From an uncultured Anaeromyxobacteraceae bacterium (GTDB taxonomy: Bacteria; Myxococcota_A; UBA9042; DTJE01): a DNA stretch of 54,629 bases. The first letter of the stretch is position 1. The number at the start of each line of letters is the position of its first letter. The stretch spans positions 33,308-87,936 of the forward strand of contig CAZFVA010000009.1 in the NCBI GenBank assembly GCA_964522105.1. The letters run 5' to 3'. Below are positions 1 through 54,629 of this stretch, in pieces. The notes beneath the pieces were generated by a model, which worked only from the letters and a program-made list of their open reading frames with translations, searched no databases and was not told the origin of the DNA. Made by a program: the position numbers and the translations under genes.

Positions 1-1347
1 CGGCCGGAAGCCCTCGCGGAACTTCACTGTGGCGTTCAGGCGGTCTTTCATGGCAGCCGGGCGCGGGTCCGAAAGTGTGCTGCGGTTGCCAAGCGCGCGC
101 GGTCCGAATTCGGCGCGGCCCTGGAACACACTGCCGATGTAGCCTTTTGCCAGAAGCTGACCTGCCGTTTCCCAGGCGTCGGCCGGAGTCAGGTACTCAA
201 TACTGCCTTTTTCAAGCGTATCAAGGACTTCGTCCATGTTTGACTGCGGTCCGAGGTATTCAAGCAGCATCTCGGCGCGGTCGCGCGGACGGCCCTCGAT
301 GCAGTGGTTTACGTACAGCGCGGCACCAAGGCTGGTCCCGGCATCGCCGGACGCAGGCTGGAAAAAGTAGTCTTCAAAGATGTCTTCGCGCAGCAGGCGG
401 CCGTTTGCAGAACAGTTCAGCGTTACGCCGCCCGACATGCACAGGACTTTCATCCCGGTTTTTGCCTTTGCAAGGCGCGCCAGGTGGATGATTGCTTCTT
501 CCAGCATGGCCTGCAGGCTGGCAGCGATGTCTTCGTCGCGGGTCGTGATGGCCGACTCTGCCTTGCGAGGTTCGCCGAACAAGGTTACGAACTTTTCACT
601 GTATCTGGTCGGTCTTTCCGCAAAGAAGCTGAACCACGTCAGGTCCAGCTCGTAGCCGTCGTCGGTCAGGCGACAAATCTTTCTGAATTCATCAAGATAT
701 CTTGGGGTTCCGTAGGAAGCCAGGCCCATGACCTTGCCTTCGCCCGAGTTGGCCTTGAAGCCAAGAAACTGGGTGACGGCGGCGTACATCGCGCCAAGCG
801 AGTGCGGGAATTCGCGCGACCAGACGCGCTTGATTTCGGTTGTGCCGCCGACCTTGCGGCCGGTCCAGATTGTCGTCGCGTCGCGTTCGCCGTAGCCGTC
901 AACGGTCAGGATGGCTGCTTCAAGGTGCGGTGACGTAAACAGGGCCCCGGCGGCGTGCGCCAGATGGTGTGTAACGTAGTAAACCTTGAATTTCTTTCCG
1001 GTATCCAGGTGGAAAACCTGCTCCATGACGTCGGGCACGCGGCCGACCTTCGGAAGCAGGAAATTCGGTACGTCGTAAAGAAATTCCATGTGATGTCGGG
1101 GTGTTGACGACATGCGCCAGTTCGGGGTCTGGGCGTGAATCGCCGGGTTCCAGAAGAAAGCGACAGAATCGACGTCGGCCAGTTTCGTTTTGCCCGACGC
1201 CAGACATGCGGAAATTGCCTGTTCCGGAAAGCCCGAAAAGTGCTTTTCGCGGCGGAAGCGCTCTTCCTGAACGGCCATCGTTATGCGGTCATCGACCAGC
1301 ATTGATGCGGCCGAGTCGTTACTGAAGTTAATACCCAGAATCTTCAT
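1..1347 (-). CDS. NodU/CmcH-family carbamoyltransferase, 3' end cut by the window edge (absent from ORF track)
   Basis: Manual translation of both ends of the minus-strand frame starting at ATG 1347. N-terminus reads MKILGINFSNDSAASMLVDDRITMAVQEERFRREKHFSGFP; the same frame near the edge reads EFGPRALGNRS and DRLNATVKFREGFRP, which are family hallmark motifs. Confidence 0.93.
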   Translation of the reverse strand, partial: MKILGINFSNDSAASMLVDDRITMAVQEERFRREKHFSGFPEQAISACLASGKTKLADVDSVAFFWNPAIHAQTPNWRMSSTPRHHMEFLYDVPNFLLPKVGRVPDVMEQVFHLDTGKKFKVYYVTHHLAHAAGALFTSPHLEAAILTVDGYGERDATTIWTGRKVGGTTEIKRVWSREFPHSLGAMYAAVTQFLGFKANSGEGKVMGLASYGTPRYLDEFRKICRLTDDGYELDLTWFSFFAERPTRYSEKFVTLFGEPRKAESAITTRDEDIAASLQAMLEEAIIHLARLAKAKTGMKVLCMSGGVTLNCSANGRLLREDIFEDYFFQPASGDAGTSLGAALYVNHCIEGRPRDRAEMLLEYLGPQSNMDEVLDTLEKGSIEYLTPADAWETAGQLLAKGYIGSVFQGRAEFGPRALGNRSTLSDPRPAAMKDRLNATVKFREGFRP

Positions 1348-1448
1348 TGGTGTTTCCCCTGTCCCCTTAAACCCGGCCCCGGTCGAATCCCCCGGCTGGT
1401 AATTCTAGCAGGTTGTGCGCGGATGGTGGAACAGACGAATTTTCACAG

Positions 1449-1704
1449 TCCGCCGGGCCATCCCGCCGTGTGTTCAGGAACGCGCCGAAGCCCGCCGCGC
1501 TGGCCATCTTCAGGTCCTCAATATAGAAGGCAGGGCCGCGACCAGGCGCGAGGGGGAGTTCGTACCCGGGACACTCCGGAGGCGGGCGACACCTTGCGGG
1601 GCACTAATGACCGTCGCCCGCCGAGGTAGTAGCGCGGACATGGGGCAGAGCCCCGTGGCCGACGCGCGTCCCGGGACGACTCACCGGAGCGCCCAGCGGC
1701 CCGG
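1449..1704. ncRNA. Candidate structured non-coding RNA or cis-regulatory RNA, family unassigned
   Basis: About 72% GC by hand count (1451-1700). Helices: GGCGGGCGAC 1581-1590 with GTCGCCCGCC 1613-1622; CCCGGGAC 1565-1572 with GTCCCGGG 1668-1675; CGCGCC 1481-1486 with GGCGCG 1545-1550; CCGGGCC 1453-1459 with GGCCCGG 1698-1704. No credible ORF. Confidence 0.5.
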
Positions 1705-1723
1705 GTATTCACTCAAACTATGA

Positions 1724-3430
1724 TTAGGGGTGCAGCAGGCCGACGCGGCGGGCGAGGTCGATTTCCCTGTATTTCAGCAGCTCCATTCTGGCCAGCTCGA
1801 CTGGTGTGTGGGTATTGTCGTCAGGTAAAGGGGCCATTCGCAGGGTAGTTTTGGCCGATGTTATGTCGCCGGATCTGGCCTGAGCGACGGCCAGCAAAGC
1901 GTGCCCGATGGCCAGTGACGGCGACATTTCAATAACGGTTTTAAAAGGTTCAATCGCCTTGTGCGGCGTCTTTTTTTCCAGGTACAGCCTTCCAAGCCCG
2001 AGATTCGCCGAAATCGACGTCGGGAAGTCCCGCACAGTCACGGTCAGCATCGACTCGCTTGATTTCCACTGGTTGGAGCGGATCGCGGTCAACCCGGCGA
2101 AAGCCAGAACCATGATCGCCACCAGAATCATGCCGGGCTTAGCCAGTCTGTGGTCAGCAGGTATGGCAAAAGCTGCGCCGACTGCCGCCATAATCAGGCC
2201 GACAACGGGAACGTACATAAACCGGTCACCGGCGGCGTCAAAGAACGGGATGATGTGCGACACGGGAAGCAGAGCGACCAGAAAAAATGCCAGACCGCCT
2301 GACATCAGCGGGTACTTCTTCATGGTGCCGAACATCGCTGCCACAATCAGGGCAAGCAGCAGGAAGCCTGCGGCGATGTCGGGTTCAAGGATTGAACGCG
2401 GAACCCCGAGGATTCCCCAGTCATAGAACGGACACAGCGGCCATGGGGCAATCGCAAGACGAATGTACAGATAGAAGATCCTGCCGAACATCAGTACCGA
2501 CTGCCCGACCGTAAGTCCTTCAAAGTACGTGTAAACGCCTTCGCCGGTAAACTGCGAGCGCAGTACCAGCCAGACAATCCCGACAACGCCAAGCGGCAGA
2601 TATACCGACATGATGCGGTGCAGCGAGCTTTTTGGCGATTTCCAGGCCAGCCGTCCGCCCAGCAGGTCCATTACAAATAGAAGTCCCGGAATAACCAGCG
2701 TAATTTCTTTGGAAAGAAGTCCGGCAGCGAAACAGATCATGGCACCGACAATCGCCAGAAATCCTGAATGCTCTGCAACCAGTGGCCCGGCTCCGGTCGC
2801 GCCCCCGGCCTGACCCACGTCCGTCCTGCGTCCCGGCGTCAGCAACAGCAGCGTCGCAAACGTAAACAGCCCCGACAGCAGCGTTGTCCGGTACGAAACC
2901 AGATTAACTGCCTCGGTCGAAACGGGGTGAACCGCCCAAAGCAGAGCCCCGACAAATGCTCCAATCAGCACCCGTCGCTGCGTCAGTCCGCCTGCCGCGC
3001 CGCCAGGCCCCGCACCCGCAGTGCCCGCGAAAACGCGCAGCAGCCACAGAAACAACAGGCACGCCGCCACCAGATGAATTGCAAGATTTGTGGTGTGAAA
3101 AACCAGTTTGTCTGCGCCACCGATGGCCCAGTCAAGCGTCATCGAAGTCAGCGCCATCGGCCTGAAGTACGGCTTGTTCTGAGCCTTGCCAAGCTCATAG
3201 TCAACGTCCCCGGCCCACGACTGCACAAAGAACCCCGGTATGCTTGAAAGCTTCGTGATCGGCGGATTTTTCAGGACAAGATACTCGTCATCCCACGCGA
3301 ATTCGTTGAAGAACACCGGCAGGTACGCGGCGGTTGCTGCTGCAACAATTATCAGGCATCCCAGGACTTTTTGTCTGATCCCTGCCATTGGCTGTTGATT
3401 CTCCGTAGTCTGCGACGCGCCTTCAACCAT
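1724..3430 (-). CDS. TMTC-like (DUF1736) GT-C membrane glycosyltransferase with C-terminal TPRs
   Basis: WDDEYLVLKNP, YFRP, HPVSTEAVN..SYR, LSKE and DRFMYVP motifs, many hydrophobic helices, then TPR-like repeats. The start may be the ATG of MAGIRQK (~3388). Confidence 0.8.
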   Translation of the reverse strand: MVEGASQTTENQQPMAGIRQKVLGCLIIVAAATAAYLPVFFNEFAWDDEYLVLKNPPITKLSSIPGFFVQSWAGDVDYELGKAQNKPYFRPMALTSMTLDWAIGGADKLVFHTTNLAIHLVAACLLFLWLLRVFAGTAGAGPGGAAGGLTQRRVLIGAFVGALLWAVHPVSTEAVNLVSYRTTLLSGLFTFATLLLLTPGRRTDVGQAGGATGAGPLVAEHSGFLAIVGAMICFAAGLLSKEITLVIPGLLFVMDLLGGRLAWKSPKSSLHRIMSVYLPLGVVGIVWLVLRSQFTGEGVYTYFEGLTVGQSVLMFGRIFYLYIRLAIAPWPLCPFYDWGILGVPRSILEPDIAAGFLLLALIVAAMFGTMKKYPLMSGGLAFFLVALLPVSHIIPFFDAAGDRFMYVPVVGLIMAAVGAAFAIPADHRLAKPGMILVAIMVLAFAGLTAIRSNQWKSSESMLTVTVRDFPTSISANLGLGRLYLEKKTPHKAIEPFKTVIEMSPSLAIGHALLAVAQARSGDITSAKTTLRMAPLPDDNTHTPVELARMELLKYREIDLARRVGLLHP

Positions 3431-4098
3431 TTAATCTTATTGCTGATCCGCAATACTATCCATTCGCGATACTTGCGATTCCACGGTCTGCGGAAGAACA
3501 GCCATGCGCCAATCATACCGCCGCCATGAACGGCGAACGCGATCGGCACGTCCAGAACGTACATCACGGCATCGACCGCTATAGCTGCCCAGACGATGTT
3601 TTTTGCCTTCAGGGGCGCGACCATCATCACGCGCAGCTCGACCTCGGGAAACACGAACCCGAATCCGACCACAATGCCCATGATGGCGCCGGACGCGCCA
3701 ATCGCCGGGGTCGTCGGGTCGCCGACCACCCACTGCCACAGGCAGAACAGCACAGATCCGCACACTGTTGAAATCAGATAAAGCCAGTAAAAACGGCGTG
3801 TTCCAATTACCTTTTCAAGCCATGGTCCGATGCTGGCCAGCGCAATCATGTTGAAGACGATGTGCATGATGCTGTTGATATCATGCAGAAACGCCATCGT
3901 CAGGATTGTCCAGGGCTTCAGAATAACGGTGGCAGGAATCAGTGCGCCGTTCTGCAGAACAAGCTGGGCGGCGTAAGGGAAGCGGTAAACAAGAATCAGG
4001 ACAAGGACATGCACCGCAACGCATATGGCAATGATGGTTCCGACAGCCTGTGTGGGCACCGGAAACCACCGCCGCAGACCCGAGTAAGCGCGGCGCAA
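3352..4098 (-). CDS. Rhomboid-family intramembrane serine protease
   Basis: PWTILT.AFLH, HIVFNM, catalytic GASG and H-GG (AVHGGG) motifs; about 6 TM segments. Confidence 0.92.
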   Translation of the reverse strand: MRRAYSGLRRWFPVPTQAVGTIIAICVAVHVLVLILVYRFPYAAQLVLQNGALIPATVILKPWTILTMAFLHDINSIMHIVFNMIALASIGPWLEKVIGTRRFYWLYLISTVCGSVLFCLWQWVVGDPTTPAIGASGAIMGIVVGFGFVFPEVELRVMMVAPLKAKNIVWAAIAVDAVMYVLDVPIAFAVHGGGMIGAWLFFRRPWNRKYREWIVLRISNKIKWLKARRRLRRINSQWQGSDKKSWDA

Positions 4099-4128
4099 TG
4101 TAATTCTCCTGAAGTGCTGAAGTTGAAA

Positions 4129-4647
4129 CTACTTGCCGGAGCCTGCATCAAAAAGCTGGATAACGCGGTCGGTCAGGTCAACTTTGTCGGAAACGAACAG
4201 ACCGGCGGTTGAATGAAGAATCGCCGTGTAGCTTTCGTCCTTGCCGATCTTCAGAATAATCTTTTCAAAACGGGTCAGAAGCGGCGTCGTCAGTTCCTGC
4301 TCGCGTTCAGCCAGTTCTTTCTGGTTGGCAGCGTAGAATTCCTGAAGCTCAAGGCCCTTCTTCTGGTATTCCTGAAGCTTGGTGCGCTTCATGTCGTCAT
4401 TCCACATTGTGCCCTGGGTCTTCATGTTGTCTTCAAGCTTTTTCAGTTCGTCCTGCTTCGTATTCAGTTCCTTCTGCTTGCGCGTAGTCTGGTCCTGAAG
4501 CTTTTTCAGAACGGCTTTGCCTTCTTTGGACTCGGCAACGGCGCGCTGAATATTCACGAACCCAAACTTCTGCTGGGCAAGAGCGGGGAACGACAGAATC
4601 ATAACGCCAGCAAGAACGCCAATAGTGCACAGTCTGCGGAAATTCAT
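4129..4647 (-). CDS. skp: OmpH/Skp periplasmic chaperone
   Basis: Signal peptide, then KFGFVNIQRAV, a long coiled coil and a C-terminal DLTDRVI motif. Start re-called at ATG 4647, which has a GGAGG RBS. Confidence 0.88.
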   Translation of the reverse strand: MNFRRLCTIGVLAGVMILSFPALAQQKFGFVNIQRAVAESKEGKAVLKKLQDQTTRKQKELNTKQDELKKLEDNMKTQGTMWNDDMKRTKLQEYQKKGLELQEFYAANQKELAEREQELTTPLLTRFEKIILKIGKDESYTAILHSTAGLFVSDKVDLTDRVIQLFDAGSGK

Positions 4648-4915
4648 CCGGGTACCTCCAGTTTTGTCATCAGGAGCCTGAAACATCATTAACAGCTTCG
4701 GGCATCGTAGCGCCGCAATATTCTGATAATCGAACACGCAAGTCAACCACGATACAACCAACGCACCTGCTGAATAATTATTCCCGGACCGCAAATCCTG
4801 TCCAAATCTTCCTTGACGCTATTGCCCCGAAAGGACGCCTGCGTTACCCTTTCGAGACTTTCCGGATGACTAAGCCGGTCGGGATTTCCCGGCCCGATTA
4901 CTGGCGGTATCGGCC

Positions 4916-5764
4916 ATGCGTAAGTTGACGGCGTTGTCTTTCAAGGCCCTGAAAGGAAAAGAAAAGTTGGTCGTGATGACCTGCTATGATGCTTCCTTTG
5001 CAAGGCTGGTGTGTGCCGGAAGTGTTGACGCGATTCTTGTTGGCGATTCGCTTGGTAACGTGATTCAGGGTCGCGACAGCACCCTTGAAGTTACCCTTGA
5101 TGACGTCATTTATCACACGCGTTGTGTTCGGCGTGGCGCCGGTCCTGATATGCACATTATTGCCGACATGCCGTTCATGACTTTCCAGATTTCATCGGAA
5201 GAGGCGCTTCGGAACGCCGGCCGGTTGATTTCTGAAGGTCGCGCCAATGCTGTGAAGCTTGAAGGCGGCGTGCGGTCGGCCGATGCCATATCCAGAATTG
5301 TTGGTGCCGGGATTCCCGTCATGGGTCACGTCGGTCTGACCCCGCAGTCAGTCAACGAATTCGGCGGTTACAAGGTACAGGGACGCGATGTCGGTGCCGC
5401 AGCCACGATAATGGCGGACGCCATTGCTGTCGCTGAAGCCGGTGCGTACTCGCTTGTTCTTGAAGGGATTCCGGCAGATCTGGCCGCAGAAATTACGGCA
5501 GCAGTCAATATTCCAACAATCGGTATCGGGGCTTCGGCCAACTGCGACGGGCAGGTGCTGGTGCTTTATGATCTTCTGGGCATGGACCCGGATTTCAATC
5601 CGAAATTTCTGAAGAAATATGACAACTTCGCTGACAGGGTCGTCAGCGCCGTGGCCGCGTTCGGGGATGAAGTCAGAAAAGGGGACTATCCCGGACCGCA
5701 ACACTCGTTCACAGGCGGCGCACTTTATTCCACGGGCCAGTCCGCTGGAAACGGTGGGGATTGA
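4916..5764 (+). CDS. panB: 3-methyl-2-oxobutanoate hydroxymethyltransferase
   Basis: TCYD, ILVGDSLG, ADMPF, AVKLEGG, GHVGLTPQS and DGQVLV motifs. Confidence 0.98.
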   Translation: MRKLTALSFKALKGKEKLVVMTCYDASFARLVCAGSVDAILVGDSLGNVIQGRDSTLEVTLDDVIYHTRCVRRGAGPDMHIIADMPFMTFQISSEEALRNAGRLISEGRANAVKLEGGVRSADAISRIVGAGIPVMGHVGLTPQSVNEFGGYKVQGRDVGAAATIMADAIAVAEAGAYSLVLEGIPADLAAEITAAVNIPTIGIGASANCDGQVLVLYDLLGMDPDFNPKFLKKYDNFADRVVSAVAAFGDEVRKGDYPGPQHSFTGGALYSTGQSAGNGGD

Positions 5765-6636
5765 TGGTTGTAGAAGACATAGCCGTTGCCGAAACGGTGG
5801 CAGCCATGAAGAACCTGGTCCGCGACTGGCGGCATCAGGGGCTGACCGTTTCGCTTGTTCCGACGATGGGTGCTCTTCATCAGGGCCATCTTGATCTGGT
5901 TCGACGTGCCCGCCTTGATTCCGACCGTGTCGTCGTCAGTATTTTTGTAAATCCAGCCCAGTTCGGCCCCAACGAAGATTTCAGCAGGTATCCGCGCGAT
6001 CTGGATGGCGATCTTGCCAGTCTGGCTTCGGTTGGCGTTGATGCCGTTTTCTTTCCGACCCCGGCGTTGATGTATCCCGAAGGTTTTCAGACGGCCGTTG
6101 AACTTACGAAGCTGCCGCGCCACCTGTGCGGGCTGACGCGCCAGAACCATTTTGCCGGCGTCGCCCTTGTCGTTTTGAAGCTGTTTAACATCTGTGACCC
6201 CGATTTTGCCGTGTTCGGCCTTAAAGATTTTCAACAGGTTCGCGTGATCGAGCAGATGGTGGCCGACCTGAATCTTGATGTGAAGATTGTCCGTTATCCG
6301 ACCGTCCGCGAGCCTGACGGCCTGGCAATGTCTTCCAGAAACGCTTACTTGACGCCGCGTCAGCGTACAGATGCCCTGGTTATTGTCAGGACGCTTGAAG
6401 CGGTGGCGGGCCAGATTGAATCCGGCGCAACCGACGTCAAGGCCCTGATTGACATGGCTGTGGCGGCGATGACAGCCGGTGGCGGTGAAGTCGAATATTT
6501 CAGAATCTGCAGTCCGGTCACTCTTGATGATGCCGACCGTATCGTTGGTGAAATGCTGCTGGTGACTGCCGTCAAGTTCGGCACCACCCGGCTTATTGAT
6601 AATCGCCTTGTGATGGCGGGCGATGTGAGGTCTTAG
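5761..6636 (+). CDS. panC: Pantoate--beta-alanine ligase
   Basis: VPTMGALHQGH, SIFVNPAQF, FGLKDFQQ, REPDGLAMSSRN and RLIDN motifs; overlaps the panB stop. Confidence 0.98.
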   Translation: MMVVEDIAVAETVAAMKNLVRDWRHQGLTVSLVPTMGALHQGHLDLVRRARLDSDRVVVSIFVNPAQFGPNEDFSRYPRDLDGDLASLASVGVDAVFFPTPALMYPEGFQTAVELTKLPRHLCGLTRQNHFAGVALVVLKLFNICDPDFAVFGLKDFQQVRVIEQMVADLNLDVKIVRYPTVREPDGLAMSSRNAYLTPRQRTDALVIVRTLEAVAGQIESGATDVKALIDMAVAAMTAGGGEVEYFRICSPVTLDDADRIVGEMLLVTAVKFGTTRLIDNRLVMAGDVRS

Positions 6637-6637
6637 A

Positions 6638-8686
6638 ATGCTTCCCGGTAAGACGGTTGACCCTGTGTCCATGGACCCTGAATTCAGAACAAAATGCGTC
6701 AACACGGTCAAAATGCTTGCGGTTGACGCCGTTGAAGCGGCCCGTTCCGGCCATCCCGGTGCCTGCATGGGTGCTGCGGACATCGCCTTTGTGCTGTGGA
6801 GCGGCTTTCTGCGCTTTGACCCGACCAACCCGACATGGAAGGACCGCGACCGGTTCATTCTTTCTTTCGGTCACGCGTCGATGCTTCAATATTCAATGAT
6901 GCACCTTACCGGATACGGGCTTTCCCTTGATGAAATCAGGAACTTCCGTCAGTTGGGCAGCAGGGCGGCAGGGCACCCCGAATATGAATTGCTGCCCGGG
7001 GTTGAAGTCACGACCGGCCCGCTTGGCCAGGGATTTGCCAACGGCGTCGGGATGGCGCTGGCCACAAAGATGCTTGCTGCGCGGGTCAACACGGCCGACG
7101 ATTGTCCTGTCGGTTCAAGAACGTTTGTAATGTGCAGTGACGGCGATCTGATGGAAGGCATCAGCTTCGAGGCCGCCTCGATTGCCGGGCACCTCGGCCT
7201 TGGTAACTTGATCTGCCTGTACGATTCAAACCGCATAACTATTGAAGGTTCAACCGATCTGGCGTTTACCGAAGATATCAGCGGTCGCTTCATCGCATCG
7301 GGCTGGCACGTTCAGAAGGTCTGCGGGCATGACCATGCAGCCATCAGCAACGCGATCAGCGCTGCCGTGGCCGTGATCGACAAGCCCAGCATGATTATCT
7401 GCGAAACCGTTATAGGTCGCGGTGCCGCCACGATGGAAGGCTCGAACGAGACCCACGGTGCGCCGCTCGGTCAGACTGAAGTTCAGGCGACGAAGGCCGC
7501 GATGGGCTGGCCGCAGGAGCCGAAGTTCCTGATTCCAGAAGACGTAAAAGCGTTTTTCCACAGCGTCGGTGCCGACGGTACAAGACTTTCAAACGACTGG
7601 GAAAATTGTTTCCAGCAGTGGCGCACGGCCAACCCTGAAAAGGCGTCTTTGTGGGATGCGTGCTATGACGATGCCCCGATCGATGCCGCCACGATTGACA
7701 GGATTCTTGCCGCTGCGATGACGGCGGAAGGTAAGGCCTCGCGAGTGATGTTCGGCAGTGCACTGCAGGAAGCGTTCAAATCTGTACCCAATTTGATTGG
7801 CGGTTCGGCCGACCTGGGGCCTTCCAACAACACAGTAATAAAGAATGGCGGGAACGTCGGCAGGGCCAGTTTTGAAGGCGCAAACCTTCATTTCGGTATC
7901 CGTGAGCACGCGATGGCCGCCATCACGAACGGCATTGTGCTGCACGGTGCTTTCAGGCCATTCTGCGCGACTTTCCTGATCTTTTCTGACTATCTGAAGC
8001 CTGCCGCAAGAATGGCTTCGCTGATGCGGATTCCGTCAACGTTCGTGTTTTCGCACGACAGCTTCAGAGTTGGCGAAGACGGCCCGACACACCAGCCGAT
8101 CGAGCAGCTTTCCATGTTGCGTGCCATCCCCGATTTCACTGTCCTGCGCCCGGCCGATCCGGTCGAAATGGCCGGTTGCTGGTCATTTATCCTTGACCGC
8201 AGGCGTGGACCGGTCGCTATTGCGACGACCAGACAGAACATTCCGAAGTTTGCCAGACCTGGCGACATCGGCCCTGACTGCGTCAAAAAGGGTGGCTATA
8301 TCTTCCGCGAAGCGCCGGGCGGCAAGCCGGATCTTGTAATTGCTGCAAGCGGTTCCGAACTTCAAATCTGTTTCGAGGCGATTGCAGCCATCGAAGCGAC
8401 CGGCCGTAAAGTCAGGCTCGTTTCAATGCCGTCGATGGATCTGTTCAAGCGTCAGTCGCCTGAATATCGGCGCGAAGTCCTTGGCGAAGGCGTTCCGCTG
8501 GTCGGTGTCGAGGCCGGAGCAACGGATACGTGGGCGCCGCTGCTGGCCGGTCGTGGATTTGCTATTGGTATCGACCACTTCGGCCAATCAGCCCCGGCTG
8601 AAGTTCTGGCCGTTAAGTATGGTTTTACCCCTGAAACGGTTGCCGCAAGGATTATTACTGAATTGGGTCTTCAGGGTTTACAGTGA
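6638..8686 (+). CDS. tkt: Transketolase
   Basis: SGHPG, DRDRFILS.GH, TTGPLGQG, SDGDLMEG, FGIREHAM and GEDGPTHQP motifs. Confidence 0.98.
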   Translation: MLPGKTVDPVSMDPEFRTKCVNTVKMLAVDAVEAARSGHPGACMGAADIAFVLWSGFLRFDPTNPTWKDRDRFILSFGHASMLQYSMMHLTGYGLSLDEIRNFRQLGSRAAGHPEYELLPGVEVTTGPLGQGFANGVGMALATKMLAARVNTADDCPVGSRTFVMCSDGDLMEGISFEAASIAGHLGLGNLICLYDSNRITIEGSTDLAFTEDISGRFIASGWHVQKVCGHDHAAISNAISAAVAVIDKPSMIICETVIGRGAATMEGSNETHGAPLGQTEVQATKAAMGWPQEPKFLIPEDVKAFFHSVGADGTRLSNDWENCFQQWRTANPEKASLWDACYDDAPIDAATIDRILAAAMTAEGKASRVMFGSALQEAFKSVPNLIGGSADLGPSNNTVIKNGGNVGRASFEGANLHFGIREHAMAAITNGIVLHGAFRPFCATFLIFSDYLKPAARMASLMRIPSTFVFSHDSFRVGEDGPTHQPIEQLSMLRAIPDFTVLRPADPVEMAGCWSFILDRRRGPVAIATTRQNIPKFARPGDIGPDCVKKGGYIFREAPGGKPDLVIAASGSELQICFEAIAAIEATGRKVRLVSMPSMDLFKRQSPEYRREVLGEGVPLVGVEAGATDTWAPLLAGRGFAIGIDHFGQSAPAEVLAVKYGFTPETVAARIITELGLQGLQ

Positions 8687-9796
8687 CTACGGATCGCTTG
8701 ATACGTCGGTCGGGAAGCCATTCCACTCGCAGCTTTCAATCGTCAATGTGAAAACGCCGTTGTTCATTTGATCAGAATCAACAATCAGATAGTAAGTATG
8801 GCCGCTTGCGGAAGCCGGGACGTTGTAGGTTAAGCCGTCGTCACCCCAGGCGACGCAGGATGAGGCGACGCAGCCGCTGCCAGTTTCTTCGATCATGTAA
8901 AGGTAAAGAAAGTTCTGAAACAGCGGCAGGGTCTGGGAAAGGCTGATTGTGATATTTCCTGACATTCCGGGGCCGACTACAAGTCGGTAAGCCTTTTCCG
9001 GGGCAGGGTTGTATGCAGTCCCGCATGCTTCGGGGTAGTTGAAAAGGGCTGATGTTGTGGTGCCGATGCTCCACGAAGTGTCACCGGATGCGCTGTTCAG
9101 ATCGACTGCACATTGCAGTGCGGTGCTTGATGGACTGCACATGCCTTCATTGACGCAGATTCCGTCTTTACACTCAACGCCGCCTTTGCATCCGGGCGCA
9201 CACGTGCCGCCGCACCCGTCATCGCCGCAAAGCTTGCCTGCACAGTTTTTAGTGCAACTGGTGCCGCAAATTCCAGTGTCATAGTTACAGAACTTGCCGG
9301 TTTCGCATTTTCCACCAGGGTTGCCGCAGGTGCCGTCACAGCCGTCGCTGCCGCATTCCCTGCCGTCGCAGTCGGGTTCGCATGTCTGTGCGACGCACCT
9401 TGATGTCAGCAGGTTACAGACAGGTTCCGGTGACTTGCATTTGCCGCACTCGCCGTCGCCGCACGGGTTGGGGCCACATCGCATCCAGGCAGGGCAGACC
9501 AGCGTGCACGGGCCGGTGTCCTCGACGATGTCGGGTACTTCGATGTTGTCTGTGCCGCCCACGTCGGCGCCGCTGTCACGCTGGTTTCCATGGTCAACTG
9601 CCTGAGTGTCAATGCCGGCGACATCCGGTTCAACTTTGTCACCCATCCCGTAGTCAACGATGACGGCTGGAAGCTCGGCGTAAGTTGTTTTGGAACAACC
9701 GGCAGTCGCGGCAATAATGCACAGAAACAATGGCAGGGAGTAACGTTTCACGATTTGACCTGTGTCAGCGCGGCTAAGTCGTCCAGGCACTGTCAC
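8687..9796 (-). CDS. Cys-rich lipoprotein with CGxDGCxGxC repeats and a C-terminal beta-sandwich (PPC-like) domain
   Basis: Lipobox TAGC; acidic linker; three repeats (CGPNPCGDGECG, CGSDGCDGTCG, CGDDGCGGTC); C-terminal TYYLIVDS..G.FTLTI. Its start overlaps the stop of the upstream gene. Confidence 0.7.
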   Translation of the reverse strand: MTVPGRLSRADTGQIVKRYSLPLFLCIIAATAGCSKTTYAELPAVIVDYGMGDKVEPDVAGIDTQAVDHGNQRDSGADVGGTDNIEVPDIVEDTGPCTLVCPAWMRCGPNPCGDGECGKCKSPEPVCNLLTSRCVAQTCEPDCDGRECGSDGCDGTCGNPGGKCETGKFCNYDTGICGTSCTKNCAGKLCGDDGCGGTCAPGCKGGVECKDGICVNEGMCSPSSTALQCAVDLNSASGDTSWSIGTTTSALFNYPEACGTAYNPAPEKAYRLVVGPGMSGNITISLSQTLPLFQNFLYLYMIEETGSGCVASSCVAWGDDGLTYNVPASASGHTYYLIVDSDQMNNGVFTLTIESCEWNGFPTDVSSDP

Positions 9797-11979
9797 TGGA
9801 GGCTTTCGTCCGCATAGTTGTGAACGACGAGCGGTGTTCCATCGTTCTTGACCCGTTCAACAAACGGGGTGTCCTGATTGGAACAGCAGACCCGTCCGAC
9901 ATCCCACATGTCCAGCATGCCCATGCCGCCGGTAAGTGTCTTTTCATAAACAGGCGTGCTGCTGTTGATGAAAACCTTGACTGTCGGGTATGACTTGCCG
10001 AATGTGTGGTCGTCATAATAATGAACGCCAACGCGGTAACATGCCGGAGCCGTTGTGGAATAAAGTGGATCCGGAATTGTGTACGTCCAGTTTTCAGGTC
10101 CGGCACCGTCGGTGTCATCACGATCCAGGTTAGGCTGACGCAGCGGATCGCCGGCGTTCTCGGTATCCCAGGTCGGATGCGGAATCATCCAGTAGCAGTC
10201 GTACTGCATATCAAAGAACCCGAAAGGGGCACCTGTTTCAGGATCCTTCGTCTTGCCGGTCGCCAGGGGATGGACCATGTGAAGGTCCATGTCCGCGCCA
10301 CAGTCGCGTTCCAGGAAACATTCGTCGGTCTGATCGGTGTCAGCCGGGGTGTTCCATGTCAGTTCGATGTGACAACCCTGTGGCGGTATGACCTTGACTG
10401 CCTTGCAGCATTTGTCCGAGCAACCGTCGTTATTGAAAACTTCCAGACAGAAGTTGTAGTCACCGACTACATGTGGCGAGAACTTCGGGTTTTCATAGGT
10501 TGCAGCCGGAATAAACAGACCGACAGAATCATTCGGCTGTTCAACAGTCCACAACTGGGAAGATATGCCGCCACCGACTGTGGGGTCATAGCTGTGGTTT
10601 GTGAACGTTATGTATTCATTATCGTTTTCGTCCATCGGCGTGATTTCGCCGTTGTCTGAAAGCTGCACACCACCGGCCAGCATTTCGAACTGGCAGACGG
10701 CGCATTCGGCTTCGACGCCAAGGCCTTTGATCGGCGTTTCTGAAACTTCCCGGGGGGAATTGTTTGCCACAAGAAGCGTTCCTTCGTCCGGAATCAATTT
10801 GCCATCGAGGTCCTTGTCAACACTGCCGGGAATGAACTTGACGACGAACGGCAGGCACTGGCCCGGTTCAATTGAAAGCGGGTGGGTTTCGTCGAAGGTG
10901 GCCAGAGTTGATACGTCCAGGCTGAAGTCCGGGCTGGAGTCTTCGCCGAAATAAATCTTTGAAACTTCCAGATTTTCGTCGCCGCAACTGCAGATATTGA
11001 CCGTTACGCCTTTGACGCCGGTTGCATACACGACCGAGCCAAAATCAATCAGTTCCGGGTTGACGGTGATGCACGGCCCGCCGAAATTGGCCTGAACTGT
11101 GGCTTCGTAGGCTTCACCCTGGGTCGCGTCAAAGTCGGGGTCGTTAGTCGTGAAACGGAATATTACCCGGGCCGGGATTTCGGAAATAGCCGTGTAGAAA
11201 ATTGGCATCTGAAGTTCGGATCCTGGCAGAACCACAATAGGATCTGCGCAGACGGTGTCGTCAATAACGGTCCGTTCACTTGACTCGGTGCTGTACATAA
11301 CTGGAATTCGCGCGCCCTTGTCTGTGGCCCACGGTTCCGGGTTTTCAGTGTCGAACTTTCTATTGCAGTCCCATTTGAAGGCAAATCCACTTGCGAATCC
11401 AATGGCTTCGATTTTGTAGATTTCAAGGTCTGCAAGGCCGGAGTTCGTAATCAGAAGCATTTCTTCGGCTGCATTCGGACCGACCGGGACAAAGCCCATA
11501 TCCAGCGGGTTCGGGGTCGCTTCAATTGACGGTTCAATTTCGGAACGTGTGATATTGATTGCAAGATTCGGGCGGTCCAGGTCGTTACTGACTATTGTAA
11601 CTGTGGCAGTCTTGCCGCAGAGGTCGGTCGGATCCAGGAACGTGACTGTTACCACCAGGAAAGTGTTATCACCTTCAACGGCAGCGCCGGCCGGGGCGAT
11701 CGTGTATGGGAAGCTCTGGTCGGTATCGACAACCATCGAAAACGCACTGGTAGTCCCGTCAGGGCACATCGAAGGCGTAATAGTCGGTGCCGAGCTTATG
11801 GTAAGAGGGGCATCGCCCGTATTCATGATTTTGATAGTATAAGTCGACGTCATCTGGACATCGGTACCCGACGGGTCGGTTTCGATACGTGGGTATTTTC
11901 CCTGAGTCGCATTGTCGCAGGCAGATACCATCGCAATTACGTAACAAAGAGCAATCGCGATCCCGATAAATTTTCTCAT
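9793..11979 (-). CDS. Lipoprotein with tandem ASH/choice-of-anchor-D Ig-like repeats, a PKD-like domain and a YfaP/DUF2135-like C-terminal domain
   Basis: Lipobox VSAC; repeats NTGDAPLTI, NSGLADLEI and IDFG..CGDENLEV; C-terminal IELTW..DMDLH..DCYW..NLDRDDTDGAGPEN..YRVGVHYY. Start re-called at ATG 11979. Confidence 0.75.
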   Translation of the reverse strand: MRKFIGIAIALCYVIAMVSACDNATQGKYPRIETDPSGTDVQMTSTYTIKIMNTGDAPLTISSAPTITPSMCPDGTTSAFSMVVDTDQSFPYTIAPAGAAVEGDNTFLVVTVTFLDPTDLCGKTATVTIVSNDLDRPNLAINITRSEIEPSIEATPNPLDMGFVPVGPNAAEEMLLITNSGLADLEIYKIEAIGFASGFAFKWDCNRKFDTENPEPWATDKGARIPVMYSTESSERTVIDDTVCADPIVVLPGSELQMPIFYTAISEIPARVIFRFTTNDPDFDATQGEAYEATVQANFGGPCITVNPELIDFGSVVYATGVKGVTVNICSCGDENLEVSKIYFGEDSSPDFSLDVSTLATFDETHPLSIEPGQCLPFVVKFIPGSVDKDLDGKLIPDEGTLLVANNSPREVSETPIKGLGVEAECAVCQFEMLAGGVQLSDNGEITPMDENDNEYITFTNHSYDPTVGGGISSQLWTVEQPNDSVGLFIPAATYENPKFSPHVVGDYNFCLEVFNNDGCSDKCCKAVKVIPPQGCHIELTWNTPADTDQTDECFLERDCGADMDLHMVHPLATGKTKDPETGAPFGFFDMQYDCYWMIPHPTWDTENAGDPLRQPNLDRDDTDGAGPENWTYTIPDPLYSTTAPACYRVGVHYYDDHTFGKSYPTVKVFINSSTPVYEKTLTGGMGMLDMWDVGRVCCSNQDTPFVERVKNDGTPLVVHNYADESLQ

Positions 11980-12069
11980 CTGTAACCTCAGGTTCGAATA
12001 AAGCGCCGCCACGGGATTTTACAGAATAAGTGCCTTCTGTAACAAGTGTATATTGGGCTTATGGATGAT

Positions 12070-13857
12070 TTAGATTCCGAATTTAGTGCGGAATTCGGTG
12101 TCCATGCCTTGTTGCGGGAAAATCCAGCCGGCCACAATAGACTTCATGCACTGAACCAGTTTCGGGTCATGCACGCCCACCGGGACAATGACCAGGTTAC
12201 TGATCTGGCCGGATTTCATCAGTATAAACGACAGGTTAATATCAATCGTTGAATCAACCTGGCGCGACATCGATGCCCGGCAACCCCTGAACTGGCCCAT
12301 CTTTCCAAGGAAGAAATCGTTGATTTTTTTGGTGTCCATCTGCTGGTTGCCCATACCGGTGACAGTCTTGGGCTCGACCTTGACTTCCTTGTCTACATGT
12401 CCGGTGCCGCTTTCCAGAAGCTTGCCGTACTTGGCGTACTCAACTTTGACATCTGAATTCACCCTGGCCAGTTCCTGCGTTGACGTCCTGACTTTTGGTT
12501 GTACAAGCAGGTCTGTGGCAGCGCCCGGTGCTTTCGCGGGCAGCGTACCATCTGCGGCAAGTGCGTTTACCGGTGCCGGGTGATTATGCTGTGGTGCCCC
12601 ATCAACACGGCCCGGTACTCTGATAATATCAGTGCCTTCTGTGTTCTGAACTTCGTCATTTTCATTCAGGGTCTTCAGGATGGCCGTATCGGGCAGGGCA
12701 CGCACCTTTTTTTCGGCAGGCTTTGTGTTTGCAGTGCTGTTTCCAGGCTTCACCGTTTGGGATTTCACATTTGACACTGGTTCTGCGGGTGAAAAATACA
12801 TGACAGCAGCAATCACGCTGCCTGTCGCGACCAGCGCCAGAATTCCACCGACTATCCACATCGTCAGCAACTTTCTGCGATGTGCGCTGTCCATTTTGTT
12901 GGCAAGGTGCCCCAGTTCATGAAGCTGCAGCGCCGATTCGGTCGGATGCGGTGTCGGCGGGATAATTGATTCGTCATCGTGATATGCCCAGGTTACCTGA
13001 GTCTTTTCAGGGTCGTGGGCCGGTGTCGTATGCCGCCCTTGACGGCGCTGGGCCATCGGCACTATCAGCGGTTCTTCGTCCTGAATCTCGGACGCCCTGC
13101 GGATATCAATTCGCGGGGAATCAAGACCTTTAAACAGTTCGTCCGCAAGGTCTCGCTTTTCGGCTGTTACAGGGGCCGGTTCTGACTTCTGATCTGCAAG
13201 CTGTTTTACCCAGGTCTTTCTGTGGGCACTGCCAGCATCGCCGGCAGGGGGAGCTGGCGGGTTAAAACCGGTCGATGATGTCGGTGACGTCCCTGACGCA
13301 TTGCTGTTGAATTCATCGGGGTTATCAAACGGGTTCGCCGGACGGCTTACGCTGGGACTGCGGTCCCTGGTGAAGTCCGGCAGACGGGCCATTACAGTTT
13401 TTTCGTTTTCGTCTCTGTCAATCTGTTCAGCTTCGGCCACCAGATCGGCAAGCTCGGCAAGGTCCCGCAGTCTGACCCACGAGCCCATCGGAGCCCGCCA
13501 GACAAACGTCCTGTTTGTGATTTTCTTTGAAGTCAGCAGTTCCAGAATTGCGTTGCGCGTCAACGGCCCCTGGCGCTGGCCCATAATCGTGATGTACCAG
13601 CTGTCGGAAGCTCCGGGGTTAATCGTTGCGTGGGAAACGACCTCACTCTTTAACTGAATCGTTGAAAATTCACGCGTCGTGCTTTTGACCGCGCTGCCTT
13701 TGCCGCCGACTGCGACGACGACTTCATGCGCGTTGTCCGACTTGTGAATTATGTGTTCCTGAGCGCATTTCCGGCAGATGAATCTGACCGGATGTATCTC
13801 GTACAAAGAAGGCTCGATCCGGTAACGTTTTCCACAGTTCTTGCAGGAAAAAACCAT
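12070..13857 (-). CDS. AgmX/GltJ-like protein: zinc ribbon + GYF_2 + disordered linker + TM helix + TonB-C-like (AgmX/PglI C-terminal) domain
   Basis: CKNC..CRKC N-terminus; WY..GQRQGPL...TFVWRAPMGSWVRL (GYF_2); one TM helix; C-terminal C...I..SGQI...L.QCM....WIFP. Confidence 0.78.
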   Translation of the reverse strand: MVFSCKNCGKRYRIEPSLYEIHPVRFICRKCAQEHIIHKSDNAHEVVVAVGGKGSAVKSTTREFSTIQLKSEVVSHATINPGASDSWYITIMGQRQGPLTRNAILELLTSKKITNRTFVWRAPMGSWVRLRDLAELADLVAEAEQIDRDENEKTVMARLPDFTRDRSPSVSRPANPFDNPDEFNSNASGTSPTSSTGFNPPAPPAGDAGSAHRKTWVKQLADQKSEPAPVTAEKRDLADELFKGLDSPRIDIRRASEIQDEEPLIVPMAQRRQGRHTTPAHDPEKTQVTWAYHDDESIIPPTPHPTESALQLHELGHLANKMDSAHRRKLLTMWIVGGILALVATGSVIAAVMYFSPAEPVSNVKSQTVKPGNSTANTKPAEKKVRALPDTAILKTLNENDEVQNTEGTDIIRVPGRVDGAPQHNHPAPVNALAADGTLPAKAPGAATDLLVQPKVRTSTQELARVNSDVKVEYAKYGKLLESGTGHVDKEVKVEPKTVTGMGNQQMDTKKINDFFLGKMGQFRGCRASMSRQVDSTIDINLSFILMKSGQISNLVIVPVGVHDPKLVQCMKSIVAGWIFPQQGMDTEFRTKFGI

Positions 13858-14058
13858 TCAAAATGCCTGTTCCGCCAGCGAACGGATTCTATCAGAGCCA
13901 TGTGAACGTACCAAGTTTATGGCAGCCTGAACAAACAAGGTTTTTCATGCAGGTTTTCCAAGATGTTACGCGTCTGCACGTTGATGGCTGTTTAAGGTCG
14001 CATTGGACATTAATTATGACTATGATATTGGGGAAACTGGTGTTGTGGTGATGTCCAG

Positions 14059-15678
14059 ATGACGAAAAGAAATCCGCGATTTTCCGTTTATTTTATTTTT
14101 TGTTTGTCAGCCATGTCTGCCATTCAGTCCGCCGGATGCGGGTCTTTGAAGTGTCCGGAAGGTACCGTCAGGGTAGGCGACTTCTGCAAGCGCGTCGATC
14201 CTGATACCGGCATTAACAACGACATTATTATTACTGTTGACACCGAAGATCCCCGGGATTCGTCCGAAGGCGACGTTCCTGATGATGTCCGCGTTGATGT
14301 GACCGGCGATACGAACGGCGATGTCGTTGTTGACGCCGGTGACGCCACGTTGATCGAGGATGTCGGCGACGTCAGTCAGTATCCGGCCGGTTATGTCGGG
14401 AAGGCGTGTAATACCCCGGCGGCCTGTCGCAGCGATGGCTGGCCTGATGGTAAATGTCTGTCATGGCCTAAGGGTTTCTGTGCCATGCCGGGTTGTGACG
14501 AAGACCTTGTCTGCCCGGATAATACGGTCTGTATGAACCTGGCGGCCGGCAGCACCGGTGCCGTATGTACATTGTCCTGCGTTGATGATTCAGATTGTCG
14601 TGAGATAAAAGACGCACTTGGCAACGGTTACGCCTGCAAAAGGATCGCGGACCCGAACGGTGTCTATAAATCAATCTGTTTTATGGAAAAGGTCGATCCG
14701 ATGCACGTTGGCGGTCCATGTGCAGCTCATGAAGCGTGTGCTGACGGAATGGGCTGCCTGCCAAATTTTGATGGCGGGTATTGCGCCGTGCTTAATTGCG
14801 ACGAAGCGAACGGATGTCCCGCCGGGACCGAGTGCGTCAGGTTGCAGGGCAGGGGCGTCTGCCTTGAAAGCTGTGCAACTTCGGAAGATTGCGCCGAATC
14901 GCGCGAATGTACTGTCGCTGATGTCGATTGCGTCGGACAGGTTCAGCTTTCCCGGGCGTGCGTCGAAATGAAGAATTTCATCACGCTGGACAAAACGAAG
15001 GTTTGTGGTTCCGGGACCGTCGGGAAGTCAGTTGGTGAACAGTGTCTGAATGAAACTGAATGTAAGTCAGGAAAATGTAACGTTTCTTACACCGGCACGT
15101 GCAGTGATTTTGATGTAACGAATCGGCGATGTCTGCTGGATTCCGACTGTTCAATTACCAAGGCTATCTGCAGGCAGAGCTCGGCAGACACATACGGTTT
15201 CTGCAGCGGCTCATGTTCCAGGACTGTCAACAGTTGCACCGAGCAGTCGGTCTGCGTTGAAACCCTTATCAACGACGTTCTGACCGGAATGTGTGTTCCA
15301 GGATGTACACCGACAAATCCTGAAGATCCTTTCAGCGAAAGTGATTGCTGGGAAGAGGCCGGGCTTCGTTGCATGTGGGGCGATACGCTGTTCCAGCCCA
15401 ATGTCAGATCCTGTGTCAGAATCGATGAAGGGGATCCGGGCATGTCCTGCCGCCGGGACACCGACTGCTACTCGGGACAGTGCATCGGTAAGACTGCGAC
15501 TGATGACGGGACCTGCACAATGGCCTGCATCGATGGCAGCAAGTGTCCATTCCCGACCATCTGTGAAGACGTTGACTCTGCAAAGTTATGTATGAAGCGC
15601 TGCCAGGCGACTCCTGACTGCCCCGGAACGATGTACTGCAAGGTCGGGACTTCCGGCGACTATTGTTCGGCGCCTTGA
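14059..15678 (+). CDS. Disulfide-rich repeat lipoprotein (58 Cys)
   Basis: Lipobox SAGC, D/V/T-rich linker, then four Cys modules each beginning (V/P)GxxC. Confidence 0.75.
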   Translation: MTKRNPRFSVYFIFCLSAMSAIQSAGCGSLKCPEGTVRVGDFCKRVDPDTGINNDIIITVDTEDPRDSSEGDVPDDVRVDVTGDTNGDVVVDAGDATLIEDVGDVSQYPAGYVGKACNTPAACRSDGWPDGKCLSWPKGFCAMPGCDEDLVCPDNTVCMNLAAGSTGAVCTLSCVDDSDCREIKDALGNGYACKRIADPNGVYKSICFMEKVDPMHVGGPCAAHEACADGMGCLPNFDGGYCAVLNCDEANGCPAGTECVRLQGRGVCLESCATSEDCAESRECTVADVDCVGQVQLSRACVEMKNFITLDKTKVCGSGTVGKSVGEQCLNETECKSGKCNVSYTGTCSDFDVTNRRCLLDSDCSITKAICRQSSADTYGFCSGSCSRTVNSCTEQSVCVETLINDVLTGMCVPGCTPTNPEDPFSESDCWEEAGLRCMWGDTLFQPNVRSCVRIDEGDPGMSCRRDTDCYSGQCIGKTATDDGTCTMACIDGSKCPFPTICEDVDSAKLCMKRCQATPDCPGTMYCKVGTSGDYCSAP

Positions 15679-15706
15679 TCGCCCTGACGTTTAATTGACC
15701 ATCTGA

Positions 15707-17164
15707 TTATGCGTTCGGCGGTTTTTGCGGTCCGGCAAATTCAGTAGATTCAACGCTGTCGTTACTGGTTACTTTTTCTGTCGGTTCGCCCTGGTTATGC
15801 ATCTGCGGGCCTCGCAGGCGCGGACTATCAATAAAAACAAAGCCTTCGTCGTCAACCGTTCCGTTCCATCCGGTAAGCACGTTGTCGGAATCAAAATCTT
15901 TGGTCGCCAGGGAAAGCAGATTTACCGGCCACTGCATCGAGTTGTATCCGTTAAGCACCAGTTCCCCGTACTCGGAAACTGATACTGACGATTCGGCCAT
16001 CGCGCGGCCAATTGAGCCTTCCTTGATTTGTCCGGGGCGCGACACAGTCATGAAACATGACGCTGTAACCGGGCCGAACACTGCCCACGTCGATATTCCG
16101 GCAGTTTCCAGTGTGTTTCTGACAACTGTCGCCAGGCCGGCAGACGTTGCATCGACTTCGCACAGAACGGTCCTCATGGCGCCGCCGGTAATGTCCCTGA
16201 CAAGATGTTCAACTGAAAGATCTGCCAGATTGTCGCGGAATCCTTTCGATTCGCGTCGTGAAGAAATCCTGTCGAGAGTTCTTTCAAAGCCCCACCGGGT
16301 CAGTTTTCCGCGCACGCCTTCAAGCAGGTCCAGTTCGGACCTGATACCTTGCGCAAGTGTGCCGGCCATTGCTTCGTCGCATATCACAAATGAAGGCCTG
16401 ATAAGGTAAAGGGACTCAATTGTGGCGCGACCCTGCGGGACAAAAGAGAACGTTCCACCCGAAGCGATTGCGCAGAACCAGGACGCCATGCGCATGAATG
16501 GTGTGCAAAACCCGTTCAGTGTCGTCCAGACGTCATTTTCATCAGCCATCAGTTGAGCCGTGACGGCCGCAGTCGTGTCCATCAGGTTCGAATGGCTGAG
16601 CGTTATAACTTCGGGCCTTCCATCAGGGGTTTCAAACAAAAACGAAGCGCCCGGACATACCGGGCCAAGCACGTTCAGCCTTTGTTCAACGTCAGGGTCG
16701 TCCTGTGAATCTTCAGGAATCGCAGCCGGTCCGGGAATACTGGTGCGCAGCGAATCGGCCTTCAGTCCGCGGAAAATATGCGAAAGCGGGGCAAGTGCGT
16801 CGGCGATTTCGACTGAATCGATGCCGGGACCGTCCAGAACTACAAAATAGGAACATCTTGATATCAGAACAGCCGAAAGGATTTTGTCCAGCGGAAGGTC
16901 AGCCGGGACGACGAACGGAACTACGGCCGCCGCCATCGCGCCGATTTCAATCGACAGGAAGTCAAAACCTGTCCCGCCGATAATTGCAATCCCGTCACCA
17001 GGTTTGACGTTTTGCTTTATCAGGCCTGAAGCGGCGGCCCAGGCAGCGTTCTTCAGGTCCACCCATGACGCTTCGGTTTCTGTGCCGAAGTCCATCAGCA
17101 CCGGTTTCGGTCCTAATTGTCTTGCTGTTGAACGGACTATATGTGGAATAGTTCGGTTTTTCAT
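15707..17164 (-). CDS. AMP-binding (long-chain acyl-CoA synthetase-like) protein with degenerate catalytic motifs
   Basis: VKPGDGIAI, ITLSHSNL, GSIGRAM, GELVLNG and TG.NG.VDDEGFVFI match the ANL fold; P-loop and C-terminal lid are not conserved. Confidence 0.72.
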   Translation of the reverse strand: MKNRTIPHIVRSTARQLGPKPVLMDFGTETEASWVDLKNAAWAAASGLIKQNVKPGDGIAIIGGTGFDFLSIEIGAMAAAVVPFVVPADLPLDKILSAVLISRCSYFVVLDGPGIDSVEIADALAPLSHIFRGLKADSLRTSIPGPAAIPEDSQDDPDVEQRLNVLGPVCPGASFLFETPDGRPEVITLSHSNLMDTTAAVTAQLMADENDVWTTLNGFCTPFMRMASWFCAIASGGTFSFVPQGRATIESLYLIRPSFVICDEAMAGTLAQGIRSELDLLEGVRGKLTRWGFERTLDRISSRRESKGFRDNLADLSVEHLVRDITGGAMRTVLCEVDATSAGLATVVRNTLETAGISTWAVFGPVTASCFMTVSRPGQIKEGSIGRAMAESSVSVSEYGELVLNGYNSMQWPVNLLSLATKDFDSDNVLTGWNGTVDDEGFVFIDSPRLRGPQMHNQGEPTEKVTSNDSVESTEFAGPQKPPNA

Positions 17165-17246
17165 GAAGGTTTTATATCATGGCCCGGCATCCCGGGTCGA
17201 CGTTTACCTCCGTTCGTTTGTGAACACAGAATCACTCCAGACATTA

Positions 17247-17275
17247 TTGACCTTTGCAAGGTCGTCTGATACATT
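17247..17275 (+). promoter_or_regulatory. Putative sigma70 promoter for tadA-tRNA-Ser with an overlapping inverted repeat
   Basis: TTGACC-17 bp-TACATT; inverted repeat GACCTT-tgc-AAGGTC at 17249-17263. Confidence 0.55.
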
Positions 17276-17300
17276 CTGCCCGCCTTTCGGGGTTGGATCT

Positions 17301-17750
17301 TTGCCAGAACTGCATGAATCATTCATGTCGGCAGCTTTTGCCGAGGCGGAAGAAGCATTCAAGGCTGGTGAAGTGCCGGTCGGGGCAGTTGTGGTTGTAG
17401 ATGGCGCTGTCGTCGCCGCGGATCGTAACAGGATCCGCGAGTTGAATGATCCGACGGCCCACGCTGAACTGCTGGTTCTTGGTCGCGCTGCTCGTGAAGG
17501 TATTGACCTTCGCAGGGCGACTTTGTACGTGACGCTTGAACCGTGCATGATGTGCGCCGGGGCGATTGTCCTGTCGCGAATCAAAACGCTGGTTTATGGC
17601 GCCGATGACCCGAAGACCGGGGCGGTCAGAAGCCTTTACACGGTGTTGAGCGATTCCAGGCTCAATCATCAGTGTCAGGTGATCCACGGGGTCGGGGCAG
17701 CGCGCAGCAGTCAGATTCTGAAAGGGTTCTTTGAAATGCTCAGAAAGTAA
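17301..17750 (+). CDS. tadA: tRNA adenosine(34) deaminase
   Basis: GEVPVGAV, DPTAHAE, TLEPCMMCAGA and YGADDPKTGA motifs. Start is TTG 17301 or ATG 17325; the ORF-track extension to 16884 overlaps the opposite-strand gene. Confidence 0.93.
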   Translation: MPELHESFMSAAFAEAEEAFKAGEVPVGAVVVVDGAVVAADRNRIRELNDPTAHAELLVLGRAAREGIDLRRATLYVTLEPCMMCAGAIVLSRIKTLVYGADDPKTGAVRSLYTVLSDSRLNHQCQVIHGVGAARSSQILKGFFEMLRK

Positions 17751-17751
17751 T

Positions 17752-17838
17752 GGAGAGATGACCGAGCGGTCGAAGGTGTACGACTGGAAATCGTATGGGG
17801 TGTTACAGCCCCCGGGGGTTCGAATCCCCCTCTCTCCG
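17752..17838 (+). tRNA. tRNA-Ser(GGA)
   Basis: Acceptor stem GGAGAGA/TCTCTCC, anticodon arm TACGA-CT-GGA-AA-TCGTA, long variable arm, GGTTCGAATCC T-loop; CCA not fully encoded. Confidence 0.96.
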
Positions 17839-17863
17839 CCGTGGTTCGTTATTTTTGAAAACT

Positions 17864-17951
17864 GGAGAGATGGCCGAGCTGGTCGATGGCGCCTGATTCG
17901 AAATCAGGTGTGGGCGTAAGCTCACCGGGGGTTCGAATCCCTCTCTCTCCG
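17864..17951 (+). tRNA. tRNA-Ser(CGA)
   Basis: Acceptor stem GGAGAGA/TCTCTCC, anticodon arm CCTGA-TT-CGA-AA-TCAGG, long variable arm, GGTTCGAATCC T-loop; CCA not fully encoded. Confidence 0.96.
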
Positions 17952-18035
17952 CCTCACATATCTGTTGTCGTGCATCTGGCTGTGGCGCAGTGGTGCGCCG
18001 TTTTGTATAGTCAGTCAGATTATTCTGGAAGACTT

Positions 18036-18893
18036 ATGAGCAGAGAGTCTGTTGTCGTCGGGCGTTACTATCCAGGTTCGGTTGAAGAACTGGCCGCCAG
18101 AATGCGGGAACTGATGGGCGCCGATTCGTTGAAAAACGAAGGAATGGAAGACGCTTACGGTGTCGTTGTTCCGCACGCGTCGCTTGATTGCTGCGGGTCG
18201 GTTTCGGCCGCGCTGTGGCGCCAGGTCAAGGTCCCGGACAGGGTAATCATTCTGGGGCCGAACCATACAGGTCTTGGTGCCAGAGCCGCCGTTGCTTGCA
18301 GGGGTCCGTTCATTACACCGGGCTGCGAGACTGCGCTTGACACAGAAATGGGACTTGCGATTGCCGCAGCCTGTGCCAACGTCGAATTTGATGACCTCGC
18401 ACATGAAGAAGAGCATTCCATCGAGGTTATTCTGCCTTTTCTTCTGTCCAGAAATCCGGGTGTAAAGATTACTGCCATCTGTCTGCGGACAATGTCGTAT
18501 CAGGATTGTGAAGACATCGCGACAGCCATAGTAAGTGCAATTGAATCGGCAGGTTGCCCGGTAATGGTCATCGCCAGTTCCGACCTGAATCACGGGGAAC
18601 CACTGAACGTAAGTGCCAGGAAAGACAGGATGGCGCTTGACAGGATCGAGGACCTTGACCCGAGAGGACTGTACGGGGCTGTCGTCGAGCATCACATAAG
18701 CATGTGTGGAATGATTCCGACCGTTATCATGCTGCTTGCCACCAGAGCGCTTGGTGCAGGATTTGCTGAAACGGTCGGTTACAATACCAGCGTTGATTTC
18801 ACCGGCGATCCTTCATCGGTCGTCGGGTACGGTTCTGTGATAGTGCGCAGCAGATGTCCGCTTGAACGGATCAAGCGGCTGGTTCCGTGCTGA
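18036..18893 (+). CDS. MEMO1-family / AmmeMemoRadiSam system protein B
   Basis: GRYYP, VPHA, ILGPNH, EHSIEV, ASSDLNH, SMCG and VVGY motifs. Start re-called at ATG 18036 because the longer ORF overlaps the tRNA. Confidence 0.9.
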
Positions 18894-18909
18894 AACGCGC
18901 AGATGTGGC

Positions 18910-20583
18910 ATGGGGGAAGTGATGAGCAGGGTTGAGCCGTTGACGGGCACAGTTCTTACATGCAAAGGCTGGCAGCAGGAAGCCGCCCGCAGGATGCTTC
19001 ACAATAATCTTCACCCGGATGTTGCCGAAGCCCCTGATGATCTTGTCGTTTATGGTGGTTCGGGCAAGGCGGCCAGGAACTGGGAATGTTACGAGCGCAT
19101 AGATCGGGCGCTTCTGGACCTGGAAGGCGATCAGACGCTTCTGGTGCAGTCGGGCAAGGCGGTCGGCGTTATTCAGACTCATTGCGACGCACCGCGTGTT
19201 CTGATTGCCAATTCAAATATTGTTCCGGCTTACGCCACGTGGGAAAAGTTCAGGGAGCTGGACAGGCTCGGGCTGACAATGTACGGCCAGATGACGGCCG
19301 GTTCATGGATTTATATAGGTACTCAGGGCATTTTGCAGGGCACGTACGAGACTTTCATGGCTGCCGGGAAGAAGCATTTCGGCAGCGACCTTACCGGGCG
19401 TCTTGTCGTGACCGGCGGTCTTGGCGGAATGGGCGGGGCGCAGCCGCTTGCAGTGACGATGGCGGGCGGCGTGGCCATCTGCGTCGAGGTTGACAGGCAC
19501 AGAATCCAGCGCCGTCTTGAAACAAGGTACCTGGATGTCTGGACCGACAGTCTGGATGAAGCTTTAAGGCTTGCCGCGACCGCTGTTGCCGCGCGTGAGC
19601 CGCTTTCGATAGGTCTTCTGGGGAATTGCGCCACCGTTCTGCCCGAGCTGGTCCGCCGTGGTTTTGTTCCCGATCTGGTCACTGACCAGACGTCTGCCCA
19701 TGACATGCTTAACGGGTACATTCCCGACCAGATTCCGTATGACGAAGCCGTCAGATTGCGTGCTGAAAATCCGGGACGTTACATGGCGTTGTCGCGTGAT
19801 GCGGTCGTGCGGCATGTCCAGGCGATGATTGACCTGCAGAAGCTTGGCGCTCACGTTTTTGATTATGGCAACAACATCAGAACTCAGGCATTTAATGAAG
19901 GGCTGGCAGACGCGTGGGCTTTCCCGGGATTTGTTCCGGCATACATCAGGCCGCTTTTCTGTGAAGGTCGCGGACCGTTCAGGTGGGCGGCGCTTTCGGG
20001 CGACCCGGCTGACATTGCCGTTACGGACGAAGCCATCCTGAAGCTTTTTCCGCAAGATGAAGGGCTTTCGCGCTGGATTTCGATGGCGCAGAAAAAGGTT
20101 GCGTTTCAGGGACTTCCGGCAAGAATCTGCTGGCTTGGTTATGGCGAACGCGACAAGGCCGGGCTGGCTTTCAATGACCTGGTTCGCAGCGGAAAGGTGA
20201 AGGCGCCCATTGTCATCGGACGTGACCACCTTGATTCCGGTTCTGTTGCGTCCCCGCACCGTGAAACTGAATCGATGAAAGACGGTTCTGACGTGATCGC
20301 TGACTGGCCGCTGCTGAATGCGATGCTGAATGCTTCAAACGGGGCCACGTGGGTGTCAATTCATCACGGCGGCGGTGTCGGGATCGGGTATTCGATTCAC
20401 GCCGGGGTCGTTATTGTCGCCGACGGTACCGATGGCCAGGCGGCAAAGCTTGAACGCGTATTGAAGGGCGATCCGGCAATGGGGATTTTCCGTCACGCCG
20501 ATGCCGGTTATGACGAAGCCATCGACGCCGCGCAGCGCCACAAACTGCAGATTCCGCACTTCAATGGCCCGCATCTGGTCTGA
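18910..20583 (+). CDS. hutU: Urocanate hydratase
   Basis: [44 protein letters not shown] and GRDHLD motifs. Start is 18910 or 18922. Confidence 0.98.
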
Positions 20584-20603
20584 CGCGCCTTTCGATTTGC
20601 GGC

Positions 20604-22301
20604 CTACAGCCCGACTTCCTTCAATTTCTGTATTTCTTTGTCAACAAGGGCGCCCCTTTGCTGCGCCTGTCGGCAGTAAGGAAGGGCTGACTGGTAGTCT
20701 TCGTGGTTGACAAGCAGGATGCAGATGTTCGTAAGTGCGCTGATCATGCCAGGTCTGTGCTTCAGTGCTTCGGTAAATTCGGCTGCGGCCGCCGCCGGTC
20801 GGCCCGCATTGGCGATCACAAGTCCAAGATTGTTGTGCGCTTCGGCGTTGGCCGGGTCGATCGCGATTGCGGCCAGCAGGTGTGGTTCCGCTTCGGCCCA
20901 TCTGCCGGAATTCATCAGGGCATGACCCAGGTTATTTTGCAGCCTTGTGCTTCCCGGACGGTTGGCAAGGGATGATTCAAAAAGTTTTTCCGCAGACTTG
21001 AAGTCCCCGACCCGGTCAAAGGTGACGACGGCCTGCAGGCCGATCCAGACGACGAAAAGGGATATCAGGCCCCAGCCGAACCAGCGCCGGCCGGTCGATG
21101 TGTCAGTTTGCGGCGCAACAGCGGTCAGGCCGACCGCGAGGGCTGCAGCAAGCCCCGCCGAAGGTTCGGTAAGCAGTCGTTCACCCATGATGATCCAGCT
21201 TGGAAAGACGATCGACGACACCAGTCCGTACGCCATCATCATCATCATAAGACCGGGCCATGCGGCGGAACGCCTGCGCATAAGGAAAACGACAAGAATG
21301 ACGGTTCCAACCAGAATCGCTGCCCCGCCCGCAATGGCCGCGACCGGTGCGCCCGGCGGCGGCCCGGGCAGACCCAGTACGTCGAATCCGTAGTCAACAG
21401 TTGGATTTACAGGTGCCAGCAGAAGCCGTGTCGATTCAACAAGGACTTTCATCGCACCGGCCAGCCTGGCAGGCGTGTCGGCCAGTACAAGAGGATTGTC
21501 CTGCCACGGAATGGCGGCGGCAGACATTTTGCCAAGACCGGCAAACCGGATGATGAAGTAAACGACCGTTGACCCGAACAGCACGGCAACAGGTTTCAGC
21601 CGTGACAGCATCTTCATGCCCTGCGGGGCTGCGAAAATCAGAATCGTGGCTGCAGTAAACGGCATCGTGACGGCAGACTCTTTTGAAAGCAGACCGGCCA
21701 GTGTCACCAGTCCCAGTGCCGCAAGGGAACTCTTTGAAAATGCAGTCGGATTAGCTGCAAGGTTCGATCGCCTGACGACCATTATCATGCCGATCAGGTA
21801 AAAAATTGTCGCCAGCATGATCTCGCGGTTGACGACAAACATCACCGTTTCGACATGGGTTCCATGAAACGCGAACCAGGCGCCTGCAAGGGTGGCGGCC
21901 AGCGGGGTGCAGCCGCATGTAAACAGGAACTGCAGCAACAGCAGGCACATGAAACTGTACAGAAGTGCGTTTGTTATCCTGAAAGGCAGCGGGTTAAGTC
22001 CGCCCACTTTTCTGGTCAAGGCCAGACTGGTTACCGAAAGTGGTCTGTAGTTTGCCACATGTCGGTATTCGGGAATGTCACCCCAGCCTGTCGAAGAAAA
22101 GATGCGCCCGACATCTACGGTTTTTCCGTCAACAAGCGGATTGTTGACGACTGCCCAGTTGTCGTCGTGCAGAAACGGATAATCAAGCGCACTTATCCAC
22201 GGAGCAAGGGAACAGAGCAGCACAATGATCCAGGCGGCCCGCGTGGATGCGACTGACGTTCGGTGCTGGCTTACCGGCTGAATAATAGCTTCGGTGTTCA
22301 T
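20604..22301 (-). CDS. Second TMTC-like GT-C glycosyltransferase with C-terminal TPRs
   Basis: HDDNWAVVNNP, NYRPL, H..HVETV..VVNR, LSKES, DNPL and ERLL.EPS motifs; 3-4 TPRs (NNLG...AEAHNNLG). Confidence 0.82.
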   Translation of the reverse strand: MNTEAIIQPVSQHRTSVASTRAAWIIVLLCSLAPWISALDYPFLHDDNWAVVNNPLVDGKTVDVGRIFSSTGWGDIPEYRHVANYRPLSVTSLALTRKVGGLNPLPFRITNALLYSFMCLLLLQFLFTCGCTPLAATLAGAWFAFHGTHVETVMFVVNREIMLATIFYLIGMIMVVRRSNLAANPTAFSKSSLAALGLVTLAGLLSKESAVTMPFTAATILIFAAPQGMKMLSRLKPVAVLFGSTVVYFIIRFAGLGKMSAAAIPWQDNPLVLADTPARLAGAMKVLVESTRLLLAPVNPTVDYGFDVLGLPGPPPGAPVAAIAGGAAILVGTVILVVFLMRRRSAAWPGLMMMMMAYGLVSSIVFPSWIIMGERLLTEPSAGLAAALAVGLTAVAPQTDTSTGRRWFGWGLISLFVVWIGLQAVVTFDRVGDFKSAEKLFESSLANRPGSTRLQNNLGHALMNSGRWAEAEPHLLAAIAIDPANAEAHNNLGLVIANAGRPAAAAAEFTEALKHRPGMISALTNICILLVNHEDYQSALPYCRQAQQRGALVDKEIQKLKEVGL

Positions 22302-22516
22302 CGGGTGATTATGGCAGGAGTAATGAAAAATTGGAGTACCTTCCCGTGATGTTTTACACTAGGTTCATGTGGCCGAAACCAAACATTTACATGATCTGTT
22401 GATAGTGTGTCTTGACACTGTAATTGCCGGTTCGGATAATCCACTGGAATCTGCCTGGTTGTTTCCTGATGTTTTCAGGGGAAGTTGGGCTGTCACAAAG
22501 GACTTTGAGGCTTCAT

Positions 22517-24628
22517 ATGACAAAGAACCGATGCGCCAGGCGACTGTTCGTCTGTGTCCTTTCTGCCCTGATGCTTTTCGTTTCCGGGACCGGATGTGAC
22601 AGTTCGGGTCAGGTCACAACGTTTTCCCAGATTGAAATCACGCCGAATACGACTACCGTTGATCTGTCGGGCACGATTGATTACACAGTGACAATCGTGA
22701 ATACAGGCGAGGGCCGCGATCTTACGATTAACGACATCGTTCTTGATTACACTCCGCTTGATGATGCCGAGATAGCTGCCGGTGCGGCGTTCACGCTGAT
22801 CAAGCAAACGCCCCTTCCCGCGACTATTGCCGCGAATGCCGGCGCCAGCGCTGAAGATATCGTCACATTTATTGTCAGATACAAGACGATTGGCGATCTG
22901 CAGGACAGAACGGCTTCAGTCACGATCCTTAATGATAATACCCAGAGCGAAGAGAAGCAGAATCTGAAGATCGACTTCAGTGGCCGCCGCTGCCGCCCGA
23001 TTCTTGACGTTGATGATAACGTTGACTTCGGTACCGTCGGTTTCGGTGCATCAAATGAAGTCGAGATTTCCCTGACCAACACCGGTTCATGCGCCCTTGA
23101 GATTGACTGGATTTCTGTTGAAGGCCCGAACACATTCTCGGTCACCGCCGGTGGTCAGGAATACATCGGTTCGCCTGATTATCAGCAGTATATTCTGCCG
23201 GAAGTTGTCGTCGTTGCCCCCGGTGATGACCTCAGATGGATGACGAAGTTTGTGCCCCTGAATGGCGAACCTTCAGCCGCTGATCTGGTAATTCATACGA
23301 ATAATCAAGAAGTTACTGATGGTATCTATAAAGTGGCGCTGCTTGGAAACGCCACCGGCCCGTTGCTGAGAGTTGTGCCTGCCGAGGCAGATTTCGGTGG
23401 CAAGCTTCTTGGGAAGGCAGCCGGAATGACACTGACGCTCAGTTCGGTCGGGACTTCCGACGTAAAGATTACCAGTCTGGTTCTTGGTGAAGGCACAAGC
23501 CCGGATTTCACGCTTGACGCCAGCGGCCTTGGTGTTATCCCGACAGCTGAAGCGCCATTGGTCCTTTCCCCCGGTTCAAACAGGGAAATCGTCCTGAAGT
23601 TCACGCCTGACGTTGAAAATCCCAGGGATGGCGATAACAAGCCGATCCCCGACACGGGAACTCTGGATATTGCCAGCAACGTGTTTGAAATGATTACCAA
23701 GGTCCCGATTTCCGGATATGGCGTTACCGTTGAGTGTCCGAAGCCGGTCATCGTTATTGAAGAAGGTGAAGTGGTTCAGCCGCAGACCGTTCTTCATATT
23801 CATGGTGATCAGAGCCAGAGCGGCAGTGCCGGCGGAACAATTATTTCGTATTCATGGACCGTTGATCAGCCGCCGGAAAACAAGTTCATCCTTCTGCCGA
23901 CCGCGTCGTCTGAAAACGTGACACATGAAGTCAACATCGGTGGAAAGTACACGTACTGTCTTGATGTTTGTGATGGTCAGTACTGCTCCAGCGACGCCCA
24001 GTGCGGCGGCGCAGTCTGCAAGGAAGTGCTGGTCGTTCCCGACAAGGCGATTCACTGCGAATTGACCTGGCATACACCGGGGGACCTTGACGAATTTGAT
24101 GAAGGCGAAGACGTCGGCACCGACATGGACCTTCATTTCACTCATCCGTTTGCGGCCATGAACGACCTGGATGGCGACGGCAAGCCCGATCCGTGGTTCC
24201 ATAATCCCTACGACTGCTTCTGGTTCCAGAAGACTCCGGAATGGGAAACTGCGAACCCGGATGGAAAGGACAATCCGTCCCTTGATCGTGATGATACCGA
24301 CGGCGCCGGACCTGAAAACGTCAACCTTGATACGCCGGTTTCCGGGCGCGTTTACCGGATTGGCGTTCACTACTGGGATGATCATGGACTTGGTGCCAGC
24401 TATCCCAGATTGAAGTGCTACATCTGGGGGCAGGCTGTTTTTGACCTCGACCTTCGGGTTACCGATACGAAGATGTATAAATGTGACATGTGGTACGCCG
24501 CCGAGATTTCCTGGCCCCAGCAGGTAGTTACGCAGATTAAGAACACTGACGGCACCTTGAAGATCACGCACAGCTACGAAGAACCTTCCTTCTCGGAAAT
24601 TGGCGGTGGCGGCTGTTCGGCCGAATAG
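22517..24628 (+). CDS. Lipoprotein with ASH/choice-of-anchor-D repeats, a PKD-like domain and a YfaP/DUF2135-like domain (paralogue of 9793-11979)
   Basis: Lipobox GTGC; NTG..DLTI, VDFG..NTGSCALEI and ADFG repeats; YSWTV.QP; ELTW..DMDLH..DCFW..SLDRDDTDGAGPEN..YRIGVHYW. ATG 22517 follows a GAGG RBS. Confidence 0.78.
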   Translation: MTKNRCARRLFVCVLSALMLFVSGTGCDSSGQVTTFSQIEITPNTTTVDLSGTIDYTVTIVNTGEGRDLTINDIVLDYTPLDDAEIAAGAAFTLIKQTPLPATIAANAGASAEDIVTFIVRYKTIGDLQDRTASVTILNDNTQSEEKQNLKIDFSGRRCRPILDVDDNVDFGTVGFGASNEVEISLTNTGSCALEIDWISVEGPNTFSVTAGGQEYIGSPDYQQYILPEVVVVAPGDDLRWMTKFVPLNGEPSAADLVIHTNNQEVTDGIYKVALLGNATGPLLRVVPAEADFGGKLLGKAAGMTLTLSSVGTSDVKITSLVLGEGTSPDFTLDASGLGVIPTAEAPLVLSPGSNREIVLKFTPDVENPRDGDNKPIPDTGTLDIASNVFEMITKVPISGYGVTVECPKPVIVIEEGEVVQPQTVLHIHGDQSQSGSAGGTIISYSWTVDQPPENKFILLPTASSENVTHEVNIGGKYTYCLDVCDGQYCSSDAQCGGAVCKEVLVVPDKAIHCELTWHTPGDLDEFDEGEDVGTDMDLHFTHPFAAMNDLDGDGKPDPWFHNPYDCFWFQKTPEWETANPDGKDNPSLDRDDTDGAGPENVNLDTPVSGRVYRIGVHYWDDHGLGASYPRLKCYIWGQAVFDLDLRVTDTKMYKCDMWYAAEISWPQQVVTQIKNTDGTLKITHSYEEPSFSEIGGGGCSAE

Positions 24629-24771
24629 TCCCTGCTGATTCGTTTTCAAGATTAGTTTTCACTTCAATGCAATCCGTGGTTTTAATTTGGACAGGAATCC
24701 ATAAAATACCCACACAGGGAACTTTGAAGAATTCTGTTCCTGTCGTCCTGGCGTTTACGGGAGACTTACTG

Positions 24772-27700
24772 ATGAATATGAAAGCAGGTTTGGTTTCCAG
24801 ACTTCTGGTTATCGGTGTCGTAGCGGTAATGGGGGCGCTGATTTCGTCGTGTAAAGACGGCGCTTCAATCGCCGAAAACCTGAACCTTGATTACAGTCCG
24901 GCCAACCTGAACTTTGGCTCGGTAAATATCGATTCTGAAAAGGTAATAACGGTAACGCTGACTCATATAGGTACGACGGGAAACATCGAAATCGGCGACA
25001 TCAAGACCGAAACACTTGGTGCCGAATTCACAATCGTCATGCCTGCAAAAACCGTCCTGGCGCCGACCGAATCAACGACGTTTGATGTCGTTTACAAGCC
25101 GAAAGACAGCGCCGTTGATGCCGGTTACGTCGTGATTTCACATAACGTCGCAACATCTGGATATCGCACAAGGATTGCCGTTTCGTCTTCCGGTCAGACA
25201 GCTACTCTGATTACCGAACCGAGCCCGATCGATTTCGGTGACGTTAATGCAGGTACGACCGGAACTCTTGATATTATTGTGAAGAACGTCGGTACGGCTC
25301 CGCTGAACCTTGAAAAGGCTTTCATGGACCCCGAAGGGTCTGATGCCTTCAAGATTGTTGCAATAGTTCCCCCGGAAGGCGATTCGCTGCCGGTTGAGCT
25401 TGCACCCGAGGCTTTTCTTGGCCTGACCCTTCAGTATGCCCCGCAGAGCGGCAAGACCGAGCAGACATTGCTGTTCATTACTGGTGTTGATGGCGAACAG
25501 TGGAGCTTTGATGTCTTTGCGAACGGCCTGGGACCCAAGCTGGCCATTGCCCCGGCTCAGATTGAACTGGGTGGCGTCGAAATTGGCGAAACAGGCAGGG
25601 CCATCGCGACAATTTCAAACATCGGCAATGATACTTTGAAGGTCACCAGTCTTGGTTTTTCGCCGGGAAGTGCGGCCGGTCTGACCATTGAAGGCGAGAC
25701 TTCATTCAACGTGGCCCCGGGCGCCAGCAAGGACTTCTACGTAAACTGGGCCGTTACTGAAGCAGTCAAATACACCGGTGCGGCGATCGGTTGGGTTTCA
25801 ATAGTAAGCAATGATGCTGCCAGTCCGGCCATCGTAAGTGTGTTCGGGCGCGTCAATTCCCCGCTGCTGGCCGTTATCCCTGAAGAACTGGACATGGGTT
25901 TCGGTGCGCAGGGCCTTGAGATCGTGAAAAGCGTAACTATTCGCAACGAAGGTTTCGGCGACCTGATTATCAAGGGTGAACCGACCTTCTTTGACACTTC
26001 CGAGTCGAAGTATGGTCCTGAATTCAGGATCCAGGTTGTTGGTGCGACGCCTGTCGGCGGCAATTACATTCTTGCCGGCGGTACCGGCATGGAAGCCCGG
26101 GTAAAGTTTACGAACAAGGGTCCTGCGACCGGCACTGTCACGTCGAAGCTTCGGATTACGTCTAATGATAAAGGCGTCGCCGACAGCGAAACGATTGTTC
26201 CGATTACGGTTTCGCGCGCAGGTACTGCCGAATGTGTTCCGCAGATTGCGCCTGCGGCAGTTGATTTCGGGCTGGTCCCGATGGGCTTCCGGAAAGAATT
26301 GCCGATAAGGATCGTTAATACCGGTGCCGGTTACTGCTCGTTCAAGGGTGCCATGGTTCAGGATTGCACTTCTTCCGGCGGCATGTTCGGTGGTTGTCCT
26401 GAACCGTTTACAGGGACGAAGTCGTCGAGATTCACAGTCGTTTCGCAGCCGCCGGTTGTCCAGAACGGGATCGTTCCCGGCGGGGCCGTCACCGTCTATG
26501 TCAGATTTGCGCCGCCGAATTCCAGCACGATGTTCGGTGATCTGACAGAATACACAGCACTTCTGTCGGCAAACATCTATGATGCACAGCTCAAGAAAAA
26601 CCTAATCATTCCGAAGGCTACCGGTACCGGTACGTGGAATTCAAATCTGAAGGGTACTACCGGTGTCGCGAATCTGGCCGTTCTGCCTTCCGACGTCAAG
26701 TTTGGTCTTGTGACGCTTGGTTGTGCTTCAAAGAAGTATCAGATATGTGCATACAACACGGGCGCCGCTCCGCTGCAGGTTACAGGCATCAAGCTTGACG
26801 GCTGTACTCCGGAATTCAAGCTTAAAGGCGTACCCACTCTGCCGCAGGCTATTTCTGCCGGTCATCCGCTGTGCTTTGGTGTGCAGTTTGTTCCGCAGGA
26901 TACGACGCAGGACTCGTGCATCCTGAAGGTATTAAGTAATGAACAGTCGGTTCCGGAACTGTTCGTCGGCCTCAGCGGCGAAGGGACCATTTTCAGTGAT
27001 CAAACCGACGAATTTACTCAGCTTTCCGGACAGATGGTCGATATCCTTTTCATTATTGATGATTCCGGTTCCATGGGTGATGACCAGCAGACGTTAATTG
27101 CTAACTTCGGTGAGTTCATCAAGTATGCCGATGTCTGGAATAACGACTATCACATTGGCGTTGTTTCGACCGGACTCAGTTATGACAATCTGATCGGTAA
27201 GCTGAATTTTGGTAATCCCAGAACGATGCCGCGGTACATTACACCTGGCCCGAATGCCAAGTCTCAGTTTGCTGATCTTGCGAATCTCGGAAGTGACGGT
27301 GACAACACAGAAGGTGCTCTGGCGAATGCTCAGGCTGCTCTTTCTGCGCCGCTGGTGACCGATACCGAGGTATCGTGCAGCAGTGATCTGGACTGTCAGA
27401 AGGATCCCAATATCTGTACCGGTACTGATTGCCCGTACAAGTGTCTTGAAGGTACGTGCGGCGGCTGGAATAAAGGCTTCCTGCGTGAAGACGCTCAGCT
27501 TGAAATCATCGCCCTGTCGGATGAAGAGGATCAGAGCAGCGGCGACCTTGGTTTCTACATCGATTTCTTCCGCTCGCTCAAAGGTTTCTATAATCAGAAC
27601 ATGATGCATTTTAACGCCATTTGCGGCACCGATGACGGCACGCTTGTTGATGAACAGGGCAATGCGTTCCCGGGCTGTACGGGGCCGACAGGTGCTGCCG

Positions 27701-28014
27701 CCCAGGAAGCTAAACGTTATATAGAAGCGGCTCAGGGAACGAACGGCAAGATTGGTTCCATCTGTGACCCGAACTATAAAACCGTTTTAAATGAAATCGG
27801 GTCAGTGGCGTTCGGCCTGAAGCAGCAGTTCTTCCTTTCCAGAATTGCCGATCCGAATTCCATCACGGTTAAAGTCAGGGGTGTTGACGCGCTTGACGGG
27901 TGGACTTACGAAGCCGAATCGAATTCAATAGTGTTCGATCCGTTAAGTTCGAACATGCCCCAGGAAGGCGACAAGATACTTGTTCATTACGAGACGCTGT
28001 GCCTTCCTGAATAG
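24772..28014 (+). CDS. Large lipoprotein with about 6 ASH/choice-of-anchor-D repeats and a C-terminal vWA (MIDAS) domain, CglB-like adhesin candidate
   Basis: Lipobox ISSC; repeated P..(L/I/V)(D/N/K)(F/M/L)G.V...N.G..L units; VDILFIIDDSGSM (DxSxS), YHIGVVST, FLREDA.L.II.LSDEEDQS and SICD motifs. Confidence 0.8.
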   Translation: MNMKAGLVSRLLVIGVVAVMGALISSCKDGASIAENLNLDYSPANLNFGSVNIDSEKVITVTLTHIGTTGNIEIGDIKTETLGAEFTIVMPAKTVLAPTESTTFDVVYKPKDSAVDAGYVVISHNVATSGYRTRIAVSSSGQTATLITEPSPIDFGDVNAGTTGTLDIIVKNVGTAPLNLEKAFMDPEGSDAFKIVAIVPPEGDSLPVELAPEAFLGLTLQYAPQSGKTEQTLLFITGVDGEQWSFDVFANGLGPKLAIAPAQIELGGVEIGETGRAIATISNIGNDTLKVTSLGFSPGSAAGLTIEGETSFNVAPGASKDFYVNWAVTEAVKYTGAAIGWVSIVSNDAASPAIVSVFGRVNSPLLAVIPEELDMGFGAQGLEIVKSVTIRNEGFGDLIIKGEPTFFDTSESKYGPEFRIQVVGATPVGGNYILAGGTGMEARVKFTNKGPATGTVTSKLRITSNDKGVADSETIVPITVSRAGTAECVPQIAPAAVDFGLVPMGFRKELPIRIVNTGAGYCSFKGAMVQDCTSSGGMFGGCPEPFTGTKSSRFTVVSQPPVVQNGIVPGGAVTVYVRFAPPNSSTMFGDLTEYTALLSANIYDAQLKKNLIIPKATGTGTWNSNLKGTTGVANLAVLPSDVKFGLVTLGCASKKYQICAYNTGAAPLQVTGIKLDGCTPEFKLKGVPTLPQAISAGHPLCFGVQFVPQDTTQDSCILKVLSNEQSVPELFVGLSGEGTIFSDQTDEFTQLSGQMVDILFIIDDSGSMGDDQQTLIANFGEFIKYADVWNNDYHIGVVSTGLSYDNLIGKLNFGNPRTMPRYITPGPNAKSQFADLANLGSDGDNTEGALANAQAALSAPLVTDTEVSCSSDLDCQKDPNICTGTDCPYKCLEGTCGGWNKGFLREDAQLEIIALSDEEDQSSGDLGFYIDFFRSLKGFYNQNMMHFNAICGTDDGTLVDEQGNAFPGCTGPTGAAAQEAKRYIEAAQGTNGKIGSICDPNYKTVLNEIGSVAFGLKQQFFLSRIADPNSITVKVRGVDALDGWTYEAESNSIVFDPLSSNMPQEGDKILVHYETLCLPE

Positions 28015-28071
28015 GGGGATGCCGTGTCTTTTGAAACAAAAATGGTCTGAAACCATTAAGGAGATTCCTAA

Positions 28072-30198
28072 ATGAAAATTGGCCGTGTGATGGCTGTAGT
28101 TACGACGTCGGCAGTAGTTCTTATCAGTATTCTGGCCGGTGTTGTCGGTTGCAAGAGTGGCACCATCGGTACCGCACCGTCCCTGTACGTCGGTCCTTCC
28201 GGGGATATTGACGGGGCCGCCGAGCGTGTGGCGAACAACGGAACCGTTTACTTTGCCGAAGGCGGCGGAACGATGACGCTGGTCCTGGGTAACGTCGGTG
28301 ACGCTTTGCTGAAGATTACAAGTATCGAACTTGTTACGCAGAACTCAGATATCACTGTGTCACCGCTGTTGACCGATGTCACTTTCCCGCTTGAAGTACA
28401 GCCGAACGATTACAAGCAGGTCCACGAGACTGTTTTCACGATGACGGCTTACTACACTCCGGATGCCGATCGTGACATTTCGCCGACGACCATCAAGGTC
28501 ACGACGAACGACTACCAGAATCAGGACGGAATCTTCACTTTCAACGTTCAACCAAAAGAAAAGACGGCTGAAATCAAGGTTACGCCGAATAACGCCATAT
28601 TCCTTGGCGCCACTTCGTCGTCGCCGGATCCTGTTGAATTTACGATTGATAACGTTGGTGATGCGGCGCTGGCCCTGGCCGCTGTCAGGTTTAATCCCCC
28701 GACGACTGCCTATTCCATTACCGCCGGTTACATTCGTGAAAACCTGATGATCGACCCGTATCCGTATGGCACCGACAACGGCGCCGTCAATTTGACCATC
28801 ACGTATCGCCCGGTTAATCCGCCGGATCAGACCGATTTCGAGATCCTGTGGGGCTCCAAGATCGACACCGGTGTTGAATGTACCAATACTCCGACGTGTC
28901 AGAACAGCGAAAAACTTTGCCCGGATAAGACAAAAGTCTGCCCGTACACCTGCTTCAACGGTATGTGCGGCTGCTTGATGTCTTCTGACTGTGCGGCGTA
29001 TTTCTGTGAAAACCCGGCTGATTGCGAATACCGCTGTCTGACTTCGGTCTGTCGTATTCCAGAAGTGACGAAGGTCCCCCTGCGCGGCGAAGCTCAGGCC
29101 GGTAACCTTGAAATCACTTATGGTGATCAGGCTGACGGATGTGTTGATTTTACGACGGTCACGGTCCCCGGAAATTCATGTACGAAGCGGCTCAGCCTTG
29201 AAAACGCCGGTCCCGGTTCGGTCATTTTAAGCAAGCCGACCGTCAAGGTTGCAGGCGGCCTTGACAGCCCCTACACCGTAAAGTGGTACAAACTTGGCGC
29301 CACACAGGACCCGCTCGACGAATGCGGCGCAGTCACAGGCGAAGAGATCTCTGATTCCAGATATACACTGACCCCCGACAATTCACCGATCACTGTTGCA
29401 GTTACATACACGGCACCGTCGATCAATGGCGTCAGCGGCGACCTTGAAGTTCCGTACAGTTCACCGTTTGCCGGTGAAGAAATTGTCAGACTGTGTGGTG
29501 GCGTCCGCAAAGGCGAACTGGCGATTGCGCCGCTTCCCGAAAGCATCAGAATGACCCTTTACGCAGCCCCCGGTTCGACAGCCGAAAAGTCTGTCGTCGT
29601 TATGAACAAGGGTAATCTTGAGCTTCTGATCACCAGCATCAACGTGGAATCGGCCAATGTGGACGACCCCGATGCGTTCAGCATCCTTGAAGATGTCGCG
29701 GCCGGGTTCACACTTGCCGAAGGGGAAGTCAGGGCATTTACGGTCAGCTTCACCGGCGATCATGACGGTGGAACGACGGTTAACGGCTTTGTGAACGTGA
29801 ATTACATGGATCCGCTGATCGACATGGAAGTCAACCAGAAGGTCAACGTCGCCGGTTTCAACAGTTTTGAGGGCGTGACCCTGCCGGTCGCAGAGCCTGG
29901 TGAAGCGTCAGAATATACAGGTGTCAAAGTTGGCGATTCCGTCGTCCTTGATGCAAGCGGCAGCGTTGCCGGAACTTATGATGTCCCGTTGAATTCCGGT
30001 TATATCTGGTTCGTCTATGACAAGCCCGATGCCAGCCGCGTTTTCCTGAATACCGGTGGCGGTCAGCCCCAGATTACGGTCATTCCTGACGTCGCCGGAA
30101 CGTATGAATTCAGACTGATTGTTTACTCGGTAGACACTGACAGCACACAGGCCTATTTCAGTTCAGAAGGCAGCATCAGGTTTGATGTCACAAATTAG
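28072..30198 (+). CDS. Lipoprotein with ASH/Ig-like repeats, a Cys-rich insert and a C-terminal PKD-like domain
   Basis: AGGAG RBS; lipobox VVGC; NVGDALLKI, NVGDAALAL and NKGNLELLI repeats; VVLDASGS..YIW..PDVAGTYEFRLIV. Confidence 0.75.
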   Translation: MKIGRVMAVVTTSAVVLISILAGVVGCKSGTIGTAPSLYVGPSGDIDGAAERVANNGTVYFAEGGGTMTLVLGNVGDALLKITSIELVTQNSDITVSPLLTDVTFPLEVQPNDYKQVHETVFTMTAYYTPDADRDISPTTIKVTTNDYQNQDGIFTFNVQPKEKTAEIKVTPNNAIFLGATSSSPDPVEFTIDNVGDAALALAAVRFNPPTTAYSITAGYIRENLMIDPYPYGTDNGAVNLTITYRPVNPPDQTDFEILWGSKIDTGVECTNTPTCQNSEKLCPDKTKVCPYTCFNGMCGCLMSSDCAAYFCENPADCEYRCLTSVCRIPEVTKVPLRGEAQAGNLEITYGDQADGCVDFTTVTVPGNSCTKRLSLENAGPGSVILSKPTVKVAGGLDSPYTVKWYKLGATQDPLDECGAVTGEEISDSRYTLTPDNSPITVAVTYTAPSINGVSGDLEVPYSSPFAGEEIVRLCGGVRKGELAIAPLPESIRMTLYAAPGSTAEKSVVVMNKGNLELLITSINVESANVDDPDAFSILEDVAAGFTLAEGEVRAFTVSFTGDHDGGTTVNGFVNVNYMDPLIDMEVNQKVNVAGFNSFEGVTLPVAEPGEASEYTGVKVGDSVVLDASGSVAGTYDVPLNSGYIWFVYDKPDASRVFLNTGGGQPQITVIPDVAGTYEFRLIVYSVDTDSTQAYFSSEGSIRFDVTN

Positions 30199-30348
30199 TT
30201 CGTCTTTCACATCCTTCCAAAACAAATAAAAGCGCATTTTCCTTGTATGTAACTGGCTTGAAGTGCCATCTTCCCTTGCCTGAAATACATCAATCTGATA
30301 AACCTATGCGGACGGCATTTTTCCGTGCTCCCGGGACATTAGGAGTGT

Positions 30349-33300
30349 GTGATGGAAGTAACTGAATTCATGGTGGAATTGGAAGTCAACCCCAATGATA
30401 ACGTCGCGTTTGACAAGGCTATCGAAGATGCCTTGACCCAGGGCGGTGTTGAAGGTCTTGAACTGTTCCTTGCCGAGGTGATGGAATCACTTGGGAAAGG
30501 GCCGGTTGCAGACACCTTTTTGAAAAAACTGGATACGCTTTTCAGAAAGGAACGTAACACGGACAAGGGCAGGGTGCTCGCGTGGACGGCCGGTCTTGTC
30601 GCCTGGAAAATTCTGGACGATGTGGTCAAGGCCGAGTTCTATATGCGTGCGCTTGGTGAAGAACCTGCGTCCGATGTGGATACATGGCTTGAATTTTATC
30701 GTGTGTTCTACGCTTCCCGTGGAAACTGGCTGCGCCTTGAGCAGTTCATGGCTGAAGCCGGTCAGAAAGCCGGTAAGTCTGAACTTGAAATCAAGCGTTC
30801 GCTGGCCCGCACGGCTGCCCAGTTTGATAATCCGTCAAAGGAACTTTCATACTGGCAGGAAGTCGCGAAGCTGGATGCCGCCGATGAAGAAGCTTCCAAC
30901 CAGCTTGAAAAGCTTTACACCAAGCTTCAGCGCTGGCCATCCCTTGCCGAACTGTACAAGAACCGCCTGACCGCACTCCCGGAAGATGCCGTTAAGGAAA
31001 AGGTCGAAGCCCTTTACTTCATGCTCGATATCTATGCTGAAAAGATGCATGCCGAGCCGAAGGTTCTGTCCACATATCAGATGATTCTTGATATTGATCC
31101 GTCCAACGTCGAAGCGATGGATTCCCTTCTTGACCGCTATGAAAAAGCGGGCAGATGGCCGGACTACGCCAAGGTGCTGGATCGCAAGATTGAACAGACT
31201 GCGGATATTGATGCGCGTATCGGCCTTATGGAAAAGAAGGCCGACCTTATGGAATCGCGTTTCGCGAACGCCATGGAAGCGCTCAAGTCCTATGAATCTA
31301 TTCTTGAAATAGCCCCCGGTCGCAAAGACATACTTGATAAGCTGAAGGACCTTTACGAAAAACGGCGCGATTTTGAAAACCTGATCCGTATCCGCCGCAC
31401 AGAAGCTGAAAACCTTACTGATATTCCTGAAAAGATTGCCCTGTACATGGAACTGGCCATCATGGCCACTGACCGGCTTCGCAAGTTCCCGGTCGCCATT
31501 GAACTGTGGGAAAAGGTTCTTGGTCTTGATGACGCGAACGACGAGGCGCTCAAGAATCTTGAAGGTCTGTACGAGCGCACGAAGAACACGGAAAGCCTGG
31601 CCCAGGTTCTGCGCCGCAGAATCGATCTTGCCCCCGGTGCCGCCGAGCAGGTCCAACTGCTTGAAAAGCTTGCCCAGTTGTTTGGTACCAAGCTCGAAGA
31701 TACTGTCGGCGCCATGGAAACGTGGCGGATGATCCTGGACGTTGATCCGACTCATGACAGGGCTAAGCGCGAGCTTAGAACGCGGTATCTTTCCGAACAT
31801 AAGTGGGAAGAGCTGGAATGGTTCCTGCGTAAGTACGGAACGGTCGATGAGCTGGCAAGGACACTGGAAAGCCAGGTCAATTCGATTGAAAAGAACACCG
31901 AAAAACGCGACATCCTGTTCAAGCTGGCAGCAATATGGCGTGACGAAGTCGATCAGCCCCAGCGCGCTGTAAAGAACATTGAAGGCGTTCTGGCCATCTA
32001 TGGCGACGATTTAAGGGCCGCCAATGAACTGATTGATCTGTACCGCGGCCTGGCGGACTGGCGCAAGCTGCCGAAGGTTTACGAGATCGCCATCGGCGGT
32101 ACCGTCAACGTGGAAGAACGTCAGGCGCTCCGCATCGAGGCCGCTGAGGTTATTGAAACCCAGCTTCACAACGTTAAAGATGCCTTCTTCCTTTATCTGT
32201 CAGCGTTCCAGGAAGACATGCTTAATTCCGGCCTTCAGGGCCAGCTTGAGCGTCTTGCCGGTCCGTCGGATAACTGGGATGTGTACGTTTCTGTTCTGGA
32301 AATGGCCGTCGGCATCATGGACGAAACCGATCGCAAGATTGCGACGTGGCTTCGTATCGGCGAAATCTATAACGAAAATCTTGGCGACGCGGAAGCTGCC
32401 CAGGCTGCGTTCAAGAATGCGCTGGAACTGGATAATTCCAATCGTCGCGCCATATCGGCCCTCGAGGCACTTTATCGCAAGCTGAACAGGGACGAAGACC
32501 TTATCGGCATCCTGCAGATGCGTCTGTCGTTAGTCGTAGATGCCGACGAGCGCAAGGCCGTCAGATTCGAAATCGCGGGTGCGCTTTACGAAAGAATGGC
32601 CAATGTTGACGATGCGGTTTCAACGTACACCGACATCCTTGAAGAAGACCCGTTTGAATGGCGTGCCTATGCCGAATTCGCCGAACTTCTTCTGACAGAG
32701 AAGCGTTTTGCCGAGCTGCGTGATCTGCTTAACAAGCAGGTCGAAGCCTTATTCAGTCAGGGCGACATCAATGCCGGCGCACTTGCCGACCTGTATTGCC
32801 GTATCGGTCTTCTTACTGCCGGTATTGACGGCAAAGGCGATCACGCACTTGATTCGTTCGCAATGGCCCTTGATTACGTGCCCGGTCATGCGGAAACGGT
32901 CGAAATTCTTGAAGATATGCTTGGCAGCGAGTCACTTCGCCCACGCCTGGTCGATCTTTTGAAAGGTCCGTTTGAAGCAGCCCGCCGCTATGCCGATCTG
33001 GCCGATCTTATTGAAATTGAACTGGTTATTCGTGGCGACAGCATCGACACCATTGAGCTTCTGTGGAAGGTCGAGGGTCTGTATGCCGGTGCCGCCGCTG
33101 ATGACAACAAGCGTTTCAGGGCTCTTTCACGCATCCTGATGGTCACCCCTGATGACACGAAGGCGTGGGACAATCTTGAATCTGTGACGCGCGCAATCGG
33201 TGCGTGGCGCAGCCTGGCTGAACTGTATCTGGTCGCGGTTGAAGGCATTGAAGCCCCGGATTCCAGAGTTGCCCTGCGCCTGCGTCTTGCCAGAATTCTG

Positions 33301-36300
33301 TGGGAAGAGTTGCAGAGTGTTGACGAGGCCCGCGCTGTATTCCATGGCGTCCTTGAGCTGGACGATTCGAATGAAACGGCGCTTGATGCCCTTGAAACGA
33401 TTTACGAAGAGCTTCAGAACCACAGTGAACTGCTGAAGGTTTACCGCCGTCGCTGCGAAGTTTCGCCGTACCCCGGTGAAAAGATTGCTTACGCGTTCAA
33501 GATGGCCGGTGAACTGTCCGATCACCTTGAAGACATTGAAGGCGCAATCAAGGCAGTCCGCAGTGTTCTGGATATCGACCCCGAGTATTCGGCGGCCTAC
33601 CGTCAGCTTGACAGCCTGTATGTCCGTTCGGAAAGGTGGTTCGACCTGGCCGATGTGCTTGAAAGACGCATTGAACTGGCCGATGACGCCCAGGACCGCA
33701 CGTGGCTCCGCCTGCGTATGGCCGAAACACGCGAAATGAAGCTTGAAGACGTCGCCGGCGCGGTTGATGTCTACAAGGTGATTCTGGACAGCGATCCGTC
33801 GAATGCCGAGGCGCTCAGTCAGTTGGAAAGACTTTTCGGAAATCCGGAAGTCAAGGTCATGGTCGCCCCGATTCTGCTGCCTGCCTACAGGGCCAGCAGG
33901 GACAATGAAAAGCTTGTCACCGTGTATGACGTTCTGGCCGGGGCTGCCGATGACATCGACACACGCCTTGAACATTACGCCACGATTGCTGACATTCTTG
34001 AAAACAGCATCAAGGACACGACCAGGGCGTTTGAATATCGGGCGAAGGCATTCAGGGCCGCCCCGGAACGGGCCGGACTGGTTGATGAACTGCTTCGTAT
34101 CGGACAGGTTCGTGACGCCGTTGATGAAGCGGTGTTTGTGCTGGCCGAAAAGGTCTTTGATATTGAAGACGAAGAACGTCGTCGCGAGACCCACAGAACG
34201 ATTGCTAAGGTTTGCAGGGACGCCAACGTTGACCGTGAACTGTCAAAGCGCCACTTCAATGCCGTGCTTGCGCTTGATCCGGCCGACCTTGATGCCGTTG
34301 ATTCCCTGATCGCCATGTACGAAGCGGACAGCGAAGTCGACAGCCTGGTCGCCCTGATTATCCGCAAGTCTGATCTTGTTGTCAGTTCAGAAGAACGGGC
34401 CGCGCTGCTGCTGTGGGCCGGTGACATCTATGCCGGAGTGCTGGAAAAGGACGAAGACGCCATCGTCGCGTTCAACGGCGTTCTGGAGATCGACGGCCAC
34501 AACATGAAGGCCATCGAAGCCCTTGAAGGTCTTTATGAAAAGGCCGGAATGTGGGAAGAACTGGTCGATGTTCTTGGTCGCAAGGCCGACTACACCGACG
34601 GCGATGTCCGCGTCATCGCGCTGAAGAAGAAAGGTCTTGTCCAGCATGAAAAGATGGGTAACACCGTCGAAGCAATCGAGACGTTCCTTCAGGTCATGGC
34701 TATCAATACCGCCGATGTTGACGGAATCCGCACACTGGACCGCCTGTATGCCGCTTCTGAAGACTGGTGGAATCTGTACTCGACCCTTGAAAACCTGTAC
34801 GCCCTTGTCCAGGGTGAAGAGCGCCTGACAGTCCAGTTCCGCATGGGCAAACTGCTTGAGCGTGAAATGGGTGACCCGACAAAGGCCGTCCAGATTTATG
34901 AAAACCTTCTGGAAGAATTCACGGACAACAAGGACGCCGTCGAGGCTCTTGAAGGCATGGTTCGTGCCGACAATGCGGCGGAAGAGGCGTTCAAGGTGCT
35001 GGCCCCCACGCTTTCCGAGCGTGGCGAGTGGATGCGCCTGTACATTGTTTATGAAGTAATTACGGAAAAGGAAGAAGACATTGCCAGAAAGGTCAGCAAC
35101 CTTCTGACGATGGGCGAAATTGCCGAACAGCGCATGCAGGAACCTCTGCGTGGATTTGAATGTTACGGCAGGGCCTTTACGACTGACCCGCTGAATCCGG
35201 AAGCCCGCGAGCGTATCGAATCGCTGGCGACAGCCCACGATATGTGGGACAACGTCCCGGGATTGCTGCTTGAAGGCGCCAAGTCGGTCGAGGGCACTCC
35301 TGATGCTCTGGCCCTGCGTCTGCGTGCCGCGACCATCCTGCGTGACAGCGTCGGCGACCTTGATGCGTCAGCCCTTGCGTTTGAAAGCATCATTGAAGAC
35401 ATCCCGGACAATATGTCCGCGCTGCCGGCCCTTGATGCCATTTACACGAAGCTGGAAAACTGGAAGGACCTCTCCCGGATCCTGCGCGCCGAATACGATG
35501 CTGTTCAGGCGTTCGGGCAGAAGGTCGATTTCCTGCTGCGTTCAGCCGTCGTGTCTGAAGAAAAGCTGGACAATCCTGCCGCCGCCTTGGAAGCCCGTCA
35601 GGAAGTCCTGTACCTGTCACCGAATAATCCTGACGCCGTGGCCGGGATCCGGGCCATGTTCAACGCCGGTAAATTCCGCGCGCAAGCCCTTGAAATCCTT
35701 GAACCAATCTATCTTGATACCGCTGCATACCAGGACCTGGCAACAGTCTACGAAGCCGTTCTGGCCGATGTCGAAGACGCCGGTGAACGTCGCGGAGTCA
35801 TGACGAAGCTGGCCGAAGTCTGGGAAAAGAAGCTTGTCGATCTGACAGCGGCGATGACCTGGTACGGCCGCGCCTTTGAACTTGATCCGGCCGATGAATC
35901 GCTGCTTATGCAGGTCGAAATGCTGGCCGGTACATCTGGAAACTTCAAGCTGCTGCTGGACATTCTTCTGGCCGCCGCCACTGCCTGCGAAGACGAAGAA
36001 CGCAAGGTCTATCTGTGGCACAAGGCTCTGGAAACGGCCCGCGACAGACTGTTCGACATCGCGAAGGCAGAAGATATCGGCAAGTGGATTGTCGGGGTCT
36101 GCAAGACCGACCGCACAGCGTTGTCAGCTCTTGACGCCATGTACGAATCCCAGGGCCGCTGGCAGGATCTGCTTGGTATCCTTACTGACGAAGTAGCCGC
36201 GTCAGACTTTGACGACGAAAAGACCGGCTTCCTGCTTCGTATCGGCGCCCTGCAGAGGGACCGTCTTGATAATCTGGAAGGCGCTGTCGCCGCATACACG

Positions 36301-39300
36301 CAGATTGTGAAATCTGACGAAATGCACCGCGAGGCCCTTACCGCACTGAGCGTTCTGCACGAGCTGCGCGCCGAGTGGGAAGACCTGTTCAACGTGTTGT
36401 CGCGCCTGGCAGATGTGGCCCAGACCGGCGACGAAAGGGCAGTTATTCAGCGCAAGCTGGCCGTACTGGCCGAAGAAAAGCTGGAACGCACAGAAACGGC
36501 GCTCGGCCTGTGGGACGAAGTCTCCAGAACCGATCCCAATGATGTCGCGGCCCTTCGCAATCTTGAAAGACTTTATGCCGCCAGGGAAGACTGGAACGCC
36601 TTTGTTGATGCGTGCGAGCGTGAACTGCCGCTGATGGCTGACGATCCGGCCCGTTCCGGTGACCTGCTGCGCAGCATTGCCCGTGCCGCTGAAAATGAAC
36701 TTGGTGACACATTCCAGGCTCAGAACGCGTGGCGCCGAATCCTGGACACGACTGCCGATGACATGGATGCGCTTCAGGCTCTGCGTCGTCTGTACCGCGA
36801 ATCCGGCGATATCGAAGCCCTTTCGCGTATCCTGGTTTCCATCGTGGACAGCGGACTGGTTGTCGGTGACGAGCGTAAAGCTCTTTTCCAGGAACTTGCC
36901 GAACTGCTGACCAACGAACTTCCGCGTTTTGACGAGGCCATCAACTGGTGGAACAAGGTCGTCGAGATGGCGCCGGAAGACACCGATGCCCTTACAAACC
37001 TGGAAAGACTTTACGAAGACACCGGGCGCTTTGAAGAATGTGTCCGTGTTACGAAGCGGCTTGTTGAACTGACGAAAGGCAAGGGCAAGAAGGCAGATAT
37101 GCTTTCCCGCGCCGCTTCGATGCAGGCCGACCAGATGAAGGACCTTGTTGGCGCAGCCATAACCCTGCAGACAGTTGTCGGGATTAACGGCGGCAACATG
37201 GAAGTGTCCGAAAGGCTTCAGGATCTGTACACCAGACTTGAAGACTGGGACAGCCTTGCAGACGTTCTGCTGGCGCGTGACGGCCTGTTGAAGGACCTTG
37301 ACGACAGGGTCAACAACTTCTGTGAAGTGGCCAGGGTTTTTGAAAGTCGCAAGGGCGAAAAGGAATCGGCGTTCCTGATCTATACGAAGGCCGCTGAAGT
37401 TAATCCGGCTGACGAAAACACGTTCATCGAGCTGTGGCGCCTGGCTCAGGAAATCCAGAACTGGGGCGATTACGTTGACATGCTGTCCGCTTTTGTTGAC
37501 GGCATGGGCGATGATTCTCGTCAGGAACACCTGCTCCGCTTCGGTGAAGTGCTTTCAACGCATACCGACAGAACGGCCGACGCAGTTGGCTATTATGAAA
37601 AGGTCATTGCTGACTGGCCCGAAAACGAAGTCGCGCTGGAGGCATTGACCCGCCTGTACACGCAGGTTGAAAGCTACGACAAGCTGGTCACTGTCCTTGA
37701 AGCTCGCGTGGAGCTGAGCCCCGACTATCTGGAAAAGGTCCAGTTGCAGTTCCTGGCAGCCGAAGTCCTTGAAGGCAAGGTTGGTGATCCGGCCAGGGCC
37801 GTTGTGTCCTACGCCAAGGTTCTGGACTATGACGAAGGTCATGTGGCAACTCTGGACGCCCTGATCAGGCTTTACACCGCCCTTCAGAACTGGGAAAAAC
37901 TGGTCGAAGCCCTTGATCGCAAGGCAGTTAATGTGCCTGCCGATGAAGTGGCTGTTCGTTACCAGATGGGCCTCGTTCTTGAAGAAAACGTCGGTGACCC
38001 GGAAAGGGCCATCAAGGCTTACGAGCAGGTTCTTGAGCTGTCCCCGTCACATTCTGAATGTATTGACAGACTGCAGTCGCTTTACGGCGGACTGGAAGAC
38101 TGGGCCGGACTTGCTGATGTGTTCCAGCGTCTTCTGGACATGTCGAACGAAGTTCCTGACCGGATTCTGTTCTGCAACAGGCTTGCAATCCTTTATCAGG
38201 ATGCTCTTGGTGACAAGCGCAAGGCCCTTGATTACTGGCAGCAGGTCCTGGACATGGACGCCAACGACGACGAAGTCTTCGAAACGGCTGTCCGTCTGCT
38301 TACCGATCTGGAAGACTGGGGCGAACTGATCAACCTGTATGAAAGCAGAATTGGCAGGGTAGATGACACTGAAGTTCGCATCTTCACACTGACAAGGCTT
38401 GCGGACGTTTATGAAAAGCGTCTGGAAGACATCAATTCCGCAGTTTCGTGTTACCAGCGCATGCTGGAATTCCGCCCGGACCATACTGTCGGCTACTCTG
38501 AACTGGTCAGAATGTTCAGCGCGATGGAGTCATGGGAAGACGTCGTTGATACGTACGTCAAGTGGAAGGAACACGTTGACTCGGACGTCAGAATGGTCGA
38601 ACTGATGTTGCTGGCGGCTGATGTCGTCAGGGACAAGCTGGAAAATCCCGAACGCGCAATTGACATGCTGCGGGGTATTCTGGTCGTCGATCCTGTTAAC
38701 CGCGAAGCGTCCAGCCGACTGATTGCCATTTATGGCGACCTTGAAGACTGGGAAAAGGTTGCCGCCGTCCATCTGGGCATGGAAAGCCATGTTCATTCGG
38801 ATGACGACAAGGCGCACCTGCGGTCTGCCGCCGGTGACGTGTACATGCACAAACTGAAGGACCGCCTGCACGCGATCGAGCACTACGAAAAGGCGCTGGA
38901 TTACAATCCGCGTCTGTTTGACGTGGCTCAGTCACTTGCCGGTGCTTATGTTGCCGCTGCCCGCTGGGAAAAGGCCGAGCCGCTGCTTGACATGCTGGCG
39001 TCCGACGCCCGCGTGATGGCCGATCCCGACCGCTCCGCTGAAGTCCATTTCGAGATGGGTCTGTGCGGCGAAAAGCTGTTCGATTTCGAAAAGGCTTTCC
39101 GCGAATACCAGATTGCCATAAAGGTGCGCCCGAATCACGTCAGGACCGTTCTTGGTCTTGGTCGTCTGTATCAGCGCAAGGAACTGTGGCAGCTTGCCAA
39201 GGATAACCTGGTCAAGGCGATGGAACTGGGCGGCGCAGATATGCCGACCGAAGATCGCGTCGAGATTGGCTATGCACTTGGTGAAATCAACCTGGCCCTT

Positions 39301-41109
39301 GGTGATCTGAAGGACGCCGTCGTTCAGCTTGATAAGGTTCTGGAGCTGGCCCCCAGTAATGAAAGGGCCGTCGAGCTGCAGATCGCGATTGCTGAACGCC
39401 GTGAAGACTGGCCGGCCGTCATCCGGTACAAGCAGGCGCGTGCAGACGTGCGTCAGGACCCATACGAAAGATTCAGCGTCCTGCTGGAAGTTGGCGACAT
39501 CTATAAAGAAAAGATGGGCAACATCCACGGGGCCACGGCTGCCTACAAGGAAGCTCTGGACATCGACCCGGGTGCCAAGGTCGCCCTGATGCGCCTGTTC
39601 AACCTGTACCTCGAAAGTGGTGCGATTGAAGATGCGCTGTATATCCTTGAAAGCCTGGCGATGGCGGAAGACAGTCCTGAACAGCGCGCCAAGATCTATG
39701 TCCAGATGGCCGCCCTTTATCAGGAAAAGCTTTCTGACGATGGTCGCGCAATCGAATACTTGAATACCGCACTGGATTCCGACCCGAACCGTCTTGAAGC
39801 GTTCCGGGCGATTGACGAAATCCTTACGCACAACAAGGACTGGGCCGGTCAGGCTGAAGCCTATCGGCGCATGCTTGAAAGGCTGAAGGGCGGCAATCAG
39901 AAGGAACTGGAATACAGACTGTACGCCAACCTGGGTGAAATTTACCGGTCGCGCCTGAAGGAAATGGATTATGCGGTCTCCGCGTACTCGATGGCCGTTC
40001 AGATTAAGCCGGAAGAAAAGCGGACCCACGAAATTCTGGCTCAGCTCTTTGAAGTGTCGGGCGACCAGCTTGACAAGGCCATTGAATCGCATCGTCAGAT
40101 CGTCAGCCTCGGCCCGATTGCCAAGGATGCCGCGCCTTCTTACAAGGCGATGCGCCGTTTATTCCTGGACATGAAGGAATTCGACAAGGCCTTCGTTATT
40201 TCTTCAATCATGCGTGCGATGGACATTGCTGATGAAGAAGAAAAGAAGTTCTACGAAGACAACATGGAACCTGGAGTGCCGTGGTTCAAGGGCACCATCG
40301 ACCCGCTGCGCTGGGAATCGCACCTGATGGCCAGGAACGAAAACGTGCTGCTGGGCAGAACGCTGCAGGTCCTTTATCAGGGCATCGGGCAGCACCTGGG
40401 TGTCAAGGACATCAAGGATCTCGGCCTGCGCAAGAAGCCCGAAATGGACCTGGACCAGAAGCTGGTCTTTGTGAACATCTACAAGGCCGTCAACAAGGCT
40501 CTGGGGCCGCTGCCGCACAAAGTGTACCGCGATGACAACCCGACCGGCCTGAAGCTGGAATTCCTGTCACCGCCGGCACTGATTGTGGGTTCGGATATGC
40601 TGACCGGACATGATGAGTATGATGTCGCGTTCCAGATTGGACGCCAGCTTACTTATCTGCACCCGATGCATTTCCTGGCTTCTGTCAAAAACCAGACGGA
40701 ACTGAAGATTTTCATGGCCGCAGTCCTGAAGTTCTGTAACCCGAACATGCAGCTTTCAGCTGGTGCTGATGTTGTAATGGAACTGTCCAGAACGATCGAT
40801 CGCAAGATGTCGCAGCAGCAGAAAAACCAGATCAGCAAGCTGGTCGAGGATCTGTTGAAGCGCTACCCGATGAGCATCGAGGACATGTTCAAGGACTTCT
40901 TCAGAAGCATGGAAATTTCAGGTCTGCGCGGCGGTGCGCTTGTTGCGTGTAACGTCCCGGCAACCTTGAACTTCCTGCGTGGTGAAGATATGGGATTCTC
41001 GGGCATGTCGCAGCGTGAAAGGATTGAAGAAGTCCTGCGCTTCGTCGTTTCCGAAGACCACTTCATCCTGCGCCGCGCTCTGGGCATCAATCTGGAATCA
41101 CGGGCGTAG
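30349..41109 (+). CDS. Giant (3586 aa) cytoplasmic TPR/helical-repeat protein, AgmK/GltI-like
   Basis: AGGAG RBS; uninterrupted 10.7-kb ORF; dozens of A..Y..VL..DP....AL..L..LY....W..L units; no signal peptide; ends LRF.VSE.HF.LR..LG as in myxobacterial giant TPR proteins. Confidence 0.85.
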   Translation: MMEVTEFMVELEVNPNDNVAFDKAIEDALTQGGVEGLELFLAEVMESLGKGPVADTFLKKLDTLFRKERNTDKGRVLAWTAGLVAWKILDDVVKAEFYMRALGEEPASDVDTWLEFYRVFYASRGNWLRLEQFMAEAGQKAGKSELEIKRSLARTAAQFDNPSKELSYWQEVAKLDAADEEASNQLEKLYTKLQRWPSLAELYKNRLTALPEDAVKEKVEALYFMLDIYAEKMHAEPKVLSTYQMILDIDPSNVEAMDSLLDRYEKAGRWPDYAKVLDRKIEQTADIDARIGLMEKKADLMESRFANAMEALKSYESILEIAPGRKDILDKLKDLYEKRRDFENLIRIRRTEAENLTDIPEKIALYMELAIMATDRLRKFPVAIELWEKVLGLDDANDEALKNLEGLYERTKNTESLAQVLRRRIDLAPGAAEQVQLLEKLAQLFGTKLEDTVGAMETWRMILDVDPTHDRAKRELRTRYLSEHKWEELEWFLRKYGTVDELARTLESQVNSIEKNTEKRDILFKLAAIWRDEVDQPQRAVKNIEGVLAIYGDDLRAANELIDLYRGLADWRKLPKVYEIAIGGTVNVEERQALRIEAAEVIETQLHNVKDAFFLYLSAFQEDMLNSGLQGQLERLAGPSDNWDVYVSVLEMAVGIMDETDRKIATWLRIGEIYNENLGDAEAAQAAFKNALELDNSNRRAISALEALYRKLNRDEDLIGILQMRLSLVVDADERKAVRFEIAGALYERMANVDDAVSTYTDILEEDPFEWRAYAEFAELLLTEKRFAELRDLLNKQVEALFSQGDINAGALADLYCRIGLLTAGIDGKGDHALDSFAMALDYVPGHAETVEILEDMLGSESLRPRLVDLLKGPFEAARRYADLADLIEIELVIRGDSIDTIELLWKVEGLYAGAAADDNKRFRALSRILMVTPDDTKAWDNLESVTRAIGAWRSLAELYLVAVEGIEAPDSRVALRLRLARILWEELQSVDEARAVFHGVLELDDSNETALDALETIYEELQNHSELLKVYRRRCEVSPYPGEKIAYAFKMAGELSDHLEDIEGAIKAVRSVLDIDPEYSAAYRQLDSLYVRSERWFDLADVLERRIELADDAQDRTWLRLRMAETREMKLEDVAGAVDVYKVILDSDPSNAEALSQLERLFGNPEVKVMVAPILLPAYRASRDNEKLVTVYDVLAGAADDIDTRLEHYATIADILENSIKDTTRAFEYRAKAFRAAPERAGLVDELLRIGQVRDAVDEAVFVLAEKVFDIEDEERRRETHRTIAKVCRDANVDRELSKRHFNAVLALDPADLDAVDSLIAMYEADSEVDSLVALIIRKSDLVVSSEERAALLLWAGDIYAGVLEKDEDAIVAFNGVLEIDGHNMKAIEALEGLYEKAGMWEELVDVLGRKADYTDGDVRVIALKKKGLVQHEKMGNTVEAIETFLQVMAINTADVDGIRTLDRLYAASEDWWNLYSTLENLYALVQGEERLTVQFRMGKLLEREMGDPTKAVQIYENLLEEFTDNKDAVEALEGMVRADNAAEEAFKVLAPTLSERGEWMRLYIVYEVITEKEEDIARKVSNLLTMGEIAEQRMQEPLRGFECYGRAFTTDPLNPEARERIESLATAHDMWDNVPGLLLEGAKSVEGTPDALALRLRAATILRDSVGDLDASALAFESIIEDIPDNMSALPALDAIYTKLENWKDLSRILRAEYDAVQAFGQKVDFLLRSAVVSEEKLDNPAAALEARQEVLYLSPNNPDAVAGIRAMFNAGKFRAQALEILEPIYLDTAAYQDLATVYEAVLADVEDAGERRGVMTKLAEVWEKKLVDLTAAMTWYGRAFELDPADESLLMQVEMLAGTSGNFKLLLDILLAAATACEDEERKVYLWHKALETARDRLFDIAKAEDIGKWIVGVCKTDRTALSALDAMYESQGRWQDLLGILTDEVAASDFDDEKTGFLLRIGALQRDRLDNLEGAVAAYTQIVKSDEMHREALTALSVLHELRAEWEDLFNVLSRLADVAQTGDERAVIQRKLAVLAEEKLERTETALGLWDEVSRTDPNDVAALRNLERLYAAREDWNAFVDACERELPLMADDPARSGDLLRSIARAAENELGDTFQAQNAWRRILDTTADDMDALQALRRLYRESGDIEALSRILVSIVDSGLVVGDERKALFQELAELLTNELPRFDEAINWWNKVVEMAPEDTDALTNLERLYEDTGRFEECVRVTKRLVELTKGKGKKADMLSRAASMQADQMKDLVGAAITLQTVVGINGGNMEVSERLQDLYTRLEDWDSLADVLLARDGLLKDLDDRVNNFCEVARVFESRKGEKESAFLIYTKAAEVNPADENTFIELWRLAQEIQNWGDYVDMLSAFVDGMGDDSRQEHLLRFGEVLSTHTDRTADAVGYYEKVIADWPENEVALEALTRLYTQVESYDKLVTVLEARVELSPDYLEKVQLQFLAAEVLEGKVGDPARAVVSYAKVLDYDEGHVATLDALIRLYTALQNWEKLVEALDRKAVNVPADEVAVRYQMGLVLEENVGDPERAIKAYEQVLELSPSHSECIDRLQSLYGGLEDWAGLADVFQRLLDMSNEVPDRILFCNRLAILYQDALGDKRKALDYWQQVLDMDANDDEVFETAVRLLTDLEDWGELINLYESRIGRVDDTEVRIFTLTRLADVYEKRLEDINSAVSCYQRMLEFRPDHTVGYSELVRMFSAMESWEDVVDTYVKWKEHVDSDVRMVELMLLAADVVRDKLENPERAIDMLRGILVVDPVNREASSRLIAIYGDLEDWEKVAAVHLGMESHVHSDDDKAHLRSAAGDVYMHKLKDRLHAIEHYEKALDYNPRLFDVAQSLAGAYVAAARWEKAEPLLDMLASDARVMADPDRSAEVHFEMGLCGEKLFDFEKAFREYQIAIKVRPNHVRTVLGLGRLYQRKELWQLAKDNLVKAMELGGADMPTEDRVEIGYALGEINLALGDLKDAVVQLDKVLELAPSNERAVELQIAIAERREDWPAVIRYKQARADVRQDPYERFSVLLEVGDIYKEKMGNIHGATAAYKEALDIDPGAKVALMRLFNLYLESGAIEDALYILESLAMAEDSPEQRAKIYVQMAALYQEKLSDDGRAIEYLNTALDSDPNRLEAFRAIDEILTHNKDWAGQAEAYRRMLERLKGGNQKELEYRLYANLGEIYRSRLKEMDYAVSAYSMAVQIKPEEKRTHEILAQLFEVSGDQLDKAIESHRQIVSLGPIAKDAAPSYKAMRRLFLDMKEFDKAFVISSIMRAMDIADEEEKKFYEDNMEPGVPWFKGTIDPLRWESHLMARNENVLLGRTLQVLYQGIGQHLGVKDIKDLGLRKKPEMDLDQKLVFVNIYKAVNKALGPLPHKVYRDDNPTGLKLEFLSPPALIVGSDMLTGHDEYDVAFQIGRQLTYLHPMHFLASVKNQTELKIFMAAVLKFCNPNMQLSAGADVVMELSRTIDRKMSQQQKNQISKLVEDLLKRYPMSIEDMFKDFFRSMEISGLRGGALVACNVPATLNFLRGEDMGFSGMSQRERIEEVLRFVVSEDHFILRRALGINLESRA

Positions 41110-42651
41110 GCTCGGGTCAGACTTCAATCCCAATCCGACAGCTTTGCCAAATCCCGAATATCGCGGGTGATTTTCAAGCCAGGGCAACAGTGTGATCATG
41201 GTTTCGCGGGCGGTCGGGCCGTCCGGGGCAGCCAGCGCAAGTTCCACGGCCTTTTTGTCGGTGTACCCGGTGCGCCGTGCTTTCGCGATAAGGTTTGTGA
41301 CCCACGTCACCTTTTCAGGCATGCTGGAAAGCTTCGGCAGGCTGGAATCGGGCCACTCGGCGTCGGGAAGCAGGTCGGTCAGGTATTCGTCGTACAGCAG
41401 GTCGCGGGTTGCACTGAAGTCGGCCAGCGTTCCTGAATCCTCGGCCAGCCAGTCAAGCAGAATTCGCTGCTCGTCACGTGACTGGTGGACCTGAGCGACT
41501 GCGGCTGTGACGAAGGCGGTGTTGCCGGTTGCGTTCCATGAAGCTACCCGATCCATCCACATCAAGGCCCATACGCCCTGATAGACTTTGTCGCCGGCAG
41601 CAAGGTCTGCCACGTTTGCGACATAGGCGGCCGCCAGTACCCCGATATACGGCAGGTTTTGCGGGTTTATCAGTGGAATTCTGGACCACGCGGCCAGAAA
41701 GTCGTGTTTAACCCACTTCTTGTAGTTGAAATTAGCCCTGGCGCACTCGATGGTCGGAATTACATCGTTTGAAGTGTCGGTGAACTGTGCTGCACACTCG
41801 CTGTCAGGCTTGTCGGGAAGGGAAGGCCCTTTCGGCTGCATCCTGCTGACGTTTGTTCCGAAGTTTTCCTGCGTCAGATCGTCCAGCGCACCCGATGGAA
41901 ATTCGCTTCCAACTACCTTTTCAAGTCTTTGTTTGTACGCCATTTTTGTCTGTTCAAGGTCATCTCGTGTGATTTGGCCATCGTTTATTCTGTATCCGAT
42001 TGCCAGTGCGCGTTTGACGTCACGCTCGATTAGCAGTTTTTCAATCGCCGTATGCGGTTGTGTCAGTAGTCTGGTCTGAATTCTGGCCGAGCAGGTCTTG
42101 TCGCCCTCTGCGCACATTCCGTAGTCGCGACCGGGTAAAACCGGTTCAGTCAGAATTACGGGTGGCGGCGTCGTCCTGTCGCGGCCTGATGTTGCCTTTT
42201 TGCCTGCGGAAGCAGAAACAGCGGTAATCGTCGCAATCGGGGTCCGACTGGTCATGCGCCTGGTGCGGTCAAAGTCGCTTGACGTTTCTACCGTTGTTTC
42301 GCTGATAAGGACCAGTGTAATAACCCATGGCGGGCCACCTTTGATATCCAGAGTAACCCGCGAATTGTTCGCGGAACGTCTGGATGCCAGTGCATATGAA
42401 AGCAGCTTTCTGGTACGTTTGTCAGCAATCAGGGCTGACTTGAGCTCTGCAGGCAGCCTGGAACCCTCAAACATGTGATTAAGAGCCAGGTCATCCGGCT
42501 GGTACCATCCCCGGATGGATTGAGCCTCTACATATACGTCGGCGGTGATGGTGTATCTGGAGCCTGCCGATGCCGGAACGGCAACAGTCGTGGACAAAAG
42601 AATCAGGCCCATGACTGGCAATAAGGTTCTGGCGCATCTCGATGTGTGCAT
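41098..42651 (-). CDS. Hypothetical exported protein
   Basis: 517-aa ORF with a Sec signal peptide (..VAVPASA); no recognised family; convergent 12-bp overlap with the giant TPR gene. Confidence 0.65.
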   Translation of the reverse strand: MHTSRCARTLLPVMGLILLSTTVAVPASAGSRYTITADVYVEAQSIRGWYQPDDLALNHMFEGSRLPAELKSALIADKRTRKLLSYALASRRSANNSRVTLDIKGGPPWVITLVLISETTVETSSDFDRTRRMTSRTPIATITAVSASAGKKATSGRDRTTPPPVILTEPVLPGRDYGMCAEGDKTCSARIQTRLLTQPHTAIEKLLIERDVKRALAIGYRINDGQITRDDLEQTKMAYKQRLEKVVGSEFPSGALDDLTQENFGTNVSRMQPKGPSLPDKPDSECAAQFTDTSNDVIPTIECARANFNYKKWVKHDFLAAWSRIPLINPQNLPYIGVLAAAYVANVADLAAGDKVYQGVWALMWMDRVASWNATGNTAFVTAAVAQVHQSRDEQRILLDWLAEDSGTLADFSATRDLLYDEYLTDLLPDAEWPDSSLPKLSSMPEKVTWVTNLIAKARRTGYTDKKAVELALAAPDGPTARETMITLLPWLENHPRYSGFGKAVGLGLKSDPSLRP

Positions 42652-42696
42652 AAAGTAATCCCGTAATTACAACAGGATCATAACGCCGACTGCCGG

Positions 42697-43890
42697 TTAG
42701 ATGTTCCCGAATACCGCGTAAGCCTGCAGCCCGCCGTGGAAAAAGCGGATATGGCCTGTAGTTGAAAGGGGCCACGTACGAAGCAGTTGCTGGTCCGGAA
42801 TGATTACTGCGTAACGCCAGCCGACCCAGTTGGTTGACAGTGCGCGGGCGATGTTTTTGTAGAACGTGCCTGTCTGCGCTGCGGCATCAAGACGCATTCC
42901 GTATGGCGGATTCATTACGATAAGGCCGGTCGGGCAGGGCGGCTCGGACTTCATGAATTCGGTAAACTCGACAGAAATAACCTTGTCCATACCGGCGCGT
43001 TCGGCGTTCGCCTTCGTAGCGCCAATTGCCCGTGGGTCAATGTCGCGCGCGACTATCATTGAATCAGAATAATCGGGGTTACCGGCGTTCTTCTTTACCA
43101 GAAATTCCCAAGTCGGGCCCGAAAATGCAGGCCAGTCCATCATGGCGTAGCCGCGTTCGCCACCGGGAGCCTTTCCGGCTGCAATCAGTGCGCCTTCGAT
43201 CGCGAAAGTCCCGGAACCGCACATCGCGTCAACCAGGTTTTCCCCCGGCTTGAATCCGGCCGCCAGCAGGACTGCCGCCGCCAGGTTTTCGCGAATTGGT
43301 GCAACGCCACCTTCCATGCGCCAGCCGCGCTTGTGCAGCAGGTCACCGGATGAATCAAGTGACAGCTCCAGTTTGTCATTATCCAGTCGCGCAATAACGG
43401 TCTGTCTACGCATTCCTTTGACGAAAGCGACGGCAGGCGGAGTCATGTATTCCTGAATGAATTTACGGGTTACCCCTGCGCGTATCGTTGATTCCAGAAG
43501 GCTGGGCGTGTCAATTCGCGATTCATGGATGGTCGGTTGCACATCAAGTGAACAACCTTTCTGAATCCACGCTTCCCACGGAATTTCAGCCGTTTCGCGG
43601 AACACGTCTTCGATGGCCCTGGCCCGGAATGATTTCAGCCGCACCAGCACTCTGGTCGCCGACCGCAGGCACAGGTTGGCCATCATACCGGCTTCAAGCT
43701 TTCCGTCGAACTCGACGCCACCATGGATCTTTTCTTCCGTTGGCGTGATTCCAAGTGCCTGAAGTTCTTCCGCAAGTATGGCTTCCGTACCCGGGGCACA
43801 AACGGCAAACCAGCGGTGGACGCGGCTTTTGACGTGTTTTTTTGCCCTTCTTTCGATGCTGATGGCGTCAGTTGTTTTTTCTTCAATCAT
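42697..43890 (-). CDS. THUMP-domain class I SAM-dependent RNA methyltransferase (RlmL/YpsC-like)
   Basis: LDSSG.LLHKRGWR, APIRENLAAA, DAMCGSGT and NPPYG motifs. Confidence 0.9.
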   Translation of the reverse strand: MIEEKTTDAISIERRAKKHVKSRVHRWFAVCAPGTEAILAEELQALGITPTEEKIHGGVEFDGKLEAGMMANLCLRSATRVLVRLKSFRARAIEDVFRETAEIPWEAWIQKGCSLDVQPTIHESRIDTPSLLESTIRAGVTRKFIQEYMTPPAVAFVKGMRRQTVIARLDNDKLELSLDSSGDLLHKRGWRMEGGVAPIRENLAAAVLLAAGFKPGENLVDAMCGSGTFAIEGALIAAGKAPGGERGYAMMDWPAFSGPTWEFLVKKNAGNPDYSDSMIVARDIDPRAIGATKANAERAGMDKVISVEFTEFMKSEPPCPTGLIVMNPPYGMRLDAAAQTGTFYKNIARALSTNWVGWRYAVIIPDQQLLRTWPLSTTGHIRFFHGGLQAYAVFGNI

Positions 43891-44037
43891 GGGGCGAGTG
43901 TACGCTAAATCGTGCCCGCTGTCCTGCCTCGGTTTGGCATATTGATTTGCGTCGATGGCAATGGCAGACTAGATGCGGTTTTTGATTGTGACAGCGTTAC
44001 ATTCACCATGCGGACAGTCACCAGTGGTTTTTGAAAT

Positions 44038-45417
44038 ATGGACGGGGGCGAAATGGCGGAAATGACATCAGGTTCGGTTGCGGGAAATGATGAAGCCAGA
44101 TTGAAGCGCTGGCAGTTTCAGATCTTTGCGACACTCTGGGCCGGTTATGCGTCGTACTATCTGTGCAGAATGAACTTTTCCGTTGCGCAACCCCTGATAC
44201 TTCAGGAATTTCCGACCTGGACTGCCGCACAGATAGGCTTGATTCCTTCTGTCTATGCGTTTACTTACGCCATCGGGCAGTTTGTGAACGGGCAGCTAGG
44301 CGAAAAGTTCGGCGCGCGCAAAATGATGACTGTCGCGATGTCGCTTGCGGTCATCTCGAACCTGGCGTTTTCGATGGTCTCGTCTTTTCCGTTGATGCTT
44401 GTGTTGTGGGCCATCAACGGTTACGCGCAGTCAGCCGGATGGTCGCTTGTCGTCAAGACGCTTTCCAACTGGACTACAACGAAGCGTCGCGGCCTGCTTA
44501 TCGGTTTGATTTCAACCAGTTATCAGGTTGGTAACGTGCTGGCGTGGCTGCTGGCCGGGTATGTGGCCGGGACTTACGGGTGGCGGGCAGCTTTCATTGT
44601 GCCGTCCGTGATTCTGGCCGTAATGGCGGTAATCTTCGCGTTTGGACTGCGAGACGACCCCAGACTGGTCGGTTTCCGCCGTGTGCGCGACGACATGGGC
44701 GAAGAAACGGCGAATTCGCATACGGCGCAGGCGATTGAAGACGAAAAAATGCCGTTCGCTGAAACGATGCGCCTTACGCTTACCAACAAAGTTCTGTGGG
44801 TGCTGGCAATCGGCTATTTCTGCATGAATTCGGTGCGTTACTCGTTCATGAACTGGGCGGTCACCTATATGGCCGACTTCCAGGGACAGAACATTAAAGA
44901 CAGCGCGTTCAAGGCTGTTGCGTTGCCGCTTATAGGTGCCGTCGGGGCCGTGTCGGCCGGTTTCCTGTCAGATAAGTTGTTCAAGGGCCGCCGGGCCCCG
45001 CTGTGCGCCATAATGTTGTTCGCCCTGGCGTTTGTTTGTATTGGTTTCGTGATGATTCCGAAGGGTTCAGCCATGCTTGCAACCGCCATGCTTGGCCTGG
45101 TAGGTTTCCTGATCTATGGCCCCGACATGCTGATGAGTGGCGCCGCCACCGTTGACATCCATCCGAAGGCAGCCGCCGCAGCCACTGGCCTGACAATGGC
45201 AATGGGCAATTTTGGTGCGATTATCTCGGGTGCCGGTATCGGCTGGCTGAAGGATGTCACCCCCGGTTTGGCCAAAGGCCTGCAGAGTGTGATGCCTGCC
45301 TGGCTTGCGACTGCTTTCAACGAATGGACGCTGATATTCTTCTTCCTGTCCTTCCTGTCAGTCCTGTCTGCCCTGCTTATGGTTTCCATCTGGAACACGA
45401 AGCCGAAGGGCGCTTAG
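44038..45417 (+). CDS. MFS transporter, OPA (GlpT/UhpC-like) family
   Basis: GYASYYLCRMNFS, NGYAQSAGW, LSNW...RG, GFLSDK.F.GRR and GFLIYGP motifs; 12 TM pattern. Confidence 0.88.
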   Translation: MDGGEMAEMTSGSVAGNDEARLKRWQFQIFATLWAGYASYYLCRMNFSVAQPLILQEFPTWTAAQIGLIPSVYAFTYAIGQFVNGQLGEKFGARKMMTVAMSLAVISNLAFSMVSSFPLMLVLWAINGYAQSAGWSLVVKTLSNWTTTKRRGLLIGLISTSYQVGNVLAWLLAGYVAGTYGWRAAFIVPSVILAVMAVIFAFGLRDDPRLVGFRRVRDDMGEETANSHTAQAIEDEKMPFAETMRLTLTNKVLWVLAIGYFCMNSVRYSFMNWAVTYMADFQGQNIKDSAFKAVALPLIGAVGAVSAGFLSDKLFKGRRAPLCAIMLFALAFVCIGFVMIPKGSAMLATAMLGLVGFLIYGPDMLMSGAATVDIHPKAAAAATGLTMAMGNFGAIISGAGIGWLKDVTPGLAKGLQSVMPAWLATAFNEWTLIFFFLSFLSVLSALLMVSIWNTKPKGA

Positions 45418-45524
45418 CCGTTCTCTGCCGTTTGTTGGAATTAGGGTTCTGTCTTTGCTTTTTGCTGTTATCCCTTAATCTTCCGGATATATAATGCGGT
45501 CTGTTTGAATTGTCGGGGATATCC

Positions 45525-47117
45525 ATGTCCAGGAATATAGTGATTTCGGTCGCCATCTCAGCCGTGCTCGTGGCTTTTGGCGGGGGTGGCTGCAGTTCTG
45601 ACAGCAACCCGGTCGGCTGGGACACGTTCCAGCGCGATGTGGAAGCTGATGTGGCTGATGTTGGCGCCGATCAGTCCATTAATGAAGATACGGCCGGCAG
45701 GGACATTGTCGGCGATTCTGATGCCGTGGTGACGACCGATTTACCGTTCGAAGATGTTGCGGTTGACCAGATTCAGCCTCCTGACGTCGTTGATGACGAC
45801 ACAGTTGTAGATGATGTCGTGGTCCCGACCGACGAAGGCACGCCGGATACGACAGACACTGCCGTAACTACTGATTTCTGCACCAGTTATGACGATTGTG
45901 CCGACGGCGAAGTCTGCCTGCTGAGCCTTGGTGCATGCCAGATAAGATCGACGTGGACCGCAGACAAGATCGCCCTGTTTTCCATTCACGCGATGGATGG
46001 GGCGGCTGGCGATACCATGGTGATCGATGGTGACAGATTCTTTGGGGGAGGCTTCGGATCTACCGTAACGGTCAAGGTCGGAACGGTGCAGATTAACAGT
46101 GGCTCGGTTATGAAGGACGAAAACCGCCTGATGATCCCGGTTATGGGGACGATGCAGGGACCGATCACGGTCTATGATAAAGACAACAAGATCGCAACAA
46201 TAAAGGGGCCCTTCAAGCAGGCCGGGAAAGATGTCATCGCCTGTAACGGCTCGACTCCGGCGGCGTCCGGTGTTGTCGGGTCCGAGCCGTGGATGTCCGG
46301 TCCGTATGCTGCTGCTTATGTTGATTTAAGGGACTCATTCAAGACGCGCGTTTTCTACCCGGCGCAGTGCGGATCCGTGCGCAGGCCGGCCGTGGCTGGA
46401 ACCTGGCCCCTGGTCATAATCCTTCATGGAAACGGCGCGTTGCACATGAATTACGAGTATCTGGCCGAGCTGCTGGCGACGTGGGGCTTTGTCTCGGTTA
46501 TGCCGGCAACGGCTCAGAATATGTATGGCGATGATTACTCGCAGATGTTGTACGACATGATTCCGTTCGTGGCGCGATTCCGGGGTATCAACCTTAAAGA
46601 TGAACATAAGGTGCTGGAAGACATAACGACCACGCCCGAGGTGTTCTGGATCGGCCATTCGCGCGGGACCGGTCGTATCGAAGAGATTATTCATGGTGAC
46701 GAGACCAATGATTACGATCTGTGGGAAGACACAATGGGTGCAATTTTCCTTGGTCCGGTCGATGACGGCAGGTCTGTTCACGGGTCGTTGATGGTGTTCG
46801 GCGGCGGAAAGGATGCTCAGTCAACCGATTTTGCATACGAGGCGCCATACAATGATCATTCACCGTATGAAGATCGCTGGCTGATCGAATTGCCGGGCGG
46901 GAACCACGGTTCTTTCTGTGACGCAAAGGTTTATGGATACGGCGCTATTGGTGCACTTGGCGACAAGGAACCGACGATTTCACGCCACCAACAGCATAAG
47001 GTCGTGCAGACGTTCGCCATCCCGATGATCCAGCGCGCTTTCGGTCAGGAAGAGCTTTTTGCCGAATACCTCGACACCCCGCCCACCAGTTCCATCTATA
47101 CCGTCAAGCATGATTGA
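45525..47117 (+). CDS. Lipoprotein with an acidic linker, an IPT-like domain and a C-terminal alpha/beta-hydrolase
   Basis: Lipobox GGGC; PLVIILHG, LATWGFV, nucleophile GHSRG, GGGKD and GGNH motifs. Confidence 0.78.
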   Translation: MSRNIVISVAISAVLVAFGGGGCSSDSNPVGWDTFQRDVEADVADVGADQSINEDTAGRDIVGDSDAVVTTDLPFEDVAVDQIQPPDVVDDDTVVDDVVVPTDEGTPDTTDTAVTTDFCTSYDDCADGEVCLLSLGACQIRSTWTADKIALFSIHAMDGAAGDTMVIDGDRFFGGGFGSTVTVKVGTVQINSGSVMKDENRLMIPVMGTMQGPITVYDKDNKIATIKGPFKQAGKDVIACNGSTPAASGVVGSEPWMSGPYAAAYVDLRDSFKTRVFYPAQCGSVRRPAVAGTWPLVIILHGNGALHMNYEYLAELLATWGFVSVMPATAQNMYGDDYSQMLYDMIPFVARFRGINLKDEHKVLEDITTTPEVFWIGHSRGTGRIEEIIHGDETNDYDLWEDTMGAIFLGPVDDGRSVHGSLMVFGGGKDAQSTDFAYEAPYNDHSPYEDRWLIELPGGNHGSFCDAKVYGYGAIGALGDKEPTISRHQQHKVVQTFAIPMIQRAFGQEELFAEYLDTPPTSSIYTVKHD

Positions 47118-47219
47118 GTGCCTGAAATTTTTCTTTTATTTCGATGTGTTTCCGTCGATTTCATGGTTCATGTCTGGTGTTACAGGTAAGATCATACTTC
47201 CTAATCCGTGAGACCGGTT

Positions 47220-48344
47220 ATGAACCTTCTGTTGCGTGTCATGTTGGCTGTGGTCGTGATTTTTGCGGTGGCTTGTGGTTCGACCGGCTCGAACAATGAC
47301 ACCGCTGTTGGCAATGATGTCGTCGCTGATGCAGACGTTGCGCTGCCTGACGATGTTGTGTCGCTTGATGTGGCGGATGTGCCGACAGATATGTCTGTTG
47401 GTGATTTGCCGGTTGATGTTGCCGAAGTGTCGGCTGACCTGCCGATTGCAGACGTACCGAACACGGATATTCCTGTTGATGTTCCAGTCGATGTGCCGGT
47501 TGATGTTGCGATTGATACGACTGACACCAATCAGCCTGATATCGTTGATAATACTGCGCCGGTTGTGTATTTCGGGTGGCCGACTGATGGTCGTAACGTT
47601 TCCGGCACTGTGGCCGTCGAAGTGGTAGCCACCGATGCAGGCGGCGTAAATCGCGTCGAAATCAGTGTTAATGGCGAACTGGGGCCGACCCTGGCGACGT
47701 CTCCGTATTTATGGAACTGGGATACTTCGCTGCTTGCTGACGGGTACTATGTGTTGACGGCTACGGCATGGGACGAATCTGACAACAGTAAGTCTGTTGA
47801 TGTCACAGTGACTGTAGGCGGCCCCATCTGCGGCACCACAGTTTTCTTCGATGTTTCACAGGGTTTTGCGAATATCGCGTCGGGCGTAAATACAGACACG
47901 ATTGCCAGCAATGGATATCTGTTTACATATACGCGCGACAAATTATTTACTGGCGGGGTAGGGATGACCGAGCCGATCGGTCGCACGGTTCGCGTGCCGT
48001 GGCCCCAGGGGATCGAGGCTCAGGCAATCACAGTCGGCCCGAATATGGGTGGTTCTAATATCACGATCGAGCGCGTGGATGGCGGCCTTTTCGATATGAC
48101 AACGTTCAGTTACAAGTTGTTGGCAAACACTTCGCCGCCAGGCGCTCAGGTCGAGATTATGCCAATCCTGGACGGGGAAGATGCGTTCAACGACCCGGCC
48201 TTTTTTGATGCTACCGGTATGTACGGCATCTCATTTGCCTATGATGAAACTGACACGGCGGTGTTAAGAGGCTTTGAAAAGTACAAGGTTGATCTGTGGG
48301 TTGATTTCGCTTTTACTGCAATTACATTGACCTGCCAGCCGTAA
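47220..48344 (+). CDS. Lipoprotein with a DVP-rich linker, a Big_7-type Ig domain and an unknown C-terminal beta domain
   Basis: Lipobox AVAC; DNTAPVV...VSGTV...ATD..GV..VE...PY.W.WDT...DG.Y.LTATAWD..N. Confidence 0.72.
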   Translation: MNLLLRVMLAVVVIFAVACGSTGSNNDTAVGNDVVADADVALPDDVVSLDVADVPTDMSVGDLPVDVAEVSADLPIADVPNTDIPVDVPVDVPVDVAIDTTDTNQPDIVDNTAPVVYFGWPTDGRNVSGTVAVEVVATDAGGVNRVEISVNGELGPTLATSPYLWNWDTSLLADGYYVLTATAWDESDNSKSVDVTVTVGGPICGTTVFFDVSQGFANIASGVNTDTIASNGYLFTYTRDKLFTGGVGMTEPIGRTVRVPWPQGIEAQAITVGPNMGGSNITIERVDGGLFDMTTFSYKLLANTSPPGAQVEIMPILDGEDAFNDPAFFDATGMYGISFAYDETDTAVLRGFEKYKVDLWVDFAFTAITLTCQP

Positions 48345-48466
48345 CCGCCAGTGTCCTACAGTAGTTGGCCTCCCGATGCGATCTCCATAAACATCCATTG
48401 CTGACGCAGTGTTATGACTATTAACAAGTCTTGTGCGCCCGGTTTTAGTTATACTCATGGGGTTAT

Positions 48467-48871
48467 ATGGTGGGGCTGAACAGGGCAGGGCAGAAGTTGA
48501 GCATTGAAGTAGAGGCGACATCACATCCCAGATATTCGACTGACCGTGACGTTCTGGAAACGGAATGTACCGTCGAATTTGTGAAGGCAAGTGGTCCTGG
48601 CGGGCAGCATCGTAATAAGCGTGAAACCGGCGTGCGTCTGGCACATCTGCCTTCGGGCATCGTTGTGATGGCCACCGAGCGCCGTTCGCAGTTGCAGAAC
48701 CTTGAAGTCGCCTTTGAACGCCTGATTATTGTTTTGAAAGCCAGAAATCACGTTCCCCGCACGCGCCGTCCAAGCCGCCCGACGTACGCGTCGGTCCAGC
48801 GCCGCCTTGAATCCAAACGCATCCACTCCAGCCACAAAACCGCCCGCCAGAAGCCGGTCGCTGAATCTTGA
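48467..48871 (+). CDS. GGQ peptidyl-tRNA hydrolase, ArfB/YaeJ-like ribosome rescue factor
   Basis: ASGPGGQHRNK and RSQ.QN motifs with a basic C-terminal tail (RRPSRPT..S..RRLESKR); no codon-recognition domain. Start uncertain. Confidence 0.85.
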   Translation: MVGLNRAGQKLSIEVEATSHPRYSTDRDVLETECTVEFVKASGPGGQHRNKRETGVRLAHLPSGIVVMATERRSQLQNLEVAFERLIIVLKARNHVPRTRRPSRPTYASVQRRLESKRIHSSHKTARQKPVAES

Positions 48872-48896
48872 CGTTAAAACGTTAAATCACTAAAAT
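48868..48896 (+). promoter_or_regulatory. Putative sigma70 promoter and operator of the toxin-antitoxin locus
   Basis: TTGACG-17 bp-TAAAAT; tandem ACGTTAAA x2 at 48871-48886, which also forms the palindrome ACGTT-AA-AACGT. Confidence 0.7.
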
Positions 48897-48921
48897 GTGT
48901 CTGGATGTGGGGGGATTAAAT

Positions 48922-49155
48922 ATGGAACAGGCACTGAAGAGATCAACGATCTATTTTGAACCCGAGACTCACAGGGCACTGCGAATCAAGGCGGCTCTGT
49001 CGGGAAGAACCTTTTCTGAGCTGGTCAACGAGGCCGTTCTGGCGTCGCTCCGGGAAGACCACGAGGATCTGGCCGCGTTTCAGCAGCGCCTTGCCGAGCC
49101 TGTCATGACCTACGAAGCCCTGCTGGATGAGTTGAAAGCAGATGGCAAAATATAA
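48922..49155 (+). CDS. CopG/ribbon-helix-helix antitoxin
   Basis: KRSTIYF....HRALRIKAA....S.LVNEAV....EDHEDL...R..EP...YE.L..L..DGKI; lies directly upstream of a relE remnant. Confidence 0.85.
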   Translation: MEQALKRSTIYFEPETHRALRIKAALSGRTFSELVNEAVLASLREDHEDLAAFQQRLAEPVMTYEALLDELKADGKI

Positions 49156-49241
49156 TGTACCGCATCCTTTATGAAATTCAGGATGACGTCTTGATAATTA
49201 CAGTCGTTAAAGTCGCCCACCGCAAAGAAGTCTACAGATAG
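49142..49241 (+). pseudogene. relE: RelE/ParE toxin remnant with an internal deletion
   Basis: ATG 49142 gives MAKYNV (RelE-type N-terminus); another frame from 49158 gives YRILYEIQDDVLIITVVKVAHRKEVYR-stop (RelE C-terminus). The middle of the gene is missing. Confidence 0.85.
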
Positions 49242-49266
49242 TCTTGAATTTGATCAGATTCGGGCG

Positions 49267-49989
49267 TTAGAACAAATGCACAGGCCAGTAGTTGGCGGTG
49301 GCTTTGGCCATCAGGGCGGCGTTCGGCTTGTCGTTGCGGCCGATGACGATCGGGTGGGCCGACGCGGAAAGCATCTCGAAGTCGCCCATGGAGTCGCCGA
49401 ACGAAATGTCCGGCAGGCGGCCGAATTTTGCCTGTATTGCAGCGACTTTGCCTGCGTTGCAGATAAGCGGTTCGACCATCGATGCCGTCATCATGCCGTT
49501 TTTAGGCTGGCTGGCCATCGCGATGACCTTGGCGGGATCGAAGTTCATTTTCGGGGCGGCGGCCCGAACTGTCCACTGGTTGGTCGCCGACACGATCCAC
49601 ACGTCAAAACCGAATTCCGCCATACCCTTGACCAGTTTAGCCATCGCTGGACGGTAATTCGGCCACGCCGCCGCTAACTGGACTGACCAGCGGACGATGT
49701 CGGACTCGGGGATTCCGGCCATTAACTGCACGGCCCAGGCGTAACCAAGCGCGCGGTTTTCATCGACACGGGCTTCGTACTCGGCCCAGATGTCGCGGTT
49801 CATGCAATCGAGCCCCGGCAGCAGATTTCCGGCGATCAGCCATCTGAAAAAGGCCTCGCCGATGTCTTCGTTCCACAAAGTCCCGTCTGCGTCAAAACAT
49901 GCGAGTTTGGTACCCGGTTTAGCCATCAGTTCAAGAATCGAATCTTTTACAGGCGTGGAAAACGGCGCAAGCCACTCTGGAGTCGTCAT
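49267..49989 (-). CDS. HAD-superfamily phosphatase (SerB/HAD-IB-like)
   Basis: FDADGTLW, IVSA, GK and FGDSMGDFEML motifs. Confidence 0.85.
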   Translation of the reverse strand: MTTPEWLAPFSTPVKDSILELMAKPGTKLACFDADGTLWNEDIGEAFFRWLIAGNLLPGLDCMNRDIWAEYEARVDENRALGYAWAVQLMAGIPESDIVRWSVQLAAAWPNYRPAMAKLVKGMAEFGFDVWIVSATNQWTVRAAAPKMNFDPAKVIAMASQPKNGMMTASMVEPLICNAGKVAAIQAKFGRLPDISFGDSMGDFEMLSASAHPIVIGRNDKPNAALMAKATANYWPVHLF

Positions 49990-50089
49990 TGAAAGTCACC
50001 TTAACAAACCTGCCGACAATTACGCCGGACCACTCGACGCATGTCAACCTTTTCCTGTAGAATCGCGGCAGCCATATTTCGGGACGGCG

Positions 50090-50908
50090 ATGACTGAAAT
50101 CACAAAGGGTTCTATTGAAAGAATCAAAAATATCAAGGCGTTCGCGTTGGATATGGACGGCACGGTCTATCTTGGTAAGCGCCTGCTGCCCGGGACGCCG
50201 CTGTTTCTGCAGGTCTGCGCCGACCGTAACATCCCGTATGTGTTCCTGACTAACAACTCGTCGAAGTCGTGCGCTGATTATCTGAAGAAATTGCACAGCA
50301 TGGGGATTCCGGCGGACCTGAACCAGGTTATGACATCGGGCGAGTCGGCGATACGCTATCTTCATCGCGAACATGCCGGTCAGAAGGTATATCTGCTGGC
50401 GACGCCGTCGTATGAAAAGGAAGTCCGCGATGCAGGTATCACGCTGGCTGCGGGGCGCGACGATGCCGACCTGGTCGTGCTGGCGTTTGACATGACTCTG
50501 ACGTTTGAAAAGCTGGTTATCCTGTGTGACATAGTGCGCGACGGCAAGCCGTTCATCGCGACCCATCCCGACAACAACTGTCCCGTTGAGGGCGGTTACA
50601 TTCCGGACGTCGGCGCGATGCTGGCGCTGGTCAAGACGTCAACGGGGCGCGACCCGGACTTCGTCGTCGGCAAGCCGAGCCGCCTGATGGTCACGGCGTT
50701 GTGCGAAAAGTTGGGCCTGGAACCGCAGGACATCGCGTACTGTGGCGACCGCCTGTACACCGACATCCGCATGGCAGTTGACTCCGGCATGGTTGCGACG
50801 CTGGTGCTGTCCGGTGAAACTTCAATGGCCGACGTCGCCGCATCTGCCCTGAAGCCCGACATCATCTTCAATGACCTTGGCGAGATTGGCCGGTTGGTGG
50901 CGGGGTAG
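50090..50908 (+). CDS. HAD-IIA (NagD-like) phosphatase
   Basis: LDMDGT, FLTNNS, ATHPD, GKP, GDRLYTDI and VLSGE motifs. Start re-called at ATG 50090. Confidence 0.92.
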   Translation: MTEITKGSIERIKNIKAFALDMDGTVYLGKRLLPGTPLFLQVCADRNIPYVFLTNNSSKSCADYLKKLHSMGIPADLNQVMTSGESAIRYLHREHAGQKVYLLATPSYEKEVRDAGITLAAGRDDADLVVLAFDMTLTFEKLVILCDIVRDGKPFIATHPDNNCPVEGGYIPDVGAMLALVKTSTGRDPDFVVGKPSRLMVTALCEKLGLEPQDIAYCGDRLYTDIRMAVDSGMVATLVLSGETSMADVAASALKPDIIFNDLGEIGRLVAG

Positions 50909-50917
50909 GGTACCTGC

Positions 50918-53455
50918 TTAACGCCCGCGTAACGTCATGGAAATCTTCAGAATATCGGACAGGACGCCTGCTGCGGTTACGACGCCGCCGGCACCGGCAC
51001 CCTGGACTATCAGCGGGTATTTCTGGTAGCGGTCGGTTGTGAAGGCCACGAAGGCCTCGGTTCCGCGCAGGCGGGCGGCCGGGTGGTCCATTGTGATGGT
51101 GATCGGGCCGACTGACACGATCGGGTCGTCGGAGGTTCCGGCGGCACCCGGGTTCACGCGGGCCAGATAGCGAAGGACTTCGCCGCGCGACTTGATGGCG
51201 TCCATGCGTGCTGCCATCGTGGTGTCGTAACCTTTCAGACTTTCAAAGAAATCTTCGGGCGACATCGGTTTCATCAGTTCTGGCGGCAGCAGTGGTTCGA
51301 CCTTTACGTCGGACATTTCCACCTGCAGGCCAAGTTCGCGGGTCAGGATAAGCGCCTTGCGGGCCACGTCCATGCCGCCGAGGTCGTCCTGCGGGTTCGG
51401 CTCGGTGTAACCAAGTTCGCGGGCCGTGCGGGTCGCTTTGGAAAGGGCGACGCCGGCCATCAGTTCGTTCGTGATGTACCCGATTGTGCCTGAAAAAGAC
51501 CCTTCAATAAGGCGGACGTGGTCGCCGGTGCGGACCAGATTCTTCAGTGTTTCAATAACCGGCAGACTGGCCCCGACCGTCGTCGAGTACGCGTAAACGC
51601 GATGGTGCTGACGGGCGGCCGCAAACATTTCAGCACGCGCCAACTTCTTGATAGTTAAAGGCTTTTTGTTGGCCGCAACGACGTGGATGCCGCGTTCAAA
51701 AGCCATGGCGTACAGTGCTTCCATGCCGTCAAGGCCTGTGACGTCCACCAGAATCGGGACTGGAAGGCGACGAAGTTGGTCAAGGTAGTCGGTGACCGTG
51801 TTGCTGCCCGCTGCGGCGCCAAGTTCCGCTTCCCAGTTGCCAACGTCGATGCCGGTTTCGTTGTACAGGACGCCGTGGCTGTCCTGCAGGCCGACGACTT
51901 TCAGCAGGACGTCGTGTTCTTCTTCAAGTCTGGCGCGTTCGTCGCGGATCTGCTGCAGCAGGTTGCCGCCGACGCTGCCTTTGCCAAGGATGAACAGCGA
52001 CACTTCCTGATGGGCGAAGTTGAACGTAGCGTGGACGGTGCGGACCGCGACCTGTGTGTCGGCCGCGTCAATGACGCATGAAATCGACCGCGAACTTGCG
52101 CCCTGGGCGCTTGCGCGAATCGGGATGCCGACCGTTCCAAGTGCATTGAAGAAGCGCCCGGCCACGTTGGTCGTGCGGCCCATTGCTTCGCACACAAGGG
52201 TAAGTAACGTAACGGGTTCCACAATTTTGACCGGCTCGATTTCGCCGCGCTGCAATTCCAGAACAAATTCTTCGCTGATGGCCTGGCTTGCGCGCTGCGA
52301 GTCCGACTGCCGCAGCACCGCTGCGACGGCCTGACCGTGGGCGCTCAGTGTGGACATCCAGACCGTGATTCCAGCCTTTTCAATTGCGCTCAGCACTCGG
52401 ACCGCCACCTGGGCCCGCATCGCGATACGGCGCACCTGGACGCTCAGCATGGCCAGGTTTTCCATTGACGTGACCGACGTGGCCGCAGATTCGTCCTGCG
52501 ACCCATCGGCATCAATCAATGTACCCGGTTCTTCCGGGTGCATCGTGTTGCGAATCCGCATCGGGATATTGTCTTCAATCAGCGGAATCATCGTGCGCGG
52601 GTGAAACAGCGTCGCCCCGAAGTCAACCATTTCAAGGGCTTCCATGTAGCTCATACGCGCCAGCGGGTAGGCATCGGCCACGATGCCCGGGTCGGCCGTC
52701 ATGACGCCCGACACGTCGGTCCAGATGACGACTTCAGAAGCCTTCAGGCCACGGGCCAGCAGGGTGGCCGTGTAATCAGACCCGTTGCGCCCGAGCGTCG
52801 TCGTTCGGCCATCGGTAGTCTGCCCAAGAAATCCGGTAGTTACAGGGATTTTGCCCGCCCAGTCCGTTGCCAGTTCGGCGATGCGCTGCCGCGTCGCGGT
52901 CTGGTCAACAACCGCAGCCCCAAAGTGGTCGTCCGTAACTGTCCATGTTCTTGAATCCACAAACACAGCAGGCAGCCCGGCGCCGGTCAGCAACTGCGCC
53001 AGCACCGATGCGCTGAGCCGTTCGCCGAACGACAGCACCAGGTCAAGCGTCTGCGGCGTCTGCTCGTGCAGCAGGCTGATGGCATACAGAAGCTGCCGCA
53101 ACTGGGCCAGCATTTCGCGGATAAGCGGCGTGATGGTCTGCTTTGCCCCGGAAGTCCCGTGGGCGGCCTGAATCTTCTGCAGCACCAGCAGCCCGTTGGA
53201 AGTCGTTAAATCCATTACCTGATCGACGATTTCTTCGGCCCCGGCAAGGTCGCCCTGTGCGGCCAGGATCGATGCGTCAATCAGTCGGTCTGTGGTGTGC
53301 TGCATCGCTGAAACGACGATAGCCGTCGGGCCCTCGGCGAACGCTTTGCCAATGATTTCAGTGACCTGCAGGATACGGTCAGGCGACCCCATCGACGTGC
53401 CGCCGAATTTCAGGATGTGATAGTTTCTGGATTCACCCTGTATGATCTTTTTCAT
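50918..53455 (-). CDS. thrA: Bifunctional aspartokinase / homoserine dehydrogenase (ThrA/MetL type)
   Basis: KFGGTS, TTLGRNGSDYTA, WTDVSG, ACT domains, GKGSVGG, ANKK, TVGASLP and GYTEP.P.DDL.G.DVARK motifs. The metX context suggests a MetL-like role. Confidence 0.92.
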   Translation of the reverse strand: MKKIIQGESRNYHILKFGGTSMGSPDRILQVTEIIGKAFAEGPTAIVVSAMQHTTDRLIDASILAAQGDLAGAEEIVDQVMDLTTSNGLLVLQKIQAAHGTSGAKQTITPLIREMLAQLRQLLYAISLLHEQTPQTLDLVLSFGERLSASVLAQLLTGAGLPAVFVDSRTWTVTDDHFGAAVVDQTATRQRIAELATDWAGKIPVTTGFLGQTTDGRTTTLGRNGSDYTATLLARGLKASEVVIWTDVSGVMTADPGIVADAYPLARMSYMEALEMVDFGATLFHPRTMIPLIEDNIPMRIRNTMHPEEPGTLIDADGSQDESAATSVTSMENLAMLSVQVRRIAMRAQVAVRVLSAIEKAGITVWMSTLSAHGQAVAAVLRQSDSQRASQAISEEFVLELQRGEIEPVKIVEPVTLLTLVCEAMGRTTNVAGRFFNALGTVGIPIRASAQGASSRSISCVIDAADTQVAVRTVHATFNFAHQEVSLFILGKGSVGGNLLQQIRDERARLEEEHDVLLKVVGLQDSHGVLYNETGIDVGNWEAELGAAAGSNTVTDYLDQLRRLPVPILVDVTGLDGMEALYAMAFERGIHVVAANKKPLTIKKLARAEMFAAARQHHRVYAYSTTVGASLPVIETLKNLVRTGDHVRLIEGSFSGTIGYITNELMAGVALSKATRTARELGYTEPNPQDDLGGMDVARKALILTRELGLQVEMSDVKVEPLLPPELMKPMSPEDFFESLKGYDTTMAARMDAIKSRGEVLRYLARVNPGAAGTSDDPIVSVGPITITMDHPAARLRGTEAFVAFTTDRYQKYPLIVQGAGAGGVVTAAGVLSDILKISMTLRGR

Positions 53456-53457
53456 GG

Positions 53458-54558
53458 TTAATTGTCCTTAATAGCGGCCCGAAAATCCCTGATGACTGCC
53501 ACCAGTTCGTCAATTTCAATCAAAAACGCGTCGTGGCCATGTATAGAATGCATGTTGGCAAGCGTTGCATTCGCTATCAATTCTGCCAGTTCCAGTTGAT
53601 CTGCCTGCGGGTACAGGACGTCCGAGTCGTAGGACACGACAAGCGTCGGTTGGTTGATGCCAGCCAGCACGTCCACGTATTCGCCGCGCCCACGGGCCAG
53701 GTCATGACTGTCCATTGCACGGGTCAGAACCATGTATGTGTTGGCGTCAAAGCGGTCAACAAGCTTGTCGCCCTGATAGCGGAGGTAACTTTCAACGGCG
53801 AAAGTGGGCGTTTCGTTCTGCAGCATCCTTCCGAATTTCGCGTTGAAACTTGGTGCGCTGCGGTACATGCACATCGCCATCATTCGGGCGGCGCCAAGTC
53901 CCGCGCGGGGCGGCAGGGCACGGTCATAGCGTCCACCAAGCCAGGCCGGGTCAGCCTGTATTGCCGATCGCTGAGCTTCGGACAGTCCGATGCACCATGC
54001 CGAATGTCTGCCACAGGCTGCTATTGAAACGACGGCGTCCACAAATTTGCGGCCCATCACCGCCCACTCAAGCGCAAGCATGCCGCCAAGTGAACCGCCG
54101 ATGACCAGTCGGACCTTCTTGACGCCCAACTGGCTTACAAGCGCCATCTGTGACGTCACCATGTCGCGGATCGTCAGTGCCGGGAAGTCCGGGCCGTACA
54201 TGCGGCCAGTCGCCGGGTTGATGCTTGAAGGCCCGGTCGTCCCATAACATCCGCCTGGCAGGTTTGCGCATACAATGAAGTCGCTGCCTGGATCAACAGC
54301 GCGCCCCGGTCCCATCAAGCCGTTCCACCAGTCGTCGGCGTCGGCGGAACCTGTCAGCGCGTGACAAATTACTACAGCGTTGTCGCAGGCTGCGCTCAGC
54401 GTTCCCCACGTCCTGTAGGCCACCGTAAGTTCGGGTAGAACGGCTCCGCTTTCCAGCGTCAGACCGCCCGTAATATCAGCGAATTTTGTGGCGTCGGAAA
54501 CGGGGGCGGCCAGATGTCCGACGCGACCCGGCCCCGCGACAAATTTATCACCGGTCAT
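53458..54558 (-). CDS. metX: Homoserine O-acetyltransferase (MetX family)
   Basis: CHALTG, GCYGTTGP, TIRD.V, IGGSLGGM, RFDANTY and HGHDAFL motifs. Confidence 0.95.
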   Translation of the reverse strand: MTGDKFVAGPGRVGHLAAPVSDATKFADITGGLTLESGAVLPELTVAYRTWGTLSAACDNAVVICHALTGSADADDWWNGLMGPGRAVDPGSDFIVCANLPGGCYGTTGPSSINPATGRMYGPDFPALTIRDMVTSQMALVSQLGVKKVRLVIGGSLGGMLALEWAVMGRKFVDAVVSIAACGRHSAWCIGLSEAQRSAIQADPAWLGGRYDRALPPRAGLGAARMMAMCMYRSAPSFNAKFGRMLQNETPTFAVESYLRYQGDKLVDRFDANTYMVLTRAMDSHDLARGRGEYVDVLAGINQPTLVVSYDSDVLYPQADQLELAELIANATLANMHSIHGHDAFLIEIDELVAVIRDFRAAIKDN

Positions 54559-54629
54559 CTACCTTCCCCCTTTAACTGCCGGTTTCGCAACCGTCGCCCG
54601 CCCCACAGTCGCGCGCGCCACGCAGTCAA
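54559..54629 (-). CDS. Probable 3' end of an upstream gene (possibly metY, by context only)
   Basis: Open frame DCVARATVGRATVAKPAVKGGR-TAG whose stop directly abuts the metX ATG; too short to identify. Confidence 0.3.
   Translation of the reverse strand, partial: DCVARATVGRATVAKPAVKGGR

Follow-up and report, generated by a model that had tools for sequence, protein, structure and literature searches.

Four genes lie one behind the other on the plus strand of this locus, three of them encoding lipoproteins and the last a giant repeat protein, and they raise the question of whether their products form one machine or belong to two separate systems that have come to lie side by side. The window, the whole stretch of DNA analysed, comprises 54,629 nucleotides from an uncultured freshwater myxobacterium, and the bacterial family of this organism is referred to below as the host family. 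The first-pass annotation had described four plus-strand genes with gaps of 143, 57 and 150 bp, and the coordinates confirmed this layout. The genes, together with the divergent neighbour of LP1, are as follows.

20604..22301, minus strand: polytopic membrane protein of 565 aa with C-terminal TPRs, divergent neighbour of LP1
22517..24628, plus strand: LP1, lipoprotein of 703 aa; Ig-like stalk, then a middle domain with a weak PKD-like match, then a C-terminal head (~510-703) of predicted TerD fold
24772..28014, plus strand: LP2, a 1080-aa lipoprotein with five choice-of-anchor-D stretches and a predicted VWA/MIDAS head at residues 735-1080
28072..30198, plus strand: LP3, lipoprotein of 708 aa; Ig-like domains, a middle segment rich in Cys and a C-terminal beta domain
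30352..41109, plus strand: predicted gltI/agmK orthologue, cytoplasmic TPR scaffold of ~3585 aa whose C-terminal domain (~3260-3586) is not TPR

The open frame of gltI extends from a GTG at 30349 (30349-41109, 3586 aa). The ATG at 30352 is most likely the true start; an AGGAG lies 6 nt 5′ of it, and both AGGAG and ATG are kept in 5/5 aligned relatives. LP3 is the 5′ neighbour of gltI, and the gene on its 3′ side is convergent. The divergent 565-aa protein has many hydrophobic segments and matches only TPR families in Pfam (residues 432-518). Its gene was found in the same divergent position beside LP1 in the host-family genomes G013, G006, G018, G007 and G009, and was not beside LP1 in G005 or in loci outside the host family.

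LP1, LP2 and LP3 each carry a signal peptide with a lipobox Cys at its end, a feature kept by their orthologues, followed by Ig-like stalk domains of the ASH, HYDIN/VesB-like and choice-of-anchor D types. The earlier description of three lipoproteins on Ig-like stalks is thus borne out.

The LP2 head gave an AlphaFold2 model with a pLDDT of 89.9. Integrin beta chains topped the Foldseek list for this model (E 7.7e-10), and VWA domains aligned to it with Z scores of 14-15. The beta chains covered model residues 2-346 (for example 3ze2_D, Z 14.0 over 249 residues), and alpha-I domains covered residues 19-284 only; as Z is tied across VWA types, it is coverage alone that makes the head 'beta-like'. 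The modelled VWA domain has a Cys-rich insert. It is flanked by beta-sandwich strands, an arrangement also seen in integrin beta headpieces. Its DxSxS MIDAS motif (D29/S31/S33) was invariant in 21/21 sequences. Pfam VWA reached E 0.07 only, and a profile search of PDB sequences with the head returned 0 matches. Judged by the model, the LP2 head is a VWA fold with an intact MIDAS that resembles integrin beta headpieces, and the vWA-MIDAS head assigned to LP2 at first reading holds, both by fold and by the invariant motif.

CglB had been named as the adhesin for comparison. CglB and CglD, the known gliding adhesins of Myxococcus, are both VWA lipoproteins (10.1101/2023.10.19.562135; PMC9946355), and the nearer relatives of LP2 proved to be CglD and the MIDAS adhesins of Bdellovibrio, each only weakly similar. 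CglD (MXAN_0962, M. xanthus gliding) and LP2 are both lipoproteins of ~1100 aa with a C-terminal VWA domain and MIDAS. The CglD domain has been matched to integrin beta3, PDB 3FCS_B (10.1101/2023.10.19.562135), which was also among the Foldseek matches of the LP2 head. The stalks differ: that of CglD is reported to consist of COMP-like calcium-binding repeats and EGF-like Cys-rich modules (10.1101/2023.10.19.562135), whereas that of LP2 is built of Ig-like choice-of-anchor-D domains, and Pfam and NCBIfam found Ig-like stalk families only, with no COMP-like or EGF-like modules, in LP2 residues 1-730. LP2 matched the CglD model NF033765 locally (positions 634-876) at 27.7 bits against a cut-off of 400 (E 5.6e-7). 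With this score below cut-off and no CglD-type stalk repeats, LP2 was rejected as a CglD equivalog. Myxococcus, Corallococcus, Pyxidicoccus and Archangium each have an LP2-type protein of ~1000 aa separate from CglD; the Myxococcus copy scored 46.6 bits on the CglD model, and the Archangium copy had no CglD match at E <= 1e-10.

Like LP2, the Bdellovibrio adhesins (NF052240; Bd0875, PMC11003981) have a MIDAS VWA head and stem from a predatory or gliding lineage of the 'delta-proteobacterial' kind. LP2 matched model positions 56-218 of NF052240 at 36 bits (cut-off 700; E 4.2e-9) and was rejected as a member because it fell below the cut-off. The Bdellovibrio model has 378 positions without a long Ig stalk, unlike LP2, and the available part of PMC11003981 describes no partners of LP1 or LP3 type for these adhesins.

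The LP1 head (AlphaFold2 pLDDT 85.5) aligned best with the TerD structures 2QZ7 and 2KXT, at VIA-align Z scores of 10.0 and 9.3, with the next row at 4.9. The best superposition (Z 10.0) had an rmsd of 3.3 A over 137 residues, and Foldseek returned 2qng at E 1.3e-4. Sequence comparison gave no match between TerD in Pfam and LP1 heads at E <= 5, and a profile search of PDB sequences with the head gave 0 matches. The LP1 head is predicted to be a TerD-type fold, which is an assignment at the level of fold and not of sequence family. TerD itself is a cytoplasmic stress protein, whereas in LP1 the fold would form the tip of an exported lipoprotein. TerD-fold proteins with solved structures bind calcium; the conserved loop of the LP1 head is acidic and Gly-rich (LDRDDTDGAGPE), and the head is by analogy a putative calcium binder.

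A 'YfaP-like' head had been proposed for LP1. DUF2135 (Pfam PF09906) matched only 1 of 17 LP1 family members, weakly (E 0.057), and hhalign related the head to E. coli YfaP with a probability of 18.5% and E 0.0013 over 37 columns only, the common columns reading LDxDxTxGxGPE...GRxY. This one motif is the basis of the label, and the predicted fold is TerD-like. The 'PKD-like' head proposed for LP3 was not confirmed either. LP3 residues 477-708 (the C-terminal 232 aa) matched no PKD family in Pfam at E <= 1, and the weak PKD-like match, below cut-off, lies instead in the middle of LP1. In a protein atlas the clusters nearest to the LP3 head were PKD-annotated at 0.82-0.84, which is below the level for more than a lead. 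LP1-type proteins form a large paralogous family, with 3-11 copies in each of 31/31 genomes of the class.

The giant protein is TPR-rich (21 Pfam families at E <= 0.01, mostly TPR) and has neither a hydrophobic segment nor a signal peptide, in line with its first description as a giant cytoplasmic repeat protein of 3586 aa. Its residues 557-3583 are collinear with 1090-4137 of a 4142-aa frame of Myxococcus sp. Y35 (23.6% identity, E 1.3e-130, 452 bits). As a control, the host's other giant TPR protein scored 104 bits against the same frame, in scattered pieces that were not collinear. A profile of the C-terminal domain matched the end of the Y35 frame (E 3.6e-21 and 8.4e-8) and also the end of a 4121-aa frame in Archangium minus. 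The Y35 frame lies between gltG/gltE and gltJ, whose products score 1091 bits (GltG, cut-off 650), 745 (GltE, 225) and 909 (GltJ, 450), an arrangement that agrees with the G1 cluster of Luciano 2011, where Table 1 gives gltI as 4132 aa (PMC3169522). Published work also portrays GltI as a giant TPR protein whose C-terminal domain is large and helical (PMC11761067). The C-terminal domain gave nothing in Pfam at E <= 1, and the 22 rows of its PDB-sequence profile search, all at E >= 0.15, were read as chance; cluster names of 10 distant giant proteins were generic ('tetratricopeptide repeat protein'), with AgmK in none.

By its sequence the 3586-aa protein is a member of the GltI/AgmK family and not an analogue. 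Like GltI/AgmK of M. xanthus (MXAN_4863) it is a giant TPR protein without an export signal, and its non-TPR C-terminal domain is homologous to that of the protein at the gltI position in Myxococcus. It differs in being ~550 residues shorter at the N-terminus (3586 versus 4132-4142 aa). If it works as GltI does, it would bind the FHA domain of GltG and the GYF domain of GltJ and be required for gliding; candidate partners in the host are GltG-like proteins from contigs C1 and C24 and two GltJ-like proteins. The comparison with AgmK/GltI drawn in the first-pass annotation was therefore correct as to family, whereas the accompanying claim that the protein is part of an undescribed apparatus was not upheld.

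Unlike its Myxococcus counterpart, gltI here lies outside any gltD-J cluster and not beside gltJ, behind the lipoprotein genes. On contig C1 the host carries gltC-D-E-F-G together with a TPR gene of 300 aa, and this cluster is not followed by a giant gene. In other families, a giant gene with the GltI C-terminal domain follows GltC/D/E/F/G-like genes in 5/6 loci. Because the usual context is kept there, we read the position in the host family as a relocation of gltI away from the end of the gltC-D-E-F-G operon, where it ancestrally stood. No LP genes were found within 8-10 kb of gltI at 6/6 orthologues outside the host family. Across the phylum there is one GltI-type giant per lineage, and the C-terminal domain was present in 66 of the 121 genomes searched, in several gene contexts.

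Conservation of gene order across Myxococcota had been put forward as a check on a common apparatus, and the four-gene order turned out to be confined to the host family. LP2 and gltI were co-located with the same spacing in 11 of 19 host-family genomes; among the others, one lacked LP2, one had the trio without gltI, and six were too fragmented to tell. Two genomes break the set: G009 has LP1-LP3-gltI without LP2, and G005 keeps the trio with no gltI found in the genome. The full order was verified in 4/4 fetched host-family genomes, in which the genes 3′ of gltI differ, and the LP genes have stayed beside gltI in at least six genera, with protein identities of 47-59%.

Outside the host family the order LP1-LP2-LP3 was found in 6/9 loci, with LP3 after LP2; the 114 ORFs flanking the trio there were compared by BLAST clustering. 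Three genomes of another family have LP1-LP1-LP2 and a choice-of-anchor-D protein. Among 78 public LP2 loci, an LP1 head lay just 5′ of LP2 in 22, and gltI followed LP2 in only three, all close relatives; extra copies of LP2 without partners also occur. LP1-LP2(-LP3) is an old cassette, present in distant Myxococcota without gltI, and its join to gltI is found only in the host family. Phylogenetic profiling of LP2 and GltI over the 121 phylum genomes, a further proposed check, indicates that their presence does not track across families. Family f7 had the LP2 head in 10/10 genomes and the GltI C-terminal domain in 0/10; GltI was present in f18 (11/11), f25 (6/6) and f14 (9/9), where the LP2 head was found in 0/11, 0/6 and 1/9 genomes. 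A literature search, which was not exhaustive, returned nothing on this cassette beside the Glt, CglD and Bd0875 work.

Two promoter-like elements were predicted at the locus.

22412..22440, plus strand: P1, TTGACA, 17 nt, GATAAT, before LP1
30275..30304, plus strand: P2, CTTG, 14 nt, ATCTG, N, TAWA, in the LP3-gltI gap

P1 fits 11/12 positions of a sigma-70-type consensus, and its hexamers and spacing were invariant in 5/5 aligned host-family genomes from four genera; it would act as a promoter. P2 was likewise conserved in 5/5 aligned genomes; its parts would correspond to a -35 box and an extended -10 box separated by a 17-nt spacer, with promoter function. The exact P2 pattern occurred once each in 8 of 176 fetched loci, always at the LP3-gltI junction. 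Contigs from RNA libraries, 99-100% identical to the window, cover all four genes, with carried-over DNA as a possible source. One spans the LP2-LP3 gap and another begins at 30318, in the LP3-gltI gap, which no RNA contig bridges among the matches listed. Runs X19 and X20 contributed only contigs of 95-99% identity, over 15 and 17 of 30 bins; these are probably derived from a relative, and transcript boundaries were drawn without them. An invariant P1, together with a second conserved element in the LP3-gltI gap, makes two transcripts likely, and P2 suggests a separate transcript for gltI. As for a single transcript over the cluster, no terminator-like site was found in the gaps between the four genes, which fits it; with P2 conserved, separate transcripts, which the first-pass annotation had named as a ground for refutation, may well hold.

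A second group of genes in the window, on the minus strand, is possibly related.

12070..13857, minus strand: GltJ-like protein with zinc ribbon, GYF domain, linker, membrane helix 330-358 and periplasmic domain
9793..12012, minus strand: LP1 paralogue, a 739-aa lipoprotein 31.5% identical to LP1, directly 3′ of the GltJ-like gene
8687..9796, minus strand: Cys-rich lipoprotein of 369 aa, with a 4-bp overlap with the LP1 paralogue

The GltJ-like protein matched Pfam GYF_2 at 2.3e-13 and the GltJ model NF033761 at 30.6 bits against a cut-off of 450. Both G013 and G009 show the same order of GltJ-like gene and LP1 paralogue, as does G003 judging by coordinates; no such adjacency turned up in 10 further genomes of the class, all from outside the host family. 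The pair sits in a block of wider synteny. A P2-like site 5′ of the GltJ-like gene was considered as a shared regulatory site and rejected as too weak: it deviates from P2 at 2 positions both in G009 and in the window, where chance alone predicts 1.17 such matches, and no match was found in G013.

Rods built of at least five Ig domains and tipped by an integrin-like MIDAS head are a typical design of surface adhesins. This argues against a periplasmic location, in which LP1-LP3 would have their lipid anchors in the inner membrane or in the periplasmic leaflet of the outer membrane and would span or organise the periplasm, for example as partners of periplasmic Glt proteins, instead of serving as surface adhesins. 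Such a location draws on the residue after the lipid-bearing Cys, which is Lys in LP2 and LP3 here, as in inner-membrane lipoproteins of M. xanthus, where Lys marks 8/12 (PMC3222651). Among orthologues this residue is Gly, Ser, Ala, Gln, Thr, Asp or Lys, and because it is not conserved we rejected it as a guide to location. MXAN_0962 is also listed in the inner-membrane fraction of M. xanthus (PMC3222651); this protein is CglD, which is reported to be surface-localised (10.1101/2023.10.19.562135). A periplasmic location thus seems rather improbable, and we infer surface exposure and cation-dependent adhesion for LP1-LP3.

The region is probably a composite of a known scaffold gene, gltI, and an undescribed adhesin-like cassette, LP1-LP2-LP3. 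The first unit would consist of three exported lipoproteins expressed behind P1, each on a long Ig-like (choice-of-anchor-D/ASH) rod that would hold its head away from the membrane. LP1 with its TerD-type beta-sandwich, LP2 with its integrin-beta-like MIDAS and LP3 with its beta domain would act jointly as cation-dependent adhesins of the envelope. The second unit is gltI, whose product would serve the Agl-Glt machine of gliding (bacterial focal adhesion) as its giant TPR scaffold in the cytoplasm; in the host family the gene lies 150 bp beyond LP3 and has its own promoter-like element.

A stronger proposal is one operon for one undescribed machine, in which neither the trio nor the giant TPR protein could be dispensed with. 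Co-orientation, short gaps without a terminator-like site, an order kept in 11/19 host-family genomes despite differing genes 3′ of gltI, and RNA-library contigs over all four genes are what such a machine would lead one to expect; it is nevertheless quite improbable, as the giant protein appears to be the scaffold of a machine already known and its link to the LP genes is absent outside the host family. The disagreement between the presence profiles of LP2 and GltI, the broken sets in G005 and G009 and the conserved internal element P2 weigh in the same direction. Moreover, GltI, without an export signal, cannot touch the exported lipoproteins directly.

Several of these observations, namely the lineage-specific join, the disagreeing profiles, the two broken sets and the separate promoter-like element of gltI, would equally suit neutral neighbours. 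A rearrangement in the host-family ancestor would then have put gltI behind a cassette unrelated to gliding and used, for example, in cohesion between cells, contact with prey, matrix binding or the architecture of the envelope, and the adjacency would carry no functional meaning. The 3-11 LP1 paralogues and the partnerless LP2 copies fit such a general adhesin repertoire. Set against this, the adjacency has been kept over at least six genera while the genes 3′ of gltI changed, a second Glt-type gene, the GltJ-like one, adjoins an LP1 paralogue in the same window, and CglB and CglD of the gliding machinery are VWA lipoproteins too (10.1101/2023.10.19.562135; PMC9946355). Neutral adjacency appears somewhat unlikely. 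Returning to the composite of cassette and scaffold gene, a functional tie between the two is plausible, and the adjacency could, tentatively, reflect co-regulation of the adhesins with the gliding scaffold. A more specific version, which we regard as unlikely, would have the three lipoproteins assemble into a heteromeric, integrin-like adhesin complex. In uncultured freshwater Myxococcota this complex would couple Agl-Glt-type machines to substratum or prey, the role of CglB and CglD in Myxococcus. LP2 would be its beta-integrin-like MIDAS subunit, LP1 its TerD-fold calcium-binding subunit and LP3 a third stalked subunit, and gltI and the gltJ-like gene would have moved beside LP genes to tie their expression together.

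Nearly all that is known of focal-adhesion gliding comes from Myxococcus xanthus, and the surface adhesins involved, CglB and CglD, were discovered only recently. GltI, the giant scaffold, has been passed on through much of the phylum. A different stalked, predicted beta-integrin-like lipoprotein, usually paired with a lipoprotein of predicted TerD fold, is conserved in distant Myxococcota, and one freshwater family has put gltI and this cassette side by side. As an LP2 homologue occurs in cultured Myxococcus, Corallococcus, Pyxidicoccus and Archangium, the idea can be tested there. If the cassette is an adhesin for gliding or predation, it would widen the set of prokaryotic integrin-like systems; if it is not, it would still be a widespread, unnamed adhesin cassette.

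The assembly that contains the window as contig C9:33308-87936 (3.3 Mb, 92% complete) comes from an uncultured Myxococcota bacterium, and runs with DNA near-identical to the window are labelled freshwater or lake-water metagenome. Four plus-strand open reading frames were found again exactly where the first-pass annotation had placed them, with intergenic gaps of 143, 57 and 150 bp (LP1-LP2, LP2-LP3 and LP3-gltI). The surrounding genes are housekeeping genes (urocanase, Memo, RlmL and an MFS transporter). The features are as follows.

22412-22440, plus strand: P1, the best promoter-like site of the region, TTGACA-17-GATAAT, 77 nt before LP1
22517-24628, plus strand: LP1, lipoprotein gene, 703 aa
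24772-28014, plus strand: LP2, lipoprotein gene, 1080 aa
28072-30198, plus strand: LP3, lipoprotein gene, 708 aa
30275-30302, plus strand: P2, promoter-like site in the LP3-gltI gap, CTTG-N14-ATCTG-N-TAWA
30349-41109, plus strand: gltI/agmK-type open reading frame (product P0004), 3586 aa

LP1, LP2 and LP3 each start with a signal peptide ending in a lipobox cysteine, which is kept in their orthologues, and each contains Ig-like stalk domains (Pfam ASH and HYDIN/VesB-like Ig; NCBIfam choice-of-anchor D), bearing out their description as lipoproteins with Ig-like stalks. The LP2 stalk matched Pfam ASH at 1.7e-22, and choice-of-anchor D scores were 130 bits for LP2 (in five stretches), 54.6 bits for LP1 and 21.9 bits for LP3.

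P0004 is rich in TPR repeats and has no hydrophobic segment. Its last ~330 residues are not TPR and matched no Pfam family; they found 43 proteins of 1972-6276 aa, most of them 3580-3620 aa long and a distant set, labelled Polyangiaceae, 3770-3820 aa. With a profile of this domain (alignment A1), matches came up in 66 of the 121 genomes sampled from the phylum; most of the matches lay at the end of a 3300-4200 aa open frame. Flanks of six such giant genes, each in a different genome and together representing five other families, were fetched, and 56 of the 115 called ORFs were scanned. In five loci (G126, G131, G042, G045 and G120) the giant gene lies directly after a glt-type series. This series encodes a ~550 aa protein and TPR proteins of 1085-1232 and 427-505 aa, in most cases followed by a short ORF, then an FHA protein (594-719 aa; TonB_C in some) and finally a ~300-aa TPR protein. 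At the remaining locus, G057, the giant gene is followed by a gene for a zinc-ribbon and GYF protein scoring 99.4 bits on NF033761 (GltJ). Table 1 of Luciano et al. 2011 (PMC3169522) lists gltD (1191 aa, TPR), gltE (471 aa, TPR), gltF (89 aa), gltG (640 aa, FHA and TonB), gltI (4132 aa, TPR) and gltJ (674 aa), which the sizes and domains encoded at the other-family loci match.

On the Myxococcus sp. Y35 chromosome, matches of the A1 profile (E 3.6e-21 and 8.4e-8) fell at the C-terminal end of a 4142-aa frame whose neighbours scored above the NCBIfam cut-offs (in brackets) for GltJ, 909 (450), GltG, 1091 (650), GltE, 745 (225), and CglE, 176 (70). Residues 557-3583 of P0004 form a single collinear alignment with 1090-4137 of this frame (23.6% identity, E 1.3e-130); the control, a second giant TPR protein from the host genome G000, gave only 104 bits, in scattered pieces. 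In a tree of 32 C-terminal domains, from which the G028 row was left out because its stretch included a stop codon, P0004 grouped with its family relative (100/100) and with the giants of its class (98/96). The C-terminal domain, the glt context, the collinearity with Y35 and the domain tree led us to file P0004 as a member of the GltI/AgmK family, with a presumed role in gliding. That second giant (3536 aa; contig C5:78016-88626, minus strand, fetched locus L042:6017-16627) has no GltI-type C-terminal domain and shows no collinearity with GltI; it lies ~30 kb from a Glt-like cluster (C5:118800-124900). Mid-sized proteins with the GltI domain (1500-2300 aa), present in most relatives, nest inside lineage clades of the tree, as if derived repeatedly as local offshoots of the giants. 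A 1521-aa TPR protein with this domain is encoded in the host (C4:16431-20997, L043:6432-10994) after BatA/BatB/BatD-like VWA genes; it forms one row of the A1 profile, on which a 1749-aa Y35 frame outscores GltI itself (5e-34).

The host has a Glt cluster of its own on contig C1, encoding GltC-like (286.6 bits), GltD-like, GltE-like (109 bits), small, GltG-like (237.8 bits) and 300-aa TPR proteins. None of these scores reaches its equivalog cut-off, which is what one would expect of so distant a lineage. No giant gene follows the 300-aa TPR gene, the position where gltI is the next gene in the five other-family loci; because of this difference, we conclude that gltI has moved away from the glt cluster in the host lineage. 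Two further Glt-like clusters lie on C5 and C8. At C24:8740-12642 (L176:740-4642) a GltG-like gene (131 bits; its product has the AgmX/PglI C-terminal domain) precedes a TolQ-like gene and two TolR-like genes, none of which reaches the Tol/Exb equivalog cut-offs; together they are a candidate AglRQS-type motor module. No LP gene was found within 8-10 kb of the gltI orthologue in six genomes from other families of the same class. Five of the six class orthologues outside the family align full-length and collinearly at 30-36% identity. The alignment of the G028 orthologue (contig C29) covers residues 2-2169 by tblastn, with one in-frame TAG reported; a sequencing error, pseudogenisation or a split of the gene could explain this. 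The flanks of the class orthologues are housekeeping genes, an RsmI-type methylase gene adjoining gltI in three, as it also does in three of the glt-linked giant-gene loci.

Gene order was compared in the family using 18 relatives and the host. In 11 of the 19 genomes (G000, G001, G003, G004, G006, G007, G013, G015, G016, G017 and G018) a single contig carries both LP2 and the C-terminal end of gltI, co-oriented and at a constant spacing of ~13 kb; assemblies of G002, G008, G010, G011, G012 and G014 are too fragmented to judge this linkage. All four fetched family genomes have the order divergent membrane-TPR gene, LP1, LP2, LP3, gltI, and differ in the genes downstream of gltI. In G009 the cluster is LP1-LP3-gltI, with LP2 missing. 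In G005 the order is urocanase-LP1-LP2-LP3 and the next 6 kb contain no gltI; the whole genome (95% complete) gave no match to the GltI C-terminal domain. Around LP2 matches in nine genomes outside the family, LP1-LP2-LP3 without gltI was found at six loci (G025, G021, G029, G022, G028 and G024); G019 has LP2-LP3, and G020 and G027 have only LP2 with the queries used. Three genomes of another family (G126, G131 and G117) carry LP1-LP1-LP2 and then a choice-of-anchor-D protein of 508-537 aa. Among the best 80 public loci with LP2-type heads, 78 had a long head match: an LP1-type head lies directly upstream in 22 of these, a detectable LP3 downstream in 18 and both in 11; many of the remaining loci hold extra LP2 copies. 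Some of the records carrying LP1-LP2 are titled as MAGs of Bradymonadia, Bradymonadales and Nannocystaceae. gltI follows LP2 in only 3/78, all with at least 56% head identity. LP1-LP2(-LP3) recurs outside the family; the four-gene order taken as a unit in the first-pass annotation is confined to it. Myxococcus, Corallococcus, Pyxidicoccus and Archangium have a single full-length LP2 homologue (~1000 aa, 24-28% identity), beside which neither LP1 nor LP3 was detected. On choice-of-anchor D (NCBIfam) the Myxococcus homologue reaches 186 bits and the Archangium one 200; on the CglD model the former scores 46.6 bits and the latter has no match at E <= 1e-10. The host also carries two tandem LP2 paralogues (C3:55891-61573; 41% and 38% identity to LP2); the stalk is largely missing from the second, and neither LP1 nor LP3 was detected next to the pair.

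P1 is invariant in five of five aligned family genomes, and no terminator-like site was found in any of the three gaps. P2 is a conserved element in an alignment with four relatives; AGGAG and ATG come ~40 nt after it. As a promoter it would consist of TTGCCT, 17 nt of spacer with TG-N at its end, and TAAACC, the last box being TATACC in three of the four relatives and TATATC in G006. The exact pattern occurs once each in 8 of 176 fetched loci, always at the LP3-gltI junction, and was not found upstream of gltI outside the family. In two RNA libraries from a single sample (X8 and X9), contigs 99-100% identical to the window fill 30 and 29, respectively, of the 30 bins between 21800 and 41500; such contigs are unreliable for transcript ends and the libraries may contain DNA carry-over. 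One contig (27593-28299) spans the LP2-LP3 gap, another begins at 30318, just downstream of P2, and none of those listed bridges the LP3-gltI gap. From P1, P2, the terminator-free gaps and these contigs we read LP1-LP3 as one unit transcribed from the predicted promoter P1, and gltI as probably having its own start, with read-through from LP3 possible.

The LP2 head (residues 735-1080) was examined in an alignment of 21 sequences, in which D29, S31 and S33 (DxSxS) and several acidic and cysteine positions are invariant. Its AlphaFold2 model (pLDDT 89.9) ranked integrin beta subunits first in Foldseek (9p95_B, 7.7e-10; 3fcs_B, 1.2e-7). VIA-align gave tied Z values of 14-15 to many VWA domains, and integrin beta chains (for example 3ze2_D, Z 14.0 over 249 residues, rmsd 4.3 Å) aligned across model residues 2-346, compared with only 19-284 for alpha-I domains. 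Given the tied Z values, it is this coverage that fits a VWA domain within a beta-sandwich, like an integrin beta headpiece, in the predicted model. In NCBIfam, Pfam and PDB sequence searches the head only faintly resembles named families: LP2 scored 36 bits on NF052240 (Bdellovibrio MIDAS adhesin; cut-off 700) and 27.7 bits on NF033765 (CglD; cut-off 400), the head reached E 0.07 on Pfam VWA, and the PDB search gave no match. [quoted passage not shown]

The LP1 head (residues 490-703; alignment of 17 sequences; model pLDDT 85.5) had been called YfaP-like. One shared motif, LDxDxTxGxGPE...GRxY, lies behind that name. The fold superposes on TerD-family structures: VIA-align gave Z 10.0 to 2qz7_B (rmsd 3.3 Å, 137 residues) and 9.3 to 2kxt, whose entry title refers to calcium-binding properties, the next-best row being 4.9. 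Foldseek agrees on the TerD family (2qng, 1.3e-4). With E. coli YfaP, hhalign aligned 37 columns at 18.5% probability, and PF09906 matched 1 of 17 head family members (E 0.057). For LP3, the searches assigned no family to the C-terminal domain. LP1-type heads occur in 3-11 copies in all 31 genomes of the class.

One LP1 paralogue lies elsewhere in the window, in a group of three co-oriented genes separated by a 57-bp gap and then a 4-bp overlap.

13857-8687, minus strand, first gene: GltJ-like protein with zinc ribbon, GYF domain, linker, one membrane helix and periplasmic domain
13857-8687, minus strand, second gene: LP1 paralogue, 31.5% identical to LP1
13857-8687, minus strand, third gene: Cys-rich lipoprotein

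The GltJ-like protein scores 30.6 bits on NF033761. G013 and G009 share this gene order, as does G003 judged by coordinates, and the wider neighbourhood is syntenic in those relatives; no GYF gene shares a contig with an LP1-type head in 10 compared genomes outside the family. A two-mismatch copy of P2 lies 31-58 nt upstream of the GltJ-like gene (13888-13915, minus strand), with a similar one upstream of the G009 orthologue and none in G013; chance alone would account for the number of such copies in the window. Divergent from the GltJ-like gene, and kept beside it in G013 and G009, is a gene for a 539-aa Cys-rich lipoprotein without family match (14059-15678, plus strand). A MafB19-like/cytidine deaminase-type ORF (16884-17750, plus strand) overlaps the 5' end of a convergent AMP-binding ORF (15707-17164, minus strand) by ~280 bp; its true start is probably later than listed, since the deaminase domain begins at residue 142.

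LP1, LP2 and LP3 would be exported and lipid-anchored, their Ig rods holding away from the membrane the metal-dependent VWA head of LP2, the TerD-type and probably calcium-binding head of LP1, and a third beta domain in LP3. We infer that the three act together in adhesion, the sole evidence for joint action being their conserved adjacency across distant lineages. A periplasmic role for them is a minor possibility: lysine after the lipid-bearing cysteine marks inner-membrane lipoproteins in the M. xanthus data of PMC3222651, and LP2 and LP3 of the window have this lysine, but the residue varies among orthologues and is therefore not decisive for location.

GltI would work in the cytoplasm as a scaffold of the Agl-Glt machine, and so could not touch the lipoproteins. 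The presence profiles of LP2 and GltI disagree across families: f7 has the LP2 head in 10/10 genomes and the GltI domain in 0/10, and f18, f25 and f14 have the GltI domain in 11/11, 6/6 and 9/9 and the LP2 head in 0/11, 0/6 and 1/9. A single obligate four-part apparatus appears improbable. Neutral rearrangement, which would leave the adjacency of gltI and the cassette without function, is rather unlikely, if a more serious contender than the single apparatus or the periplasmic role. Tentatively, we favour shared regulation of adhesins and scaffold as the meaning of the adjacency in the family, comparable to the way Agl-Glt is coupled in M. xanthus to two VWA lipoproteins, CglB and CglD.

GltI and beta-integrin-like lipoproteins are already known. 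A non-exhaustive literature search gave no publication that describes LP1-LP2(-LP3) as a conserved cassette, the TerD-fold head on a lipoprotein, the LP2 family as distinct from CglD and present beside it in the Myxococcaceae species covered, or the move of gltI to its place behind the cassette in a single family. The significance of the cassette would grow if it proves to be a gliding or predation adhesin.
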